From Alphaproteobacteria bacterium (lineage in GTDB: Bacteria; Pseudomonadota; Alphaproteobacteria; UBA828), in the NCBI GenBank assembly GCA_963422645.2, contig CAXXVO010000014.1:192001-256000 (forward strand): 64,000 bases of DNA. The letters are read 5' to 3'. Shown here piece by piece: positions 1-64,000 of the stretch. The stretch's first letter is position 1. Each line of letters opens with the position of its first letter. A model generated the notes under the pieces. The model was not told the origin of the DNA, did not search any database, and worked only from the letters and a program-made list of their open reading frames with translations. Position numbers and translations under genes: made by a program.

Positions 1-2
1 CG

Positions 3-152
3 TTGCTGGTGCCCGAGATGAACATGGGCCAGCTCACCACGGTGCTGCGCAGCCGCTATCTGGTGCCGGCGGTGAGCGTTCCCAAGGTCACCGGCAAGCC
101 CTTCAAGATCGTCGAGATCATGGACGCGATCCGCGCCCATTCGGAGGCATGA
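3..152 (+). CDS. korA: 2-oxoacid:ferredoxin oxidoreductase alpha subunit, C-terminal end (gene starts before window)
   Basis: Frame 3 reads LLVPEMNMGQL...KVTGKPFK...* (typical alpha-subunit C-terminus); stop lies 1 nt before the beta subunit. Confidence 0.85.
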   Translation: MLVPEMNMGQLTTVLRSRYLVPAVSVPKVTGKPFKIVEIMDAIRAHSEA

Positions 153-153
153 G

Positions 154-1185
154 ATGAACGATACGGTCGCGATCCCCGCGCTGACGCCGCAGGACTTCAC
201 CTCGGACCAGGAGGTTCGCTGGTGTCCGGGCTGTGGCGACTACGCCATCATCAAAGCGGTGCGCAAGGCGCTCGCCGACATCGGCACCGACACCAAGGAC
301 GTGGTGTTCGTCTCCGGCATCGGCTGTGCGGCGCGCTTCCCCTACTACATGGCGACCTACGGATTTCACACCATCCACGGCCGCGCGCCGGCGATCGCGA
401 CCGGGGTGAAGCTCGCCAATCCCGCTCTCGATGTCTGGGTGGTCTCGGGCGACGGCGACGGGCTCTCGATCGGCGGCAACCACACGCTGCACGCGCTGCG
501 CCGCAATGTCGATCTCAACATCCTGCTGTTCAACAACGAGATCTACGGCCTGACCAAGGGCCAGTACTCGCCGACTTCGCGCGAAGGCACGCGCTCGCCG
601 TCGACGCCGCTCGGCTCGGTCGACCATCCCTTGTCCGCGACCCGCTTTGCCCTCGGTGCCGGGGCGCGCTTCGTCGCCCGCGCGGTCGATACCGACCAGA
701 AGCGGCTCCCCGACATCCTCAAGGCGGCGCATGCGCACAAGGGCACCTCGTTCCTCGAGATCTTCCAGAACTGCATCGTCTACAACGACGGCGCGTTCGA
801 CGCCTTCGCCGAGCGCAAGAACGCGCCCGAGACGCAGATCTTCCTGGAGCACGGCAAGCCGCTGATCTTCGGCAGGGAGCGGGACCGCGGGCTCCGCCTC
901 GCGCCAGGCACCTTCTCGCTGGAGGTGGTGCCGCTGGGTGAGGGCGGTGTGGACGAGTCCGAACTCCTGGTTCACGACCAGACCAACCGGCCGCTCGCCG
1001 GCATCCTCGCGGAGATGGAGCCGCCGGACTTCCCCGTGGCGCTCGGCGTGCTCTTCTGCAGCCCGGAAGAGAGCTACGAGGCTGCCGTCTACGCGCAGAT
1101 CGAGGACGCCAAGGCGAAATCCAAGGCCGGCGGGATCGACGCGCTGCTGCGGAGCGGCCATACCTGGTCCGTAGAGGCGCGCTGA
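154..1185 (+). CDS. korB: 2-oxoacid:ferredoxin oxidoreductase beta subunit
   Basis: WCPGCGD, SGIGCAAR and GDGDGLSIGGNH TPP-binding motifs. Confidence 0.95.
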   Translation: MNDTVAIPALTPQDFTSDQEVRWCPGCGDYAIIKAVRKALADIGTDTKDVVFVSGIGCAARFPYYMATYGFHTIHGRAPAIATGVKLANPALDVWVVSGDGDGLSIGGNHTLHALRRNVDLNILLFNNEIYGLTKGQYSPTSREGTRSPSTPLGSVDHPLSATRFALGAGARFVARAVDTDQKRLPDILKAAHAHKGTSFLEIFQNCIVYNDGAFDAFAERKNAPETQIFLEHGKPLIFGRERDRGLRLAPGTFSLEVVPLGEGGVDESELLVHDQTNRPLAGILAEMEPPDFPVALGVLFCSPEESYEAAVYAQIEDAKAKSKAGGIDALLRSGHTWSVEAR

Positions 1186-1232
1186 TAGCGCTTCTCGCTG
1201 CGCCCACCACGCGTGCTTGAGGCCGCTCTGAG

Positions 1233-1955
1233 GTGGCAGTGATCGAGGCCCTGATCTTCGACATCTTCGGCACGGTGGTCGATTGGCGCACCGGCGTCGC
1301 CCGCGAGACCGAGGCGTTCTTTGCAGGATCGGACCAGACGGTCGATTCCATCGCCTTCGCCGATTCGTGGCGGGCCAAGTACCAGCCGTCGATGGAGGAA
1401 ATCCGCTCCGGACGGCGCGGCTACACGGTGCTCGACGTGCTTCATCGCGAGAATCTCGACGCGACGCTGGCGGAATTCGGGCTCGACGACGCCGTGGACG
1501 ACGAGGGCCGCGCGCGCCTCAACCGGGCCTGGGAGAAGCTCCCGCCGTGGCCGGATGTCGTGCCCGGCCTCGAGGCCCTGCGCAGCCGCTATCTGCTCGC
1601 ACCCTGCTCCAATGGCTCGATCGGGATGATGGCGCGGCTCGCGCGCTCCGCCGGGCTGCCCTGGGACGCCATCGTCGGCGCCGATATCGCGCAGGACTAC
1701 AAGCCGCAGGCGGCGGTCTACTGTGCCTCCGCCGCCGCGCTCGGCCTCGCGCCCGAGGCGGTGATGATGGTCGCCGCGCACAACTTCGATCTCAAGGCGG
1801 CGCGTGAAGCGGGTCTGGCGACAGCCTTCGTGCCGCGCCCCGACGAATACGGCGACGGCCCGGTCGGCACCCCCGATCTCGCCCCCAGCGACGACTGGGA
1901 GGCCGTGGTGCCCGACTTCACGGCCCTCGCCCGGCAGATGGGGGCGGCCGGGTAG
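1233..1955 (+). CDS. Haloacid dehalogenase type II (HAD superfamily)
   Basis: FDIFGTVVDW motif I, SNG, YKP, MMVAAHNFDL. Confidence 0.9.
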   Translation: MAVIEALIFDIFGTVVDWRTGVARETEAFFAGSDQTVDSIAFADSWRAKYQPSMEEIRSGRRGYTVLDVLHRENLDATLAEFGLDDAVDDEGRARLNRAWEKLPPWPDVVPGLEALRSRYLLAPCSNGSIGMMARLARSAGLPWDAIVGADIAQDYKPQAAVYCASAAALGLAPEAVMMVAAHNFDLKAAREAGLATAFVPRPDEYGDGPVGTPDLAPSDDWEAVVPDFTALARQMGAAG

Positions 1956-1960
1956 CGGCT

Positions 1961-2779
1961 CTAAGGCGAGGTTGGCGCCCCCGCTGCCGGCGGCGCAACG
2001 CCGTGGCGGGTCAGGAATTCGAGCACGTAGGTCGGCAGGCCGAACTCCGGGAGGTCGGCGTGGTCGGCTTCGGGGATGAACACGGCTTCCTTGGGCTCGC
2101 GTGCGCGTTTGTGGAGCTTGCGCGCGAGGCGCACGGGAATGGTCCGGTCGCGCTCGCCGTGCACGATCAGGACCGGCGCCGCGACCTTGCCGATCTTGGC
2201 GGCGGAATCGAAGCGGTCCACGACCAGGGGGCCGACCGGGAGCAGCGGGAAGCGGCCTGAGGCGATATCCACAATCGAGCTGAAGGGGGCTTCGAGCACC
2301 AGGGCAGCGGGCGTCGCTTCGCGGGCGAGATGGACTGCGACGCCGGTGCCGAGGGATTCGCCGTAGAGGACCTGGAGGTCATCGCCGCAGCCGCGGGCCC
2401 GCAAGAAGGCCCGCGCGGCCCGTCCGTCGGCATAGAGCCCGTCTTCGGTCGGCGTGCCGGGGTTGCCGCTGTAGCCGCGCCAGGTGGTGAGCAGGACGCC
2501 GAGCCCGGCATTGAGGTAGGCCCGCACCTTGAAGCCCCGCATGCCGATGTGGCCGGCGTTGCCGTGGAAATAGATCAGGCTCGGTGCGCCCTCGGCGCGG
2601 GGCGAGGCATACCAGGCGAGCAACGAGAGCCCGTCCTCGGTCTCCAGGGCAACGGGCGCGAGCTCGGGAACGCCCGAGTCGGCCGGAGTCGGCCGGGTCC
2701 GGTCGGGATAGTAGGTGAGCGAGCGCTGGAACGCTGCTACCGGACCGGGCGGCCCATGACGCCACAACCATCCGAGCAT
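1961..2779 (-). CDS. Alpha/beta hydrolase (BEM46/ABHD13-like)
   Basis: YFHGNAG, GESLG nucleophile elbow, HGERD. Confidence 0.85.
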   Translation of the reverse strand: MLGWLWRHGPPGPVAAFQRSLTYYPDRTRPTPADSGVPELAPVALETEDGLSLLAWYASPRAEGAPSLIYFHGNAGHIGMRGFKVRAYLNAGLGVLLTTWRGYSGNPGTPTEDGLYADGRAARAFLRARGCGDDLQVLYGESLGTGVAVHLAREATPAALVLEAPFSSIVDIASGRFPLLPVGPLVVDRFDSAAKIGKVAAPVLIVHGERDRTIPVRLARKLHKRAREPKEAVFIPEADHADLPEFGLPTYVLEFLTRHGVAPPAAGAPTSP

Positions 2780-2788
2780 CGTTTAACG

Positions 2789-2822
2789 AAAAGGACACCG
2801 GGCGTTGGCGGCCCGGTGCCCT
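2789..2822 (-). terminator. Intrinsic terminator downstream of the BI-1/YccA gene
   Basis: CACCGGGC..GCCCGGTG stem followed by a T run on the minus strand. Confidence 0.55.
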
Positions 2823-2844
2823 CCGTCCCTATCCGGCCGCGCCG

Positions 2845-3561
2845 CTATTCGCGTGCAGCGCCAAAGAGATGCATCAGCAGGATGAAGATGTTGATGAAAT
2901 TGAGGTAGAGCGAGAGCGCGCCCATCACCGACTTCTTCACCATGACCGCGTTGCCGTCGGTCTCGCGATAGACGTCCTTGATCCGCTGGGTGTCGTAGGC
3001 GGTGAGCCCGAGGAACACCAGCACGCCGATCACCGAGATCACGAAGTGCATCAGCTCCGACTGCAGGAAGATGTTCACCACCATCGCGATGATGACGCCG
3101 ATCAGGCCCATGAACAGGAACGAGCCCCAGGAGACCAGCGAGCGCTTGGTGGTGTAGCCGTAAAGGCTCATCGCGCCGAACATGCCCATGGTGATGAAGA
3201 ACACCCTGACGATGCTGGTCGCCGTGTAGGCCATGAAGATGTAGGAGAGCGAGGCCCCCATGAGGATCGAGAAGACCCAGAACAACCACTGTGCCGTGGT
3301 GTGCTTCATGGTCTGGATCTTCATCCCCAGGAAGAACACGATGCCGAGCGGTGCCAGCATGACCACGAAGCCGAGGCCCGAGCCGTAGAGCACGTTGAAG
3401 AGCCCGGTATTGGCGATCACGTAGGCCGTGAGGCCCGTGAGCGCCAGGCCCGAAGCCATGTAGTTGTAGACCCGGAGCATGTAGCTCCGGAGACCCTGGT
3501 CGATCTGCGTCTGAGTCAGAGTCGTGCCGGCGAAAGGCCGGCCTTGCGTCCCGAGTGCCAT
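2845..3561 (-). CDS. Bax inhibitor-1/YccA family membrane protein
   Basis: IDQGLRSYMLRVYNYM, YDTQRIK, GALSLYLNFINIF; multiple TM segments. Confidence 0.92.
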   Translation of the reverse strand: MALGTQGRPFAGTTLTQTQIDQGLRSYMLRVYNYMASGLALTGLTAYVIANTGLFNVLYGSGLGFVVMLAPLGIVFFLGMKIQTMKHTTAQWLFWVFSILMGASLSYIFMAYTATSIVRVFFITMGMFGAMSLYGYTTKRSLVSWGSFLFMGLIGVIIAMVVNIFLQSELMHFVISVIGVLVFLGLTAYDTQRIKDVYRETDGNAVMVKKSVMGALSLYLNFINIFILLMHLFGAARE

Positions 3562-3681
3562 CGAAGCGTCCTCTAGTGCGACAAAGTGTCGGATTCGAAT
3601 ACTATATTAGGAAGCCCGACGCTCACTTTCAACGCCTGGGCGAATTACCATTTCTCCAGTCACGAGCCTGCAAGCGGCCGG

Positions 3682-4446
3682 TCAGGTCGCCGGCGGGGGG
3701 CCACCTGCCGCTCCGAGCGGGGGCACCGGCGTATTGAGCTTGCGGTAGGCGACCGAGACCACGGCCACCGGGATGCTGACGGTGAGGAAGGTGAGCGCGT
3801 TGAAGAACGACACCATGGCGCCGGGGCCGAAGGTGGCGAGAATCAACGAGCCCAGCACGCCGCCGAGCAGGAAGAGCAAGACGGTAATCGCCACGAAGGA
3901 GAGCAGGATCGCGCCCACGAGCTGTAGCGTGGCGCCGCGCAGCATGCGCCGGGAGGCGAGGAGCCCCTGGTAGTTGTCGACCGCCGTCGCCGGAAAGGCC
4001 AGCGCGAAGGGTGCGGCGACGAAGAGCGTGATCAGCAGCAGCACCAGGACCAGCATCAGGTCCTGCGCCTGCATCGCCACCAGGACGATCTCCTGCGGCA
4101 GCAGGAAGAGCATGAGACGGCCGAAATACTTTAGGTCCCGAATGCCGGGCCAGAACTGGATCGGCACGGCTGTATCGCGCGTCCCCAGCAGCAGGTAGCG
4201 GTGCCAGGCCACCGCGAACACCGCGAGCAGGAGGAGCCGGGCGAGCGCGTGGATGACGAGTTGCTCTTCGGAGGCCATGCTCTCGAGGTCGAGCCGCATG
4301 ACCGCCGGCAGCAGCACCGCCAGCACCATCGGCGCCAGCGCAAGCCCTAGCATGGTACGGAAGTTGCGGAAGGTGAGGCGGAAGGCCTCACCCACCGTTT
4401 CGTACACCCTGAGCCTCGGTGGCGAGGGGGCTCCGTGGCCGTACAT
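3682..4446 (-). CDS. Hypothetical multi-pass membrane protein
   Basis: About 6 hydrophobic segments, AVAWHRYLLLG motif; abuts the permease stop. Confidence 0.7.
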   Translation of the reverse strand: MYGHGAPSPPRLRVYETVGEAFRLTFRNFRTMLGLALAPMVLAVLLPAVMRLDLESMASEEQLVIHALARLLLLAVFAVAWHRYLLLGTRDTAVPIQFWPGIRDLKYFGRLMLFLLPQEIVLVAMQAQDLMLVLVLLLITLFVAAPFALAFPATAVDNYQGLLASRRMLRGATLQLVGAILLSFVAITVLLFLLGGVLGSLILATFGPGAMVSFFNALTFLTVSIPVAVVSVAYRKLNTPVPPLGAAGGPPPAT

Positions 4447-6969
4447 CTATTCCACTCGCAGGAGGGGCGCAGCCTTGCGGCCGAGCGCGCGCCATGTGCT
4501 CGCGAATCCGAGAACGAGCGTCATGGTTATACAGGCTGCGGCGGTCACGGCCACATATTCGGGCAGGAAGCGCCATTGCAGGTCGAGCACTTGGGTCACG
4601 AAGGCCCAGGCGGCCAGCGTGCCGATGCCGATGGCGAGCCCGGCGATGGCGCAGCCGAGCAGGATGTGCTCGGCGAGGAAGGCGCGCAGCAAATCCCCCC
4701 GGCGAGCGCCCAGCACCTTGAAGACGACGGCGTCGTGGACCCGCCGCTCGTGGCCGGCGGCGGTCGCGCCCGCCAGCACAAGCAGGCCTGCGGCCACCGT
4801 CAATCCGGCCACCGCCTGAATCGCTGCGCCGATGCGTCCCATGAGCTCGTCCAAGGCCTCGATGATCGCGCGTATGGGGATCGCCGTGATGTTGGCGAAG
4901 CGCTCCGTCACCGCGCGCTCGAGCACGGGTTCCGCCTCCGGTGTCGCGTGCGCGGTGGCGAGCTGCGTCTGCGGCGCTCCCTCCAGGACCCCGGGCGAGA
5001 ATATCACGACGAAGTTGATATCGAAGGCCGTCCAGTCGACTTGGCGCAGACTCGCGACCTCGGCCGTGAACTCGCGCCCGAGCACGTTGATCGAGAGGGT
5101 GTCCCCGAGCTCCAGCCCGAAATCGATCGCCTCCTCTTCCGAGAGCGAGACCAGCGGCGGCCCGTCGTAGTCGGCGGGCCACCATTTCCCGGCCGTGATC
5201 TCCGCATTGGGCGGCGGATCGGCGGCGTAGCTGAGGCCGATATCGCTCTGCATCACCCATTCCGAGCCCGGCGCGACCTTGGCCTCCCGCACCGGGACGC
5301 CATCGATGCGGACGACGCGGCCGCGCAGCATCGGCACCCGGCGGCCATGGTCGACGCCCGCCGTCTCTTCGAGCAGCCGCTCGAAGGGGGCGATCTGCTG
5401 CTTCTGGATATCGAGGAAGAAGAACGCCGGCCGCTCGTCGTTGCGCTGCTCGCTGATCATCGCGCCGAGATTGCCCTCGACCAGCGCAATCGAGACCAGG
5501 ACCGCGAGGCCGGTACCCAAGGACATCGCGACCGGGACCGTGGGCGCCCCCGGCCGCGCGAGATTGGCGAAGCCCAGCCTGAGCGCAGGGAGCCGCCGCG
5601 GGCGCGTGCGCCGCGCCAGGACGACCACCAGGGCGGCTGCGGCCCTGAAGATCGCAAGCGCCACCGGCGCGCCCAGGACGAACCCTAGTGCGATGCTCAT
5701 GCGCGGCGCGGTGCCGACGGCGATGCCGGCAAGCGCCAGCGCGGCCAGCGCCGTGCCCGCGATCGCCGTCAGCGGCGGCCAGCCCGAGGCCGGCGAGGCT
5801 GCGCCGCGAAAGAGCACGCCCGGACGGGTCCGGGCGGCGCGCCCCAGGGGCCAAAGCGAAAAGGCGAGCATGGTAAGCGCGCCATAGACCGCTGCGAGGG
5901 CGAGCGGCGCCCCGTGGATCACGCCCGCCAGCGGCACCGGCAGCGTGTCGCCGAAGAGAGCGGAGAGGACGGGCGGCACCGCAGCGCCGAGGACCAGCCC
6001 CGCCGCGATGGCCCCGAGCCCCAGCATGCCTAACTGCAGCAGGAAGGCGCGTTGCACGGTGGCTTGCGTCGCGCCGACGCACTTGAGTGCCGCGATGGTG
6101 TGCAGCTTGCCGTGCAGATGGCTTGAGACGGCGCTGGCGACGCCGATGCCGCCGACCAGAAGGGCGGCGAGCCCAGCGAGTGTGAGGAAGAGCCCGACCC
6201 GGTCGAGCTGGCGCCTGAGGGAGGGGTTGGCGTCGCGGGTGTCCCGCAGCCGCCAGACCGCGTCGGGAAACGCCGTCTCAAGGCCCGCCACCCATCCCGC
6301 GATAGCCGCGCCCTCGGGCACGAGCGCGCGGTAGCGGTGCCGCACCAGGGTGCCCGGCTGGACCAATTGCGTCTCTTGCAGCGACGCATGATCCATCATC
6401 AGGCGGGGACCGAGCGCGATGCCGCCGGTGAGCCGGTCGGGCTCGCGCACGAGCACCCCCCGCACCGTCAGGAGCGCCGCGCCGATCCGGATCCTGTCGC
6501 CGATGCCGACGCCGAGGCGGTCGAGCAATCCCTTCTCGACCGCGGCCCCGCCGCTGGCGAGCGCGTCGGCAAGCTGCGTGCCGTCCTCCAGGCGCGCGCG
6601 ATCGACCAGCGGATAGGCACCGTCCACCGCCTTGAGCTCGACCAGCGAGCGGTGCGCGCCGTCCTCGTCGCGGGCCATGCTGCGCATGGTGACGACATGC
6701 GAGAGCGCGACGGTGTTCGCCTCGAGGTAGGTCATCGCCTCCTGGGCGAGGGGCTGCGAGAACTGGACCAGCTCGACGTCGCCGCCGAGGATCATGCGGG
6801 CGTCGCGGGCGAGCCCGGCCTTGAGCGCCTCGCCGAGCGAGCCGACGGCGGCGGTAATGCCGACGCCCAGGATCAGGCAGGCGAGGAAGACGCGGAAGCC
6901 GCGCACGCCGCCGCGCAGCTCGCGCCGGGCAATGCGCCACGAGGCCGGCGCCTTACGAGCAAACACCAT
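4447..6969 (-). CDS. ybbP: ABC transporter permease (YbbP/FtsX-like)
   Basis: WRIARRELRGG, ILGGDV, FFFLDIQ; duplicated FtsX architecture; adjacent ATPase. Confidence 0.88.
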   Translation of the reverse strand: MVFARKAPASWRIARRELRGGVRGFRVFLACLILGVGITAAVGSLGEALKAGLARDARMILGGDVELVQFSQPLAQEAMTYLEANTVALSHVVTMRSMARDEDGAHRSLVELKAVDGAYPLVDRARLEDGTQLADALASGGAAVEKGLLDRLGVGIGDRIRIGAALLTVRGVLVREPDRLTGGIALGPRLMMDHASLQETQLVQPGTLVRHRYRALVPEGAAIAGWVAGLETAFPDAVWRLRDTRDANPSLRRQLDRVGLFLTLAGLAALLVGGIGVASAVSSHLHGKLHTIAALKCVGATQATVQRAFLLQLGMLGLGAIAAGLVLGAAVPPVLSALFGDTLPVPLAGVIHGAPLALAAVYGALTMLAFSLWPLGRAARTRPGVLFRGAASPASGWPPLTAIAGTALAALALAGIAVGTAPRMSIALGFVLGAPVALAIFRAAAALVVVLARRTRPRRLPALRLGFANLARPGAPTVPVAMSLGTGLAVLVSIALVEGNLGAMISEQRNDERPAFFFLDIQKQQIAPFERLLEETAGVDHGRRVPMLRGRVVRIDGVPVREAKVAPGSEWVMQSDIGLSYAADPPPNAEITAGKWWPADYDGPPLVSLSEEEAIDFGLELGDTLSINVLGREFTAEVASLRQVDWTAFDINFVVIFSPGVLEGAPQTQLATAHATPEAEPVLERAVTERFANITAIPIRAIIEALDELMGRIGAAIQAVAGLTVAAGLLVLAGATAAGHERRVHDAVVFKVLGARRGDLLRAFLAEHILLGCAIAGLAIGIGTLAAWAFVTQVLDLQWRFLPEYVAVTAAACITMTLVLGFASTWRALGRKAAPLLRVE

Positions 6970-6975
6970 CGGGAC

Positions 6976-7659
6976 TCAAAGCTCGGCGGGCGCCACGATC
7001 CGCCCGTCCGCGATATGCACCATGCGGTCGCAGCGCGCGGCGAGCTCGTGGTCGTGGGTGACCAGGATCAGCGTCGAGCCTCCCACGGCCCGCATTCGAA
7101 AGAGCTCGCCCATCACCGCGCCACCGGTCTCGCCGTCCAGGTTGCCTGTGGGCTCGTCGGCGAGCAGCACGTCGGGTTGCGGCACGAAGGCCCGGGCGAG
7201 CGCCACCCGTTGCTGCTCGCCGCCGGAAAGCTGGCTCGGGTAGTGCTGCAGGCGCTCGCCCAGGCCGACGCTCTCCAGCGCCTCCTGCGCTGCACCGAAG
7301 GGGTCGCCGTGGGTGCCGAGCTCCAGGGGAAGGGCGACGTTCTCCAACGCCGTCATGGTCGGGATCAGGTGGAAGGCCTGGAACACGATGCCGACGGCGT
7401 TGCGCCTGAAGGCGGCCAGCGCGCTCTCGCCCAGGCCGCTGATATCGGTGCCGCTCACGACGACGCGGCCCTGGTCCGCCTGCTCCAGGCCAGAGATGAT
7501 CGCGAGCAGGGTCGATTTGCCCGCGCCCGACGGCCCGAGCACGGCGATGCTCTCGCCCCGTTCGGCGGTGAACGACACGCCCCGTAGGATGTTGACGGGA
7601 CCGGCCTTGCTGGTCAGGGTGAGGTGCACGTCATCCAGCACCACCGCCGGCTCGCTCAT
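6976..7659 (-). CDS. ybbA: ABC transporter ATP-binding protein
   Basis: GPSGAGKS, LSGGEQQRV, ADEPTGNLD; divergent from tesA as in the known ybbAP-tesA arrangement. Confidence 0.9.
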   Translation of the reverse strand: MSEPAVVLDDVHLTLTSKAGPVNILRGVSFTAERGESIAVLGPSGAGKSTLLAIISGLEQADQGRVVVSGTDISGLGESALAAFRRNAVGIVFQAFHLIPTMTALENVALPLELGTHGDPFGAAQEALESVGLGERLQHYPSQLSGGEQQRVALARAFVPQPDVLLADEPTGNLDGETGGAVMGELFRMRAVGGSTLILVTHDHELAARCDRMVHIADGRIVAPAEL

Positions 7660-8317
7660 GTCATCCCGCCGCTCCCCCGGCCGCGTCGCAACGTGGATCG
7701 GAGCCGCCCTGTGCGCCTGGCTCCTGCTTCTTGGCCCGCTGCCCGGCGCCGCCGAGGAGCCCCGAATTGCCGTGCTCGGCGACAGCCTGACCGCCGGGTT
7801 CGGGCTGCCGCAAGAGGACGCCTTCCCGGCGCGTCTGGAGGCCGCGCTCAGGGCCGAGGGTCACGCCTGGCGGGTGATCGACGCCGGAGTCTCCGGCGAT
7901 ACCAGCGCCGGCGGACTGGCGCGGCTCGACTGGGTGCTCGCGGATGAGCCGGAGATCGTGATTGTCGAGCTCGGCGCCAACGACGGCCTGCGCGGGCTGC
8001 CGACGGACCGGATGGAGGTCAATCTCGACGGGATTCTGACGCGAATCCTCAAGTCCGGATCGACCGTATTGCTCGCCGGCATGCGGGCGCCGGCCAACTT
8101 CGGCCCCGACTACGAAGCCGCGTTCCGCGCGGTCTATGAGCGCCTCGCCGTCAGGCATGGGGTCGCGTTCTATCCCTTCTTCCTGGAGGGGGTGGCCATG
8201 GAGCCCGATCTCAACCAGTCGGACGGTATCCATCCCAACGCCGACGGGGTCGCCGAGATCGTGCGGCGCATAGTGCCACATGTGGTGGCCGTCATCGCCG
8301 GGCACAAGGGCGGCTGA
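7658..8317 (+). CDS. tesA: Arylesterase/acyl-CoA thioesterase I (SGNH family)
   Basis: GDSLTAG, GVSGDT, ELGANDGLRG, DGIHPN; signal peptide; start overlaps the ybbA start. Confidence 0.9.
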   Translation: MSSRRSPGRVATWIGAALCAWLLLLGPLPGAAEEPRIAVLGDSLTAGFGLPQEDAFPARLEAALRAEGHAWRVIDAGVSGDTSAGGLARLDWVLADEPEIVIVELGANDGLRGLPTDRMEVNLDGILTRILKSGSTVLLAGMRAPANFGPDYEAAFRAVYERLAVRHGVAFYPFFLEGVAMEPDLNQSDGIHPNADGVAEIVRRIVPHVVAVIAGHKGG

Positions 8318-8341
8318 GGGGCAAGGGAGGAGGGCGGCCCG

Positions 8342-8908
8342 ATGACCCGCCTCTTCGTCGCGCTTTCGCTGCCGGAGGACGTGCGCCGCCGGCTGGAGAT
8401 GCTGCAGGGCGGCCTGCCGGGCGCGCGCTGGCAGAGCGCGGAGCAGATGCACCTCTCGCTGCGCTTTATCGGAGAGGTCGATGGCACCGCCTTCGCCGAG
8501 ATCATGGACGCGCTCGCGAACATCGAAGCGGACGCCTTCTCCCTCACGCTCGAGGGCGTGGGCCACTTTCCGAAGCGCGGGCGGGTGCGAATCCTGTGGG
8601 CCGGAGTGGCTCCCAACCCCGCGCTCATGCGCCTGCGCGAGCGCGCCGAGGCCGCCATCACCGGCCTCGGCTTCGAGCCCGACGGCCGCAACTATGCACC
8701 GCACGTCACCCTCGCGCGCTTCGCTTCGCGGGTGCCTGCGCACCGGCTTCAGGAGTTCATTTCCTATCACGGGCCGTTCAGCAGCGGGCCGTTTGAAGTG
8801 CGCTCGTTCGAGCTTTATTCGAGCCACCTCGGCGCGGGCGGCGCGCACTACACGGTGGAGGCGAGCTATCCGCTCTTGGCCGCACCGCCGCCGGATGCGG
8901 ATGCATAG
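8342..8908 (+). CDS. thpR: RNA 2',3'-cyclic phosphodiesterase (2H family)
   Basis: RLFVAL, HLSL and PHVTLAR motifs. Confidence 0.9.
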   Translation: MTRLFVALSLPEDVRRRLEMLQGGLPGARWQSAEQMHLSLRFIGEVDGTAFAEIMDALANIEADAFSLTLEGVGHFPKRGRVRILWAGVAPNPALMRLRERAEAAITGLGFEPDGRNYAPHVTLARFASRVPAHRLQEFISYHGPFSSGPFEVRSFELYSSHLGAGGAHYTVEASYPLLAAPPPDADA

Positions 8909-8938
8909 CAGGCCGGGTGGGGATTCGCACATCCCGTC

Positions 8939-9337
8939 TCATTCGGCTTCCTCGATGTGCTCCATGTCCTCGTCCGAGAGGCCGAAGTGGTGGCCGATCT
9001 CGTGGATCAGCACGTGGCGGACGACCTCCTCCAGGCTGTTGCCGGTCTCGACCCAGTAGTCGAGGAGCGGGCGGCGGTAGAGGAAGATCATGTCGACATC
9101 CTCGCGGATGTCGTGGACCCCGCTCTGGTCGAGGGAGACGCCCTGATAGAGGCCGAGCAGCTCGTAGGGGCTCTCCAGCTCCATCTCCTCCTGCACCTCA
9201 TCGCTGGGAAAGTCCACGACCTGGATCATCACCGGGTCGACCTTATCGCGCAGGAACGCGGGAATGCGGCGGTACTCGTGGTCCGCGATCTGCTCGATGT
9301 CCGCCGCGCGCGGAGCCTGGGAGTTTCGTTCGCTCAT
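8939..9337 (-). CDS. Zincin-like metallopeptidase family protein
   Basis: LLGLYQG, VLIHEIGHHFG (HExxH). Confidence 0.88.
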   Translation of the reverse strand: MSERNSQAPRAADIEQIADHEYRRIPAFLRDKVDPVMIQVVDFPSDEVQEEMELESPYELLGLYQGVSLDQSGVHDIREDVDMIFLYRRPLLDYWVETGNSLEEVVRHVLIHEIGHHFGLSDEDMEHIEEAE

Positions 9338-9432
9338 GGCGGCAAGCCTAAAGCCAATGCGGCCTTAGAGAAATCGTGCGGGGCGCTATACTGCGCCGCT
9401 TCGTGAGATTCAGGCTGAGGGAGGCCGGTAGG

Positions 9433-10263
9433 GTGAGCAACAGAGAGGCGTTGCTGCAGGGGCTCTGCGAGCAGGCGCTGCAGATCCGGCGCAACACGTG
9501 GCGGGCGCTGCGTGCGGCGGGCTCCGGCCACATGGGGGGCTCGCTCTCTGCGGCCGACCTGCTGGCCGCGCTCTACTTCCACTACCTCAGGCTGCGACCC
9601 GACGAGCCCGATTGGCCCGAGCGTGATCGCTTCGTGCTGTCCAAGGGGCACGCCAACACCGCGCTCGGCGCGGTGCTGGCCCAGGCCGGCTTCGTCGAGG
9701 ACAGCTTTGTCGACAGCTTCTACGGCTTCGAATCGCTCTTCGGCATGCATCCGGACATCAAGGTGCCGGGCGTCGAGATGTCCACCGGCGGCCTCGGCCA
9801 CGGCCTCTCCGTCGGGCTCGGCATGGCGCTCGGCGCCAGGCTGCAGCGGAACGGTGCGCGCACCGTGGTGATGCTGGGCGACGGCGAGCTGCAGGAGGGC
9901 TCGAACTGGGAGGCGGCGATGGCCGCAGCCCACCTCGCGCCGCTCTCGCTCACCGCCATCGTCGACTACAACAAGGTGCAGCAGAGCGGCCATGTCGCCG
10001 AGATGCTGGGGCTGGAGCCGCTCGCCGACAAGTGGCGCGCCTTCGGCTGGTCCGTTCGCGAGTGCGACGGGCACGACATGGAATCGATCGTCGATGCCCT
10101 GGATGCGCTGCCCGCGGCGCCCGACAGGCCCTCGCTGCTCATCGCCCACACCGTGAAGGGCAAGGGCGCGAGCTTCGCCGAGGATACGTACCTCTGGCAC
10201 AACAACGCGGTGAGCGACGAGGTCTACGAGAAGGCCATGGCCGAGCTGGGAGAGCCCGCATGA
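9433..10263 (+). CDS. Transketolase N-terminal subunit
   Basis: SGHMGGSLS, DRFVLSKGH, GDGELQEG; GTG start at 9433 inferred. Confidence 0.9.
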   Translation: MSNREALLQGLCEQALQIRRNTWRALRAAGSGHMGGSLSAADLLAALYFHYLRLRPDEPDWPERDRFVLSKGHANTALGAVLAQAGFVEDSFVDSFYGFESLFGMHPDIKVPGVEMSTGGLGHGLSVGLGMALGARLQRNGARTVVMLGDGELQEGSNWEAAMAAAHLAPLSLTAIVDYNKVQQSGHVAEMLGLEPLADKWRAFGWSVRECDGHDMESIVDALDALPAAPDRPSLLIAHTVKGKGASFAEDTYLWHNNAVSDEVYEKAMAELGEPA

Positions 10264-11240
10264 GCGCGGCGCAGCAGGGCAAGGGGGCCGAGCCCGCCTG
10301 GGTCAAGGCGGCGGCCAATCAATCGCGGCTCGCCTTCGGGCTTGCCGTGACCGAGCTCGGCCGGCGCGACGAGCGGGTGGTGGCGGTCTCCGCAGACACG
10401 CTCGACCTGATCGGGCTCCGGGGCTTTGTCGAGCACGCGCCCGAGCGTGTCATCGACGTCGGCATCGCAGAGCAGAACGCCATGGGCGTGGCCGCGGGCC
10501 TCGCCACCACGGGCCTGCGCCCCTTCGTCTGCGGCTACGCGCCCTTCATTTCCGCGCGTTCCATGGAGCAGGTGCGGAACGAGGTCGCCTATGCCGATCA
10601 GCGCGTGGTGATCGGCGCGGCTGCGAGCGGGGTCTCGCTTGCCGTCTCGGGCGGCACGCACCATGCGCTGGAGGACCTCGCGCTGATGCGGAGCTTGCCG
10701 AACATGAGGGTGCTGGTGCCGGCGGACGCCCACGAGGCGTGGCATGCGACTCTGGCCACCGACGAGATCGACGGTCCCGCCTACATTCGCCTCGGCGGGC
10801 GCGTGCCCGAGCCCCCGGTGACGCCGGTCGATGCACCCTTCAGCCTGGGCAAGGCCGCGTGTCTTGCCGAGGGCGCGGACGTCGCCGTGGTCGCCTGTGG
10901 AGCCCTGGTGGCGCCGGCCGTAAATGCCGCCGAGGAACTGGCGCGGCAGGGTGTCGGCGCGCGCGTCCTCAACATGTCCACGATCAAGCCGCTCGACGAG
11001 GATGCGATCCTCGCCGCCGCCGAGGAGACGCGGGGCATCGTCACCGCCGAGGAGCATCATCTGACCGGTGGGCTCGGCGGCGCGGTGGCGGAGTTGCTGG
11101 CCGTCAAGCGGCCCACGCCCATGCGCATGGTCGGCATGCCCGACGAGTTCGCCGTCGTCGGCCCGACCGACCGAATCCGCGCCCGCTACGGCATGAGCGC
11201 CCAGCACATCGTGGACGCCTGCCTCGACTTGTTGAAATAG
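10260..11240 (+). CDS. Transketolase C-terminal subunit
   Basis: DVGIAEQN, GGTHHALED, EEHHLTGGLG; ATGA overlap with the N-terminal subunit. Confidence 0.9.
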   Translation: MSAAQQGKGAEPAWVKAAANQSRLAFGLAVTELGRRDERVVAVSADTLDLIGLRGFVEHAPERVIDVGIAEQNAMGVAAGLATTGLRPFVCGYAPFISARSMEQVRNEVAYADQRVVIGAAASGVSLAVSGGTHHALEDLALMRSLPNMRVLVPADAHEAWHATLATDEIDGPAYIRLGGRVPEPPVTPVDAPFSLGKAACLAEGADVAVVACGALVAPAVNAAEELARQGVGARVLNMSTIKPLDEDAILAAAEETRGIVTAEEHHLTGGLGGAVAELLAVKRPTPMRMVGMPDEFAVVGPTDRIRARYGMSAQHIVDACLDLLK

Positions 11241-11256
11241 GGGCGCTGCGCCAAGC

Positions 11257-11791
11257 GTGACGCAACAGGAATCCCACAGGCATCACTTCGTTCCTGAGTT
11301 TCTGCTGAAGCCCTGGGCGAAAAATGGCGAACTAGACGGCTTCTGGTGGGACGGTCGAATGGGGCGACTGTCACGCAAGCGTATGGGATGCAAAGCATTC
11401 TGTTTCAAGACCGATCTTCTAACAGTTAACCACCACGAAGAGGGACGGGACGTACTCGAGCGAAAGTTCTTTGGAGATGTCGATGCAAGAGGAGCACTTG
11501 CACGTGACTGCCTTCTCGCAGACGGTCCGGGGGCTATGGGCCATGACCACCGATGCGATTTCGCTCGGCTACTACTTTCTCTCGAAGCTCGACGACCAAC
11601 TATCGTTCGCCGGTTGCGCAACTATGGAACACAGTACTTGTCGGACGCGATTGATGGCGATCCCGACATACAACGTGAAATGACAAATGAAGGCTTGGCC
11701 GGAAGTCCCTCCAAGTTCCTGGAGGAACAGAATATCTCGTTAGAGGATGAGGCGATCGGTAGCATTCAACAGCTTGTCGACAATCCAAGGC
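11257..11791 (+). pseudogene. DUF4238-family protein truncated by an ISX end
   Basis: N-terminal HHFVPEFLLKPW motif; lower GC; frame runs into the ISX terminal repeat at 11792. Confidence 0.7.
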
Positions 11792-12046
11792 TCAGACTTC
11801 CTGACCTCGTGATGCTGGCTGTTCTGGGCAGCGTGCCGGGAACTCCTTGAATTCTGATACATTTCGGTTGTTTCAGGCGGTTTTTCGCTGGGTGTCGCGC
11901 CCGAGGTCTGATATTATAATTTGATACCAATTGCACGGTCTCAACCATGCCCAGTACCCTCCCAATGTGCCCTCCAGAGGCGGTCTCGATCGGCAACAGC
12001 TGCTTCGCCGTCCTGATCTCGGACGACACCTTCACCTACTTTTCCA
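11792..12046 (+). mobile_element. ISX 5' (promoter) end fragment, 255 bp, cut by IS66-A copy 1
   Basis: Reverse complement of 15929-16183; starts with the TIR TCAGACTTCCTGACCTC. Confidence 0.9.
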
Positions 12047-13669
12047 GTAACTGCCCAGGTCGTCTGATTTGTCATTTTGGGCCAGTGGATTGAGGCGTTT
12101 CTCGTTCGGAGTTGGTGGAAAGGGCTTGACGGGAATTTCGGGAAATGACTCAACAACGACATGAGCAATCCCGAGTCGCCGCGCGGCCCTTCGACGGGAG
12201 CAGCGCCCGAAACGCCCGCGCAGAAGATCGCCCGCCTGGAGGAGGAGAACGCCCGGCTTCGGGAGGAAAATGCCTGGCTTCGGCAGCAGAACGCGCGGCT
12301 GGAAGAGCAAGTCGCGCGTCTCGTCGAGCGCATCGAGGAGTTGGAGCGCCGTCTCGGCCTCAACAGCGGCAACAGCGGCAAGCCGCCTTCGAGCGATGGG
12401 CTGAGGAAGCCGAATTCGAAGCGGCGAACCCGAAGCCTGCGCGGCAAATCGGGCCGCAAGCCCGGTGGCCAGCCCGGCCACAAGGGCAAGACGCTGCGCC
12501 GCGCCGATCACCCGGATCGGGTGAAGGATCACGTCCCGGCTTCCTGCAAGGGATGCGGTTCGCCGCTTTCGGACGCGGCCAGGGCGGGAACGCCCGTCGC
12601 CCGCCAGGTGTTCGATCTGCCCGAGCCGAGCCCCCTGGAGGTGACCGAGCACCGGGCGCATGCCAAGTGCTGCGGGCATTGCGGGACGGTGACCCGGGCG
12701 GCGTTCCCCGACGGGGTGTCGGCGCCGGTGCAGTACGGCCCGCGCATTGCCGGGGTGGCGGTCTACCTTCAGCACGCTCACTTCCTGCCGGAGGATCGGC
12801 TGTCGCAGGTGATGGCCGAGCTCTTCGGCGCGCCGGTGACGGCTGCGACGTTGGCGACGATGAGCGAGAGGGCGGCCGAGCGGCTTGCGGGACGCGGCCT
12901 TGCACATACAGGACCTGGCGGCGGGCACGGCGCGGGTGAAACACATGGACGAGACCGGCTTGCGGATCGGCGGTCAGACGCAGTGGCTTCATGTGATCTG
13001 CACGCCGCTGCTGGCGGCGTACCGGGTCAGCGGCAAGCGCGGCGCCCTGCTCTCGGGTGTCTCCGGCATCGTCGTGCACGATCACTGGAAGCCGTACTTC
13101 GCGATGGAAGGGGTGGAGCACGGCCTGTGCAACGCCCATCACCTGCGGGAGTTGCAGGCGCTGGTGGACATCGAAGGGGAGGCTTGGGCCCGGCGGATGC
13201 AGCAGCTCCTGCGCCGAGCCAATCGCGCCGCCCGCATCGCGCTGGACAAGGATATCGCCGTTCCGGCGAGGCTTGTGGCGCTGATCGAGCGCCGATACGA
13301 CGAGATCATCGCCGATGCGCTGGCCTTTCACGAGAGCCAACCACCGTTCTCGCCTGGCAAGAGGAAGAAGCGCCGGAAGCGAAGGATCGGTCACAATCTG
13401 GCCTTGAGGCTGCGCGACCACAAATGCGCGGTGCTCCGGTTCCTGATCGACCTCGAGGTCGGGTTCACGAACAACGAGGCCGAGCGCGACCTTCGGATGA
13501 TGAAGCTGCGCCAGAAGATCTCCGGGGGCTTCCGGTCCGCGCAGGGGGCCGAGAACTTCGCCATCCTGCGCAGCGTCATCACCACCGCCAGAAAGCAGGG
13601 CTGGAATATCATCGAAGCCCTGACCAGCCCATCGGATCGGCTCATCGCCACCGTCAAGTGCGCGTAAGC
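12047..13669 (+). mobile_element. IS66-A copy 1 (single-ORF IS66, frameshifted, right end lost)
   Basis: GTAACTGCCCAGGT left IR; TnpC ORFs 12161.. and ..13667 split by an extra T at ~12886; interrupted by ISX at 13670. Confidence 0.92.
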
Positions 13670-16183
13670 TCAGACTTCCTGACCTCTGCTGATTTTAGGT
13701 GACACGAGCCGCGCGGATTCCGAGGCCCCGTCGATGTCGTAGACTATGCGCAGACGGGTGCCGGGGAAGACCGTTTCGGTGGCGTTCAGGTCGCTCAGAA
13801 CCGCATCGATCCAACGGTCGCAGGCGTCGTTTGCGAGGCCAAGAATGTGGACCCGCAGGAGGCCATTGCCAGGATCCGGCAGGATGTCGGCATCGGCGGT
13901 GAGCAGCGCTTGAAGCAGTTTCCGGGGATGGGGCTTGTGGCCCTGCGCCTGCATGACGGGAAGCATCATGCGGGTTTCGGCGCGGTAGGCGATCATCCGG
14001 ATGACGTCGAGGAGGAGGCGCTCGCGCGCGGGCAAGGCATCGAGCTGCTCGGCTTCGTCGAGGTCGCCGGCCCGGCAGTGCTTGGGCGTCTCCCTGCGGC
14101 TGGCCCTGACGATGTCGCGGACATCCTGGAGGTCCCTGACTTCCCTCCTGAGTTCCGCCGTCGGCTGCTTCTTCCGGGCCGTGTCGGCGATGCGGTTGCG
14201 CAGGCGGCCAAGCTGGCGGTCGAGGCGATGGATTGCCTTGTCATAGGCCCGCCGCAGCGGGTTGACGACCATGGCGGCGGGATCGAGAGGCTCGAGCTCG
14301 TGGGTCGGCAGGGCGTCGAGATTGAACTCGTCACGCATGTACTTGAAGAAGTTCTCCTGCGACCAGCGCGAGAACATGGCGCCCGCAACCTCAGCCATCG
14401 GCTTGTGCGGATCGGTGGTGATCAGCGGCACCTGACGGCCGTTGTCGAGCAGGCGGCGGATCTGGCGCACCCTGAAGCCGTTCGGCAACGTCACCGGCTT
14501 CTCAGCCAGCCGCATGGTGGCGCTGCCGTCCGCCGCCGGTCCGTGAATGGGAACGGTCATCGCGCCGAAGTCCTCGGCCGGCCAGTCCTCGCCCCTGAAG
14601 TTCTTGTGCCAGGTCAGGCAGGCGACGCCGCGCCTCGCCAGCCGGCGGAACAGATCCGGGCTCCAGCCCTCGCGGTCGAAGACCAGGGTGAGCGCCGGCT
14701 GGCCGGGATGCTCGGCGGTCAGGTCCGGCGCCCCGGCGCCAACGATCCCAAGCTCCTGCAGCGCCGGCACCACGTCGGCTTCGATGGCCGCGACCATCTT
14801 CGGGTCCAGCGGCTTGTGCAGACAGAGCAGCGGCTTGCCGCCCAGAGCGTTGATCCAGTAGCTGGCGCTCGCCGGCAGGCACAGCTTCTCGCGCGAGACG
14901 AAGTGCTTGGGCAAGCGCCCCTTGCGGCCGGAGTAGACCTTGACGTGCCCGTCGATGGCCAGCGTCGCCCAGAGCTCCGGCTCGTCGGCCTTGCCAGCGC
15001 CTGGCAAGGGCGAGCTGCCACGCCCGCACGCCGGCCTCGTCGTCGGCGATGAGAGCGATCTTGCGGCGCAGCGTCTTGACCTCGGGGCAGCGATCGAGGC
15101 CGAGAATGGCGCCCCATTCGCCCGGCGCCTGGTAGCGCAGGCTCTCGGGGTTGCGCACCCGCGCCAAGGTCATGAAGGCCAGGAAGAGCAGGATCGTAGG
15201 CAAGCCGTAATAGCCCTTCGGCAGCAATGGCAGGAGACCGGTCTCGGAGAGAAGACCTTCCTTCAGCAGGGCCGGCAGGGCGGCGAGCACGCCGCCGAAG
15301 CGGACACCGCGGGCGGCGGCGGCGAACTGCGGTTCGACCGGCCCCGCCTGTCCACAACTGGCCAGAACCCGAGCCGGAACATCGCAAGTCGCACGCCCCA
15401 TCGGCGCCTGCCGGTCCCGCCGATCGCGCGCGCTGCGATCCGTTTGCGGCTGCGCTTCCAGCCCCGGCGCCGTCTCCGGCCCCGGGGCACCGGTACTCTC
15501 TTCATCGACACGGCCTTCAGGAGCCGCACCCGCGTCAGGCGGCGCAGCCAGCGCTGAGCGTCCGGGCTCCCCATCCGCCTCCGTGTTGCCGATCAGTCCC
15601 TGACGGCGCCACTTGTTGACCGATGGCGCTGACACGCCGAGAACCCGGGCCGCCGCAGAGCCGCTCAGGCCCGATGCCAGCAACGCCGTCGCCTTCTCCG
15701 CCAACTCCGGAGTGAACACCGACGGCCCGCGACCGCGCCGGGGCTTCATGAACCCCGCTTCGCCCTCGGCCAGGTAGCGCCGTCGTGCGCGCTGCACCGT
15801 CGCGCGCGAGACAGCGAAAGCGTCAGCCAGTTCCTGCGGCGAGACCGCGCTGATCGCCGCGAGGCGGCCGATCCGCAAGAGCATGGCCGTGCGGTCATCG
15901 GCGGCGTGGCTGTCAAAGGGAATGAGGTTGGAAAAGTAGGTGAAGGTGTCGTCCGAGATCAGGACGGCGAAGCAGCTGTTGCCGATCGAGACCGCCTCTG
16001 GAGGGCACATTGGGAGGGTACTGGGCATGGTTGAGACCGTGCAATTGGTATCAAATTATAATATCAGACCTCGGGCGCGACACCCAGCGAAAAACCGCCT
16101 GAAACAACCGAAATGTATCAGAATTCAAGGAGTTCCCGGCACGCTGCCCAGAACAGCCAGCATCACGAGGTCAGGAAGTCTGA
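13670..16183 (-). mobile_element. ISX copy 1: 2514-bp DDE element (IS4/IS1634-like clan), frameshifted transposase
   Basis: 17-bp perfect TIR TCAGACTTCCTGACCTC; ORFs 16028..14502 and 15007..13670 with HTH, IDGHVKVY, VFDREGW and RWSQENFFK motifs. Confidence 0.88.
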
Positions 16184-16273
16184 ATCTATACAGTCAAGCG
16201 GGGATCAACGACGCGCCGACGGCGAAACGGCACCGACGGCAAGCAACATCAGCACGCACTCAGAACTGGCGGC

Positions 16274-16292
16274 GGGGTACCTGGGTAGTTAC
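16274..16292. mobile_element. Orphan IS66-type terminal inverted repeat
   Basis: GGGGTACCTGGGTAGTTAC is the exact reverse complement of the first 19 bp of IS66-B, but the internal flanking sequence differs. Confidence 0.75.
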
Positions 16293-16368
16293 GTATTTTC
16301 AATCGTCGACTTTTCCTGATATATGGCGTCGCACTTATAGTTCGCCGAGTTGCAAGGGAGGAAAACTT

Positions 16369-16659
16369 ATGGCGAGACCGTCTTTCGCCAAGATCGACGA
16401 GAGCACGCTCACAAAGGGGCAGCTCCGCAAGCTCGAAACGCTGCGCAGATCTGTGGGTGAGGAGATCGGTGAGCGCGCGTTTGCCGCATGGTTAGCCACA
16501 CAACCAAAGCCGGTGGTGGTCGAGAAGGATCACGACGCCGAATTGATTGTCGATACACTCTGGCCGCTTGTCCAGCACGGTGCGCTGGAAATTCCGCGGG
16601 GTGGCTACCTGATTCGGCGCGGACGTCATCGCGTTATTGTCGAGCCCGTGAGGCCGTAG
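16369..16659 (+). CDS. Hypothetical protein (96 aa)
   Basis: Strong RBS GGGAGG before ATG; MARPSFAKIDESTLTKGQLRKL... Confidence 0.7.
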   Translation: MARPSFAKIDESTLTKGQLRKLETLRRSVGEEIGERAFAAWLATQPKPVVVEKDHDAELIVDTLWPLVQHGALEIPRGGYLIRRGRHRVIVEPVRP

Positions 16660-16880
16660 AACGGGACAGGCGCCGCCCCTTAGCTGGGGGTGCCATCAGC
16701 CTCAAGAACGAAGTGGGCGGAAGCGTCTCAATCTTGCCCTGCGCTCCGTCGCAACCTCAGACCGTGTTCGCCCTATAATTCCGCACCTTGCGGAAATCAG
16801 TGACTCGGAAGGGCGCCGTTGAATTGCGCGCGGCTGACGGTGACACGTGACCCAAGAGTGAGGTGAGAGGCACTTAACAC

Positions 16881-16902
16881 CCCGGACCATGGTGCGGTGC
16901 AC
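16881..16902 (+). promoter_or_regulatory. Conserved quasi-palindromic left-end motif CCCGGACCATGGTGCGGTGCAC (possible late-promoter or activator site)
   Basis: Exact 22-bp inverted copy at 60122-60143; lies ~30 bp upstream of an ATG in both places. Confidence 0.55.
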
Positions 16903-17823
16903 AGGGCGGCCGGCGTGGGGCAATGTCCGCGCCATGAACGCTCTCAACGCTCCCCCGCCTTCCCACCACACCCGTCGAGGCCGCCCGTGAGCGCGCTCGA
17001 CGGGTGGATCGACATCTGCCGCGCTGGAAACTGGCACGATATGGCCGGGCGCGACGTGCGCCTCGATGAAGACCGGCTGGACCGTATCATCGCAGCGCAG
17101 TCCGCAGCCGACCCCGCGCCGGTCGTGGTTGGTCACCCTGAGGAGAACGCGCCGGCGTATGGCTGGGTCGACAGCCTGCGCCGCGTCGGCGACCGTCTGC
17201 AGGCGAAGCTGCGCGACATCGCGCCGGCCTTCCGCGAGGCGGTCGAGGACGGCCGCTACGCTGGCCGCTCTATCGCCCTCCAGGGCGACACCCTGCGCCA
17301 TCTCGGATTTCTTGGCGGCCGCGCACCGGCGGTGCCGGGCCTCGCTCCGACCTGCTTCGCATCCGCGCCGGAGTCGGTGATCGCCTTCGCCGACAGCACC
17401 GCCGAGGCCCCGCAGATCTCATCCGACGCACAGCCCGACTCTCTCCGCGCCCTGGAGCCGAGAGGGGACGAAGACGGCAACAGCCTCGTCCCCCTCCGTG
17501 CCCCCCAGGGCCGGGGAGAGGCCGAAGAGGACGGCTGCCAAGCTACCCATGATGTGGCGGGCAAGGAGAGCCAGGCTGCGGAGCAGCCTGGAGCGCGCGA
17601 CCGAGCGCCGCGCCGAATGGCGCGAAGCCAAGTGAGCGGAGCGAACGCCCGGCGCTTGAGGGAAATGAACGATCAAGAAACGTAACTACCCAGGTACCCC
17701 AATCCTGAGTTGAGGACGGTGATTATGGCGGCGGCCGCGGCCTGGTTCTGCCACCGCGATTGGTTCTTGACCTCATAGAGTTGCGGGACTATGGACTGCT
17801 CTCTCGCGTGACGGGAGCGGTCC

Positions 17824-18489
17824 ATGGGGTATTTCGGCTCGAAGGCGACAGCAGGTCTGTGCCAAGCGCTGATTGCGCTGATGCCGCCGCACTCCGTCTA
17901 CATCGAAAGCCACCTTGGGGGCGGGGCGCTGATGAAGCGCAAGCCGCCGGCCGTGCGTTCGATCGGCATCGACCGCGATGCGCAGGCGCTCGAGGCCTTC
18001 GTCTGCGACTACCCGGTCGATCTGGTTCACGGCTGTGCCCATGACTTCCTGGCCTCGTTCCCGTTCCTGGGCCCGGAGCTGGTTTACAGCGATCCGCCCT
18101 ATCTGCACGCGACCCGCCGCTCGGCGCAGCGCTACCGCTTCGAGTACGAGGAGGCCGGCCACGTCGCGCTTCTCGCGCTGCTCAAGGCTCTGCCCTGCCA
18201 GGTCATGATCTCGGGCCATCCGTCGGCGCTCTATGACGAGGTGCTGGCGGGATGGCGCCGGCTGGCGCTGCAGGTCACGACCCAGGGTCTGGTGCGAACC
18301 GAGGTCGTCTGGTTCAACTACGCCCCCGACCGGATGCATTGGGCCAGCCACGCAGGCCGGAACTTCACCGACCGCCAGCGCATCAAGCGCAAGGCAGCCA
18401 ACTGGGGCCGGCGCTACCAGGCCTTGCCGCCGGGCGAACGCCTCGCCGTGCTCGCCGCCATGATGGCCGTCGAGGCCGAAGACACGTGA
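17824..18489 (+). CDS. DNA N6-adenine methyltransferase (D12/Dam-like alpha class)
   Basis: YFGSK (motif X), ESHLGGG (motif I), YSDPPY (motif IV). Confidence 0.85.
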   Translation: MGYFGSKATAGLCQALIALMPPHSVYIESHLGGGALMKRKPPAVRSIGIDRDAQALEAFVCDYPVDLVHGCAHDFLASFPFLGPELVYSDPPYLHATRRSAQRYRFEYEEAGHVALLALLKALPCQVMISGHPSALYDEVLAGWRRLALQVTTQGLVRTEVVWFNYAPDRMHWASHAGRNFTDRQRIKRKAANWGRRYQALPPGERLAVLAAMMAVEAEDT

Positions 18490-20024
18490 CGGTGTCGCAC
18501 TGGCACGAAGACCTCGCCGCCCGTAACGAGGCCTTCTGCTGCCTGAAGGAGCTTCTCGAGCCATCATCCCTCGCAACCACTGTCGTCGTTGCCGTCCGGG
18601 AATGGGGGCAGGGGCTGCTGCGATCAGCCACCGCGCTCGCCCGGGAAAATGCCGCACTCGAGCAGGAGAACGCGGCCCTGCGCGAGCGCATCGCCGAACT
18701 CGAGCGCAGCGCGGCCCTCAACAGCACCACAAGCAGCAAGCCCCCCGCCAGCGACGGGCTCAAGAAGAAAAGCGGAGCCCAGAGGCGCACCCAAAGCCAG
18801 CGCGGAAAGTCCGGCGGGCCCAGTGGCGGCCAGCCCGGCCACAAGGGAACCACCCTCGCGCGGAGCGACAGCCCGGACCGTGTCGTCGATCACCACCCCT
18901 CCACCTGTTCCGGCTGTGGCGTCGAGCTCTCGGACGCCGACCGGCAAGGCGCGCCCGCCTGTCGGCAGGTCTTCGACGTACCCGAGCCGCAGCCTCTCGA
19001 GGTCACCGAACACCGCGCCCATCGCTGCCTCTGCGGCGCATGCGGCACGCTGACACGAGCCGCCTTCCCGCCGGGCGTCACCGCCCCGGTCCAGTACGGC
19101 CCTCGCATCACCGCTTGGGTGAGTTACCTGCTGTACGCCCAGTTCGTGCCCGAGAAGCGTCTGGCCGAACTCATGAGCGACATCTTCGCGGTGTCCATCT
19201 CCACTGCCACGATCGCCGCCATGGGCCGGCGCACAGCGCAGCGCTTCGAGGGCTTCCTCGACCATGTCGCCGATCTGATCCGCACGCAGGCGCCGGTCAA
19301 GCACCTCGACGAGACCGGCCTGCGTATCGCCGCCCGTACCCGCTGGCTCCATGTGCTGTGCACCCCGTTGCTCACCGTCCTGCGCATCGGCGAGGGACGC
19401 GGCGATGTCGAAAAGAACCTGAAAGGCATCCTCGTCCACGACGACTTCGCCCCCTACTTCACCATCAAGGGCGTCCGCCACGGCGCCTGCAACGCACATC
19501 ACCTGCGCGAACTCCAGGCCCTGATCGACATCGAGAAGGAGGAATGGGCGGCGAGCATGCACCGCCTGCTTCAGCGCGCGCGCAGGGCCGCCCGCTTCGC
19601 CCGTGAGAAAGACCGTCAAGTCCCCGCCTCCCTGGTGGCCCGCATCTCAAGGGCATGGGACCGTATCCTCGAAGAAGCCATCGCCTTCCATGAGGCCCAA
19701 CCGCCGCTCCAGATCGCAAAGCGAGGGCGAAAGAAACGCCGCATCGGCCACAACCTCGCGCGCCGCCTTCAAAAGCATAAGGAGGGCTGCCTGCGCTTCC
19801 TCACCGACCTGCGCACGCCGTTCACGAATAACGAGGCGGAGCGTGACATCCGTATGAACAAAGTGCATGAGAAGATCTCAGGCGGCTTCCGCTCCCTGCA
19901 AGGCGCCTGCAACTTCGCCGGAATGCGCAGCGTCATCGTCACCGCTCGAAAGCAAGGCTGGAACATCCTGCAAATCCTGGCGCACCCGGAACCGATGCAG
20001 CTGATCCCTATACTGCGCTCCTGA
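18486..20024 (+). CDS. IS66 family transposase (TnpC-type, intact)
   Basis: SSKPPASDG, CxxC zinc finger, HLDETG, VHDD, CNAHHLREL, TNNEAERDIR; GTGA overlap with the MTase stop. Confidence 0.93.
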   Translation: MTVSHWHEDLAARNEAFCCLKELLEPSSLATTVVVAVREWGQGLLRSATALARENAALEQENAALRERIAELERSAALNSTTSSKPPASDGLKKKSGAQRRTQSQRGKSGGPSGGQPGHKGTTLARSDSPDRVVDHHPSTCSGCGVELSDADRQGAPACRQVFDVPEPQPLEVTEHRAHRCLCGACGTLTRAAFPPGVTAPVQYGPRITAWVSYLLYAQFVPEKRLAELMSDIFAVSISTATIAAMGRRTAQRFEGFLDHVADLIRTQAPVKHLDETGLRIAARTRWLHVLCTPLLTVLRIGEGRGDVEKNLKGILVHDDFAPYFTIKGVRHGACNAHHLRELQALIDIEKEEWAASMHRLLQRARRAARFAREKDRQVPASLVARISRAWDRILEEAIAFHEAQPPLQIAKRGRKKRRIGHNLARRLQKHKEGCLRFLTDLRTPFTNNEAERDIRMNKVHEKISGGFRSLQGACNFAGMRSVIVTARKQGWNILQILAHPEPMQLIPILRS

Positions 20025-20707
20025 ACTTCTCCGGCTCATCCTGAGTATCGCTGTCCTCTCATCTTGTTCGCGACGCGGCGTTCATCATCCTCTCGCGCTC
20101 AAGAGAGTAGGCACCCCCGCGGCGTGGGGGCGTTGACGCAAAAGGAACTGGCTTGTTCCATAAGAGAGAGGGGGTACCTGGGCAGTTACCAAGAAACAGC
20201 GTTGGCGGAGCGGGAGGCGGTCCTGCTCGCCCGCGAGGCGGCGGCGACGGCCGACGACAGGCGCCGGGCGGCCGAGACGGCCATCGCGACCCATGTCGAA
20301 GCGGGTCGCGTCCTGCCCGGGGAGCGGGCGGCGCTGGTTGCGCTGCTCGCCGCGCTCGGCGAGGGCCAAGACAACGGCGACGAGGGCGCTGCAGGCGGGC
20401 ACGCCACCATCGCGTTTGCGTCGGCCTCGGGCGGCGAGGAGCGAATGCGGCCCGCCGCCATTCTGGAAAGATTCATCGAGGGCCTGCCCAGGCGCGTGGA
20501 TTACCGGACGCTCGCGGGCGGCCCGGTGCCGGGCGCGTCGGCGTTCGCGGGCAATGACGAGAATGCGGGCGAGGATAGCGAGCGAATCGCTGCCGAGGCC
20601 CGCGCGCTGATGACGGCGGAGGCGGAGAGGGGCGTGACCCTTACCCCCGCCGAGGCCGTCGACCGGGCGCGCGCCAAGCGCGGGCTCGGCATCGAAGGAG
20701 GAACGCA

Positions 20708-21064
20708 ATGAGTCATGTGTTGATGTGGCGGGCAGCGGACGCCGGCGGCGCCGTCTCCCCGCAGCGAATCGTCAAGTACGGCGACGCCGACGGCAAGGTG
20801 GTGCAATCCGCCGCGGCCGAGGACGCCCACATCGGGGTCTCCGGCCGGGCGTCCGCAGCCTTGGGCGGGCGTATTGAGATCGCCCGCACCGGCATCGCCG
20901 ACATCGAATACGGCGCCAACGTCGCGCGGGGCGCGCTGCTCACCGCCGATGGCGACGGCAAGGCGGTGACCGCTGCCGACGGCAACCGTGTCATCGGCAT
21001 CGCCGAGGTTTCCGGCGCCGCCGGCGACATCGGCCAAGTGCTGCTCGCCCCCGGCCTTCACTAA
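20708..21064 (+). CDS. Capsid cement/decoration protein (DUF2190-like)
   Basis: 118 aa Gly/Ala-rich, V.RG..LT.D.DG.AV and IG.A..SG..GD pattern; located between scaffold and MCP. Confidence 0.75.
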   Translation: MSHVLMWRAADAGGAVSPQRIVKYGDADGKVVQSAAAEDAHIGVSGRASAALGGRIEIARTGIADIEYGANVARGALLTADGDGKAVTAADGNRVIGIAEVSGAAGDIGQVLLAPGLH

Positions 21065-21074
21065 GGGAAACACC

Positions 21075-22049
21075 ATGGATCTGCACACCGATCAACTCGC
21101 TTCCGGCCCCTACGAGGTCCAGACCCGGCTCACGCAGATCGCGCAGGCGGCGGTGCCGTCCGGCCTGATCGCCGACGATGTCTGCCCGCGCGTCCGCACC
21201 GGCTTCAAGTTCACCTACACCACGCTTGCCGAGGAGGACCTGCTCACCATTCCGGACGTGCGGGCTTCCCGCGCCGCGCGCCTCAATCAGGTCGAGTTCG
21301 GCGCGACGGACACCACCGCGAGCGTGGTCGATTACGGCCTCGAGGACCCGGTTCCCTCCCGGGATATCGAAGAAGCCCGGGCCCAGGAGGTCGCCTACGA
21401 CCCGCTGGAACAGGCCGCGATTTCCACGGCCGAGCTGGTGAAGCTCGCCCGCGAGCGGCGCGTGGCCGACCTGGTGACCACCGCGTCCAACTATGCCGCC
21501 AGCCACTCCACCACGCTCAACGGCAACGCGCAGTGGAGCCACGCCAGCTCCAATCCGCGCAAGGCGATTCTGGAGGCCCTCGACGTGCCGCTGGTCCGCC
21601 CCAACACGCTGGTGTTCGGGCAGAAGGTGTGGACCGCGCTGCGTCAGTACCCGAAGATCGTCGAAGCGGTGACCGCCACCGGCGCCGGCGACCAGGCCTC
21701 CGGCATCGTGGTGAAGGAGGCCGTGGCCGAGCTCTTCGAGGTCGACCGCGTGCTCGTCGGCATGGCCTGGTACCAGAGCGCCAAGCGCGGCCAGGAGGAC
21801 AGCTTCGCCCGCCTCTGGGGCAAGCACGCCTGTGCAATCCACGTGCGCCGCGACATGGCGTCGCCCCGCGACCGCATGCCGAAATTCTGCTGGACCGCCG
21901 ATGCTCTCGGCGGGCTGCAAGTCGGCACCTATGAAGAGCCGGCGCGCGGCGTCAATCGGGGCTCGATCGTCGTCAAGGTCAGCGAGTGCGTCAAAGAACT
22001 CGTGGCCTACAACCGCGCCGGCTACCTCTGGCGCAGCGCGGTGGCCTGA
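21075..22049 (+). CDS. Phage major capsid protein (HK97 fold, Mu-like/gpE-like family)
   Basis: LTQIAQA..LIADDVCPRV, RERRVA, QWS..SNP..I, RPNTLVFG..VW..L..P.I; position after the decoration gene. Confidence 0.82.
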   Translation: MDLHTDQLASGPYEVQTRLTQIAQAAVPSGLIADDVCPRVRTGFKFTYTTLAEEDLLTIPDVRASRAARLNQVEFGATDTTASVVDYGLEDPVPSRDIEEARAQEVAYDPLEQAAISTAELVKLARERRVADLVTTASNYAASHSTTLNGNAQWSHASSNPRKAILEALDVPLVRPNTLVFGQKVWTALRQYPKIVEAVTATGAGDQASGIVVKEAVAELFEVDRVLVGMAWYQSAKRGQEDSFARLWGKHACAIHVRRDMASPRDRMPKFCWTADALGGLQVGTYEEPARGVNRGSIVVKVSECVKELVAYNRAGYLWRSAVA

Positions 22050-22052
22050 TTC

Positions 22053-23222
22053 ATGGCGATACTCTCCTCCGCACGCCTTTCTACCGCGCGCGCGGTAGCG
22101 CGCGACCCGGCTCGACCGCCCGATCACCTGTGCGGGCTCGGCTACTCGCCGGCGGATCGGCACCAGAGCGCGGCCGAGGGCGAGGTCTGCCGGCACGCCG
22201 AGCGCCTGCTGAACATGGTCCACGCCTATTGCAAGATTCGCGATTCGTGGACCGGGTGGCTGCGCGGCGACGCCATGAGCCGCACCCTCTACGAGCGGAT
22301 CGTGCCCGAGATGCGTGCGCTCCGCGACGCCGAGCGGCGCATCGTGGAGACGCCGAGCGTGACCCTCCTTGCAGTGCTCGACTATGCCGCCCGCGCACGC
22401 AAGGCGGTGCCGGCCTACACGCTCCGCAAGACCATCGACTATCCGCAGCCGCCTGTCCCGGATGCGGTGCGGAAAGCCTGCGAGCGGATGAGCGCGGACG
22501 CCGAGCAGGCCGCGCTTGCCGCCCGCCAGGTGAGTGCCCGCGCCTATGCAGCCCGAATGACGCAGGCGATCGAGCGCGAGCGGGCGGAGGAGGCGCGCCG
22601 TCAGCAAGCGATGGCCGACGCCGGCGTGTCTGAGTCGCCAGAGGATTCCAAACGAGCGCAATCCGCACTGGAGGCGCGGATCGCGGTCTATGAAGGCGAG
22701 CGGCAACGCGCCCTCGCGGATGCCGGGCTCGGCTCGGATGGCGAGGCTGTGGACAAGGAGGCCGCGGCAACGGAGTCGCCGGTGCCGGAGGCGGGCTCGA
22801 CCGTCACCTGGCGGGTCGTCTCGCGCGGCTGGCGCAAGACCGTGCTCGAGCCGACTCCGGAGACCGCGCCGGCGTTCGCGCGCCGGCTGGTCCTGATCGA
22901 TCGCGGCGCGCGCGGCGGCACGCTGCGTGCGTTCGGCGAGCCCGATCTCGACGGGCGGCGTGAGACCATCAACGGCGTCCCCGTCCGCTTCGCTCACCGG
23001 GCCTCCCTCGCCGCGCGCCTTCGGCGCGACCGTGATCGCTTCAAGGTCTCACTCACTCCCACCCAAGTCCGGGAGTTGCGGGGTCACGCGCGTCGTCGAC
23101 GTGGCCTTCGCCGCCCGCCGGACGCGCGTCGGCCGGGGCGTCATGGTCGAGCTGGAGGCGACGCTCACCGTCGCCGGCGACTGGCGCGGCGCCACGCTCC
23201 GCGCCGGCCCGAGCTTCGATGA
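22053..23222 (+). CDS. Hypothetical protein with a coiled-coil middle; probably truncated or fused near 23085
   Basis: Long ORF right after the MCP; composition becomes shadow-like after ..TQVRELRG. Confidence 0.5.
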   Translation: MAILSSARLSTARAVARDPARPPDHLCGLGYSPADRHQSAAEGEVCRHAERLLNMVHAYCKIRDSWTGWLRGDAMSRTLYERIVPEMRALRDAERRIVETPSVTLLAVLDYAARARKAVPAYTLRKTIDYPQPPVPDAVRKACERMSADAEQAALAARQVSARAYAARMTQAIERERAEEARRQQAMADAGVSESPEDSKRAQSALEARIAVYEGERQRALADAGLGSDGEAVDKEAAATESPVPEAGSTVTWRVVSRGWRKTVLEPTPETAPAFARRLVLIDRGARGGTLRAFGEPDLDGRRETINGVPVRFAHRASLAARLRRDRDRFKVSLTPTQVRELRGHARRRRGLRRPPDARRPGRHGRAGGDAHRRRRLARRHAPRRPELR

Positions 23223-25281
23223 CCTATCCGTGGTCGCGCGCCTCGTCGACGGCGCCACCGTGGCCCGCTGGCTGGTGCCGCCCGACACCGGCCAGGCGGT
23301 CGAGATCGTGCCCGGCACCGAGGCCGCGCCCGCCGGCCCGCGCTTCCGCACCACCTGGATGCTGGACGCCGGCCCCGCGCCGGACCCGCCCACCGATTTT
23401 GCGGTGCAAGAGGCGGCGGACGGCACCCGCGTCTATAGCTGGCCCCCGCCCGAGGCGCCGGACCTCGAAGGCGTGGTTATCCGCTACGCCGCCGCCGCCG
23501 GCACCGCGTGGGCCGCCATGACGCCGCTGCACGCGGGCTTCCTCACCGCCTCGCCTCACGAGACCCTTGAGCCGCCCGCCGGAACCTGGACTTTCGCCGC
23601 GCGCGCGGTCTCGACCTCGGGCGCGGAATCGGCCTCCGCCACGGTGCGCGTCACCCTCGGCGGCCAGCGCGTCGGCGGCCAGAGCTGGCACGTCGGCTCG
23701 GGTCCGCCCGATGCGGCGCTCGGCGACGACGGCGACCTCTATCTCAACACCGACGATTCCACGATCTGGCGCAAGGCCGGCGGCGCCTGGTCGCAGATCG
23801 CCGACCTCGCGGGCGCCGACGGCTCGCTCTGGTACACCGGCGCAGGGCTGCCGTCCACGGTCATCGGCGAGGACGGCGACTGGTACTTCCGCACCGCCAA
23901 CGCGGGCATCTATCGCAAGGTCGGCGGCTCCTGGGTATTCCAGCTCGATATCGACGGCGCCGACGGCGCCACCTGGCATTCCGGCGTGGGCGTTCCGGGC
24001 CCGATGCTCGGCCGGGTCGGCGACTGGTACTTCCGCACCGACAACGGCTTCGTCTACGAGAAAACCGGGGCGGCGGTCTGGACCTTCCGCCGCGATATCA
24101 CCGGGCCGCAGGGCATCGCCGGCGCCACCTGGCACTCGGGCCCGCGCGACCCGAGCACGGTGATCGGCAGCGACGGCGACTTCTACCTGCGCACCGCCAA
24201 CTCGACCGTCTGGCAGAAGGCCGGCGGCACCTGGTCGCAGATCGCCGACCTCGCGGGCGCCGACGGTGCGCGCTGGTTCACCGGCGCAGGCCTGCCCTCG
24301 ACGGTCATCGGCGCCGACGGCGACTGGTACTTCCGCACCTCCAACGCCGGCATCTATCGCAAGGTCGGCGGCTCCTGGGTATTCCAGCTCGATATCGACG
24401 GCGCGGACGGCGCGCTCTGGCACGGCGGCACCGGGACGCCCTCCACGGCCATCGGCCGGGTCGGCGACTGGTACTTCCGCACCGACAACGGCTTCGTCTA
24501 CGAGAAGACCGCCGCTGCGGTCTGGACCTTCCGCCGCGATCTCACCGGGCCGCAGGGCACGCCAGGCACCGAGGGCCCGGCCGCGAGCCGGGGGCCCAAC
24601 GTCTACCACTACCAGATATCGCTCGCCGACTACGCCCTGCTCCAGGCCGGGCCGGCGGCGCTGCCGGCCTCGCTCGTCGCCATCGCCAACAGCGCCACCC
24701 TCGGCGAAAACGTGCACGGCGACTGGATCAGGTTCTGGCGACCGGGCTTCAACTCGTGGTGGACCTGGGTCGGCCCGTCCTCGGAGTGGCGCATGGCCGA
24801 GGAGTGGATTGGCGCCGCCGACATCGCGGCGGTGCGCATCCAGGCGATCACCGGCGACTTTCGCGACATCAATGTCACCGGCACGCTCTCGGCCGAGCAC
24901 ATCGACGCCGACGTGCGCAACGTCAAGGTGCTCTGGAGCCATAGCGTCGGCGTGAGCGTCGAGACCGCAGGCTACACCGCCACGCTTTCCGACCCGCCGA
25001 CCGACTACGACTATCTGGAGTTCGTGCTGGAGGAGCTCAACCCGCAAATCTCGCCCTTCGGCCTCGCCTCGATCCCGGTGCCGCACATCCACGTGGGCGC
25101 CACCTTCGACAACGACTCCGCCATCGCCTACGCCATCGCGCGCGGTGCAGGCGAGGCGGACGGCCCGACCCTGCTGATCCGCCGGCCCTCGTCCACCAGC
25201 CGCGATCTGGCCCTCCAGGCGACCACGGCCTCGACCGGCGGCGCCCTGCACGGCGTCATCGGCGTCAGGGAGGTCGATTGA
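23083..25281 (+). CDS. Phage tail tip/fibre protein C-terminal part (FN3-like domain plus six GxGxP..GD.Y repeats), probably 5'-truncated
   Basis: PDPPTDF...YSW...IRY...WTFAARAVSTSG FN3-like pattern, then repeats; first ATG at 23142. Confidence 0.7.
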   Translation, partial: VTRVVDVAFAARRTRVGRGVMVELEATLTVAGDWRGATLRAGPSFDDLSVVARLVDGATVARWLVPPDTGQAVEIVPGTEAAPAGPRFRTTWMLDAGPAPDPPTDFAVQEAADGTRVYSWPPPEAPDLEGVVIRYAAAAGTAWAAMTPLHAGFLTASPHETLEPPAGTWTFAARAVSTSGAESASATVRVTLGGQRVGGQSWHVGSGPPDAALGDDGDLYLNTDDSTIWRKAGGAWSQIADLAGADGSLWYTGAGLPSTVIGEDGDWYFRTANAGIYRKVGGSWVFQLDIDGADGATWHSGVGVPGPMLGRVGDWYFRTDNGFVYEKTGAAVWTFRRDITGPQGIAGATWHSGPRDPSTVIGSDGDFYLRTANSTVWQKAGGTWSQIADLAGADGARWFTGAGLPSTVIGADGDWYFRTSNAGIYRKVGGSWVFQLDIDGADGALWHGGTGTPSTAIGRVGDWYFRTDNGFVYEKTAAAVWTFRRDLTGPQGTPGTEGPAASRGPNVYHYQISLADYALLQAGPAALPASLVAIANSATLGENVHGDWIRFWRPGFNSWWTWVGPSSEWRMAEEWIGAADIAAVRIQAITGDFRDINVTGTLSAEHIDADVRNVKVLWSHSVGVSVETAGYTATLSDPPTDYDYLEFVLEELNPQISPFGLASIPVPHIHVGATFDNDSAIAYAIARGAGEADGPTLLIRRPSSTSRDLALQATTASTGGALHGVIGVREVD
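23680..24570 (+). repeat. Intragenic tandem duplication with 444-bp period (ABC-ABC of ~48/48/52-aa units)
   Basis: TGGTACTTCCGCACC(G/T)CCAACGC at 23881 and 24325; near-identical blocks. Confidence 0.9.
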
Positions 25282-25978
25282 TGGACACCAGAGCACTCCA
25301 GGCGGCGCTCGCGCACTTGGGGCTCGCGCTGCCTTACGGCCTGTTGCCGGGCAGCTATCCCGGCGGCGTGGTCGAGGTCGCGGCCGATGCGGAGACCTGG
25401 GCGGCCTACCGGTGGAACCCGCCCGAGTACATGCGCGCCGGCGCGCTCTACCGGATCGGCCCCTGGCGCGCGCTTCGCCTGGTGGCGCACACGCGCAATC
25501 CGGGCGCCCTTTACAACGAGTTCGCCTATCTCGACGCGGGCTTCGCGGCCGGGCCGCCGGCGCCGCCGGCCCTGCCTGCGCCCACCGGGGCGGATGCGCT
25601 GCCTGGCGGCTGGAGCGCCTTGCCTGAGGCCTTCCCGGCCTGGTCGATCGCGCGCCGCGTCCACCGCGTGCCGGCCGCGCCGCCCGCCTCGGCGCGCTCC
25701 CGGCCGCGCTGATCCGGCGCGCCAACGCGCAAGCGCGCGCCCGTATCGCCACGGCCTACGTCGGCACGCCAAACCGGATCGAGGAGATCACCTGGCGCTT
25801 GAACGGCCGCGCGACGGCGGCGCAGGATGCGGAGCGGGCGCGACTCGTGGCGGCCTGCCATGCGCTGGAGCGGCGCATCGGCAGAGCGGCGACGATCGAG
25901 GCGCTGGAGGCGATCGACGTGAGCAGCGATGCGGCATGGACGGCGGACGATGGAGGGAACGATGGCAACGAAAGGTAA
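25278..25978 (+). pseudogene. Degraded tail-fibre-associated/assembly protein
   Basis: N-terminal ORF 25278-25712, then another frame ending ..RRIGRAATIEALEAIDVSSDAAW..*, resembling fibre chaperone C-termini. Confidence 0.4.
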
Positions 25979-26198
25979 GGCGGCGAGCCTCGCCGATCAG
26001 CTTGAGGGCGCTCGGGTCTATCTTGAGCAGGCGGCCGCCCGCGTGGCCGGGCTGGAGGCGGCGGACGCACCGGGCCGCGGCGATCTGACCATGATCGAGG
26101 TCGCCCGCGACGAGGCGCGCGAGGCCGCAAAGCTCATGCAGCGGGTCCACGGGCGCGCCACCCGAGCGGCCGCGAAGGCAGCGCAAGCGGGCGCGTGA
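25962..26198 (+). CDS. Small helical hypothetical protein (78 aa)
   Basis: RBS GGAGGG, MATKGKAASLADQLE... Confidence 0.55.
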   Translation: MATKGKAASLADQLEGARVYLEQAAARVAGLEAADAPGRGDLTMIEVARDEAREAAKLMQRVHGRATRAAAKAAQAGA

Positions 26199-26209
26199 GG
26201 GTGGCGTGA

Positions 26210-26360
26210 TTTCGCGCCCGCGACCTGGTTTGCCGCGCGCACGACCCTTCGGGCGTGCGCGACTCAGGCGCGGGCGACACGGGCGTACGCGACATCCCAC
26301 TTATCCCACTTGAATCCCACTTATCCCGGGAATCCCACCAAAATATGTGTGGCCTTCGCA
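26210..26360 (+). repeat. Right-end motif: C(TTCG)G-capped hairpin plus five ATCCC(ACTT) tandem units
   Basis: Hairpin 26232-26267 is 34/36 identical to the reverse complement of 59974-60009; repeats at 26294-26340. Confidence 0.85.
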
Positions 26361-26403
26361 TGCTCCCGGGCGCGCCCATCCAAAGACGGACGCGCCCTAT
26401 CAT

Positions 26404-26790
26404 TCAGGCCACCGCGACGGCATCGATCTCGATCTTCCACTCCGGCCGAACCAGGCCGGCTACGACGATGGTGGTCGATGCGGCCTTGTGGTCGGCACCG
26501 AGGTGTTCTTTGCGTGCGGCCCCGAGCAGCGGCACGTAGTCGGCGTCCAGCATGTAGGTGATGGTTCGCACGACGTTGGCCGTGGTCATGCCGGCGTCGG
26601 TGAGCACGGCCTCGATGTTGCGCCAGACGCACTCGATCTGCGCCGCCACGTCGTCGGGCACGGTGCCGTCGGGGGCGACACCGACCTGCCCCGATACGTG
26701 CAGCAGGCGCGATACGTTGACCGCCTCGACGCCGTGGTCGTAGTGCCCGAAGGGTGGCGCGATCTCGGCCGGGTTATAGGTCTTGAACAC
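26404..26790 (-). CDS. RidA/YjgF family protein
   Basis: LHVSGQVG, ASTTIVVAGL..PEWKIEIDAVA. Confidence 0.9.
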   Translation of the reverse strand: MFKTYNPAEIAPPFGHYDHGVEAVNVSRLLHVSGQVGVAPDGTVPDDVAAQIECVWRNIEAVLTDAGMTTANVVRTITYMLDADYVPLLGAARKEHLGADHKAASTTIVVAGLVRPEWKIEIDAVAVA

Positions 26791-26869
26791 GGTGGCCTCC
26801 TGTCGCTGTCGTGCGAGATGTTGGCATCGTCCATCGCCGAAGCCGAGACCCTTCGACTGGGGCGAGCGG

Positions 26870-27451
26870 TCAGGCGGCCTTCCGCGGCCCTATGGGACAA
26901 TGCGCCTCGCGCTCTACCAGGTCGTAGACGAAGAGGAACTTGGCGATGCCCGTGAGTACCGCGGCCACCATGCCGAGCTCGAAGATCTCCCCGTCGTCGA
27001 AGTGCGCCGAGAGATCGGCGTGGAGGGCGGGTATGAGCTGCCCCTCCATGTTGGGAAGCACCATCTCGGCACCGAGACGCAGCACCGCGCGCTCCTGCTC
27101 GGAGAAGACGTCGCTCGCGTCGTTCATGATGTTGTCGAGCTGGGCGTCGGTGACGCCCGCGCGCCGTGCGGCCTCGACGTTCCCCTTGTTGCAAAACGCG
27201 CAGCCGTGGGTCATCGAGAGCCGGTAGCGCAGCAGCTCCTTGATTCTGACCTCGACGCGGCCGCCGTAGAAGACGCCCTCGTAGAAGCTCTTGAAGTACC
27301 ACTCGAGCATGTGAGGCGCGTTGGCGCCGATCTCGAAGAAGGTCGCGTCGCCGCCCTTGCTCTCCTGCAGCGCGCGACTCTCCTGGTATGCCGCGCGCAG
27401 CCATCCATCCATGGCCTCCGGCGCGACCTTCTGTAGCAACGGATTGGGCAC
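26870..27451 (-). CDS. Carboxymuconolactone decarboxylase/AhpD-like protein
   Basis: KELLRYRLS..HGCAFC (CxxC); GTG start after AAGGAGGA. Confidence 0.8.
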   Translation of the reverse strand: MPNPLLQKVAPEAMDGWLRAAYQESRALQESKGGDATFFEIGANAPHMLEWYFKSFYEGVFYGGRVEVRIKELLRYRLSMTHGCAFCNKGNVEAARRAGVTDAQLDNIMNDASDVFSEQERAVLRLGAEMVLPNMEGQLIPALHADLSAHFDDGEIFELGMVAAVLTGIAKFLFVYDLVEREAHCPIGPRKAA

Positions 27452-27518
27452 AATCTCCTCCTTTAGGTTCTCGTCGTCACCCGCGCGCTTCGACCATGGC
27501 ACTGGTGAGAAATGCGGT

Positions 27519-28171
27519 CTAGTCGTCCGCCTCCTTCAGGGCGGCAATGACTTCGTCCGGCTCGGCCCGCGTGGTGTAGTCCGCATCGACGAAGGCCTTG
27601 AGCACCTTGCCGCCCTTGCCGATGACGAAGGTGGCCGAGGCACCGGCAGGGTCTGGCTCGCCTCTCCGTTGGAGGCCTCCAGGTCGATGCCGAACCCCTT
27701 GTAAAGCTCGCTAACCGCGTCGGGCAGGCGGAAGCTGAGGCCGAAGGCGCTCGCCACCCGGTTGCCGTTGTCGCTCAGCACGTCGAAGCCGATCTCGTTC
27801 TTCTTCTGCGTGGTGAGCGCGTTGTCCGGCGTCTCCGGCGTGATGGCGACCAGGCGCGCGCCGAGCGCCTCGATCTCCGGCAGCCGATCCTGCAGCGCCT
27901 TCAGCTCGATGTTGCAATAGGGGCACCAGCCGCCGCGATAGAAGGAGACCACGGCAGGCCCGTCCCCCCACAGCGCCTCGGAGGCGACCGGCTCGCCGTG
28001 CGCGTTGGGCAGCGAGAAATCCGGGGCGGCGCTGCCCTCGCTCGTGCTTCGCTCGGCGATGCCGGACGCGATGAGGTCCTTCGTCGCCCCCTGCATGGTG
28101 GCAAGGGTCTCAGGCGGAAACCTCTCCGCGGAAGCGGCCCGCAGCTTGGCCAGTTCGTCCTTCAGTGACAT
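27519..28171 (-). pseudogene. Peroxiredoxin-like (AhpC/TSA family) protein with a frameshift near 27640
   Basis: FYRGGWCPYCN; the expected C-terminus ATFVIGKGGKV..AFVDADYTTRAEPDEVIAAL continues in another frame. Confidence 0.8.
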
Positions 28172-28441
28172 GTGCTCAACCTCCCTCGATTTTCGTTTGA
28201 ATGCATTGCGTTGTCAGCGTCCCTTCAAGCAGCAATTGGGCATAGAAGTCCAGGCCCAAGCGGCGCGCTTGGATGACCCGCGCTCGGCCCTTTCGCCCAC
28301 CCCGCGAGCGGTTGCGCGGGCCCGGTGAGTGTGATACCACTCGCCAGCCTTGTCCGGGACGGACGCCCGCGAGGCTTTTTTTGCGGCCGCTCCGCGGGCC
28401 AAATTGCGGGCGTGGCAGCTCATCCGGGGCAGACCTAGGGA

Positions 28442-29005
28442 GTGGCGGTGGCTGGTCAATCGGTCGGCGGAGCCGGTCTCGCGGATCGTTACGCGACCGC
28501 GTTATTCGAGCTCGCCCTGGAGCGCAATGCGGTCGAGGAGATCGAGCGCAACCTTGAGGCCACCCGCGAGCTGGTGGAGGGCAGCGACGACCTGAATCTC
28601 GTTGTTCGCAGCGTGACGCTCTCGCGCGCTGAGCAGGCCAAGGCGCTGGACGCGGTGCTGGAGCGGCTCGGAACCAGCCAATACGTCAGGAACTTCGTCG
28701 CGCTGCTCGCGCGCAACCGACGGGTCTTCCTCTTGACCGACATGATCGCGGCGTTTCAGGCGAAGCTCGCCGATCATCGTGGCGAGGTGTCGGCTGAAGT
28801 CACCTCCGCCGTGCCGCTCAAGGCCAATCACGTGGAAGCGGTGAAGGACGCCCTGCGCAACATCGTCGGCCGCGACGTGACGCTCGAGACCCGCGTCGAT
28901 CCCTCGTTGATCGGCGGGCTCACGGTGCGCGTCGGCTCGCGCATGCTCGACAACTCGCTCAGAACAAAGTTGCAGAATCTCGAATTGGCGATGAAGGAAA
29001 TCTGA
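28442..29005 (+). CDS. atpH: F1 ATP synthase delta subunit
   Basis: [27 protein letters not shown]. Confidence 0.95.
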
Positions 29006-29006
29006 G

Positions 29007-30536
29007 ATGGATATCGGCGCCGCCGAAATTTCGGCAATCCTGAAGGAACAGATCGCCAATTTCGGCTCCGAGGCCGATGTTGCCGAGGTTGGCCAAGTGC
29101 TCTCGGTCGGCGACGGCGTGGCCCGGGTCTACGGGCTGGACAATGTCCAGGCCGGCGAGATGGTCGAATTCCCCGGCGGAATCAGGGGGATGGCGCTGAA
29201 TCTTGAGACCGACAATGTCGGTATCGTGATCTTTGGCGAAGACCGCGACATCAAGGAAGGCGACATCGTCAAGCGCACCGGCACCATCGTCGACGTGCCG
29301 GTGGGCAAGGGGCTGCTCGGCCGCGTCGTCGACCCGCTCGGCAATCCGCTCGACGGCAAGGGCCCGATCGAGGCCACGGAGCGCCGCCGGGTCGAGGTCA
29401 AGGCCCCCAGCATCATCCCGCGCCGCTCGGTGCACGAGCCGGTGCAGACCGGGCTCAAGGCGCTCGACGCGCTGGTGCCCATCGGGCGCGGCCAACGGGA
29501 GCTCATCATCGGCGACCGCCAGACCGGCAAGACCGCCGTCGCGCTCGACACCATCATCAATCAGAAAGAGGTCAACGCCGGCGACGACGAATCGCGCAAG
29601 CTCTACTGCATCTATGTCGCGGTTGGGCAGAAGCGCTCGACCGTCGCGCAGATCGTCAAGACGCTGGAGGAGAACGGCGCGCTCGACTATTCCATCGTGG
29701 TCTCCGCCTCCGCCTCCGAGCCCGCGCCGCTGCAGTTCCTCGCACCCTATGCCGGCTGCACCATGGGTGAGTACTTCCGCGACAACGGCATGCACGCGGT
29801 GATCTTCTACGACGATCTCTCGAAGCAGGCCGTGGCCTACCGCCAGATGTCGCTGCTCCTTCGCCGCCCGCCGGGGCGCGAGGCCTATCCGGGCGACGTC
29901 TTCTACCTCCATTCGCGCCTGCTCGAGCGCGCGGCCAAGATGAACGAGGCCAACGGTTCTGGCTCGCTCACCGCGATGCCGGTGATCGAGACCCAGGCGA
30001 GTGACGTCTCGGCCTATATCCCGACCAACGTCATTTCGATCACGGACGGGCAGATCTTCCTCGAGACCGAGCTCTTCTATCAGGGCATTCGGCCGGCGAT
30101 TAACGTCGGCCTCTCGGTGAGCAGGGTGGGCTCCGCCGCCCAGGTGAAGGCGATGAGGCAGGTGGCCGGCCGGATCAAGCTGGAACTTGCGCAGTATCGC
30201 GAGATGGCGGCCTTCGCGCAGTTCGGCTCCGACCTCGATGCGGCGACGCAGCGGCTCCTCAATCGCGGCGCGCGGCTGACCGAGCTCCTCAAGCAGGACC
30301 AGTTCTCGCCGATGGCGGTGGAGGAACAGGTGGTCTCGATCTTCTCCGGCGTGCGCGGCTATCTCGACGGCATCGAGGTAGGCGACGTGAACCGCTTCGA
30401 GCGCAAGTTCCTCGGCGAGATGCGGGCCAACCACGGCGCCTTGTTGGAGCAGATTCGCACCTCGCAGGAGATGAGCGGAGAGAGCGACAAGGCGCTCACC
30501 GCGATCCTCGACGAATTCGCGAAGAAATTCGCCTAA
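29007..30536 (+). CDS. atpA: F1 ATP synthase alpha subunit
   Basis: [29 protein letters not shown]. Confidence 0.98.
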
Positions 30537-30570
30537 GTTGCGGCGGTAAAGGAAGAAACAGGCCTCCGCG

Positions 30571-32927
<2,357 letters not shown>

Positions 32928-32954
32928 GAAAGCCCGGGAGCCCGAGGAACGGCC

Positions 32955-33356
32955 ATGGCCGACACCCTGCAGTTCGAACTCGTCGCGCCGGAGCGGCTGA
33001 TCTTCTCCGGCGACGTCGAGATGGTGGTGGTGCCGGGCGCCGAGGGCGACTTCGGCGTGCTGCCGGGCCATTCGCTGCTGCTCTCCACGCTCAGGCCCGG
33101 GGTGATCGAGATCTACGAGAACGAGAAGCCGAAGGACCGCTACGTGGTCGCCGAAGGCTTCGCAGAGGTGACCGGCGAGCGCTGCACGGTGCTCTCCACC
33201 GAGGCCTTCGAGGCCGGCGCCATCGACCGCGCCCAGGCCGAGGCGCGTCTCGAGCAGGCGCAACTCAGGTTGCGCGATGCCGAGGGCGACGAGGACCGCG
33301 CGAAGTTCGAGCGCGAGGTCGAGCTCGCGGAGCTTCTGGCCGCCAACGCCGGCTAA
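32955..33356 (+). CDS. atpC: F1 ATP synthase epsilon subunit
   Basis: FELVAPER, GDFGVLPGH. Confidence 0.96.
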   Translation: MADTLQFELVAPERLIFSGDVEMVVVPGAEGDFGVLPGHSLLLSTLRPGVIEIYENEKPKDRYVVAEGFAEVTGERCTVLSTEAFEAGAIDRAQAEARLEQAQLRLRDAEGDEDRAKFEREVELAELLAANAG

Positions 33357-33589
33357 GCCGCCCCAGGCGCGCCCAAGAAGGCGGGCGATTAGGGGCATCG
33401 GCCAGCGCGGAAGCTGGGCCTTTCAAGACGAACCGAATTTCGCGCAACGCCCTGTTTTGCAGAATTGAATTGTATGATTTACCGGTTCTGACTTGCGGCG
33501 CGGAGGGGCCGGTCGCAGGCCGGCCACCGTGGGCGTCGGAATGCGAGACCGTTTCCGTGTGAACCGGAAAGGGTCCAGGAGATTGAGCC

Positions 33590-34492
33590 ATGCCCAGGAA
33601 GGTTTCGATCGCGGCGTGTCAGTTCGTTGTCAGGCCCGTCGGCAGCTTCGACGAATTTGCCGCTCACGCACGCGGGCTGCTGGATGGGGCAGAGGGTGCC
33701 GACCTGGTCCTGTTCCCGGAGCTCTTCACCATCGAGCTGTTCACGACCTTTCCCGACTGGAAGGATTTGCCGGTTTCCGAGCTGACCCGCATTCATGAAC
33801 ATGGGAACACCAGTTACACCGAAGACTATCGCCGGCTCTTCGAAAGCGAGGCCAGGAAGCGCGGGCAGCACATCGTCGCCGGCTCTCATCTGGAAAAGAG
33901 GGAGGGCAGATATCTCAACGTCGCCTATCTCTACGGCCCCGACGGGCTCGTTCACAGCCACGAGAAGACGCATATCTTTCCGGCTGAAGCGCAGTGGTCG
34001 ACCGAGGAGGGCGATACGATCGAAATGGTCGAACTTCCCTTCGCCAAGGTCGGATTCAACGTGTGTTACGAAGCCGAGATTCCGGAGTGCGCCGCGAGCC
34101 TTGCCGAGCAGGGCGCCGAAATCATCCTGTGCCCGTCTCTCACCTTCACGGAACAGGGCTTCTGGCGCGTCCGCCACTGTGCCCAGGCGCGCGCGATCGA
34201 GAACCAGGTGTACGTCGTCCACTGCGGCGGGAGTGCCGCGCTCCCGCCTGGCGGGCCTCTGCCGTCTCCCTGGGGGCGGAGCTCGATTCTGAGCCCCTGC
34301 GACGCGCCGTGGGATGCCCCGAACGGCATCATCGCGGAAGCGCCGGAGCCCAACATCGAAACCGTGGTGCGCGGCGAGGTCGACCTCGACAAGATCCACG
34401 AGAATCGCGAGAAGGGCGCCGCACCCACCTTCCGCGACCGCCGCCGGCGCGCGGACCTCTACGGGCATTGGCCCAGCCACACCAACGCATAG
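33590..34492 (+). CDS. Carbon-nitrogen hydrolase (nitrilase superfamily)
   Basis: LFPE, HEKTH and VCYEAEIPE (Glu-Lys-Cys triad). Confidence 0.9.
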   Translation: MPRKVSIAACQFVVRPVGSFDEFAAHARGLLDGAEGADLVLFPELFTIELFTTFPDWKDLPVSELTRIHEHGNTSYTEDYRRLFESEARKRGQHIVAGSHLEKREGRYLNVAYLYGPDGLVHSHEKTHIFPAEAQWSTEEGDTIEMVELPFAKVGFNVCYEAEIPECAASLAEQGAEIILCPSLTFTEQGFWRVRHCAQARAIENQVYVVHCGGSAALPPGGPLPSPWGRSSILSPCDAPWDAPNGIIAEAPEPNIETVVRGEVDLDKIHENREKGAAPTFRDRRRRADLYGHWPSHTNA

Positions 34493-34734
34493 CTGCGTCC
34501 GCATGCGGAGCGGTCGGGCTCGCCGAGCCGCCAGCCGCCAGTGCCGGCTGGGCTGGCCGCCTCCGACCCCAGAGCCTCCGCGGCAAGCGCACACTGCGCC
34601 AAAGACATCCTTGAAAAGTTGTAACTGCCCAGGTCGTCTGATTTGTCATTTTGGGCCAGTGGATTGAGGCGTTTCTCGTTCGGAGTTGGTGGAAAGGGCT
34701 TGACGGGAATTTCGGGAAATGACTCAACAACGAC

Positions 34735-36231
34735 ATGAGCAATCCCGAGTCGCCGCGCGGCCCTTCGACGGGAGCAGCGCCCGAAACGCCCGCGCAGAAG
34801 ATCGCCCGCCTGGAGGAGGAGAACGCCCGGCTTCGGGAGGAAAATGCCTGGCTTCGGCAGCAGAACGCGCGGCTGGAAGAGCAAGTCGCGCGTCTCGTCG
34901 AGCGCATCGAGGAGTTGGAGCGCCGTCTCGGCCTCAACAGCGGCAAGCCGCCTTCGAGCGATGGGCTGAGGAAGCCGAATTCGAAGCGGCGAACCCGAAG
35001 CCTGCGCGGCAAATCGGGCCGCAAGCCCGGTGGCCAGCCCGGCCACAAGGGCAAGACGCTGCGCCGCGCCGATCACCCGGATCGGGTGAAGGATCACGTC
35101 CCGGCTTCCTGCAAGGGATGCGGTTCGCCGCTTTCGGACGCGGCCAGGGCGGGAACGCCCGTCGCCCGCCAGGTGTTCGATCTGCCCGAGCCGAGCCCCC
35201 TGGAGGTGACCGAGCACCGGGCGCATGCCAAGTGCTGCGGGCATTGCGGGACGATGACCCGGGCGGCGTTCCCCGACGGGGTGTCGGCGCCGGTGCAGTA
35301 CGGCCCGCGCATTGCCGGGGTGGCGGTCTACCTTCAGCACGCTCACTTCCTGCCGGAGGATCGGCTGTCGCAGGTGATGGCCGAGCTCTTCGGCGCGCCG
35401 GTGACGGCTGCGACGTTGGCGACGATGAGCGAGAGGGCGGCCGAGCGGCTGCGGGACGCGGCCTTGCACATACAGGACCTGGCGGCGGGCACGGCGCGGG
35501 TGAAACACATGGACGAGACCGGCTTGCGGATCGGCGGTCAGACGCAGTGGCTTCATGTGATCTGCACGCCGCTGCTGGCGGCGTACCGGGTCAGCGGCAA
35601 GCGCGGCGCCCTGCTCTCGGGTGTCTCCGGCATCGTCGTGCACGATCACTGGAAGCCGTACTTCGCGATGGAAGGGGTGGAGCACGGCCTGTGCAACGCC
35701 CATCACCTGCGGGAGTTGCAGGCGCTGGTGGACATCGAAGGGGAGGCTTGGGCCCGGCGGATGCAGCAGCTCCTGCGCCGAGCCAATCGCGCCGCCCGCA
35801 TCGCGCTGGACAAGGATATCGCCGTTCCGGCGAGGCTTGTGGCGCTGATCGAGCGCCGATACGACGAGATCATCGCCGATGCGCTGGCCTTTCACGAGAG
35901 CCAACCACCGTTCTCGCCTGGCAAGAGGAAGAAGCGCCGGAAGCGAAGGATCGGTCACAATCTGGCCTTGAGGCTGCGCGACCACAAATGCGCGGTGCTC
36001 CGGTTCCTGATCGACCTCGAGGTCGGGTTCACGAACAACGAGGCCGAGCGCGACCTTCGGATGATGAAGCTGCGCCAGAAGATCTCCGGGGGCTTCCGGT
36101 CCGCGCAGGGGGCCGAGAACTTCGCCATCCTGCGCAGCGTCATCACCACCGCCAGAAAGCAGGGCTGGAATATCATCGAAGCCCTGACCAGCCCATCGGA
36201 TCGGCTCATCGCCACCGTCAAGTGCGCGTAA
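34735..36231 (+). CDS. IS66 family transposase (498 aa, no TnpA/TnpB)
   Basis: KPPSSDG, HMDETG, VHDH, CNAHHLREL, TNNEAERDLR. Confidence 0.95.
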   Translation: MSNPESPRGPSTGAAPETPAQKIARLEEENARLREENAWLRQQNARLEEQVARLVERIEELERRLGLNSGKPPSSDGLRKPNSKRRTRSLRGKSGRKPGGQPGHKGKTLRRADHPDRVKDHVPASCKGCGSPLSDAARAGTPVARQVFDLPEPSPLEVTEHRAHAKCCGHCGTMTRAAFPDGVSAPVQYGPRIAGVAVYLQHAHFLPEDRLSQVMAELFGAPVTAATLATMSERAAERLRDAALHIQDLAAGTARVKHMDETGLRIGGQTQWLHVICTPLLAAYRVSGKRGALLSGVSGIVVHDHWKPYFAMEGVEHGLCNAHHLRELQALVDIEGEAWARRMQQLLRRANRAARIALDKDIAVPARLVALIERRYDEIIADALAFHESQPPFSPGKRKKRRKRRIGHNLALRLRDHKCAVLRFLIDLEVGFTNNEAERDLRMMKLRQKISGGFRSAQGAENFAILRSVITTARKQGWNIIEALTSPSDRLIATVKCA

Positions 36232-36286
36232 GCTCACCTGGCACGGGTTCTCCAACAGCGGAGCCATTCTCATAAACGATCATGGT

Positions 36287-36440
36287 CGACGCCGTGCTGG
36301 ACCACCCCATAGAATGAAAATCGGTGCCCGTCGCGCGGGCGGACTTCGGGCCACATCGGGGTAGCTTACCGGTCGCAGTCCGCAAGAGGGGCATCGTGAG
36401 CTGTGAAACCCGGCGACCCCAGAGGAGCACACGGGCGTCG
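36287..36440 (+). ncRNA. Candidate structured RNA/DNA in the IS66-A 3' tail
   Basis: Nested complementary segments and a C(TTCG)G loop; second copy at 43344-43497. Confidence 0.3.
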
Positions 36441-36666
36441 CGTGGGTAGCGTTGTGCCGAATCCCAGAGAATTTTCACAGCAAGAACCTGGGCGGTTACG
36501 AAAAGTTCCAGGCAGCTTGGTACTTGGCAGAAAAATGCGCGTCGAATACCTTGCCCAATGAACAGCCCCGATGTTTCCCGTCTCAGTTGTCCTGAGCCAG
36601 GACAGGCGGCGGACAAAGCGCGATCCAAGGGCTGAGATCGATGCCCGCACCTTTGAGGTCGGTCCC

Positions 36667-37125
36667 ATGCAGATGACGAAGTACAGCGACTATTCGTTGA
36701 GGGCCCTCATCTACCTGGGCCTCAACCGCCACCGGCGCTGCACGATCCGGGAAATCGCCGAAGCCTATGGCATTTCAGAGAACCACCTGATGAAGCTGAT
36801 CCATCAGCTGGGCCAGGAGGGCTACATCACGACCACCCGGGGCAAGAACGGCGGCCTGGAGCTCGCGATGCCGGCGAGCGAGATCAATCTGGGCGAGGTC
36901 TTTCGGGCAACCGAAGGGAACTTCCAACTGGTCGAGTGCTTCGCAGGACAGCAAAAGAACACGTGCCCGATTGCCGGACCGTGTCGGTTGACCGGTGTCC
37001 TGGAGACAGCCCTGCAGGCCTTTCTCGAGGTTCTGGACCAGTACACGCTCGAAGACATGCTGACGCCGGCGCCGGCGTTTCGGCGCATATTCGCTGCGCG
37101 GGAAGAGGGCAGGCTGCTGTCGTAG
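36667..37125 (+). CDS. nsrR: Rrf2-family NO-responsive regulator
   Basis: YSDYSLRALIYL, SENHLMK, RGKNGG, VECF..TCPI..CRL (three Cys); next to nirK. Confidence 0.85.
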   Translation: MQMTKYSDYSLRALIYLGLNRHRRCTIREIAEAYGISENHLMKLIHQLGQEGYITTTRGKNGGLELAMPASEINLGEVFRATEGNFQLVECFAGQQKNTCPIAGPCRLTGVLETALQAFLEVLDQYTLEDMLTPAPAFRRIFAAREEGRLLS

Positions 37126-37133
37126 GGAGCGCG

Positions 37134-37985
37134 CTACGCTTCCCGCACCACGCGGAAGCCGAAGTTGGCAGGCATGGGCTTCACCGAACAACCGCCGGTG
37201 GAGGTGTCGCGAACGAAGGTCGGCATGTAGCTTGTGTGCTCGCCGCGCAGGACCCTGATGCCGCAGTTCTCCCTGGAAACCGGGCCGTCATCGGTCCGGT
37301 AGGTCTGCTGCCAGCAGCCGTCGGTCCATTCCCAGACGTTGCCCTTGGTATCGACCACGCCGAACCCGTTGCTTTCGTAGGACGCCACCGGCTTCGTCTT
37401 GGCCGTTCCCCGGTAGGCCAGCAGGAAATCCTCCGCCCAGGCCAAGTCCTCGTCCCCGAAGTAGGAGGGCGGCTCGACCGGCTCCGGCGAACCCGCGCGC
37501 GCCGCGTATTCCCATTCGTCCCCGGTCGGCAAGCGGTAACGCTCGCCAGTCGCCTGCGACAGCCACTCCAGGTACTGCGCGATGTCGTCCCAGCTCACGT
37601 CGATGACGGGGCGGTCCGCCCGCCCCCAGCCCTTGTCGTCCGGGCGGTGGTCGCAGCCGCCGGCCCGGTGGCAGTGATCCCATTGCTCGAAGGTGATCTC
37701 GAATTTGCCCATCAGGAAGGGCCGCTCGAAGACGACGCGGCGGGGCTCCGCTTCTTCCATCCCTGCGGACCGGCGGTCGGAATCGCCGACCGCCATCTCA
37801 CCGGCCGGGATGAGGACGAGCTCCGGCAAGAATTTCCCGGGAACCGAGGGGCTGGCGGCTTCGGAGCCAGCCGAGCCGGCGCCGAAGAAGAGCGACACGC
37901 CCAGAATCCCCGCCGCAAGACACGCGCCCGCGGCAACCTGGCCAGGCAGCAGCCTCATCCTTTTGAATTCCATCATGTGCTGCAC
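37134..37985 (-). CDS. nirV: NirV-like formylglycine-generating enzyme family protein
   Basis: RLPTGDEWEYAARAG, GNVWEW, GFRVVR; directly downstream of nirK. Confidence 0.8.
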   Translation of the reverse strand: MQHMMEFKRMRLLPGQVAAGACLAAGILGVSLFFGAGSAGSEAASPSVPGKFLPELVLIPAGEMAVGDSDRRSAGMEEAEPRRVVFERPFLMGKFEITFEQWDHCHRAGGCDHRPDDKGWGRADRPVIDVSWDDIAQYLEWLSQATGERYRLPTGDEWEYAARAGSPEPVEPPSYFGDEDLAWAEDFLLAYRGTAKTKPVASYESNGFGVVDTKGNVWEWTDGCWQQTYRTDDGPVSRENCGIRVLRGEHTSYMPTFVRDTSTGGCSVKPMPANFGFRVVREA

Positions 37986-38013
37986 CCTCCCTCTCGATCG
38001 CGTTGGGCGAGGC

Positions 38014-38046
38014 AGGGGCTGCTCCCGGCAAGCGGGAGCAGCCCCT
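38014..38046 (-). terminator. 14-bp perfect hairpin between nirK and nirV (mRNA stabiliser or attenuator)
   Basis: AGGGGCTGCTCCCG-gcaag-CGGGAGCAGCCCCT. Confidence 0.6.
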
Positions 38047-39150
38047 CTATTGCGGCGCCTAAGCCGTCATGATGGTCGGCGGTTGAACCTGTGTCATCAG
38101 GTTGTGGTCCCATTCGCCCTCCACGACGACGATGGCCAGCGCACCGAGCTCCACGGCCTCGATCAGGTTGTGCGACAGATACACGTAGGCGCCGCCCGGC
38201 TGGCGGAAGGTATAGAGCGCCGCACCGGCGGAGCCACCGCGGATGAACCAGGTCTCCAGCCCTTCCAGCGGCGGGTCGGAGAAGGAGCCCTCCTCCCAGA
38301 CATAGTCGCCGTGGCCGCCGATCAGGTGCGGCCTGGAATCGCGGTTGGCCTGGGAGTGGATGAAGAGCACGGACTCGCCGACATTGGCGGTCATCGCGTT
38401 GTCCCCGGTAAGCGCCCCGGCCGCGCCATTGAACACGACATGGCTTGGCGTGAGCGTGTGCATCACGTCGAAGACGTCCGCCATCGCATCCGCGTGCTCT
38501 TCGTACTCCAGGAAGTTGCCCTCGGCGTCGCGCGGCACGTAGAAGTCCTGCTCGCCGACATAATAGGCCCGGTCGTAGCGGAGCGGATTGCCGTGGCGGT
38601 CCTTGAGGCCGTCTCGCGGCAGCACCATCACGGCGCCATTCATGCCGGAGACGACGTGATAGGGGATCATCGAGCCACCCGGCGCGCAGTGGTAGATGTA
38701 GGTGCCGGGCTTGGTCGCCTTAAAGCGCAGCATGACCTGCTCGCCCGGCTGGACATGCGTGAGCGCGCCGCCTCCGAGCGCGCCCGTCGACGCGTGGAAG
38801 TCGATGTTGTGCTCGAAGATGTTGCTCGCCGGATTCTTGAGCGTGAGTTCGATGTAGTCGCCCTCGTGGCAGATCATCAGCGGCCCCGGAATCGAGCCGT
38901 TGAACGACAGCGTGTTGTACATGGTGCCGTCGCCGTCGATTACGCGCTTGTCCTCGACGGGGCTGAGTTCCACCTCGATGATCTTGGGGCCGTCGGTGGC
39001 GACCTGCTCGTGCGCCGGCACAAAGGGGGGCGCCACGAGCTCCTGCTTGACCCGCGGCAGGCTGCTGACATCCGCCTCGCTGGCCGAGGCCACCATTACG
39101 GGAGACATCGCCGATGCGGCTCCCAACGCGCCTCCGACCTTGAGAAAATC

Positions 39151-42100
39151 GTAACTGCCCAGGTCGTCTGATTTGTCATTTTGGGCCAGTGGATTGAGGC
39201 GTTTCTCGTTCGGAGTTGGTGGAAAGGGCTTGACGGGAATTTCGGGAAATGACTCAACAACGACATGAGCAATCCCGAGTCGCCGCGCGGCCCTTCGACG
39301 GGAGCAGCGCCCGAAACGCCCGCGCAGAAGATCGCCCGCCTGGAGGAGGAGAACGCCCGGCTTCGGGAGGAAAATGCCTGGCTTCGGCAGCAGAACGCGC
39401 GGCTGGAAGAGCAAGTCGCGCGTCTCGTCGAGCGCATCGAGGAGTTGGAGCGCCGTCTCGGCCTCAACAGCGGCAACAGCGGCAAGCCGCCTTCGAGCGA
39501 TGGGCTGAGGAAGCCGAATTCGAAGCGGCGAACCCGAAGCCTGCGCGGCAAATCGGGCCGCAAGCCCGGTGGCCAGCCCGGCCACAAGGGCAAGACGCTG
39601 CGCCGCGCCGATCACCCGGATCGGGTGAAGGATCACGTCCCGGCTTCCTGCAAGGGATGCGGTTCGCCGCTTTCGGACGCGGCCAGGGCGGGAACGCCCG
39701 TCGCCCGCCAGGTGTTCGATCTGCCCGAGCCGAGCCCCCTGGAGGTGACCGAGCACCGGGCGCATGCCAAGTGCTGCGGGCATTGCGGGACGGTGACCCG
39801 GGCGGCGTTCCCCGACGGGGTGTCGGCGCCGGTGCAGTACGGCCCGCGCATTGCCGGGGTGGCGGTCTACCTTCAGCACGCTCACTTCCTGCCGGAGGAT
39901 CGGCTGTCGCAGGTGATGGCCGAGCTCTTCGGCGCGCCGGTGACGGCTGCGACGTTGGCGACGATGAGCGAGAGGGCGGCCGAGCGGCTTGCGGGACGCG
40001 GCCTTGCACATACAGGACCTGGCGGCGGGCACGGCGCGGGTGAAACACATGGACGAGACCGGCTTGCGGATCGGCGGTCAGACGCAGTGGCTTCATGTGA
40101 TCTGCACGCCGCTGCTGGCGGCGTACCGGGTCAGCGGCAAGCGCGGCGCCCTGCTCTCGGGTGTCTCCGGCATCGTCGTGCACGATCACTGGAAGCCGTA
40201 CTTCGCGATGGAAGGGGTGGAGCACGGCCTGTGCAACGCCCATCACCTGCGGGAGTTGCAGGCGCTGGTGGACATCGAAGGGGAGGCTTGGGCCCGGCGG
40301 ATGCAGCAGCTCCTGCGCCGAGCCAATCGCGCCGCCCGCATCGCGCTGGACAAGGATATCGCCGTTCCGGCGAGGCTTGTGGCGCTGATCGAGCGCCGAT
40401 ACGACGAGATCATCGCCGATGCGCTGGCCTTTCACGAGAGCCAACCACCGTTCTCGCCTGGCAAGAGGAAGAAGCGCCGGAAGCGAAGGATCGGTCACAA
40501 TCTGGCCTTGAGGCTGCGCGACCACAAATGCGCGGTGCTCCGGTTCCTGATCGACCTCGAGGTCGGGTTCACGAACAACGAGGCCGAGCGCGACCTTCGG
40601 ATGATGAAGCTGCGCCAGAAGATCTCCGGGGGCTTCCGGTCCGCGCAGGGGGCCGAGAACTTCGCCATCCTGCGCAGCGTCATCACCACCGCCAGAAAGC
40701 AGGGCTGGAATATCATCGAAGCCCTGACCAGCCCATCGGATCGGCTCATCGCCACCGTCAAGTGCGCGTAAGCTCAGACTTCCTGACCTCTGCTGATTTT
40801 AGGTGACACGAGCCGCGCGGATTCCGAGGCCCCGTCGATGTCGTAGACTATGCGCAGACGGGTGCCGGGGAAGACCGTTTCGGTGGCGTTCAGGTCGCTC
40901 AGAACCGCATCGATCCAACGGTCGCAGGCGTCGTTTGCGAGGCCAAGAATGTGGACCCGCAGGAGGCCATTGCCAGGATCCGGCAGGATGTCGGCATCGG
41001 CGGTGAGCAGCGCTTGAAGCAGTTTCCGGGGATGGGGCTTGTGGCCCTGCGCCTGCATGACGGGAAGCATCATGCGGGTTTCGGCGCGGTAGGCGATCAT
41101 CCGGATGACGTCGAGGAGGAGGCGCTCGCGCGCGGGCAAGGCATCGAGCTGCTCGGCTTCGTCGAGGTCGCCGGCCCGGCAGTGCTTGGGCGTCTCCCTG
41201 CGGCTGGCCCTGACGATGTCGCGGACATCCTGGAGGTCCCTGACTTCCCTCCTGAGTTCCGCCGTCGGCTGCTTCTTCCGGGCCGTGTCGGCGATGCGGT
41301 TGCGCAGGCGGCCAAGCTGGCGGTCGAGGCGATGGATTGCCTTGTCATAGGCCCGCCGCAGCGGGTTGACGACCATGGCGGCGGGATCGAGAGGCTCGAG
41401 CTCGTGGGTCGGCAGGGCGTCGAGATTGAACTCGTCACGCATGTACTTGAAGAAGTTCTCCTGCGACCAGCGCGAGAACATGGCGCCCGCAACCTCAGCC
41501 ATCGGCTTGTGCGGATCGGTGGTGATCAGCGGCACCTGACGGCCGTTGTCGAGCAGGCGGCGGATCTGGCGCACCCTGAAGCCGTTCGGCAACGTCACCG
41601 GCTTCTCAGCCAGCCGCATGGTGGCGCTGCCGTCCGCCGCCGGTCCGTGAATGGGAACGGTCATCGCGCCGAAGTCCTCGGCCGGCCAGTCCTCGCCCCT
41701 GAAGTTCTTGTGCCAGGTCAGGCAGGCGACGCCGCGCCTCGCCAGCCGGCGGAACAGATCCGGGCTCCAGCCCTCGCGGTCGAAGACCAGGGTGAGCGCC
41801 GGCTGGCCGGGATGCTCGGCGGTCAGGTCCGGCGCCCCGGCGCCAACGATCCCAAGCTCCTGCAGCGCCGGCACCACGTCGGCTTCGATGGCCGCGACCA
41901 TCTTCGGGTCCAGCGGCTTGTGCAGACAGAGCAGCGGCTTGCCGCCCAGAGCGTTGATCCAGTAGCTGGCGCTCGCCGGCAGGCACAGCTTCTCGCGCGA
42001 GACGAAGTGCTTGGGCAAGCGCCCCTTGCGGCCGGAGTAGACCTTGACGTGCCCGTCGATGGCCAGCGTCGCCCAGAGCTCCGGCTCGTCGGCCTTGCCA

Positions 42101-43556
42101 GCGCCTGGCAAGGGCGAGCTGCCACGCCCGCACGCCGGCCTCGTCGTCGGCGATGAGAGCGATCTTGCGGCGCAGCGTCTTGACCTCGGGGCAGCGATCG
42201 AGGCCGAGAATGGCGCCCCATTCGCCCGGCGCCTGGTAGCGCAGGCTCTCGGGGTTGCGCACCCGCGCCAAGGTCATGAAGGCCAGGAAGAGCAGGATCG
42301 TAGGCAAGCCGTAATAGCCCTTCGGCAGCAATGGCAGGAGACCGGTCTCGGAGAGAAGACCTTCCTTCAGCAGGGCCGGCAGGGCGGCGAGCACGCCGCC
42401 GAAGCGGACACCGCGGGCGGCGGCGGCGAACTGCGGTTCGACCGGCCCCGCCTGTCCACAACTGGCCAGAACCCGAGCCGGAACATCGCAAGTCGCACGC
42501 CCCATCGGCGCCTGCCGGTCCCGCCGATCGCGCGCGCTGCGATCCGTTTGCGGCTGCGCTTCCAGCCCCGGCGCCGTCTCCGGCCCCGGGGCACCGGTAC
42601 TCTCTTCATCGACACGGCCTTCAGGAGCCGCACCCGCGTCAGGCGGCGCAGCCAGCGCTGAGCGTCCGGGCTCCCCATCCGCCTCCGTGTTGCCGATCAG
42701 TCCCTGACGGCGCCACTTGTTGACCGATGGCGCTGACACGCCGAGAACCCGGGCCGCCGCAGAGCCGCTCAGGCCCGATGCCAGCAACGCCGTCGCCTTC
42801 TCCGCCAACTCCGGAGTGAACACCGACGGCCCGCGACCGCGCCGGGGCTTCATGAACCCCGCTTCGCCCTCGGCCAGGTAGCGCCGTCGTGCGCGCTGCA
42901 CCGTCGCGCGCGAGACAGCGAAAGCGTCAGCCAGTTCCTGCGGCGAGACCGCGCTGATCGCCGCGAGGCGGCCGATCCGCAAGAGCATGGCCGTGCGGTC
43001 ATCGGCGGCGTGGCTGTCAAAGGGAATGAGGTTGGAAAAGTAGGTGAAGGTGTCGTCCGAGATCAGGACGGCGAAGCAGCTGTTGCCGATCGAGACCGCC
43101 TCTGGAGGGCACATTGGGAGGGTACTGGGCATGGTTGAGACCGTGCAATTGGTATCAAATTATAATATCAGACCTCGGGCGCGACACCCAGCGAAAAACC
43201 GCCTGAAACAACCGAAATGTATCAGAATTCAAGGGGTTCCCGGCACGCTGCCCAGAACAGCCAGCATCACGAGGTCAGGAAGTCTGAAGCTCACCTGGCA
43301 CGGGTTCTCCAACAGCGGAGCCATTCTCATAAACGATCATGGTCGACGCCGTGCTGGACCACCCCATAGAATGAAAATCGGTGCCCGTCGCGCGGGCGGA
43401 CTTCGGGCCACATCGGGGTAGCTTACCGGTCGCAGTCCGCAAGAGGGGCATCGTGAGCTGTGAAACCCGGCGACCCCAGAGGAGCACACGGGCGTCGCGT
43501 GGGTAGCGTTGTGCCGAATCCCAGAGAATTTTCACAGCAAGAACCTGGGCAGTTAC
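39151..43556 (+). mobile_element. IS66-A copy 3 with nested ISX (4406 bp)
   Basis: Both IRs present; 8-bp TSD AGAAAATC at 39143-39150 and 43557-43564; same frameshift as copy 1. Confidence 0.96.
40774..43287 (-). mobile_element. ISX copy 2 (2514 bp)
   Basis: Same TIR; AGC (or AAGCT) duplicated relative to the empty site in IS66-A copy 2. Confidence 0.92.
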
Positions 43557-43701
43557 AGAAAATCACGCCTGTTCACTTGCAGCATGGCTATTACCTCCTA
43601 ATCAGCTGTTGTCTCTTGGCTTGCCTTCGGTGCGCCCGCGCGCAGATCGGCTGAGCAGTTAGGGCATTCGACGATCCACGGAGACGAGCGCCGGGGCACT
43701 A

Positions 43702-43736
43702 AAGATGTATTTTGAATAAAGGTTCAGGGGCGTCAA
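43702..43736 (-). promoter_or_regulatory. nirK promoter with an overlapping NsrR-like operator
   Basis: AAGATGTATTT-T-GAATAAAGGTT (43702-43724) resembles the 11-1-11 NsrR box; TTGACG -35 at 43736-43731. Confidence 0.55.
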
Positions 43737-43831
43737 GCAAGATGTGAATTCGATTCCGTCCTTAGCGACATTCGGCCTGCCCGTGCTACTATGCGGGAAC
43801 CTTAGAATCGTCTTTATCCAGGAAGCGAGCC

Positions 43832-44689
43832 ATGGGCCACTGGACCCTTGACGACATCCCGTGGGACCAGTTCGACCGGTCGAAGCTCGACCCGGAAATG
43901 GTCAAGATTGCCAAGGCGGCGTGCATGGTGGAGCACCACAGCGCTGACTACGGCAAGTACCTCTGCGGCGTGTTTCACGACGATCCCGGCTTCTGCGCCG
44001 ATGCTCTCGCCTGGGCGCAGGAGGAGGTCCAGCATGGCGCGGCCCTGCGCCGCTATGCCGAGCTCGCCGACCCCGCGTTCGACTTCGACGCCAAGTTCGC
44101 GCGCTTCGTCGCGGGCCATCCCATCGACGTGGAGGCGAGCGAATCGATCCGGGGTTCGCGCTGCGCTGAGCTGGTGGCGCGTTGCATCGTCGAGGTCGGC
44201 ACGTCCACCTACTACAGCGTGCTGCGCGACACCGCCGAGGAGCCCGTGTTCAAGGCGATCTGCAAGCGGATCGCGGGCGACGAGTTCCGCCACTACAAGC
44301 TCTTCTACTCCAACATGAAGCGCTATCGGGATATCGAGGGCGTCGGCCGGCTTTCGCGCGCCAAGGTGGCGCTCGTGCGAATCTTCGAATCGAACGACGA
44401 CGAGCTCGCCTACGCCTACCACTGCGGTGCCGGCGAGCCCGATCCCTATGTTCGTCGCCGCACGGCACGCGCTTATGCGGGTCGCACGTTCCCGCTCTAT
44501 CGCCGCGACCACGTTCAGCGCGGGGTGGGCATGACCCTCAAGGCGATCGGCATCAAGCCGCAGGGACGGCCCGGCAGGGTCGTCGCCGCGCTGGCGTGGT
44601 GGGTGCTCAAGCTCTATGTCCGCCGTCTGGCGTGGGCAAGAGAACCGGGCGGAACTCTGCAATCACCGCTTCGTAGAGCGCCCGTTTGA
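43832..44689 (+). CDS. Ferritin-like di-iron protein (acyl-ACP desaturase-like)
   Basis: [14 protein letters not shown] and DEFRH ExxH motifs. Confidence 0.85.
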
Positions 44690-45113
44690 AGGGAACCGCA
44701 TTCGCGGCCAGCTCGCCGACCGGCGACCAGCGCCAGTCGCTGAACTCCGGATGGGCCGTATCGATGTCGACGTCGGCATCGGTGCCAAGGAAGCGCGCGG
44801 CAAACCACTTCTGCTCCTGACCCCGATAGCGTCCACGCCACACGCGGTTTACCAGATAGGGCGGCAGGTCGTAGCGCAACCACTCCCGCGTTTCCGCAAG
44901 GATCTCCACCTTGTCGGGTGTAACGCCGGTCTCTTCCTCGAGCTCTCTCAACGCCGTGTCGCGAGGGTCCTCGCCCCGGTCAATCCCGCCCTGCGGCATC
45001 TGCCAGGCTTCCTGCACCATGTCGATGCGCTGGCCGACGAAGACCAGCCGCCGCGCGTTGAAGAGCAGCACGCCAACGCAGGGCCGGTAGGGGAGGCCGT
45101 CTAGAGCGTTCAT
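44607..45113 (-). CDS. rppH: RNA pyrophosphohydrolase
   Basis: [32 protein letters not shown]. Confidence 0.93.
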
Positions 45114-45154
45114 GTCAGCCGGCGATGGGGCCGAGGGCCGAGCGCGGTACCGGC

Positions 45155-46459
45155 TCAGTTAACGATCGCGTTGCCGGAGAGAATGCGCGCGCCGCGCAGG
45201 TGCTCTATCGCGCGGGCGAGTTGATAGTCGTCATCCGCCGGGTCGGCCTCTACCTCGGCAGTCTTTTCCGTTGGCGGGACTGCTTCGTCCTGAATGGTGG
45301 ACCCGTCGTTGTCCAGGTGACCGCGCAGGTCCTCCTCCCGCCGCTCGGGCAACGCTTCTTCCTCCGGCTCGGGCCGAATCTGTTCGACGACGATATCCGG
45401 GTCGATCCCGTGTTCCTGGATCGAGCGGCCGGATGGCGTGTAGTAGCGTGCCGTGGTGAGGCGCAGTGCGCCTCCCCCGCTCCCGCCAAGCGGAAGCACC
45501 GTCTGCACCGAGCCTTTGCCGAACGAGCGGGTGCCGAGGATAAGCGCCCGCCCGTGATCCTGCAGTGCGCCGGCGACGATCTCCGAGGCCGAAGCCGTCC
45601 CGCTGTTGATCAGCACGACCAGTGGCAGGCCGTCGATGATGTCGCCCTCCTGCGCGTTGAAGCGGAAAATGCCGCTGGAGTCGCGACCCCTGGTCGATAC
45701 GATCTCGCCCTGCTCCAGGAAGGCATCCGAGACCGCGATCGCCTGATCGAGAAGGCCGCCGGGATTGTTGCGCAGGTCGAGCACGGCGCCCAGCACCTGA
45801 TCGCCCTGCTCGTCCCACAGGTCGCCCAGCACTCCGTCGAGATCGTCGGACGTGTGCTCCGAGAAGGTCGAAATCCGCGCAAGAATAATTTCTTCATTCA
45901 CCATTCGCGCGCGCACCGACCGAATCTTGATGACCGCACGGGTGATCGGGAACTCGAGCTCTTCCTCCACCCCGTCTCGGCGGATGGTGAGGGTAATCTC
46001 GGAGTTGGCGGGGCCGCGCATCTTGTCCACGGCCTGCTGCAGCGTGAGGCCAAGCACCGGCTCGTCGTCGAGATGGGTCACCAGGTCCCCTGCCTCGATC
46101 CCGGCGCGCTGCGCGGGCGTGTCGTCGATCGGCGCGATCACTTTGACGAGGCCGTTCTCCATCGTGACCTCGATGCCGAGGCCGCCGAACTCACCCCGCG
46201 CCTGGACCTGAACTTCCTTATAGCTCTTGGGATTGTGGTATTTCGTATGGGGGTCGAGCGAAGCGATCATGCCCTCGATGGCGGCATCGATCAGATCCGA
46301 AGGGCTCACCTCCTCGACATACTCGTCCCGAATTCTTTCGAGGATGGTGCCGAAGAGCTTGAGCTGCTCATAGGTTTCCTCGTCCTCATCGGCGACCGCA
46401 ATCGCCGGGAGGCTGATCATCATCAGGCCGGCGATGCCGGCCACCAGTAGTCTTCGCAT
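45155..46459 (-). CDS. ctpA: Carboxyl-terminal processing protease (S41)
   Basis: [40 protein letters not shown]. Confidence 0.93.
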
Positions 46460-46719
46460 TCCGTCCTTCGACCGTCGCGCCGGTTGCCGCATCTCAAGCC
46501 AGCGAATTATCGGGGCTACCGTCGGAAGCTGCCACGCCTGCCGCCAAGTGGCGCAGGCCAAGCAAAGGTCCATCCCGACGGTCCGCTATGCGGGGCACGC
46601 CCATGATATCTCTCTATCGGACATGATCAAATCAATATGCGCGGCCGCGTGGTCACGGCTCCGTGTGGAGCACCGCTACCGAGCCACGCCGCCGACGTTC
46701 CTCTGGCACGCCGCGGTGA

Positions 46720-47247
46720 TCACATATCGAGCGGGGCAGGGGGGAGCGGCTCCAGGGCTTGGTCATCCGCCAGTGCCGCGAGCAGGGACGCGGCGCTGGC
46801 GCCGCTGACCGGATGCCGCCATTTCGGCGCCACCTCGACAAGGGGCGCCAGCACGAATGCCCGCTCCGCAAGACGCGGGTGAGGGAGTATCAGCGCCGGC
46901 CCGTCGTCGTCGGCTTCGCGGCGAATGACCTGGCTGTGGTAATCCAGGAGATCGAGGTCGAGAGGGCGGTCCGCACCGGCGACGCTCCGCTTGCGCCCAA
47001 ACGCCGCCTCAACGGCGAGGAGGCGCGCCATGAGCGGGACGGGGGAGAGCGTCGATTCGACCCGGACCACGCCGTTGACGAACCAGGGGCCGTCGGCCGG
47101 CGGTATCGGCGCGCTGCGATACCAACGCGATTGCGCCACGGGTCGGATCCCGCCCTCGGCAAGCACCGCTAGCGCTGCGTCCAGCCCTTCGACCGGCGTG
47201 CCATGGCGCGCGGTCGGCAGGTTCGCACCGAGTGCAACCAAAATCAT
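46720..47247 (-). CDS. folK: 2-amino-4-hydroxy-6-hydroxymethyldihydropteridine diphosphokinase
   Basis: ALGANL, R.LDLDLL, LPHPRLAERAFVL. Confidence 0.93.
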   Translation of the reverse strand: MILVALGANLPTARHGTPVEGLDAALAVLAEGGIRPVAQSRWYRSAPIPPADGPWFVNGVVRVESTLSPVPLMARLLAVEAAFGRKRSVAGADRPLDLDLLDYHSQVIRREADDDGPALILPHPRLAERAFVLAPLVEVAPKWRHPVSGASAASLLAALADDQALEPLPPAPLDM

Positions 47248-47418
47248 TGCGACGAAACTTGCACTTGCACTTGTCCCTCTCCGCGGGAATCCCTAGTTAT
47301 GGTGTGCCTGCCTGGGCCTGCCTGGCGGTCGCGACAGTGTGGACGAGGGAGGGAGAACGCCACGCGGCGACGGCATGCTCTCCGGCATTCTGACTCACCT
47401 GACCGAGAAGGATAGACT

Positions 47419-48066
47419 TTGATGCAGTTCAATCCGCAGGAGCGGATCGGCCTCTTTATTGACGGCGCAAATCTCTATGCCGCGGCCCGTTCGCTCGGTT
47501 TCGACATTGACTACAAGCGCTTGCGGGAGGAGTTCGCGGGCAAGGGCCGCTTCATCCGCGCTCTCTATTACACGGCTCTCATCGAAGATCAGGAGTATTC
47601 GCCGATTCGGCCGCTGGTCGATTGGCTCGACTACAACGGCTACACCTTGGTCACGAAGCCGACCAAGGAGTTCACCGATTCCATGGGCCGCCGCAAGGTC
47701 AAAGGCGACATGGACATCGAAATCGCGGTCGACATGATGGAGTTGGCCGACGTCCTCGATCATATCGTGCTGTTTTCCGGCGACGGCGACTTTCGACGCG
47801 TGACCGAGGCGGTCCAGCGCAAGGGCGTGCTGGTAACGGTCGTCAGCACCATCCGCTCGCAGCCACCGATGATCGCCGACGAGCTGCGCCGCCAGGCCGA
47901 CAACTTCATCGAGCTGCAGGATATCGAGCCCGTGATCGCGCGCGAGGCCAAGTGGCGCAACGAGCGCGCCCGGAGCCTGCGTGAGCCGATGGAGGATGAG
48001 TACGAGGAATACGACGACGAGGGCGATGAGGAAGACATGGCCGATGAGGTCGTGCGCACGGCGTGA
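47419..48066 (+). CDS. NYN domain protein (LabA/DUF88)
   Basis: FIDGANL, KGDMDIEIAVD, FSGDGDF. Confidence 0.92.
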   Translation: MMQFNPQERIGLFIDGANLYAAARSLGFDIDYKRLREEFAGKGRFIRALYYTALIEDQEYSPIRPLVDWLDYNGYTLVTKPTKEFTDSMGRRKVKGDMDIEIAVDMMELADVLDHIVLFSGDGDFRRVTEAVQRKGVLVTVVSTIRSQPPMIADELRRQADNFIELQDIEPVIAREAKWRNERARSLREPMEDEYEEYDDEGDEEDMADEVVRTA

Positions 48067-48725
48067 GCGCGCCGACGCCGGCGCCGCCCGTACCGGATCG
48101 GGACTGCAACCAGTGCCCGAGGCTGGTCGCCTATCGTGAGGATCATCGCTTAGCAGAGCCCGATTGGCACAACGCGCCGGTCCGGAGTTTCGGTAGCCTT
48201 GACGCGCGGCTGCTGATCGTCGGCCTCGCGCCCGGCCTGCGCGGAGCCAACCGCACCGGCCGGCCCTTCACGGGCGATTTTGCCGGCGACCTGCTCTACG
48301 CGACCCTCGGCGAGTTCGGCTTCGCCGGCGGGGCCTACGGCGCCAAGACCGGCGATGGTTTGACGCTTCACGACTGCCGCATCACCAACGCCGTCCGCTG
48401 CGTGCCGCCGCAAAATCAACCCAAGGCGGCAGAAATCGCAGCCTGCCGCTCGTTCCTCACGGCGGAAATTGGGGCGATGACCCAGCTTCGCGCAATCCTC
48501 GCGTTGGGGCTGGTCGCCCACGGCGCGGTGCTGAAGGCGCTCGGTCTCCGCGCCGGTGCTTGCCGCTTCGCCCACGGCGCGGTCCATCGCCTGGATGACG
48601 GCCGCCGGCTCTTCGACAGCTACCACTGCTCGCGCCTCAACACGAACACCGGTCGCCTCACACCTGCGATGTTCGCAGATGTCTTCGCCGGAATTCGCGA
48701 CGAATTGGGAGAAGCGCGCGCCTGA
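48063..48725 (+). CDS. Uracil-DNA glycosylase (family 5-like)
   Basis: CxxCPRL, GLAPGLRGANRTGRPFTGD, SYHCS. Confidence 0.9.
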   Translation: MSAPTPAPPVPDRDCNQCPRLVAYREDHRLAEPDWHNAPVRSFGSLDARLLIVGLAPGLRGANRTGRPFTGDFAGDLLYATLGEFGFAGGAYGAKTGDGLTLHDCRITNAVRCVPPQNQPKAAEIAACRSFLTAEIGAMTQLRAILALGLVAHGAVLKALGLRAGACRFAHGAVHRLDDGRRLFDSYHCSRLNTNTGRLTPAMFADVFAGIRDELGEARA

Positions 48726-48739
48726 GCCGGCGAACTCTT

Positions 48740-49213
48740 CTACCTCCGCTCGCGGACCAGTCGTTCCTTCTGGCGCTGCCAGTCCCGCGCCTTCTCGGCG
48801 GCGCGCTTGTCGTACTTGCGTTTGCCCGAGGCCATGGCGAGCGCCACCTTGGCGATCCCGCGATCGTTGAAATAGAGGGTGAGCGGCACCAGGGTCACGC
48901 CGCCGCGGCGCAGCGCGCCCACCAGCTTCCGAATCTCCCGCTTGTGCAGCAGCAGCTTACGGGGCCGCAGGGGATCGTGATTGAAGGGGCCAGCGCCGTC
49001 GTATTGAGAGATGTGGGCGTTGATCAGAAAGACCTCGCCGCCGCGTTCGGTGGCGTAGGCATCGTTGATGTTGGCGCGACCGGCTCGGAGCGACTTGACC
49101 TCCGTTCCGGTGAGCCGGATGCCCACCTCGAAGGGGCGCTCGAGATGGTAGTCGCGGCGCGCCTTGCGGTTCTGCGCGATTCGCCGGCCGCCGGAGGCGG
49201 TCTTTTCACTCAC
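48740..49213 (-). CDS. smpB: SsrA-binding protein
   Basis: NRKARRDY, GTEVKSLR, RKLLLHKREI, YDKR. Confidence 0.96.
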   Translation of the reverse strand: MSEKTASGGRRIAQNRKARRDYHLERPFEVGIRLTGTEVKSLRAGRANINDAYATERGGEVFLINAHISQYDGAGPFNHDPLRPRKLLLHKREIRKLVGALRRGGVTLVPLTLYFNDRGIAKVALAMASGKRKYDKRAAEKARDWQRQKERLVRERR

Positions 49214-49253
49214 CCTAAGGGACCGGCCGCGGGGTGTGGCCCCGGCGCCCTGC

Positions 49254-50129
49254 TCAGTTGAGCAGGCCGACTCGGCGCATTGCCGACTCGATCCGCTCGC
49301 GGTTCGCTTCGCTCGGGGAGGTCAGCGGCAGCCTCACCTCAGGCTCGCACTTGCCGAGGAGCGACGCGGCATACTTGACCGGGATCGGGTTGCTCTCGAC
49401 GAAGAGCGTGTCGTGGAGTGGCATCAGCCGGGTGTGCCGGTCCAGCGCCTCTGCGGCATCGCCCCGCTCCCAGGCGGCGAAGAAGCCCGCGCACTGGCGC
49501 GGCGCCACGTTCGCGGTCACCGAGATGCAGCCGTCGCCGCCCTGGGCGAGGAAACCGAGAATCGTGCCGTCTTCGCCCGAGAGCTGGCAGAAATCGTCGC
49601 CGATGGCCGTCCTGGTGCGCGTGGGCCGGGCGAGGTCGGCGGTCGCGTCCTTGACGCCCACCACGTTGGGGAGCTCGGCGAGGCGCGCCATCGTCTCCAC
49701 CGACATGTCCACCACGCTCCGGCCCGGGATGTTGTAGATGATCTGCGGGATGTCCACGGCGTCGTTCACGGCTTTGTAATGGGCGTACATCCCCTCTTGC
49801 GTCGGCTTGTTGTAATAGGGCATGACCAGCAGCGCGCCGTCTGCGCCGGCGTCCTTGGCGTGGCGGGTGAGGCTGATCGCCTCTTCGGTCGAGTTCGAGC
49901 CCGTGCCGGCCACGACCGGAACCCGCCCTGCCGCGACCTCGATGCAGATCTCGGTCACCCGGTTGTGTTCCTCGTGGCTGAGGGTCGGCGACTCACCTGT
50001 GGTTCCGCAGGGCACGAGCCCGGCGGCGCCTTCCTCGATTTGCCAGTCCACGAAATCACGGTAGGCGTCTTCATCCACCTCGCCATTACGGAACGGCGTG
50101 ATCAGGGCCGTCAGATATCCCTGGAACAT
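49254..50129 (-). CDS. dapA: 4-hydroxy-tetrahydrodipicolinate synthase
   Basis: GTTGES, PYYNKP, YNIPGR, GVKDA. Confidence 0.96.
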
Positions 50130-50181
50130 GACACGCTCCCACGGTCGTGCGTTGCCGGTTCGGCGAGAATAGGTTGGCAGC

Positions 50182-52413
50182 ATGTTGGGAACAAGACCGC
50201 GTCGAGAGTCCTCACCCCTTAGCAATGCGTCGCGGGCAGTGCGCTGGGGGCTTCTTGCCCTGGCGGCGCTTATCCTGCCGCTCTTCTTCGATGCGACCGC
50301 GCATGCTGAGGCGGAGCCGCCGATGCCGCCAGCCGTGGCTAGGGCGGACGTAGCACTCTACGCAGACGCCTTCAGGGCGGCCGCGCGAAGCAACTGGGGC
50401 CGCGCCCATCGTCTGGCCCGCCGTGCCGACGACCCGCTCGGCGCCACGATCCTGCGTTGGTGGGACTACAGCAGCCCCGGCACGCGCGCCTCCTTCGCCG
50501 ACATCGCGCGCTTCATCGACGAGCACCCGGACTGGCCGGACCAGAGACTGCTGCAAATCAATGCCGAATCGGCGATGGCGAGGGGTGTCTCCGATGTGGA
50601 TGTCCTGGCCTGGTACCGCTGGCGCGATCCCATCGGCCGCGAGGGCCGCCTGCGCTATGCCGACGCCCTGCTCGGCGCCGGCCAAGAGGATCGCGCGAGG
50701 GCGCTCGTTCGCACCGCATGGATCGAGGGAAGGTTCAGTGGGCGGGAGCTGCGCGAGACCTATCGTCGCTACCGCGCGCATCTGCGGCCAGAGGATCACG
50801 TCGCCCGCCTGGAGCGCCTGGTGTGGGCCAATCACGCCCCTTCGGCGCGGCGCATGTACCGTTACGTCGACGAGGGGCGTCAGAGACTGGCTGAGGCACG
50901 GCTGACGCTCCGTGCTTACTCTGGCGGCGTGGACCGGGCGATCGCGCGGGTGCCACGCTCGCTCCGCGACGATCCGGGGCTGGTTTACGAGCGGCTGCGC
51001 TGGCGACGGAAGAAGGGCCGCGACGAGGATGCCCGCGCCCTCTTGCAGACGCCGCCGCAGGACCTCGGCCCCCGACCCAAGCTCTGGTGGCGGGAGCGCG
51101 TTATTCTCGCGCGCCGCGCCCTGGAGGACGGGCTGATCGATGAGGCCTACGCGCTGGCCTCCGGTCATGGTCAGACCGCAGCCTCGACCTATTCCGAAGC
51201 CGAGTGGCTCGCCGGGTGGCTCGCCCTTCGCTTTCTCGACGATTCGCGCGGTGCGTTTCTCCACTTCGAGCGTATGCACGGCGCGGTCACCATGCCGATC
51301 AGCCGGGCGCGCGCGGCCTATTGGGCGGGCCTCGCCGCCGCGACCCTTGGCGATCCGGAGAGCGCGGGTCTCTGGTACGGCAAGGCGGCGGCATATCCCG
51401 CCACCTTCTATGGCCAGATCGCCATTGCGCGCATCGCCTCGCCCGATGCGCCATTGATCGGTGCTGCGCCCGGTGCAGCAGCCGGCGCGACCGGCGCCCC
51501 GACGCTCAACGGCCATGCGCTATTCGCGGCCGTTCGCGTCCTGACCTTTCTCGGGCGCGACTATCTCGCCGAGCCCTTCTACAAGCGCCTGAGCACGCTT
51601 TCGCGCAACGAAGCGGATCACGCCCTGGTCTCGGCGCTCGCGCTCTCCGTCGAACGGCCCCAGCAGGCGATCCGTGCCGCCCAACATGCCGCGCGGGACG
51701 GTTACGTCTCCATCGGGCGGCTGTTTCCGCTGGTAAACGTGCCCTTCGCAAGGAATGACTCTGCCCTCGAACACGCACTGGTGCTCGCGCTGATCCGCCA
51801 GGAGAGCCGCTTCGACCGGGAGGCGCGGAGCGGCTCCGGCGCGCTCGGCCTGATGCAGCTCATGCCGAGGACGGCGCGGAGTGTCGCCCGGCGGATGGGT
51901 CTGAGCGAATCCAGCAAGCGCCTGACCTCCAACCGGGCGCACAACGTGGCACTCGGCAGCCGCTATCTGAGCGACATGCTCAAGCGCTTCGACGGTTCGT
52001 ACCTGCTGGCCGCTGCAGCCTATAATGGCGGGCCGCGAAACGTCGCCCGCTGGATTGCGGCAAACGGCGACCCCCGGCACGACCCGGATGTGGACATCAT
52101 CGACTGGATCGAAATGATCCCGCTCGCAGAGACGCGAAACTACGTGCAGCGGGTCCTCGAAGGAACGCAAGTCTACCGTTGGCAGTTCGGCCGGCGGCCG
52201 ACCGCGTCGAGCCTGGAACGCGATCTTGCACGCGGCATGTCCGAGCGCACCATGGCCGCCCATTGCGCGAGGATCGACAACGGCGAGCGGCGCGCCCACG
52301 TCGATTTTCATGCGCTCTGCCGATTTTCGCGGGGGGAGGGTATCGCTCCTGCCGACCGGCAGGCGCGCGGCGAGAGCCTCCCTTCGGGATTGCGGCGACG
52401 GAGGCGCCCATGA
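50182..52413 (+). CDS. Soluble lytic murein transglycosylase (Slt70-like)
   Basis: [29 protein letters not shown]; start uncertain. Confidence 0.9.
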
Positions 52414-53364
52414 GCGACGGGCGCAACGCCGCCTTGGACTTAGGAGCGCCCGGGCCGCTGCCTCAACCTGGCGACGTGTATGCGGCGGCGGCGCGTCTCG
52501 CGGGGCACGCGGTCGAGACGCCGCTGCTTCGGGCCGACGCCCTCGACGAGCAGATCGGCGGGCGCCTGCTGCTCAAGGCGGAGCCGCTTCAGCGCACCGG
52601 CTCGTTCAAGTTCCGGGGCGCCTGCAACCGGCTGCTGCAGCTCGATGCGGCAGCCAAGGCGGGCGGCGTGGTCACGTATTCCTCTGGCAACCACGCCCAG
52701 GCCGTCGCGCTAGCGGCCAGGCTGGTCGGCGTGCCGGCGGTCATCGTCATGCCGAGAGACGCGCCCGCGGTGAAGATCGCAGGCACCCGCCGCCACGGCG
52801 CCGAGGTCGTGCTCTACGACCGCGCATCCGAGGCGCGGGAGGCGCTCGGCAAGCAGATCGCCGAGGAGCGGGGAGCGACGCTGGTCAAGCCCTATGACGA
52901 CTTCGATGTCATCGCCGGCCAGGGGACGGTGGGGCACGAAATTGTCCGGCAATGCAGTGCCATCGGCTGCCGGCCCGATGCCGTGGTCGTGCCCGCCGGC
53001 GGCGGCGGGTTGATGGCCGGAACCTCGCTCGCCGTTGCCGACGCCTGGCCCGAGGCCCGCCTTCACACCGCTGAACCGCAAGGCTACGATGACCACGCCA
53101 TGTCGTTCGAACAGGGCCGCCGTGTCGGCGTATCCGGTGCACAGGGCCAGAGCTTCTGCGACGCACTCCTCGCCCCCAAGCCCGGCGCGCTCACCTTCCC
53201 GATCAATGTGGAGCGGGTGCAGAGCGGCGTCGCCGTGAGCGACGCCGAGGTCGGCGCGGCCATGCGGGCGGCGTTCATGCACCTCAAGCTCGTGGTCGAG
53301 CCGGGGGGCGCGGTGGCGCTCGCGGCCGTGCTCGCAGGCAAGATCGCTACCGCAGGGCGCACCG

Positions 53365-55842
53365 CAATGGCATTCATTTGGCGCGAAGATTGTTCCGGGG
53401 GGTTTTTTTTTGGTGGTGTCGTAACGAGTTGATTTCTTGTGTGGATTGTCGGTCTCGGCGTTTCCCGCACGAGGGGGATTGACCGGCGGCGTGTGCTTTG
53501 GCACACTGTGGCTGTCCCCCTGTCAGTGGAGCCGGCCCATGGACCCCCGCATCACCGCGCTGAAGTCGACGACCTTTTTCGGCAGACGTCTGACCCGCCG
53601 GCAGATTGCCGACATCCAGGAGACGGTGGCGCTGTTTCCGGCGATCAGCCGCAACGAGCTCGGGCACACGATCTGCGAGCATTTGAACTGGCGCGCGCCG
53701 AGCGGGCGGAACCGTGTCGCGGTCTGCCTGCGGATGCTGGAGGAGTTGGAGCGGCTGGGCATCCTGACCCTGCCGGCGCGGGACGAGGCGCAGGTGCGGG
53801 GGCCGCAGGAGGCGATGGCCCGGAGCGAGCGGACGGCGCCGGCCGCGGCGATCGCGGAGGACCTGGCCGCGCTGATGCCGCTGCGCCTGTCGATTGCGGC
53901 GGGCAAGGAGGAGGGCGGGCTGTGGAACGAGTTCGTCGCGCGCCACCACTATCTCGGGCTGCATCGTCTGGTCGGCGCGCATCTGCGCTATTTTCTCCTG
54001 GACCGCCACGGGCGGCCTCTGGGCTGCCTTCTGTTTGCCCGGGCGTCGCGCGCGGTGCCCTGCCGCGACGAGTGGATCGGGTGGCCGGCGGAAGGCTTCC
54101 GCAAGCACCTCGATCTGGTCGTGGGTCACACGCGTTTCCTGATCTTTCCCTGGGTCCGGGTCGACAACCTGGCGTCGAAAGCGCTGTCGATGGCGCTGCG
54201 CCAGCTGCCCGGCGACTGGGAGGCGCGCTTCGGAGCGCGCCCGGTTCTGGTGGAGACCTTCGTGGACCCCAGCCTCTTCGACGGCGCCTGCTACCGCGCG
54301 GCCAACTGGCGCTGTCTCGGCGAGACCGGGGGCGGCAAGGGCAAGACCCGCAAAAGCGTCTACGTCTACCCGCTGACGCCGGACTTCCGCTCGATCCTGC
54401 TCGAAGGCCCGCGGCCGGCGCGGCGCGGGAACAGGACACGGCCGGCAGCGCTGGCGCCGGACGATCCCTTCGTGGCGCTGTGGCAGGACCTGATCGGCGC
54501 ACTGGCGGCGGTGGCCGCCGATCACGACCGGGTGTGGCAGAGCCGCCGGCGGGTCCTCGACACCCTTCTCGTCATGCTCTTCATCTTCCGGCTGGCGTTC
54601 TCGAACGGCCGCGCGGGCTACGCCACGACGCTGGCCGGGCTGTGGGAGCAGTGCCGGGTCCTGGGCGTCGCACTGCCGCAGCCGGCGCCGGTCTCGGCCT
54701 CGGCGATGTGCATGGCGCGGGCCAAGGTCGACGAGGCGGTGTTCAAGACGCTGCACGCCGAGATCCTCAAGCGCGCCGACGGCCCGGCCTGGAAGGGCCA
54801 CCGCGTGTTCGCGGTCGACGGCTCCAAGCTCAACCTGCCGCGGCCGCTGCTCAAGGCCGGCTACCGCACGCCCTCCGAGGCGGCCCACTACCCGCAGGGC
54901 CTGCTGAGTTGCCTCTACCGGCTGCACGCGAACATCCCGGTGGACTTCGACCTGGTCGCGCACGGCGACGAAAGAAGGGCCGCCCTCGCCCACCTCAAGG
55001 CGCTCTCGGCCAACGACATCGTGGTCTATGACCGCGGCTACTACTCTTGGGAGATGCTGCACGCCCATGTCGCCCGCGGCCTGCACCCCGTGTTCCGGAT
55101 CAAGAAGAAGGCAGGCGCCGCCCTCGACGCCTTCATCGCCGACGGCCGCACGGACGCGCCGATCACCGTCGCTCCCGGAAAGGACACCCTGAGAAAGCTG
55201 CGCCGCAAGACGCCGCACGTCGACGCCACCCCGCTGCGCCTGCGACTGGTCCGCTACCGCATCGGCAGCACGGTCTTCATCCTCGCCACCACCCTCCTCG
55301 ACCCCAAGGCCTGGAGCGTCGCGGAACTGGCCGAGCTCTATCACGCGCGCTGGGGAATCGAGGAACTCTACAAGACCTCGAAACAGGCCATGGCCGTCGA
55401 GGCCTTCCACAGCCAGACCGAGCGCGGCGTCCGCCAGGAGCTCTTCGCCCACTTCAACCTCATCGCCATGACCCGGCTCTTCACCAACCGCAGCAACGCA
55501 AGCCTCGACGCCGAGCGCCCTGCCGACGGCAAGCCGGCGATGAAAGCCAACTTCAGCAACGGCCTCGCCACCGTCGCGCGCAACCTCGAAGCGCTGCTGC
55601 TGCGCCATACGGCGATGGTCGCCGAAACCCTCAGCCATGTCCTCTCCTGCATCAACCAGGCGCGTCAGCGCCCGCACCCCGGCCGGTCCTGCGAACGCAG
55701 GTCGCGCAAACCCCGCGGCAAGTGGGCACGCGCAAAGCGGGCCGTCGCCTGAACACCTGAACGACAGAAACGCACGCAACCGACAGCGCAAGAACACGAC
55801 TCCTTAAGTGAACAGTCGAAAACCGCTAAGTGAATGCCATTG
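53365..55842 (+). mobile_element. IS4-family element, 2478 bp
   Basis: TIR CAATGGCATTCA(T/C)TT(G/A)GCG; 10-bp TSD GGGCGCACCG at 53355-53364 and 55843-55852. Confidence 0.95.
53539..55752 (+). CDS. DUF4338/DruA-like domain fused to an IS4 DDE transposase
   Basis: N-half HHYLG, RFLIFPWV..NLASK.LS, ETFVD..GACYRAANW; C-half AVDGS, YDRGY, YHARWGIEELYK. Confidence 0.88.
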   Translation: MDPRITALKSTTFFGRRLTRRQIADIQETVALFPAISRNELGHTICEHLNWRAPSGRNRVAVCLRMLEELERLGILTLPARDEAQVRGPQEAMARSERTAPAAAIAEDLAALMPLRLSIAAGKEEGGLWNEFVARHHYLGLHRLVGAHLRYFLLDRHGRPLGCLLFARASRAVPCRDEWIGWPAEGFRKHLDLVVGHTRFLIFPWVRVDNLASKALSMALRQLPGDWEARFGARPVLVETFVDPSLFDGACYRAANWRCLGETGGGKGKTRKSVYVYPLTPDFRSILLEGPRPARRGNRTRPAALAPDDPFVALWQDLIGALAAVAADHDRVWQSRRRVLDTLLVMLFIFRLAFSNGRAGYATTLAGLWEQCRVLGVALPQPAPVSASAMCMARAKVDEAVFKTLHAEILKRADGPAWKGHRVFAVDGSKLNLPRPLLKAGYRTPSEAAHYPQGLLSCLYRLHANIPVDFDLVAHGDERRAALAHLKALSANDIVVYDRGYYSWEMLHAHVARGLHPVFRIKKKAGAALDAFIADGRTDAPITVAPGKDTLRKLRRKTPHVDATPLRLRLVRYRIGSTVFILATTLLDPKAWSVAELAELYHARWGIEELYKTSKQAMAVEAFHSQTERGVRQELFAHFNLIAMTRLFTNRSNASLDAERPADGKPAMKANFSNGLATVARNLEALLLRHTAMVAETLSHVLSCINQARQRPHPGRSCERRSRKPRGKWARAKRAVA

Positions 55843-55918
55843 GGGCGCACCGTGGTCGCGGTTCTCTCCGGCGGCAATGTGGATCCCGCCACCTTCCGGG
55901 CAGTTCTGAATCAGGGCG

Positions 55919-56782
55919 ATGATCCTGCCGCTGACTAGCCGAATGAAATCGCGGGACCTCTCGGGTCGGTTCGCCGTCGCGCTAGTCACGCTGCTTCTGG
56001 CTATCCCCCTCGTGCAGGGCTGCGCGGCCCTGGAACGGCTCACGGATGCGGAGACCAGCTCCCTCGACAGTGCTCCGTCCGTGGAGGAACGCGGCGCCGA
56101 CTGGCCGGTTCTGCCGCGCGAGGGCGGAGAGGACGGCTATGACGATCCCTTCGAAGGGGTGAACAGCGTCTTCTTCTACGTCAACGGCGCGTTCGACTTT
56201 CTCGTCTTCGAGCCGCTGGCGCGCTTCTACCGCGGCTTCATGCCGAGCGATGCGCGGCACGCGGTGAGCCGCGCCTTCACCAATCTGGCGGAGCCGGTCG
56301 TTGCTGCGAACCACCTGTTGCAGCTCAACGACGGGCGTGCCGTCACCAGTCTCGGCCGTTTCGCGGTCAACAGTACCGCCGGCGCGGCCGGGCTCTTCGA
56401 CGTCGCGACCGCTCTCGGCCTGGAGGCCGACGACTCCGACTTCGGGCAGACGCTGCACCACTATGGCGTGGGCTCCGGCCCTTATCTGGTGCTGCCCTTC
56501 TTCGGCCCCACGACGGCGCGCGACGCGGTGGGCTTCGGCGTCGACGGCCTGATCGATCCGCGCGGCTACCTGATCGCCCCGCTGACCCGCCTCCAGCTCA
56601 GCCTGGGCGAGGGGGTCGTGCGCCGCGAAGAGGTGATCGACCCGGTCGATTTCCTGATCGAATACGCTCTCGATCACTACGACGCGGTGCGTGCCTGGAA
56701 CTATCAGGAGCGCCAGCGCGAGCTCACCGGCGGCTGCACCGAGCCCATCTACGTGACCTGCCCCGGCTACTCGCCGGAGTAA
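55919..56782 (+). CDS. mlaA: MlaA/VacJ family lipoprotein
   Basis: Lipobox VQGC, DPFEGVN, DFGQTL..YGV.SGPYLVLPFFGP. Confidence 0.88.
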   Translation: MILPLTSRMKSRDLSGRFAVALVTLLLAIPLVQGCAALERLTDAETSSLDSAPSVEERGADWPVLPREGGEDGYDDPFEGVNSVFFYVNGAFDFLVFEPLARFYRGFMPSDARHAVSRAFTNLAEPVVAANHLLQLNDGRAVTSLGRFAVNSTAGAAGLFDVATALGLEADDSDFGQTLHHYGVGSGPYLVLPFFGPTTARDAVGFGVDGLIDPRGYLIAPLTRLQLSLGEGVVRREEVIDPVDFLIEYALDHYDAVRAWNYQERQRELTGGCTEPIYVTCPGYSPE

Positions 56783-56862
56783 GTTCTCCCCCGCGGCCCG
56801 CCGCTAATGCGGCGCGCCCGCGCAGGCGCCGGCCGCGGGCCGGCTGCCGTGAGCGAAAAGAT

Positions 56863-57528
56863 CTACAAAGGCCCGTCGCCGCCCGGATAGCAGAACGAGA
56901 CTCGCGGACCGTAGAAGCCGAAGGTGACTTCCAGCGGCGACGCCGGGCGCAGCGCGTTGCACGAGTGGTCCGGCGCCGGGAACTCCAGCGAGAGCAACTC
57001 GAAGTCGTCCGAAATCTCGCCAACGTAGGCGTAGTTGCCGCTCAGCAGCCGGCCGTCGACGGCGGTGATGTAGCGAAGATGGCCGCGCGCCGTTTCCGCG
57101 AGCCCGGAGCCGACGCGCGCCGTGCTGCGAATGATCGCCTGCTCGCCCGCGTAGGTGGTCGCCGTCACCCGGTCGCCGTCGAGATCGAGCGTCGTGCGGC
57201 CCGGCACCGCCGGCACGCCGCGCTTCGCGGCATAGTCGCGCATCACCGGGTTCGAGTTCAGGTAATGGGTCCACCAGCGGCCGGGCGTGCCGTCCTCGAG
57301 GTCGAGGCCGGCGAGATCGAGTCCCGCGTAGGTGAGCGAATAGGCGCCGAAGTGCGAGGTCTGATCGTCGCGATCCACGACGTACTGGTTGATGAAGATC
57401 GCCTGATTCTCGGCCGGCTCCAGGCCCTCCGGCAGCAGCGCGGCCGCCGCCGCCGGGTCTTCGGGCACCCAGCAGAAATAGAGCATGCGGCTGTTGACGA
57501 TCAGCTGCGGTGCGAGCGGTAGTGCCAC
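56863..57528 (-). CDS. Acetoacetate decarboxylase-like family protein
   Basis: ALLPEGLEP pattern and beta-rich composition; downstream of the aminotransferase. Confidence 0.55.
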   Translation of the reverse strand: MALPLAPQLIVNSRMLYFCWVPEDPAAAAALLPEGLEPAENQAIFINQYVVDRDDQTSHFGAYSLTYAGLDLAGLDLEDGTPGRWWTHYLNSNPVMRDYAAKRGVPAVPGRTTLDLDGDRVTATTYAGEQAIIRSTARVGSGLAETARGHLRYITAVDGRLLSGNYAYVGEISDDFELLSLEFPAPDHSCNALRPASPLEVTFGFYGPRVSFCYPGGDGPL

Positions 57529-57597
57529 GTCCCGATCCTCCTGGTCTTCAGGCCGCAACCGCGGCCATCGTCTCTCCGCCGCGCGCCGGCCCCCGGC

Positions 57598-59001
57598 TCA
57601 GCCCGTCCACAGGTTCTCGCGGACCAAGTCGTTCTGGGTCGCGATGATGCTCTCCCGCAGGGTGTCGACGAGCGTGTCGATCTGCTCGCGGGTCAGCGTG
57701 AGCGGCGGCGAGAGCACGTTCATGTGGCCGAGCGGGCGCACCAGCAGGCCCCGGCTCTGGCAGTGGCGCGTGATGCGCGCGCCGATCTTGGCGTCCGCCT
57801 CGAAGACCTCCTTGGTCTCCTTGTTCTTCACCGCCTCGACGCACATCATGAACTTCTTGCCCCGCACGTCGCCGATGAGCGGCAGCGTCAGCAGCTCGTT
57901 CAGCCGCTCCTCGAAGTAGGGGCCGACCTCGCGCACGTGCCCGCACAGGTCCTCGCGCTCCATGATCTCGATGTTCTTGACGCCGGCGGCGCAGGAGACC
58001 GGGTGCCCGGCGTAGGTGAAGCCGTGGGTAAAGAGCGCGCCGTCGGACTGAGGCACGCTGATCACCTCGTAGATCGCGTCCGAGAAGAGCGTCGCCGAAT
58101 GGGGCACGTAGCCCGAGGTGAGCCCCTTGGCCGAGGTGATCACGTCCGGCGTGAAGCCGAACACGGGCTCGGAGGCGAAGAAGTGCCCGAGGCGCCCGAA
58201 GCCGGTCACCACCTCGTCCGAGATGTAGAGCACCTCGTACTTCTCGCACACGGCCTTGGTGCGGGCATGGTAGCCGGGCGGGGGCACGATCACCCCGCCG
58301 CCGCCCATGATCGGCTCGGCGATGAAGCAGGCGACGTTCTCGGGTCCGAGCTCAAGGATCTTGTTCTCGAGGTCGGCCACCTTCTCGTCGCAGAACTCCT
58401 CGACGCTCATGCCGTCCGGCCGGCGATAGGTGTGCGGGGCCGGGATGTGGTGCACGAGGTCGGGCGCGAGGTCGAAGCCGTCATGGTCGAACTTCACGCC
58501 GGTCATGGTCATCGCGAGGTAGGTCGAGCCGTGATAGGCGTCGACACGCGAGATGATCTTCTTCTTGTTCGGCTTGCCCAGGCGGTTGAAATAGAAGTGA
58601 ATCACACGGATGGCGGTGTCGTTCGCCATCGACCCGCCGGTGCCGTAGAACACGTGGTTGATGGAGGCCGGCGTGATCTCGGCGAGCTTCGCCGCCAGCT
58701 CCGCCGCCGGCGGCGTGCTCAGATGCGTGAAGGTCGAGTAGTAGGGGATGCGGCGCACCTGATCGGCAATGGCCTGGGCCATCTCTTCGCGGCCGTAGCC
58801 GATATTGACGCACCAGAGCCCGCCGATGCCGTCCATGTAGCGCTCGCCCTTGGCGTTATAGACATAGACCCCCTCGGCCTCCGCCATGATCTCGGAGCCT
58901 TCCTCCTTGAAGGTCGCGAAATCGGTCCAGGGATGGATGTTGTGGTCCTTGTCCTTCTGCCAAAGGTCGTCGTAGTCGTACTGCTGAAAGTTCCCCTTCA
59001 T
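57598..59001 (-). CDS. Class III (omega) aminotransferase
   Basis: DGIGGLWCVNIGYGR, DEVVTGFGRLG, TSAKGLTSGY. Confidence 0.92.
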   Translation of the reverse strand: MKGNFQQYDYDDLWQKDKDHNIHPWTDFATFKEEGSEIMAEAEGVYVYNAKGERYMDGIGGLWCVNIGYGREEMAQAIADQVRRIPYYSTFTHLSTPPAAELAAKLAEITPASINHVFYGTGGSMANDTAIRVIHFYFNRLGKPNKKKIISRVDAYHGSTYLAMTMTGVKFDHDGFDLAPDLVHHIPAPHTYRRPDGMSVEEFCDEKVADLENKILELGPENVACFIAEPIMGGGGVIVPPPGYHARTKAVCEKYEVLYISDEVVTGFGRLGHFFASEPVFGFTPDVITSAKGLTSGYVPHSATLFSDAIYEVISVPQSDGALFTHGFTYAGHPVSCAAGVKNIEIMEREDLCGHVREVGPYFEERLNELLTLPLIGDVRGKKFMMCVEAVKNKETKEVFEADAKIGARITRHCQSRGLLVRPLGHMNVLSPPLTLTREQIDTLVDTLRESIIATQNDLVRENLWTG

Positions 59002-59177
59002 CGCACTCTCCTCTCGCGCCGCGCGGCTTCCGGCATCCGTGGGCCAGAGCCTATCGCGGCGCGGGCGCGACGGCTAGCGGAAGCACGACGGATTTCGCTG
59101 CCCTCCGTGGCCCCTGCCGGGGCCATCCGGCATACTGCCGCCCTCACAGGGCAAGGGGGCCGGGGAGGCCGCAAGAG

Positions 59178-59801
59178 ATGCTGGTGGTGTGGGGGCGCAA
59201 GAACTCGATCAACGTGCAGAAGGTGATGTGGACCGTGGCCGAGCTGGGTCTGGCCCACGAGCGGAAGGACGTGGGCGGCCCCTTCGGCGGGCTCGACACA
59301 GCCGACTACGGCGCGCTCAACCCCAACCGGCGCATCCCGACCATCGTGGACGAGGACGGCACCACCGTCTGGGAATCGCACAGTTGCGTGCGCTACCTCG
59401 CCGCCCGCTATGGCGCAGGCCAGCTCTGGCCCGAGGACCCCTCGGCCCGCGCGCTCGCCGACCTCTGGCTCGACTGGATGCAGACCACGCTCCTGCCGGG
59501 CCTCGCGCCGGTCTTCCTCGGCCTCATCCGCACGCCGGCCGAAGAGCGCAACACGGCGCGGATCGAGCGCTGCATCCGCGCCATGGGCGAGACCTGGCGC
59601 ATTCTCGATGCCCACATGGAGGGGCGCAGCTTCGTCGCTGCGGACTCGCTCACCATGGGCGACATCGCGGCCGGCGCCGCCTGCTACCGCTACCACGCGC
59701 TGGATATCGAGCGCCCCGCGCTACCCAACATCGCACTCTGGTACGAGCGGCTGCAGGAGCGCGCACACTTCCGCACCCACGTGATGATCCCGCTGAGCTA
59801 G
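59178..59801 (+). CDS. Glutathione S-transferase (GstB-like)
   Basis: WGRKNSINVQKV, LNPNRRIP, WES. Confidence 0.9.
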   Translation: MLVVWGRKNSINVQKVMWTVAELGLAHERKDVGGPFGGLDTADYGALNPNRRIPTIVDEDGTTVWESHSCVRYLAARYGAGQLWPEDPSARALADLWLDWMQTTLLPGLAPVFLGLIRTPAEERNTARIERCIRAMGETWRILDAHMEGRSFVAADSLTMGDIAAGAACYRYHALDIERPALPNIALWYERLQERAHFRTHVMIPLS

Positions 59802-59849
59802 GCCCGCCTCGCCACGCTTGCAGCCTGCGCCGCGTCCCTCGCGACGCGA

Positions 59850-60167
59850 GCGAAGGATTGATGTTTTTTGCGGAATTTGGCGGCTTATTCCGGCTCAAAG
59901 TGGTCCAAGGTGGCTCAAGGTGGCTCAAGGTGGGCGGCTCAAAGCGGCTCATCATGGTTCAAGGTGGCGCATTCTGGGTCGCGCACGCCCGAAGCGTCGT
60001 GCGCGCGGCTCAAGGGGTTCCGCGCGCGAAAGCAGGATCCTGCATGCCCACCTGTCTTGCTTGATATGGCCCGCTCGCTTTCGCACCGCATGGTGCGACC
60101 CTGACGCAGGAAGCGCGCGGCGTGCACCGCACCATGGTCCGGGTCCCGCGTGCGGCACAGGGTCACG
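59850..60167 (-). mobile_element. Miniature non-coding element made of the two ends of the capsid element
   Basis: Contains inverted copies of 16846-16853, 16881-16902, 26210-26217, 26232-26267 and CCTTCGC, plus ~9 (T/C)GGCTCAAGG-type 10-mers at 59881-59968. Confidence 0.65.
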
Positions 60168-60354
60168 CGCGCTCCCGGCGCGACGGAGGCCGCGACTGCG
60201 CTGAGAAATGCGGCGGGTAACTCTCGATTGCGGACACGACACGCCCTCCCTTCTGCTATCGAAGTTCTCGGAACCCGCGGCAAGTAAACCAATTGACGCA
60301 CGCACTCCGGGAATTCGCGTCCGAGCTTCGCAATTAGAGAGCGGGGATCGGCAA

Positions 60355-60576
60355 GAGGCGTTGCGGGGCGATCGTCAGGGCTCGTACAGCATTCGGATCA
60401 ACGAGATCGTTAGCGGCCGCCGCGGCATCACGGCCGAGACCGCATTGCGGCTGGCGCGCTATTTCAACACCGATGCCCGGAGCTGGATGAACCTTCAGGA
60501 TCGCTACGAGCTGGAAATCGCCGAGCGCGACAAGTCCGACGCCTTGCGCGCAATCCGCCCGCGCGACGTGGCGTAA
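60355..60576 (+). pseudogene. higBA toxin-antitoxin remnant fused by deletion
   Basis: HigB-like EALRGDRQGSYSIRIN joined in frame to HigA-like EIVSGRRGITAETALRLARYF..WMNLQ..YEL. Confidence 0.75.
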
Positions 60577-60607
60577 GCAGGAATATCGGGCTCCTTTCCG
60601 AGCCCCC

Positions 60608-61072
60608 TTACGCCTCGGCCCAGCCCTCCTTGTGGGCGCAGAAGGTCTTCACGTCGAAGACCGTGTGGGCGAAGAGCCACTGGCCGTCGCGCTTTACCAG
60701 CCGGTCATCGTAGCTCGCGAAGATCCAGCGCGCCTCGTCCTTGCCCTCGTCGTTCAGCGCCGTGCAGGGCATGAGCAGCCACCACTGGCCACGCGCGGTG
60801 TCGCCGTCCACGTCGATGATCTCGTTCAGCGCCAGATGGGCGGCGAAGCTGATCTGCTTGCCGACCCCGCGCACCATGTTGCCGAAGGCCTCCGCGCCCT
60901 CCTGCCGGCCGAAGGCCTCGCCGCCGTCCCAGACCGCATCCGGGGTCATCAGCGTCATGATGCCCTCGGCGTCGTAGCCCGCGTCCGCATAGGCCATGTA
61001 GCGGTGCTTGAGGCGGCGGATCGCCTCGATGTCCTCGAGCCGCTGGATGCGCTCTTCCAGAGTTGCGCTCAT
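60608..61072 (-). CDS. SnoaL-like/NTF2 family protein
   Basis: LEDIEAIRRLKHRY..D, DAVWD, YDD..V..DG.W. Confidence 0.85.
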   Translation of the reverse strand: MSATLEERIQRLEDIEAIRRLKHRYMAYADAGYDAEGIMTLMTPDAVWDGGEAFGRQEGAEAFGNMVRGVGKQISFAAHLALNEIIDVDGDTARGQWWLLMPCTALNDEGKDEARWIFASYDDRLVKRDGQWLFAHTVFDVKTFCAHKEGWAEA

Positions 61073-61074
61073 GC

Positions 61075-61545
61075 TCAGGCCTCCACCCAGCCGTCCTTGT
61101 GCGGCTTTATGAAATGGATGTCCACGGCCAGGCTCTCGAACAACCAGGTGCCGTCGCGCCGCACGTAGCGGTCGTCGTACTCGCCGAGGAGCCAGACCGC
61201 CGTCTTCACGCCCTCCATCACGATGGTCGCCGGCATGATGATCCACCACCGCCCGCGCGCGCTGTCGCTATCCAGGTCCACGTCGAGCCGCTCGTTCATC
61301 ACCAGATGGCCGGCGAAGACGATCTGCGACGAAACCCGCGTGAAGTGGGCGTGGATCGCCTCGCGGCCCTCGTAGCGGCCGAAGTCGTCGCCGCCGTCCC
61401 AGATTCCCTCCTCGACGAACTGCGCGGCGATGCCGTCGGCGTCGTAGCCGTCGTCGCAATAGGCGCAGTACTGGTGCTTCAGCCGCTTGATCGCCTCGAC
61501 CGATTCGAGTGTCTCGACGCGGCGTTCCAAGTCGCTCACCGCCAT
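61075..61545 (-). CDS. SnoaL-like/NTF2 family protein (tandem paralog)
   Basis: LESVEAIKRLKHQY..D, GIWDGG, YDDRYVRRDGTW. Confidence 0.85.
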   Translation of the reverse strand: MAVSDLERRVETLESVEAIKRLKHQYCAYCDDGYDADGIAAQFVEEGIWDGGDDFGRYEGREAIHAHFTRVSSQIVFAGHLVMNERLDVDLDSDSARGRWWIIMPATIVMEGVKTAVWLLGEYDDRYVRRDGTWLFESLAVDIHFIKPHKDGWVEA

Positions 61546-61598
61546 AGCGTTCTCCCTTCCTTTGCGTACCGGCTCCAGGCGCAGTCGAGCGCCGCCCG

Positions 61599-63449
61599 TC
61601 AGTGGTCCAGCGTGGCAGCCTTGCCGGGCTCCTCCCACCAGGTCTCGAGAACGCCGCCGTAAACAGGCGTGAACTCGGGCCGGCCGAACTTGCTCCAGTA
61701 GGCGTAGCGGTCGTCGTTCAGGTGATAGAGGGGGATGACGTAGTGCCCCCACATCAGGATCCTGTCCATGGCGTGGATGGTCTCGGCGAAGGCCTCGCGC
61801 CCCCGCGCCTGGGTCATGCGCGCGATGAGTTGGTCGACGACCGGGTCCTTGATCCCCGGATAGTTGCGGGTCCCCTCCTGATCCGCGGCCTCGGCGCCCC
61901 AATAGAACGCCTGCTCGTTGCCTGGCGAGAGCGACACGCCCCAGCGGTAGAAGATCATGTCGAAGTCGTAAGTGTTGCGCCGGAACTGGAACTGGGCCGT
62001 GTCCACGGTGCGCACCTTCGCCTCCACGCCGAGACGTTCGAGATTGCGGGTGAAGGCGAGCGCGATCTTCTCGTTCCCCGGATTCACCAGCAGGATCTCG
62101 AAAGCGAGCGGCAGGCCGTCCGCGGCCCGCTGGAGAGTACCGTCCTGCACCTGCCAACCGGCCTCGGCGAGCAGGCGACGGGCCTCCGCAAGGTTCGCGC
62201 GCAGGCCGCCTTCCACAGCAGGCGCGTGGTAGGCGGTGTCGAAGAGCTTGGGCGGGAGGCTATCGCGGTGGGGCTCCAGCAGGGCCAGCTCGCCGCCCTC
62301 CGGCAGGCCGCGGAAGCCGAGCTCGGAGTTGTCGAAGATGCCCTTCGTGCGGACGTAGGCGCCCTGCAGCAGCGCCCTGTTCACCCACTCGAAGTCGAAG
62401 GCTAGCGAGAGCGCGTAGCGCACCGCGCGATCCTCGAACATCGGCCGCCGCGTGTTGAAGACCATGGCGCGCAGGCCGGAAGGCCGCCCGTGGGACAGCT
62501 GCTCGATGGTGACCCGGCCGTCTTCCGCTGCCGGGAAGTCGTAGCCTGTCGCCCAGCGCGCGGCCGAGCGCTCCAGGCGCAGGTCGTATTCGCCCGCGCG
62601 GAACGCCTCCATCATCACTTCCTCGTCGCGGTAGTAGTCGTAGCTGATGCGGTCGAAGTTATTCAGCCCCCGGTTGATTGGCAGGTTCCGCCCCCAGTAG
62701 TTGGGATCGCGGCGGTAGACGATGCCGCGGCCCGCATCGACGCTCTCGATCGTGTAGGGGCCGCTGCCGAGCGGCGGCGTGAGCGTCGTCTGCTCGAAGG
62801 TCACCGACGAGTAATAGGCCTTCGAGACGATCGGCATGAGCCCGAGGATCAGCGGCAGCTCGCGGTCCGGCGTCTCGGTGTCGAAGATGAAGCGCACCGA
62901 GCGCGCGTCGGGCCGTTCGATCTTCCGCACCTTGTTGTAATAGAGCCGGTGGTTGGGCCGGCCCTGCTCCTTCAGCGTCTCCCACGAGAAGATCACGTCG
63001 TCGACCGTGATCGGGCCGCCGTCGTGGAAATGCGCTTCCGGCCTCAAGGTGAAGGTGACGGACGAGCGGTCGTCCGGCACGTCGATCGATTCGGCGATCA
63101 GCCCGTAGAGGGAGAAGGGCTCGTCCCAGGTGCGCTTGAGCAGACTCTCGAAGAAATGGTGCCGCCCCGGCGCCGCCACACCCTTGATGATGAAGGGGTT
63201 GAGGTTGTCGAAGGTGCCCGTGACGGCGCGCCGAAGCTCGCCGCCCTTGGGCGCGTCCGGGTTGGCGTAGTCGAGATGCTGGAAGTCGGGGCCGTATTTT
63301 GGGGCCCCGTGCATCGCGATGCCGTGGACCGGCGCCGCCATGGATTGCGCGCCTGCAAGCGCGAGCGCAGCCAGCGCCACCGCCGGCAACAGCCACCGGG
63401 CCACCGCCCGGAAAGGGAAGCGCCCGCCGGCGCGGCTATCGACCGTCAT
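61599..63449 (-). CDS. ABC transporter solute-binding protein family 5 (YejA-like)
   Basis: HGIAMHGAPKY, YANPDAPKGG, GTFDNLNPF. Confidence 0.9.
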   Translation of the reverse strand: MTVDSRAGGRFPFRAVARWLLPAVALAALALAGAQSMAAPVHGIAMHGAPKYGPDFQHLDYANPDAPKGGELRRAVTGTFDNLNPFIIKGVAAPGRHHFFESLLKRTWDEPFSLYGLIAESIDVPDDRSSVTFTLRPEAHFHDGGPITVDDVIFSWETLKEQGRPNHRLYYNKVRKIERPDARSVRFIFDTETPDRELPLILGLMPIVSKAYYSSVTFEQTTLTPPLGSGPYTIESVDAGRGIVYRRDPNYWGRNLPINRGLNNFDRISYDYYRDEEVMMEAFRAGEYDLRLERSAARWATGYDFPAAEDGRVTIEQLSHGRPSGLRAMVFNTRRPMFEDRAVRYALSLAFDFEWVNRALLQGAYVRTKGIFDNSELGFRGLPEGGELALLEPHRDSLPPKLFDTAYHAPAVEGGLRANLAEARRLLAEAGWQVQDGTLQRAADGLPLAFEILLVNPGNEKIALAFTRNLERLGVEAKVRTVDTAQFQFRRNTYDFDMIFYRWGVSLSPGNEQAFYWGAEAADQEGTRNYPGIKDPVVDQLIARMTQARGREAFAETIHAMDRILMWGHYVIPLYHLNDDRYAYWSKFGRPEFTPVYGGVLETWWEEPGKAATLDH

Positions 63450-64000
63450 CAGAAGGTGACGACGCTGCGGATCGATTCGCCCTCGTGCATGAGGTGGAAG
63501 GCCTCGTTGATCTCGTCCAGCGGCATGGTGTGGGTGATCATCGGGTCGATTTCGAGCTTGCCGTCCATGTACCAGTCGACGATGCGGGGCACGTCGGTGC
63601 GGCCCTTGGCGCCGCCGAAGGCCGTGCCGCGCCAGACCCTGCCGGTCACGAGCTGGAAGGGACGGGTCGCGATCTCCTGGCCGGCGCCGGCGACGCCGAT
63701 GATGGTGCTCTCGCCCCAGCCCTTGTGGCAGCATTCGAGCGCCTGGCGCATGGTCTCCACATTGCCGATGCACTCGAAGCTGTGGTCTGCGCCGCCGCCC
63801 GTGAGGTCCACCAGATAGGGCACGAGGTCGCCTTCGACTTCCCTGGGATTGACGAAGTGGGTCATGCCGAATTGCTCGCCAAGCGCCTGGCGCTTCGGGT
63901 TGATGTCGACGCCGACGATCATGTTGGCGCCCACGAGGCGCGCGCCCTGGACGACGTTGAGGCCGATCCCGCCCAGGCCGAAGACCACGACATTGTCGCC
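63449..64000 (-). CDS. frmA: S-(hydroxymethyl)glutathione dehydrogenase, C-terminal part
   Basis: FGLGGIG, RPFQLVTGRVWRGTAFGG, EGESIRSV. Confidence 0.95.
   Translation of the reverse strand, partial: GDNVVVFGLGGIGLNVVQGARLVGANMIVGVDINPKRQALGEQFGMTHFVNPREVEGDLVPYLVDLTGGGADHSFECIGNVETMRQALECCHKGWGESTIIGVAGAGQEIATRPFQLVTGRVWRGTAFGGAKGRTDVPRIVDWYMDGKLEIDPMITHTMPLDEINEAFHLMHEGESIRSVVTF

Follow-up and report, generated by a model that had tools for sequence, protein, structure and literature searches.

A probable promoter module shared by dispersed Mu-derived structural genes and a proliferating gp27-like cassette family in a genus of Alphaproteobacteria

Two places in a 64,000-nt stretch of an Alphaproteobacteria bacterium genome (contig CAXXVO010000014.1, positions 192,001 to 256,000; hereafter, the window) share short motifs. 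One is a module of Mu-like capsid genes with a motif at either end, and the other is a gene-less unit of 320 bp. The question is whether these are two forms of one mobile or satellite element, one loaded and one empty, as the preliminary description proposed. Direct reading of the window placed the 22-mer CCCGGACCATGGTGCGGTGCAC at 16881-16902 (+) and 60122-60143 (-), followed after 25 and 24 nt by CGCGCCATG and CGCACCATG, respectively. The same reading placed TTTCGCGC with its C(TTCG)G hairpin at 26210-26271 (+) and 59970-60034 (-), and repeat finding joined the two hairpin sites by 61-nt arms (82% alike). The tandem arrays described at both sites were borne out by TRF (ATCCCACTT x3.6 at 26294-26327; a 10-nt unit x4.2 at 59892-59933).

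The 20-mer core, with two or fewer mismatches, had 32 matches in the source genome, whereas the reversed control pattern had none in all 31 genomes scanned; thus, the motif is beyond chance, and the likeness of the two sites is real. It is not private to them. In the source genome, profile searches (nhmmer) found the left module (A) 42 times, the right array (T) 46 times and the hairpin (H), whose position relative to A was variable, in 17 merged matches. Several lesser likenesses did not extend to the family. Conservation across species and copies started approximately 5 nt before the 22-mer, so CGTGACCC (16846-16853), described as part of the shared end, lies outside the conserved block and is probably a chance match. 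CCTTCGC was no family-wide feature, and the identical 22-nt offset of TTTCGCGC is explained by the hairpin being a REP-like unit that is often tandem. The 20-mer occurred 11 to 75 times per genome in 15 of 18 congeners and was absent from 12 genomes of other genera. Three genomes, G012, G015 and G016, lacked the 22-mer, and these three also lacked the capsid gene and gp27. The co-occurrence of left and right motifs in fixed orientation held: a T on the same strand lay within 220 nt of 29 of the 42 A modules, forming compact gene-less units. The expected variable content was also found, the space between the ends being occupied by nothing, a gp27-like gene or the head locus. A and T are a genus-wide repeat family that normally brackets a small packaging-protein gene or its gutted remnants.

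The full-length member of this family was a cassette of approximately 0.8 kb consisting of A, a Mu gp27-like gene (small-terminase-like, with a helix-turn-helix) that begins at the ATG of A, and T, an array of 9-10-nt direct repeats with an AT tract that overlaps the 3' coding end of the gene. Of the 21 genomes of the genus, 18 had between 1 and 15 cassettes each. In the source genome, A stood directly upstream in five of eight PF11985 matches; among the best-scoring 20 full-length matches, from nine congeners, A was upstream in all 20 and T followed approximately 650-700 nt downstream in 19. Constraint on the gp27-like genes was relaxed, with a median pairwise dN/dS of 0.48 (range 0.17-0.99, 153 pairs). 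A profile built from 19 cassettes matched the compact units at positions 5 to 97-170 and again at approximately 670-780, and in one unit (C19:122012-121721) cassette position 152 was joined directly to 568. Such A-(H)-T remnants (105-342 bp) were the majority of copies and lay in 3' intergenic regions (17 convergent, 10 tandem and 0 divergent surroundings, n = 29). The cassettes are a proliferating multi-copy family restricted to the genus, with the gp27-like gene in the full-length member. TerS-like proteins are not known to act as mobility enzymes.

The 320-bp unit of the window (59867-60144, -) belongs to this series. Its A module (60065..60144, -; nhmmer A profile, E 1e-15) was continued by approximately 44 nt that are homologous to the beginning of the coding sequence in gp27-like cassettes, and this left part matched the cassette profile at positions 5-104 (E 1.5e-11). 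The H units followed (59970..60034, -; repeat finding and H profile), together with a type 2 T array (59867..59985, -; nhmmer T2 profile and TRF) made of GAGCCACCTT repeats, GCCGGAATAAGCCGCC and an A tract. The unit is thus an internally deleted A-gp27-T cassette and no miniature of the capsid module, whose fused ends it had been taken to be.

At the head locus, A (16878..16938, +; nhmmer profile match C15:208878-208938) was followed by the gene for a Mu I-like head maturation protease/scaffold. The N-terminal part of this gene (16987..17681, +; phrog_976, E 1.6e-36, profile positions 33-241) was cut from the C-terminal part (20190..20711, +; phrog_976, profile positions 255-388; 91% identity to G005 residues 232-403) by an IS66-family insertion (17682..20189, +; PF03050, E 6e-41; phrog_56). 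The ends of the insertion, read directly, showed inverted repeats GTAACTRCCCAGGTACCCC and an 8-bp target duplication CAAGAAAC at 17674-17681 and 20190-20197, and besides the IS66 transposase it carried a DNA-methyltransferase-like ORF (17824-18489). In relatives, the protease gene was contiguous, intact and free of the insertion. Downstream lay genes for a head cement/scaffold-like protein (20708..21064, +; PF09956; phrog_673, E 2.6e-22), the major capsid protein (21075..22049, +; phrog_1005, E 1.5e-67) and a conserved protein with no assigned function (22053..23089, +; tblastn, 85% identity to G005, where it has 341 aa). The proposed Mu-like lineage was supported by the matches to PF11985, phrog_976 and phrog_1005. 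At approximately 23089, a deletion junction, homology to relatives stopped and restarted 3-10 kb later in the relatives, which there have adaptor, neck, tail and tape-measure genes. The variable 3' part (23140..26198, +), common only to the source genome, G005 and G009 in the homology map, encoded a fibre-like protein with 144-nt tandem repeats (phrog_15437/phrog_4013; repeat finding) and two or three small ORFs. It was followed by tandem REP-like GC-rich H units (26207..26275, +; repeat finding and nhmmer H profile) and a type 1 T array (26294..26349, +; nhmmer T profile and TRF) of ATCCCACTT repeats, CCGGGAATCCCACC and an AT tract, which matched the 3' end of the cassette profile (positions 674-744, E 1.3e-4). 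With its protease interrupted and its tail genes deleted, the head locus of the source genome is decaying. The structural set was also broken in G004, where the N-terminus of the capsid is deleted, and in G008, where TerL is truncated.

Comparison with relatives showed a fixed locus. The capsid protein had 90-97% amino acid identity in 16 of 20 congeners and at most 46% outside the genus, and capsid dN/dS was 0.076-0.162 in 15 comparisons; a value of 0.74 for the second copy in G002 (L023) is suspected to reflect ungapped misalignment. The head module was single-copy in 15 of the 16 congeners having it, and its right flank (a RidA-like gene and beyond) adjoined it in all six relatives fetched far enough. 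A lay directly 5' of the protease gene in 11 of 11 relatives; farther upstream the sequence diverged, so that the footprint starts at the dyad described below. The right end was less constant: H-T was present at the module end in G000, G005 and G009, where A and T flank the head-tail locus with the orientation that they have in cassettes, but absent in G006, G008, G011 and G032 (T missing in 4/7 species). The module itself lacked integrase, replication and transposase genes; the sole transposase within it belongs to the unrelated IS66-family insertion. Given the fixed neighbourhood, the lack of mobility genes and vertical-type evolution under purifying selection, the proposal of a capsid-carrying mobile or satellite element is not supported; the capsid genes belong to an old phage remnant of Mu-type descent, which is fixed in the chromosome and passed on vertically. 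A second locus carried the same module: A stood directly 5' of a 412-aa portal gene (phrog_113, E 2.8e-85) in six of six relatives, with TerL adjoining the portal gene in G005 and G011 and no T found after the portal gene. TerL, portal, protease, capsid and tail genes were conserved in the genus.

The structure of A was promoter-like. The family layout comprised a 16-bp imperfect dyad and a -10-like CAnnAT 6 nt before an ATG, with no -35. In the head-locus copy, the dyad CCGGACCATGGTGCGG (16882-16897) was followed by -10-like CAatGT and an ATG at 16935-16937, with a spacing 1 nt over the family norm. The ATG occupied a single fixed column in 30 of 41 copies, and the dyad centre lay at -43.5, a distance counted to the ATG that as a promoter figure assumes transcription to start there. 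The nucleotide A at -11 was conserved in 37 of 41 copies and the nucleotide T at -7 in 36 of 41. In the diverged second head-locus copy of G002, the dyad was a perfect palindrome (GGGACCATGGTCCC) and the ATG of A was the protease start codon; symmetry had been retained through two-sided change, which fits a dimeric DNA-binding protein. A scan with the sigma-70 consensus called no promoter in A. On its geometry, A is best read as an activator-dependent promoter/operator of Mu C/Mor type that would give a leaderless mRNA, in agreement with the promoter or activator site first suggested for the left motif. The accompanying suggestion of a Mor/C activator was not upheld, no member of that family (PF08765) being found in any of the 21 genomes. 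Read as promoters, the copies in the 29 gene-less units would have nothing to express.

The preliminary description probably joins two different things with common sequence modules, a cassette family and a fixed head locus, and A is probably a promoter that serves both the proliferating cassettes and a GTA-like set of Mu-derived genes at dispersed loci. Such a promoter would place the gp27-like cassettes in one regulon with the scattered structural genes, an arrangement like that of a GTA-like domesticated prophage, which might produce particles. H-T behind the last head-module gene, confined to the G000/G005/G009 subclade, would be the 3' module of the cassette family, perhaps left as a solo remnant, perhaps shared as a 3' element. 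A solo T by chance is a weak account of A and T around the head locus (roughly estimated at a few per cent for each convergent intergenic region).

Alternatively, the cassettes could be packaging modules, in which the gp27-like protein is a small terminase, T is the pac-like array that it binds (9-10-bp repeats in helical phase, AT tract) and the cassettes, with perhaps the remnants too, mark approximately 40 chromosomal start sites of headful packaging. If so, there would be site-directed GTA-like or lateral transduction by the conserved Mu-type head/terminase set or by an infecting phage. The gp27-like protein matched phrog_426, "terminase small subunit" (E down to 2.8e-31), as well as PF11985, and its AlphaFold model predicted an N-terminal helix-turn-helix followed by long helices (pLDDT 70-92, residues 30-170). 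Several pac phages have the pac site within terS, and in 19 of the 20 cassettes T, with its 9-10-nt periods, fell within the 3' end of the gene or right at it. The conserved TerL, portal, protease, capsid and tail genes that share A, and a short TMP-like ORF in G005 (273 aa), would also suit packaging. However, T in intact cassettes encodes a C-terminal tail predicted to be disordered, of which the repeats may be a by-product, and type 2 arrays had no full-length partner among 19 cassettes. Foldseek with the model returned no significant solved small terminase (best overall E 0.85; phage G20C TerS, E 1.8), and G018 kept 28 copies of the 20-mer yet had no capsid gene of the head-locus type. On balance we consider packaging modules unlikely.

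It appears quite improbable that A and H-T act in cis as the ends of a family of mobile elements or satellites, be it mini-Mu, MITE-like or of the phage-satellite kind, with the capsid module as a cargo member and the 320-bp unit as the empty form. Fixed-orientation A and T did enclose nothing (29 units), a gp27-like gene or the head(-tail) locus (G000, G005 and G009); copy numbers varied several-fold among species, and presence was lineage-specific, the unit at C3:130k being found only in G000 and G005 and the compact-unit site of the window being an 81-nt empty intergenic region in G018. Against such ends stand the single syntenic locus of the head module in every relative checked, its frequent lack of T and the A without T at the portal gene. 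No terminal inverted repeats were found in A/T units, and the one lineage-specific gain site examined had no target-site duplication, the unit replacing a small gene. Cassettes, like the module, had no integrase, replication or transposase gene. Some compact units occupied orthologous sites in five of five relatives and are thus old and stable. Joints of 16901 to 26294 in public contigs had flanks of just 18-27 nt, which are the shared motif itself, and were taken as other compact units.

It is very improbable that A acts as RNA, through a CCAUGGUGCG/CGCGCCAUGG hairpin (complementary when G-U pairs are allowed) that sequesters the start codon and affects translation or RNA stability, or that the units are plain REP/BIME-like repeats unlinked to phage-gene expression, as their REP-like 3' intergenic sites and clustered H hairpins might suggest: RNAalifold on 30 copies of A gave -0.34 kcal/mol with no structure or covariation, the pairs being essentially invariant and so without compensatory changes, dyad variants had no compensation in the partner segment, the units matched no Rfam family, the G002 dyad kept its symmetry by two-sided change, and A was conserved precisely 5' of phage structural genes in all species.

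Among known systems, mini-Mu elements are akin through the Mu-type ancestry of the neighbouring genes. Mu ends hold multiple 22-bp transposase sites, which the units seem to lack; no Mu-type transposase lies beside the units, and A and T are not inverted copies of each other. In addition, two complete-looking Mu-like head regions of the source genome (C8 and C16) had no A or T nearby. MITEs and REP/BIME repeats also have dozens of short gene-less copies formed by internal deletion of a gene-bearing unit, 3' intergenic location, clustering with GC-rich hairpins and presence/absence differences. They differ from the units here, which show no terminal inverted repeats or target duplication and have a promoter-like dyad at the left end and a parent unit whose product is a small-terminase-like HTH protein instead of a transposase or RAYT. 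Phage satellites (cf-PICI, SaPI-type PICI, P4 and PLE), as far as the accounts drawn on describe them, likewise have genes for capsid, protease and small-terminase-like proteins outside a complete phage. The head locus, by contrast, lacks an integrase, att sites and any replication or regulatory module; it is inherited vertically at a syntenic position, and in relatives it includes tail genes. GTAs (RcGTA with its activator GafA; BaGTA with several co-regulated loci), in the portions of the sources used (PMC6363796, PMC9638019, 10.1101/2024.11.20.624540), resemble the present set in chromosomally fixed structural genes without replication or lysogeny genes, genus-wide purifying selection and at least two loci with one regulatory element in common. 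Here, by contrast, the lineage is of Mu type (phrog_976/1005/113, PF11985) rather than HK97-like as in RcGTA, the set is known from genes alone and broken in the source genome, and multi-copy TerS-like cassettes stand alongside. For A itself, the closest parallels are the C-dependent late promoters of Mu (Plys, PI, PP and Pmom) and the Mor-dependent Pm, the latter stated to have the same geometry (PMC4390567). The dyad sequence is unrelated to theirs, the start of A is inferred, its transcript would be leaderless, no PF08765 protein occurred in the 21 genomes, and A is amplified to dozens of mostly gene-less copies. Nevertheless, A is like them in its 16-bp imperfect dyad at -43.5 from the inferred start and its -10-like element without a -35, and, as PI lies in front of gene I, A lies 5' of a gene-I-like protease and also of a gp27-like gene, in a Mu-type gene order.

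The left motif of the window, a 22-mer, was found by direct reading at 16881-16902 (+) and 60122-60143 (−), followed 25 and 24 nt to its 3′ side by CGCGCCATG and CGCACCATG, respectively. The hairpin blocks at 26207-26267 and 59974-60034 showed 82% identity over 61 nt, and short-period arrays were present at 26294-26327 and 59892-59933. All motifs named in a preliminary description of this DNA were found in place by direct reading. That description took the module of Mu-type head genes (protease to fibre, 16878-26349, +) for a capsid-carrying mobile or satellite element, and the ~320-bp gene-less unit at 59867-60144 (−) for its empty miniature, sharing both ends. The match between the left motifs of the two sites is beyond chance, because the 20-mer core (≤2 mismatches) occurred in 32 copies in this 5.9-Mb genome and its reversed control in 0 copies in all 31 genomes scanned. 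The 22-mer itself had five exact copies in this genome and 34 copies at up to three mismatches. Among congeners, 15 of 18 carried 11-75 copies of the 20-mer; 12 genomes of other genera carried none, and an exact-pattern scan of IMG/VR gave 0 matches. Two further candidates for shared end motifs, the 8-mer CGTGACCC and the 7-mer CCTTCGC, were not conserved in other copies or species and are treated as chance matches.

Profile searches of this genome recovered three modules. The left module, A (42 copies), comprised a dyad, approximately 13 variable nt and then GCGyCAnnATCGCGCCATG. The right module, T (46 merged arrays), was a direct-repeat array with a unit of either type 1 (ATCCCACTT) or type 2 (GAGCCACYTT), both types finishing with ..CCGG(C)GAAT.. 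and an AT tract. The third, H, gave 17 merged GC-rich hairpin matches, placed 5′ of A, between A and T, or 3′ of T. H is a REP-like hairpin, often in tandem, and this explains the shared offset of TTTCGCGC at 22 nt. A same-strand T lay within 220 nt for 29 of the 42 copies of A, forming compact gene-less units of 105-342 bp; 13 T arrays had no A in the 12 kb upstream. According to crude ORF calls, 17 of the 29 compact units had convergent neighboring genes, 10 had tandem and 0 had divergent ones. An Rfam scan of the window returned no family at gathering score (the sole match in the mini-unit region was a miRNA at E 8, which is meaningless), and an intrinsic-terminator scan of three regions returned 0 sites. 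The spacing of T units alternated between 9 and 11 nt, which gives a 20-nt super-period (e.g., 26294-26327). Read as TTATCCCAC, the type 1 unit differed by one inserted C from the E. coli DnaA-box consensus, TTATCCACA. Candidate roles considered for T were a DnaA-box array, an iteron origin, an intrinsic terminator and an integrase arm-plus-core site.

The gene-bearing partner of the compact units was a cassette of approximately 0.8 kb, in which A and T enclose a gene resembling Mu gp27 (PF11985, Phage_Mu_Gp27; phrog_426, "terminase small subunit"). PF11985 had eight matches in this genome, five with A directly upstream; in all five, the start codon was the ATG of A and the gene was solitary, so the possibility that these genes lead into terminase/portal operons was dropped. 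Genomes of the genus carried 1-15 PF11985 genes in 18 of 21 cases, and the three lacking them (G012, G015 and G016) also lacked the 20-mer and the capsid gene. When the 20 best-scoring full-length PF11985 matches from nine congeners were sampled, A was present upstream in 20 of 20 and T approximately 650-700 nt downstream in 19 of 20. T overlapped the 3′ end of the ORF, and the tail encoded there was predicted by AlphaFold to be disordered. The model of the gp27-like protein had a mean pLDDT of 64 and was good only for residues 30-170; a Foldseek search with it against the PDB gave nothing at E ≤ 0.001. PF11985/phrog_426 was the only ORF content of the cassette, and no transposase or recombinase was found in it. 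Constraint on the cassette genes is relaxed (pairwise dN/dS: median 0.48, range 0.17-0.99, 153 pairs).

A DNA profile built from 19 of the 20 sampled cassettes was matched by the compact units of this genome in two parts: from position 5 to 97-170, which covers A and the first 40-110 nt of the coding sequence, and at approximately 670-780 (T). One compact unit fused profile position 152 directly to 568, and the unit of the window matched positions 5-104 (E 1.5e-11, search space 1.4 kb). The head module matched at positions 5-63 only for A and at 674-744 for T. From these matches, the 320-bp unit is an internally deleted cassette and not, as had been proposed, the fused ends of the capsid module. 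Public DNA contigs aligned to the window gave joints 16901/16902 to 26294/26295 with flanks of 18-27 nt; their reading as excision was rejected, and they are read as contigs of other compact units.

Turnover of the units was observed between species, and no signature of a known transposition mechanism was found. The unit at C18:256.6k had A at the orthologous site in five of five relatives, its T array being detected only in G005 and G009 among them, with a longer array in G009. The unit at C3:130k was present only in this genome and G005; the other four species held a small gene of approximately 480 nt there, and no target-site duplication was found. Orthologs of the compact unit of the window were found in place in G006, G011 and G014; G005 also had one, but its T part differed. 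The site was empty in G018, in which 81 nt separated the flanking genes, with 807 nt missing and not the unit alone. Clean empty sites and target duplications, which a mobile family had been expected to leave in relatives, were absent at both sites examined (C3:130k and the window unit). A and T shared no inverted similarity, conservation starting at the dyad and stopping after the AT tract, and terminal inverted repeats were not found. Six T arrays of this genome (C5:664716, C7:114083, C8:652712, C9:511437, C10:282149 and C15:343725) were followed, right after the AT tract, by the IS66-family inverted repeat GTAACTGCCCAGG; this is attributed to an insertion preference, the AT tract seeming to be a preferred target of the IS66-family element.

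In an alignment of 41 copies of A, the ATG was at one fixed column in 30. The dyad CCGGACCATGGTGCGG, 16 bp and imperfect, was centered 43.5 nt 5′ of the first base of the ATG. On the assumption that this base is +1, 37 of the 41 copies had A at −11, 36 had T at −7 and 36 had C at −12. As described in PMC2582627, Mu late promoters have a −10 and no −35 element, and C binds a 16-bp imperfect dyad centered at −43.5; PMC4390567 gives the same dyad geometry for Mor at Pm. With the putative start site at the ATG, A would match the Mu late promoters in dyad size, in the centering at −43.5 and in having a −10 without a −35. No member of the Mor/C family (PF08765), the activator that had been suggested as a partner, was detected in any of 21 genomes, and sigma-70 consensus scans of three regions gave 0 promoters. 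The proposal of a promoter or activator site is supported in part. A structured RNA was also considered for A; no covariation and no Rfam family supported it. The best-supported picture is that A, as judged from its sequence, is a putative activator-type promoter box shared by dispersed phage genes.

The capsid module is an old locus of Mu type with a fixed chromosomal position. Its Mu ancestry, which had been proposed before, was borne out by Mu-type gene families (phrog_976, phrog_1005 and, in the cassettes, PF11985). Of 20 congeners, 16 had the capsid gene at 90-97% identity and in a single copy, except that G002 had a second copy at 80%; identity in everything else found was 46% or less. 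In IMG/VR, one 5-kb fragment with the gene order of G005 reached 97%, and the rest reached 43% or less. Capsid dN/dS against 15 congeners was 0.076-0.162 (G004, with a truncated gene, was left out); the value of 0.74 against the second copy of G002 comes from an ungapped alignment that we distrust. The right flank (a RidA-like gene, PF01042, and beyond) adjoined the module in six of the six relatives fetched far enough (G005, G006, G008, G009, G011 and G032; the flank was not reached in G002, G003, G004, G013 and G017). The distance between the module and the GST-like gene beside the compact unit of the window was 28-46 kb in G004, G005, G006, G008, G009, G011 and G032, G013 being the exception. 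Pfam and PHROGs searches found no integrase, att sites or replication/regulation module, the ORFs of the module being structural only both here and in G005, apart from an IS in this genome. No transposition gene belonging to the module was found, and differing insertion sites were not seen in the relatives compared. With fixed synteny, no mobility genes and a miniature that is a deleted cassette, a capsid-carrying mobile or satellite element is unsupported.

In the window, the module encodes a protease/scaffold protein (phrog_976, split at 17681/20190), a cement-like protein (PF09956/phrog_673), the major capsid protein (phrog_1005), a conserved 341-aa protein of unknown function with no Pfam or PHROGs family, a fibre-like repeat protein and small ORFs at the 3′ end, the last of which also have no Pfam or PHROGs family. 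Within the fibre-like ORF, at 23658-24570, a 144-nt (48-aa) unit bearing a GDWYFRT motif is repeated six times in tandem, and these repeats form a 444-nt higher-order duplication. The protease gene, intact in relatives, is split by an IS66-family element of 2,508 bp, the insertion of which left a target duplication of 8 bp. Past approximately 23089, relatives carry adaptor, neck, tail tube, chaperone, a 273-aa TMP-like ORF and minor tail genes, so their absence here reflects a deletion in this genome, in which the portal gene is also cut by a contig end. The IS66-family element carries a DNA-methyltransferase-like passenger ORF (17824-18489, phrog_56, E 2e-17). It is very high-copy, with a depth approximately 100-fold that of its flanks in same-label public contig sets, and the high contig depth over 17.5-20.4 kb is due to this multi-copy IS. 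Repeat blocks of 100% identity with transposase-sized ORFs (e.g., 513 and 508 aa) were located at 11792-16183, 34621-36504 and 39151-43561; the first is bounded by perfectly complementary arms of 255 nt, and most of it is present again 27,104 nt downstream. One such block stops 110 nt short of the conserved left flank of the head locus, and at nearly the same spot G005 has a different inserted ORF pair (509 and 261 aa), the larger without a PHROG match.

In each of the 11 relatives compared, A stood directly 5′ of the protease gene. The cross-species footprint began approximately 5 nt 5′ of the dyad, with divergence further upstream, and in G009 approximately 1 kb was inserted immediately 5′ of A. 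In a diverged second head locus of G002 (G002:C1:180000-199900, at ~7805-7860 in module orientation), the dyad was a perfect palindrome, GGGACCATGGTCCC, and the protease start codon was the ATG of A. Loci of the main lineage carried a short upstream ORF (~18 codons here, length varying by species) between the ATG of A and the GTG start of the protease. A 97-aa ORF just 5′ of A (16366-16659), with no Pfam or PHROGs match, is a candidate regulator; it was kept upstream of A in G004, G005, G009, G011, G013, G017 and G032 and was not found there in G002, G003 and G008. H and T followed the last gene only in this genome, G005 and G009, which share a fibre allele, and were missing in G006 (in which 13 nt separate the end of the last gene from the RidA-like stop codon), G008, G011 and G032. 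The suggestion of paired modules around variable content is upheld in part.

A second conserved locus consisted of a 412-aa portal gene (phrog_113) adjoining a conserved 1150-aa gene, the portal gene being preceded by A in six of the six relatives examined; it is this portal locus that is cut in this genome, at the end of contig C2. A 470-aa large terminase (TerL) gene was located just upstream of the portal gene in G005 and G011, preceded in G005 by a weak A match (E 3e-3). Another Mu-type TerL-portal pair, distinct from the genus-conserved portal (approximately 52% identity), occurs in this genome as several copies or fragments that are 95-100% identical (C9:185004-188258, C8:86714-89416, C9:16448-18172, C15:383797-386635 and C10:133049-133708). 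In the copy examined, on C9, IS21-sized ORFs (508 and 242 aa) were located a few kb upstream, and neither capsid nor tail genes adjoined the pair.

Taken together, the picture best supported by the results is of dispersed structural genes, derived from Mu and forming a GTA-like set, accompanied by amplified small-terminase-like cassettes and their remnants. An uncultured Rhodospirillales/Alphaproteobacteria genus retains, under purifying selection, a Mu-type set of head, tail, portal and terminase genes that is split between loci. One dyad box, with a geometry like that of Mu late promoters, stands in front of each piece and also heads the proliferating cassettes and their gutted remnants. Should the regulon prove real, the set would make a candidate gene transfer agent of Mu ancestry whose cis-regulatory code can be read, and a natural case in which to ask how a phage promoter and packaging gene turn into a dispersed repeat. 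We regard as improbable two bolder versions, in which the cassettes and T arrays would be dozens of dispersed pac modules of a Mu-derived GTA-like system, allowing transfer from defined sites, or the A-gp27-T unit would be a selfish element spreading by its own encapsidation, with a terminase small subunit instead of a transposase. A limited search of listings and the openings of abstracts returned no published description of such a system, which is not proof of absence.

In comparison with known systems, the cassette family resembled transposon/MITE families in having many copies, some of them internally deleted, and a longer partner that bears a gene. PICI, cf-PICI and P4-like satellites have an integrase, att sites, a replication/regulation module and variable sites; none of these was found for the capsid module. 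As in GTA-like domesticated prophages, vertical inheritance and purifying selection were found (capsid in 16 of 20 congeners, 90-97% identical, syntenic, dN/dS 0.08-0.16). A putative set of particle genes was spread over two loci in relatives: TerL, portal, protease, capsid, adaptor, neck, tail tube, chaperone, a short TMP-like ORF and fibre.
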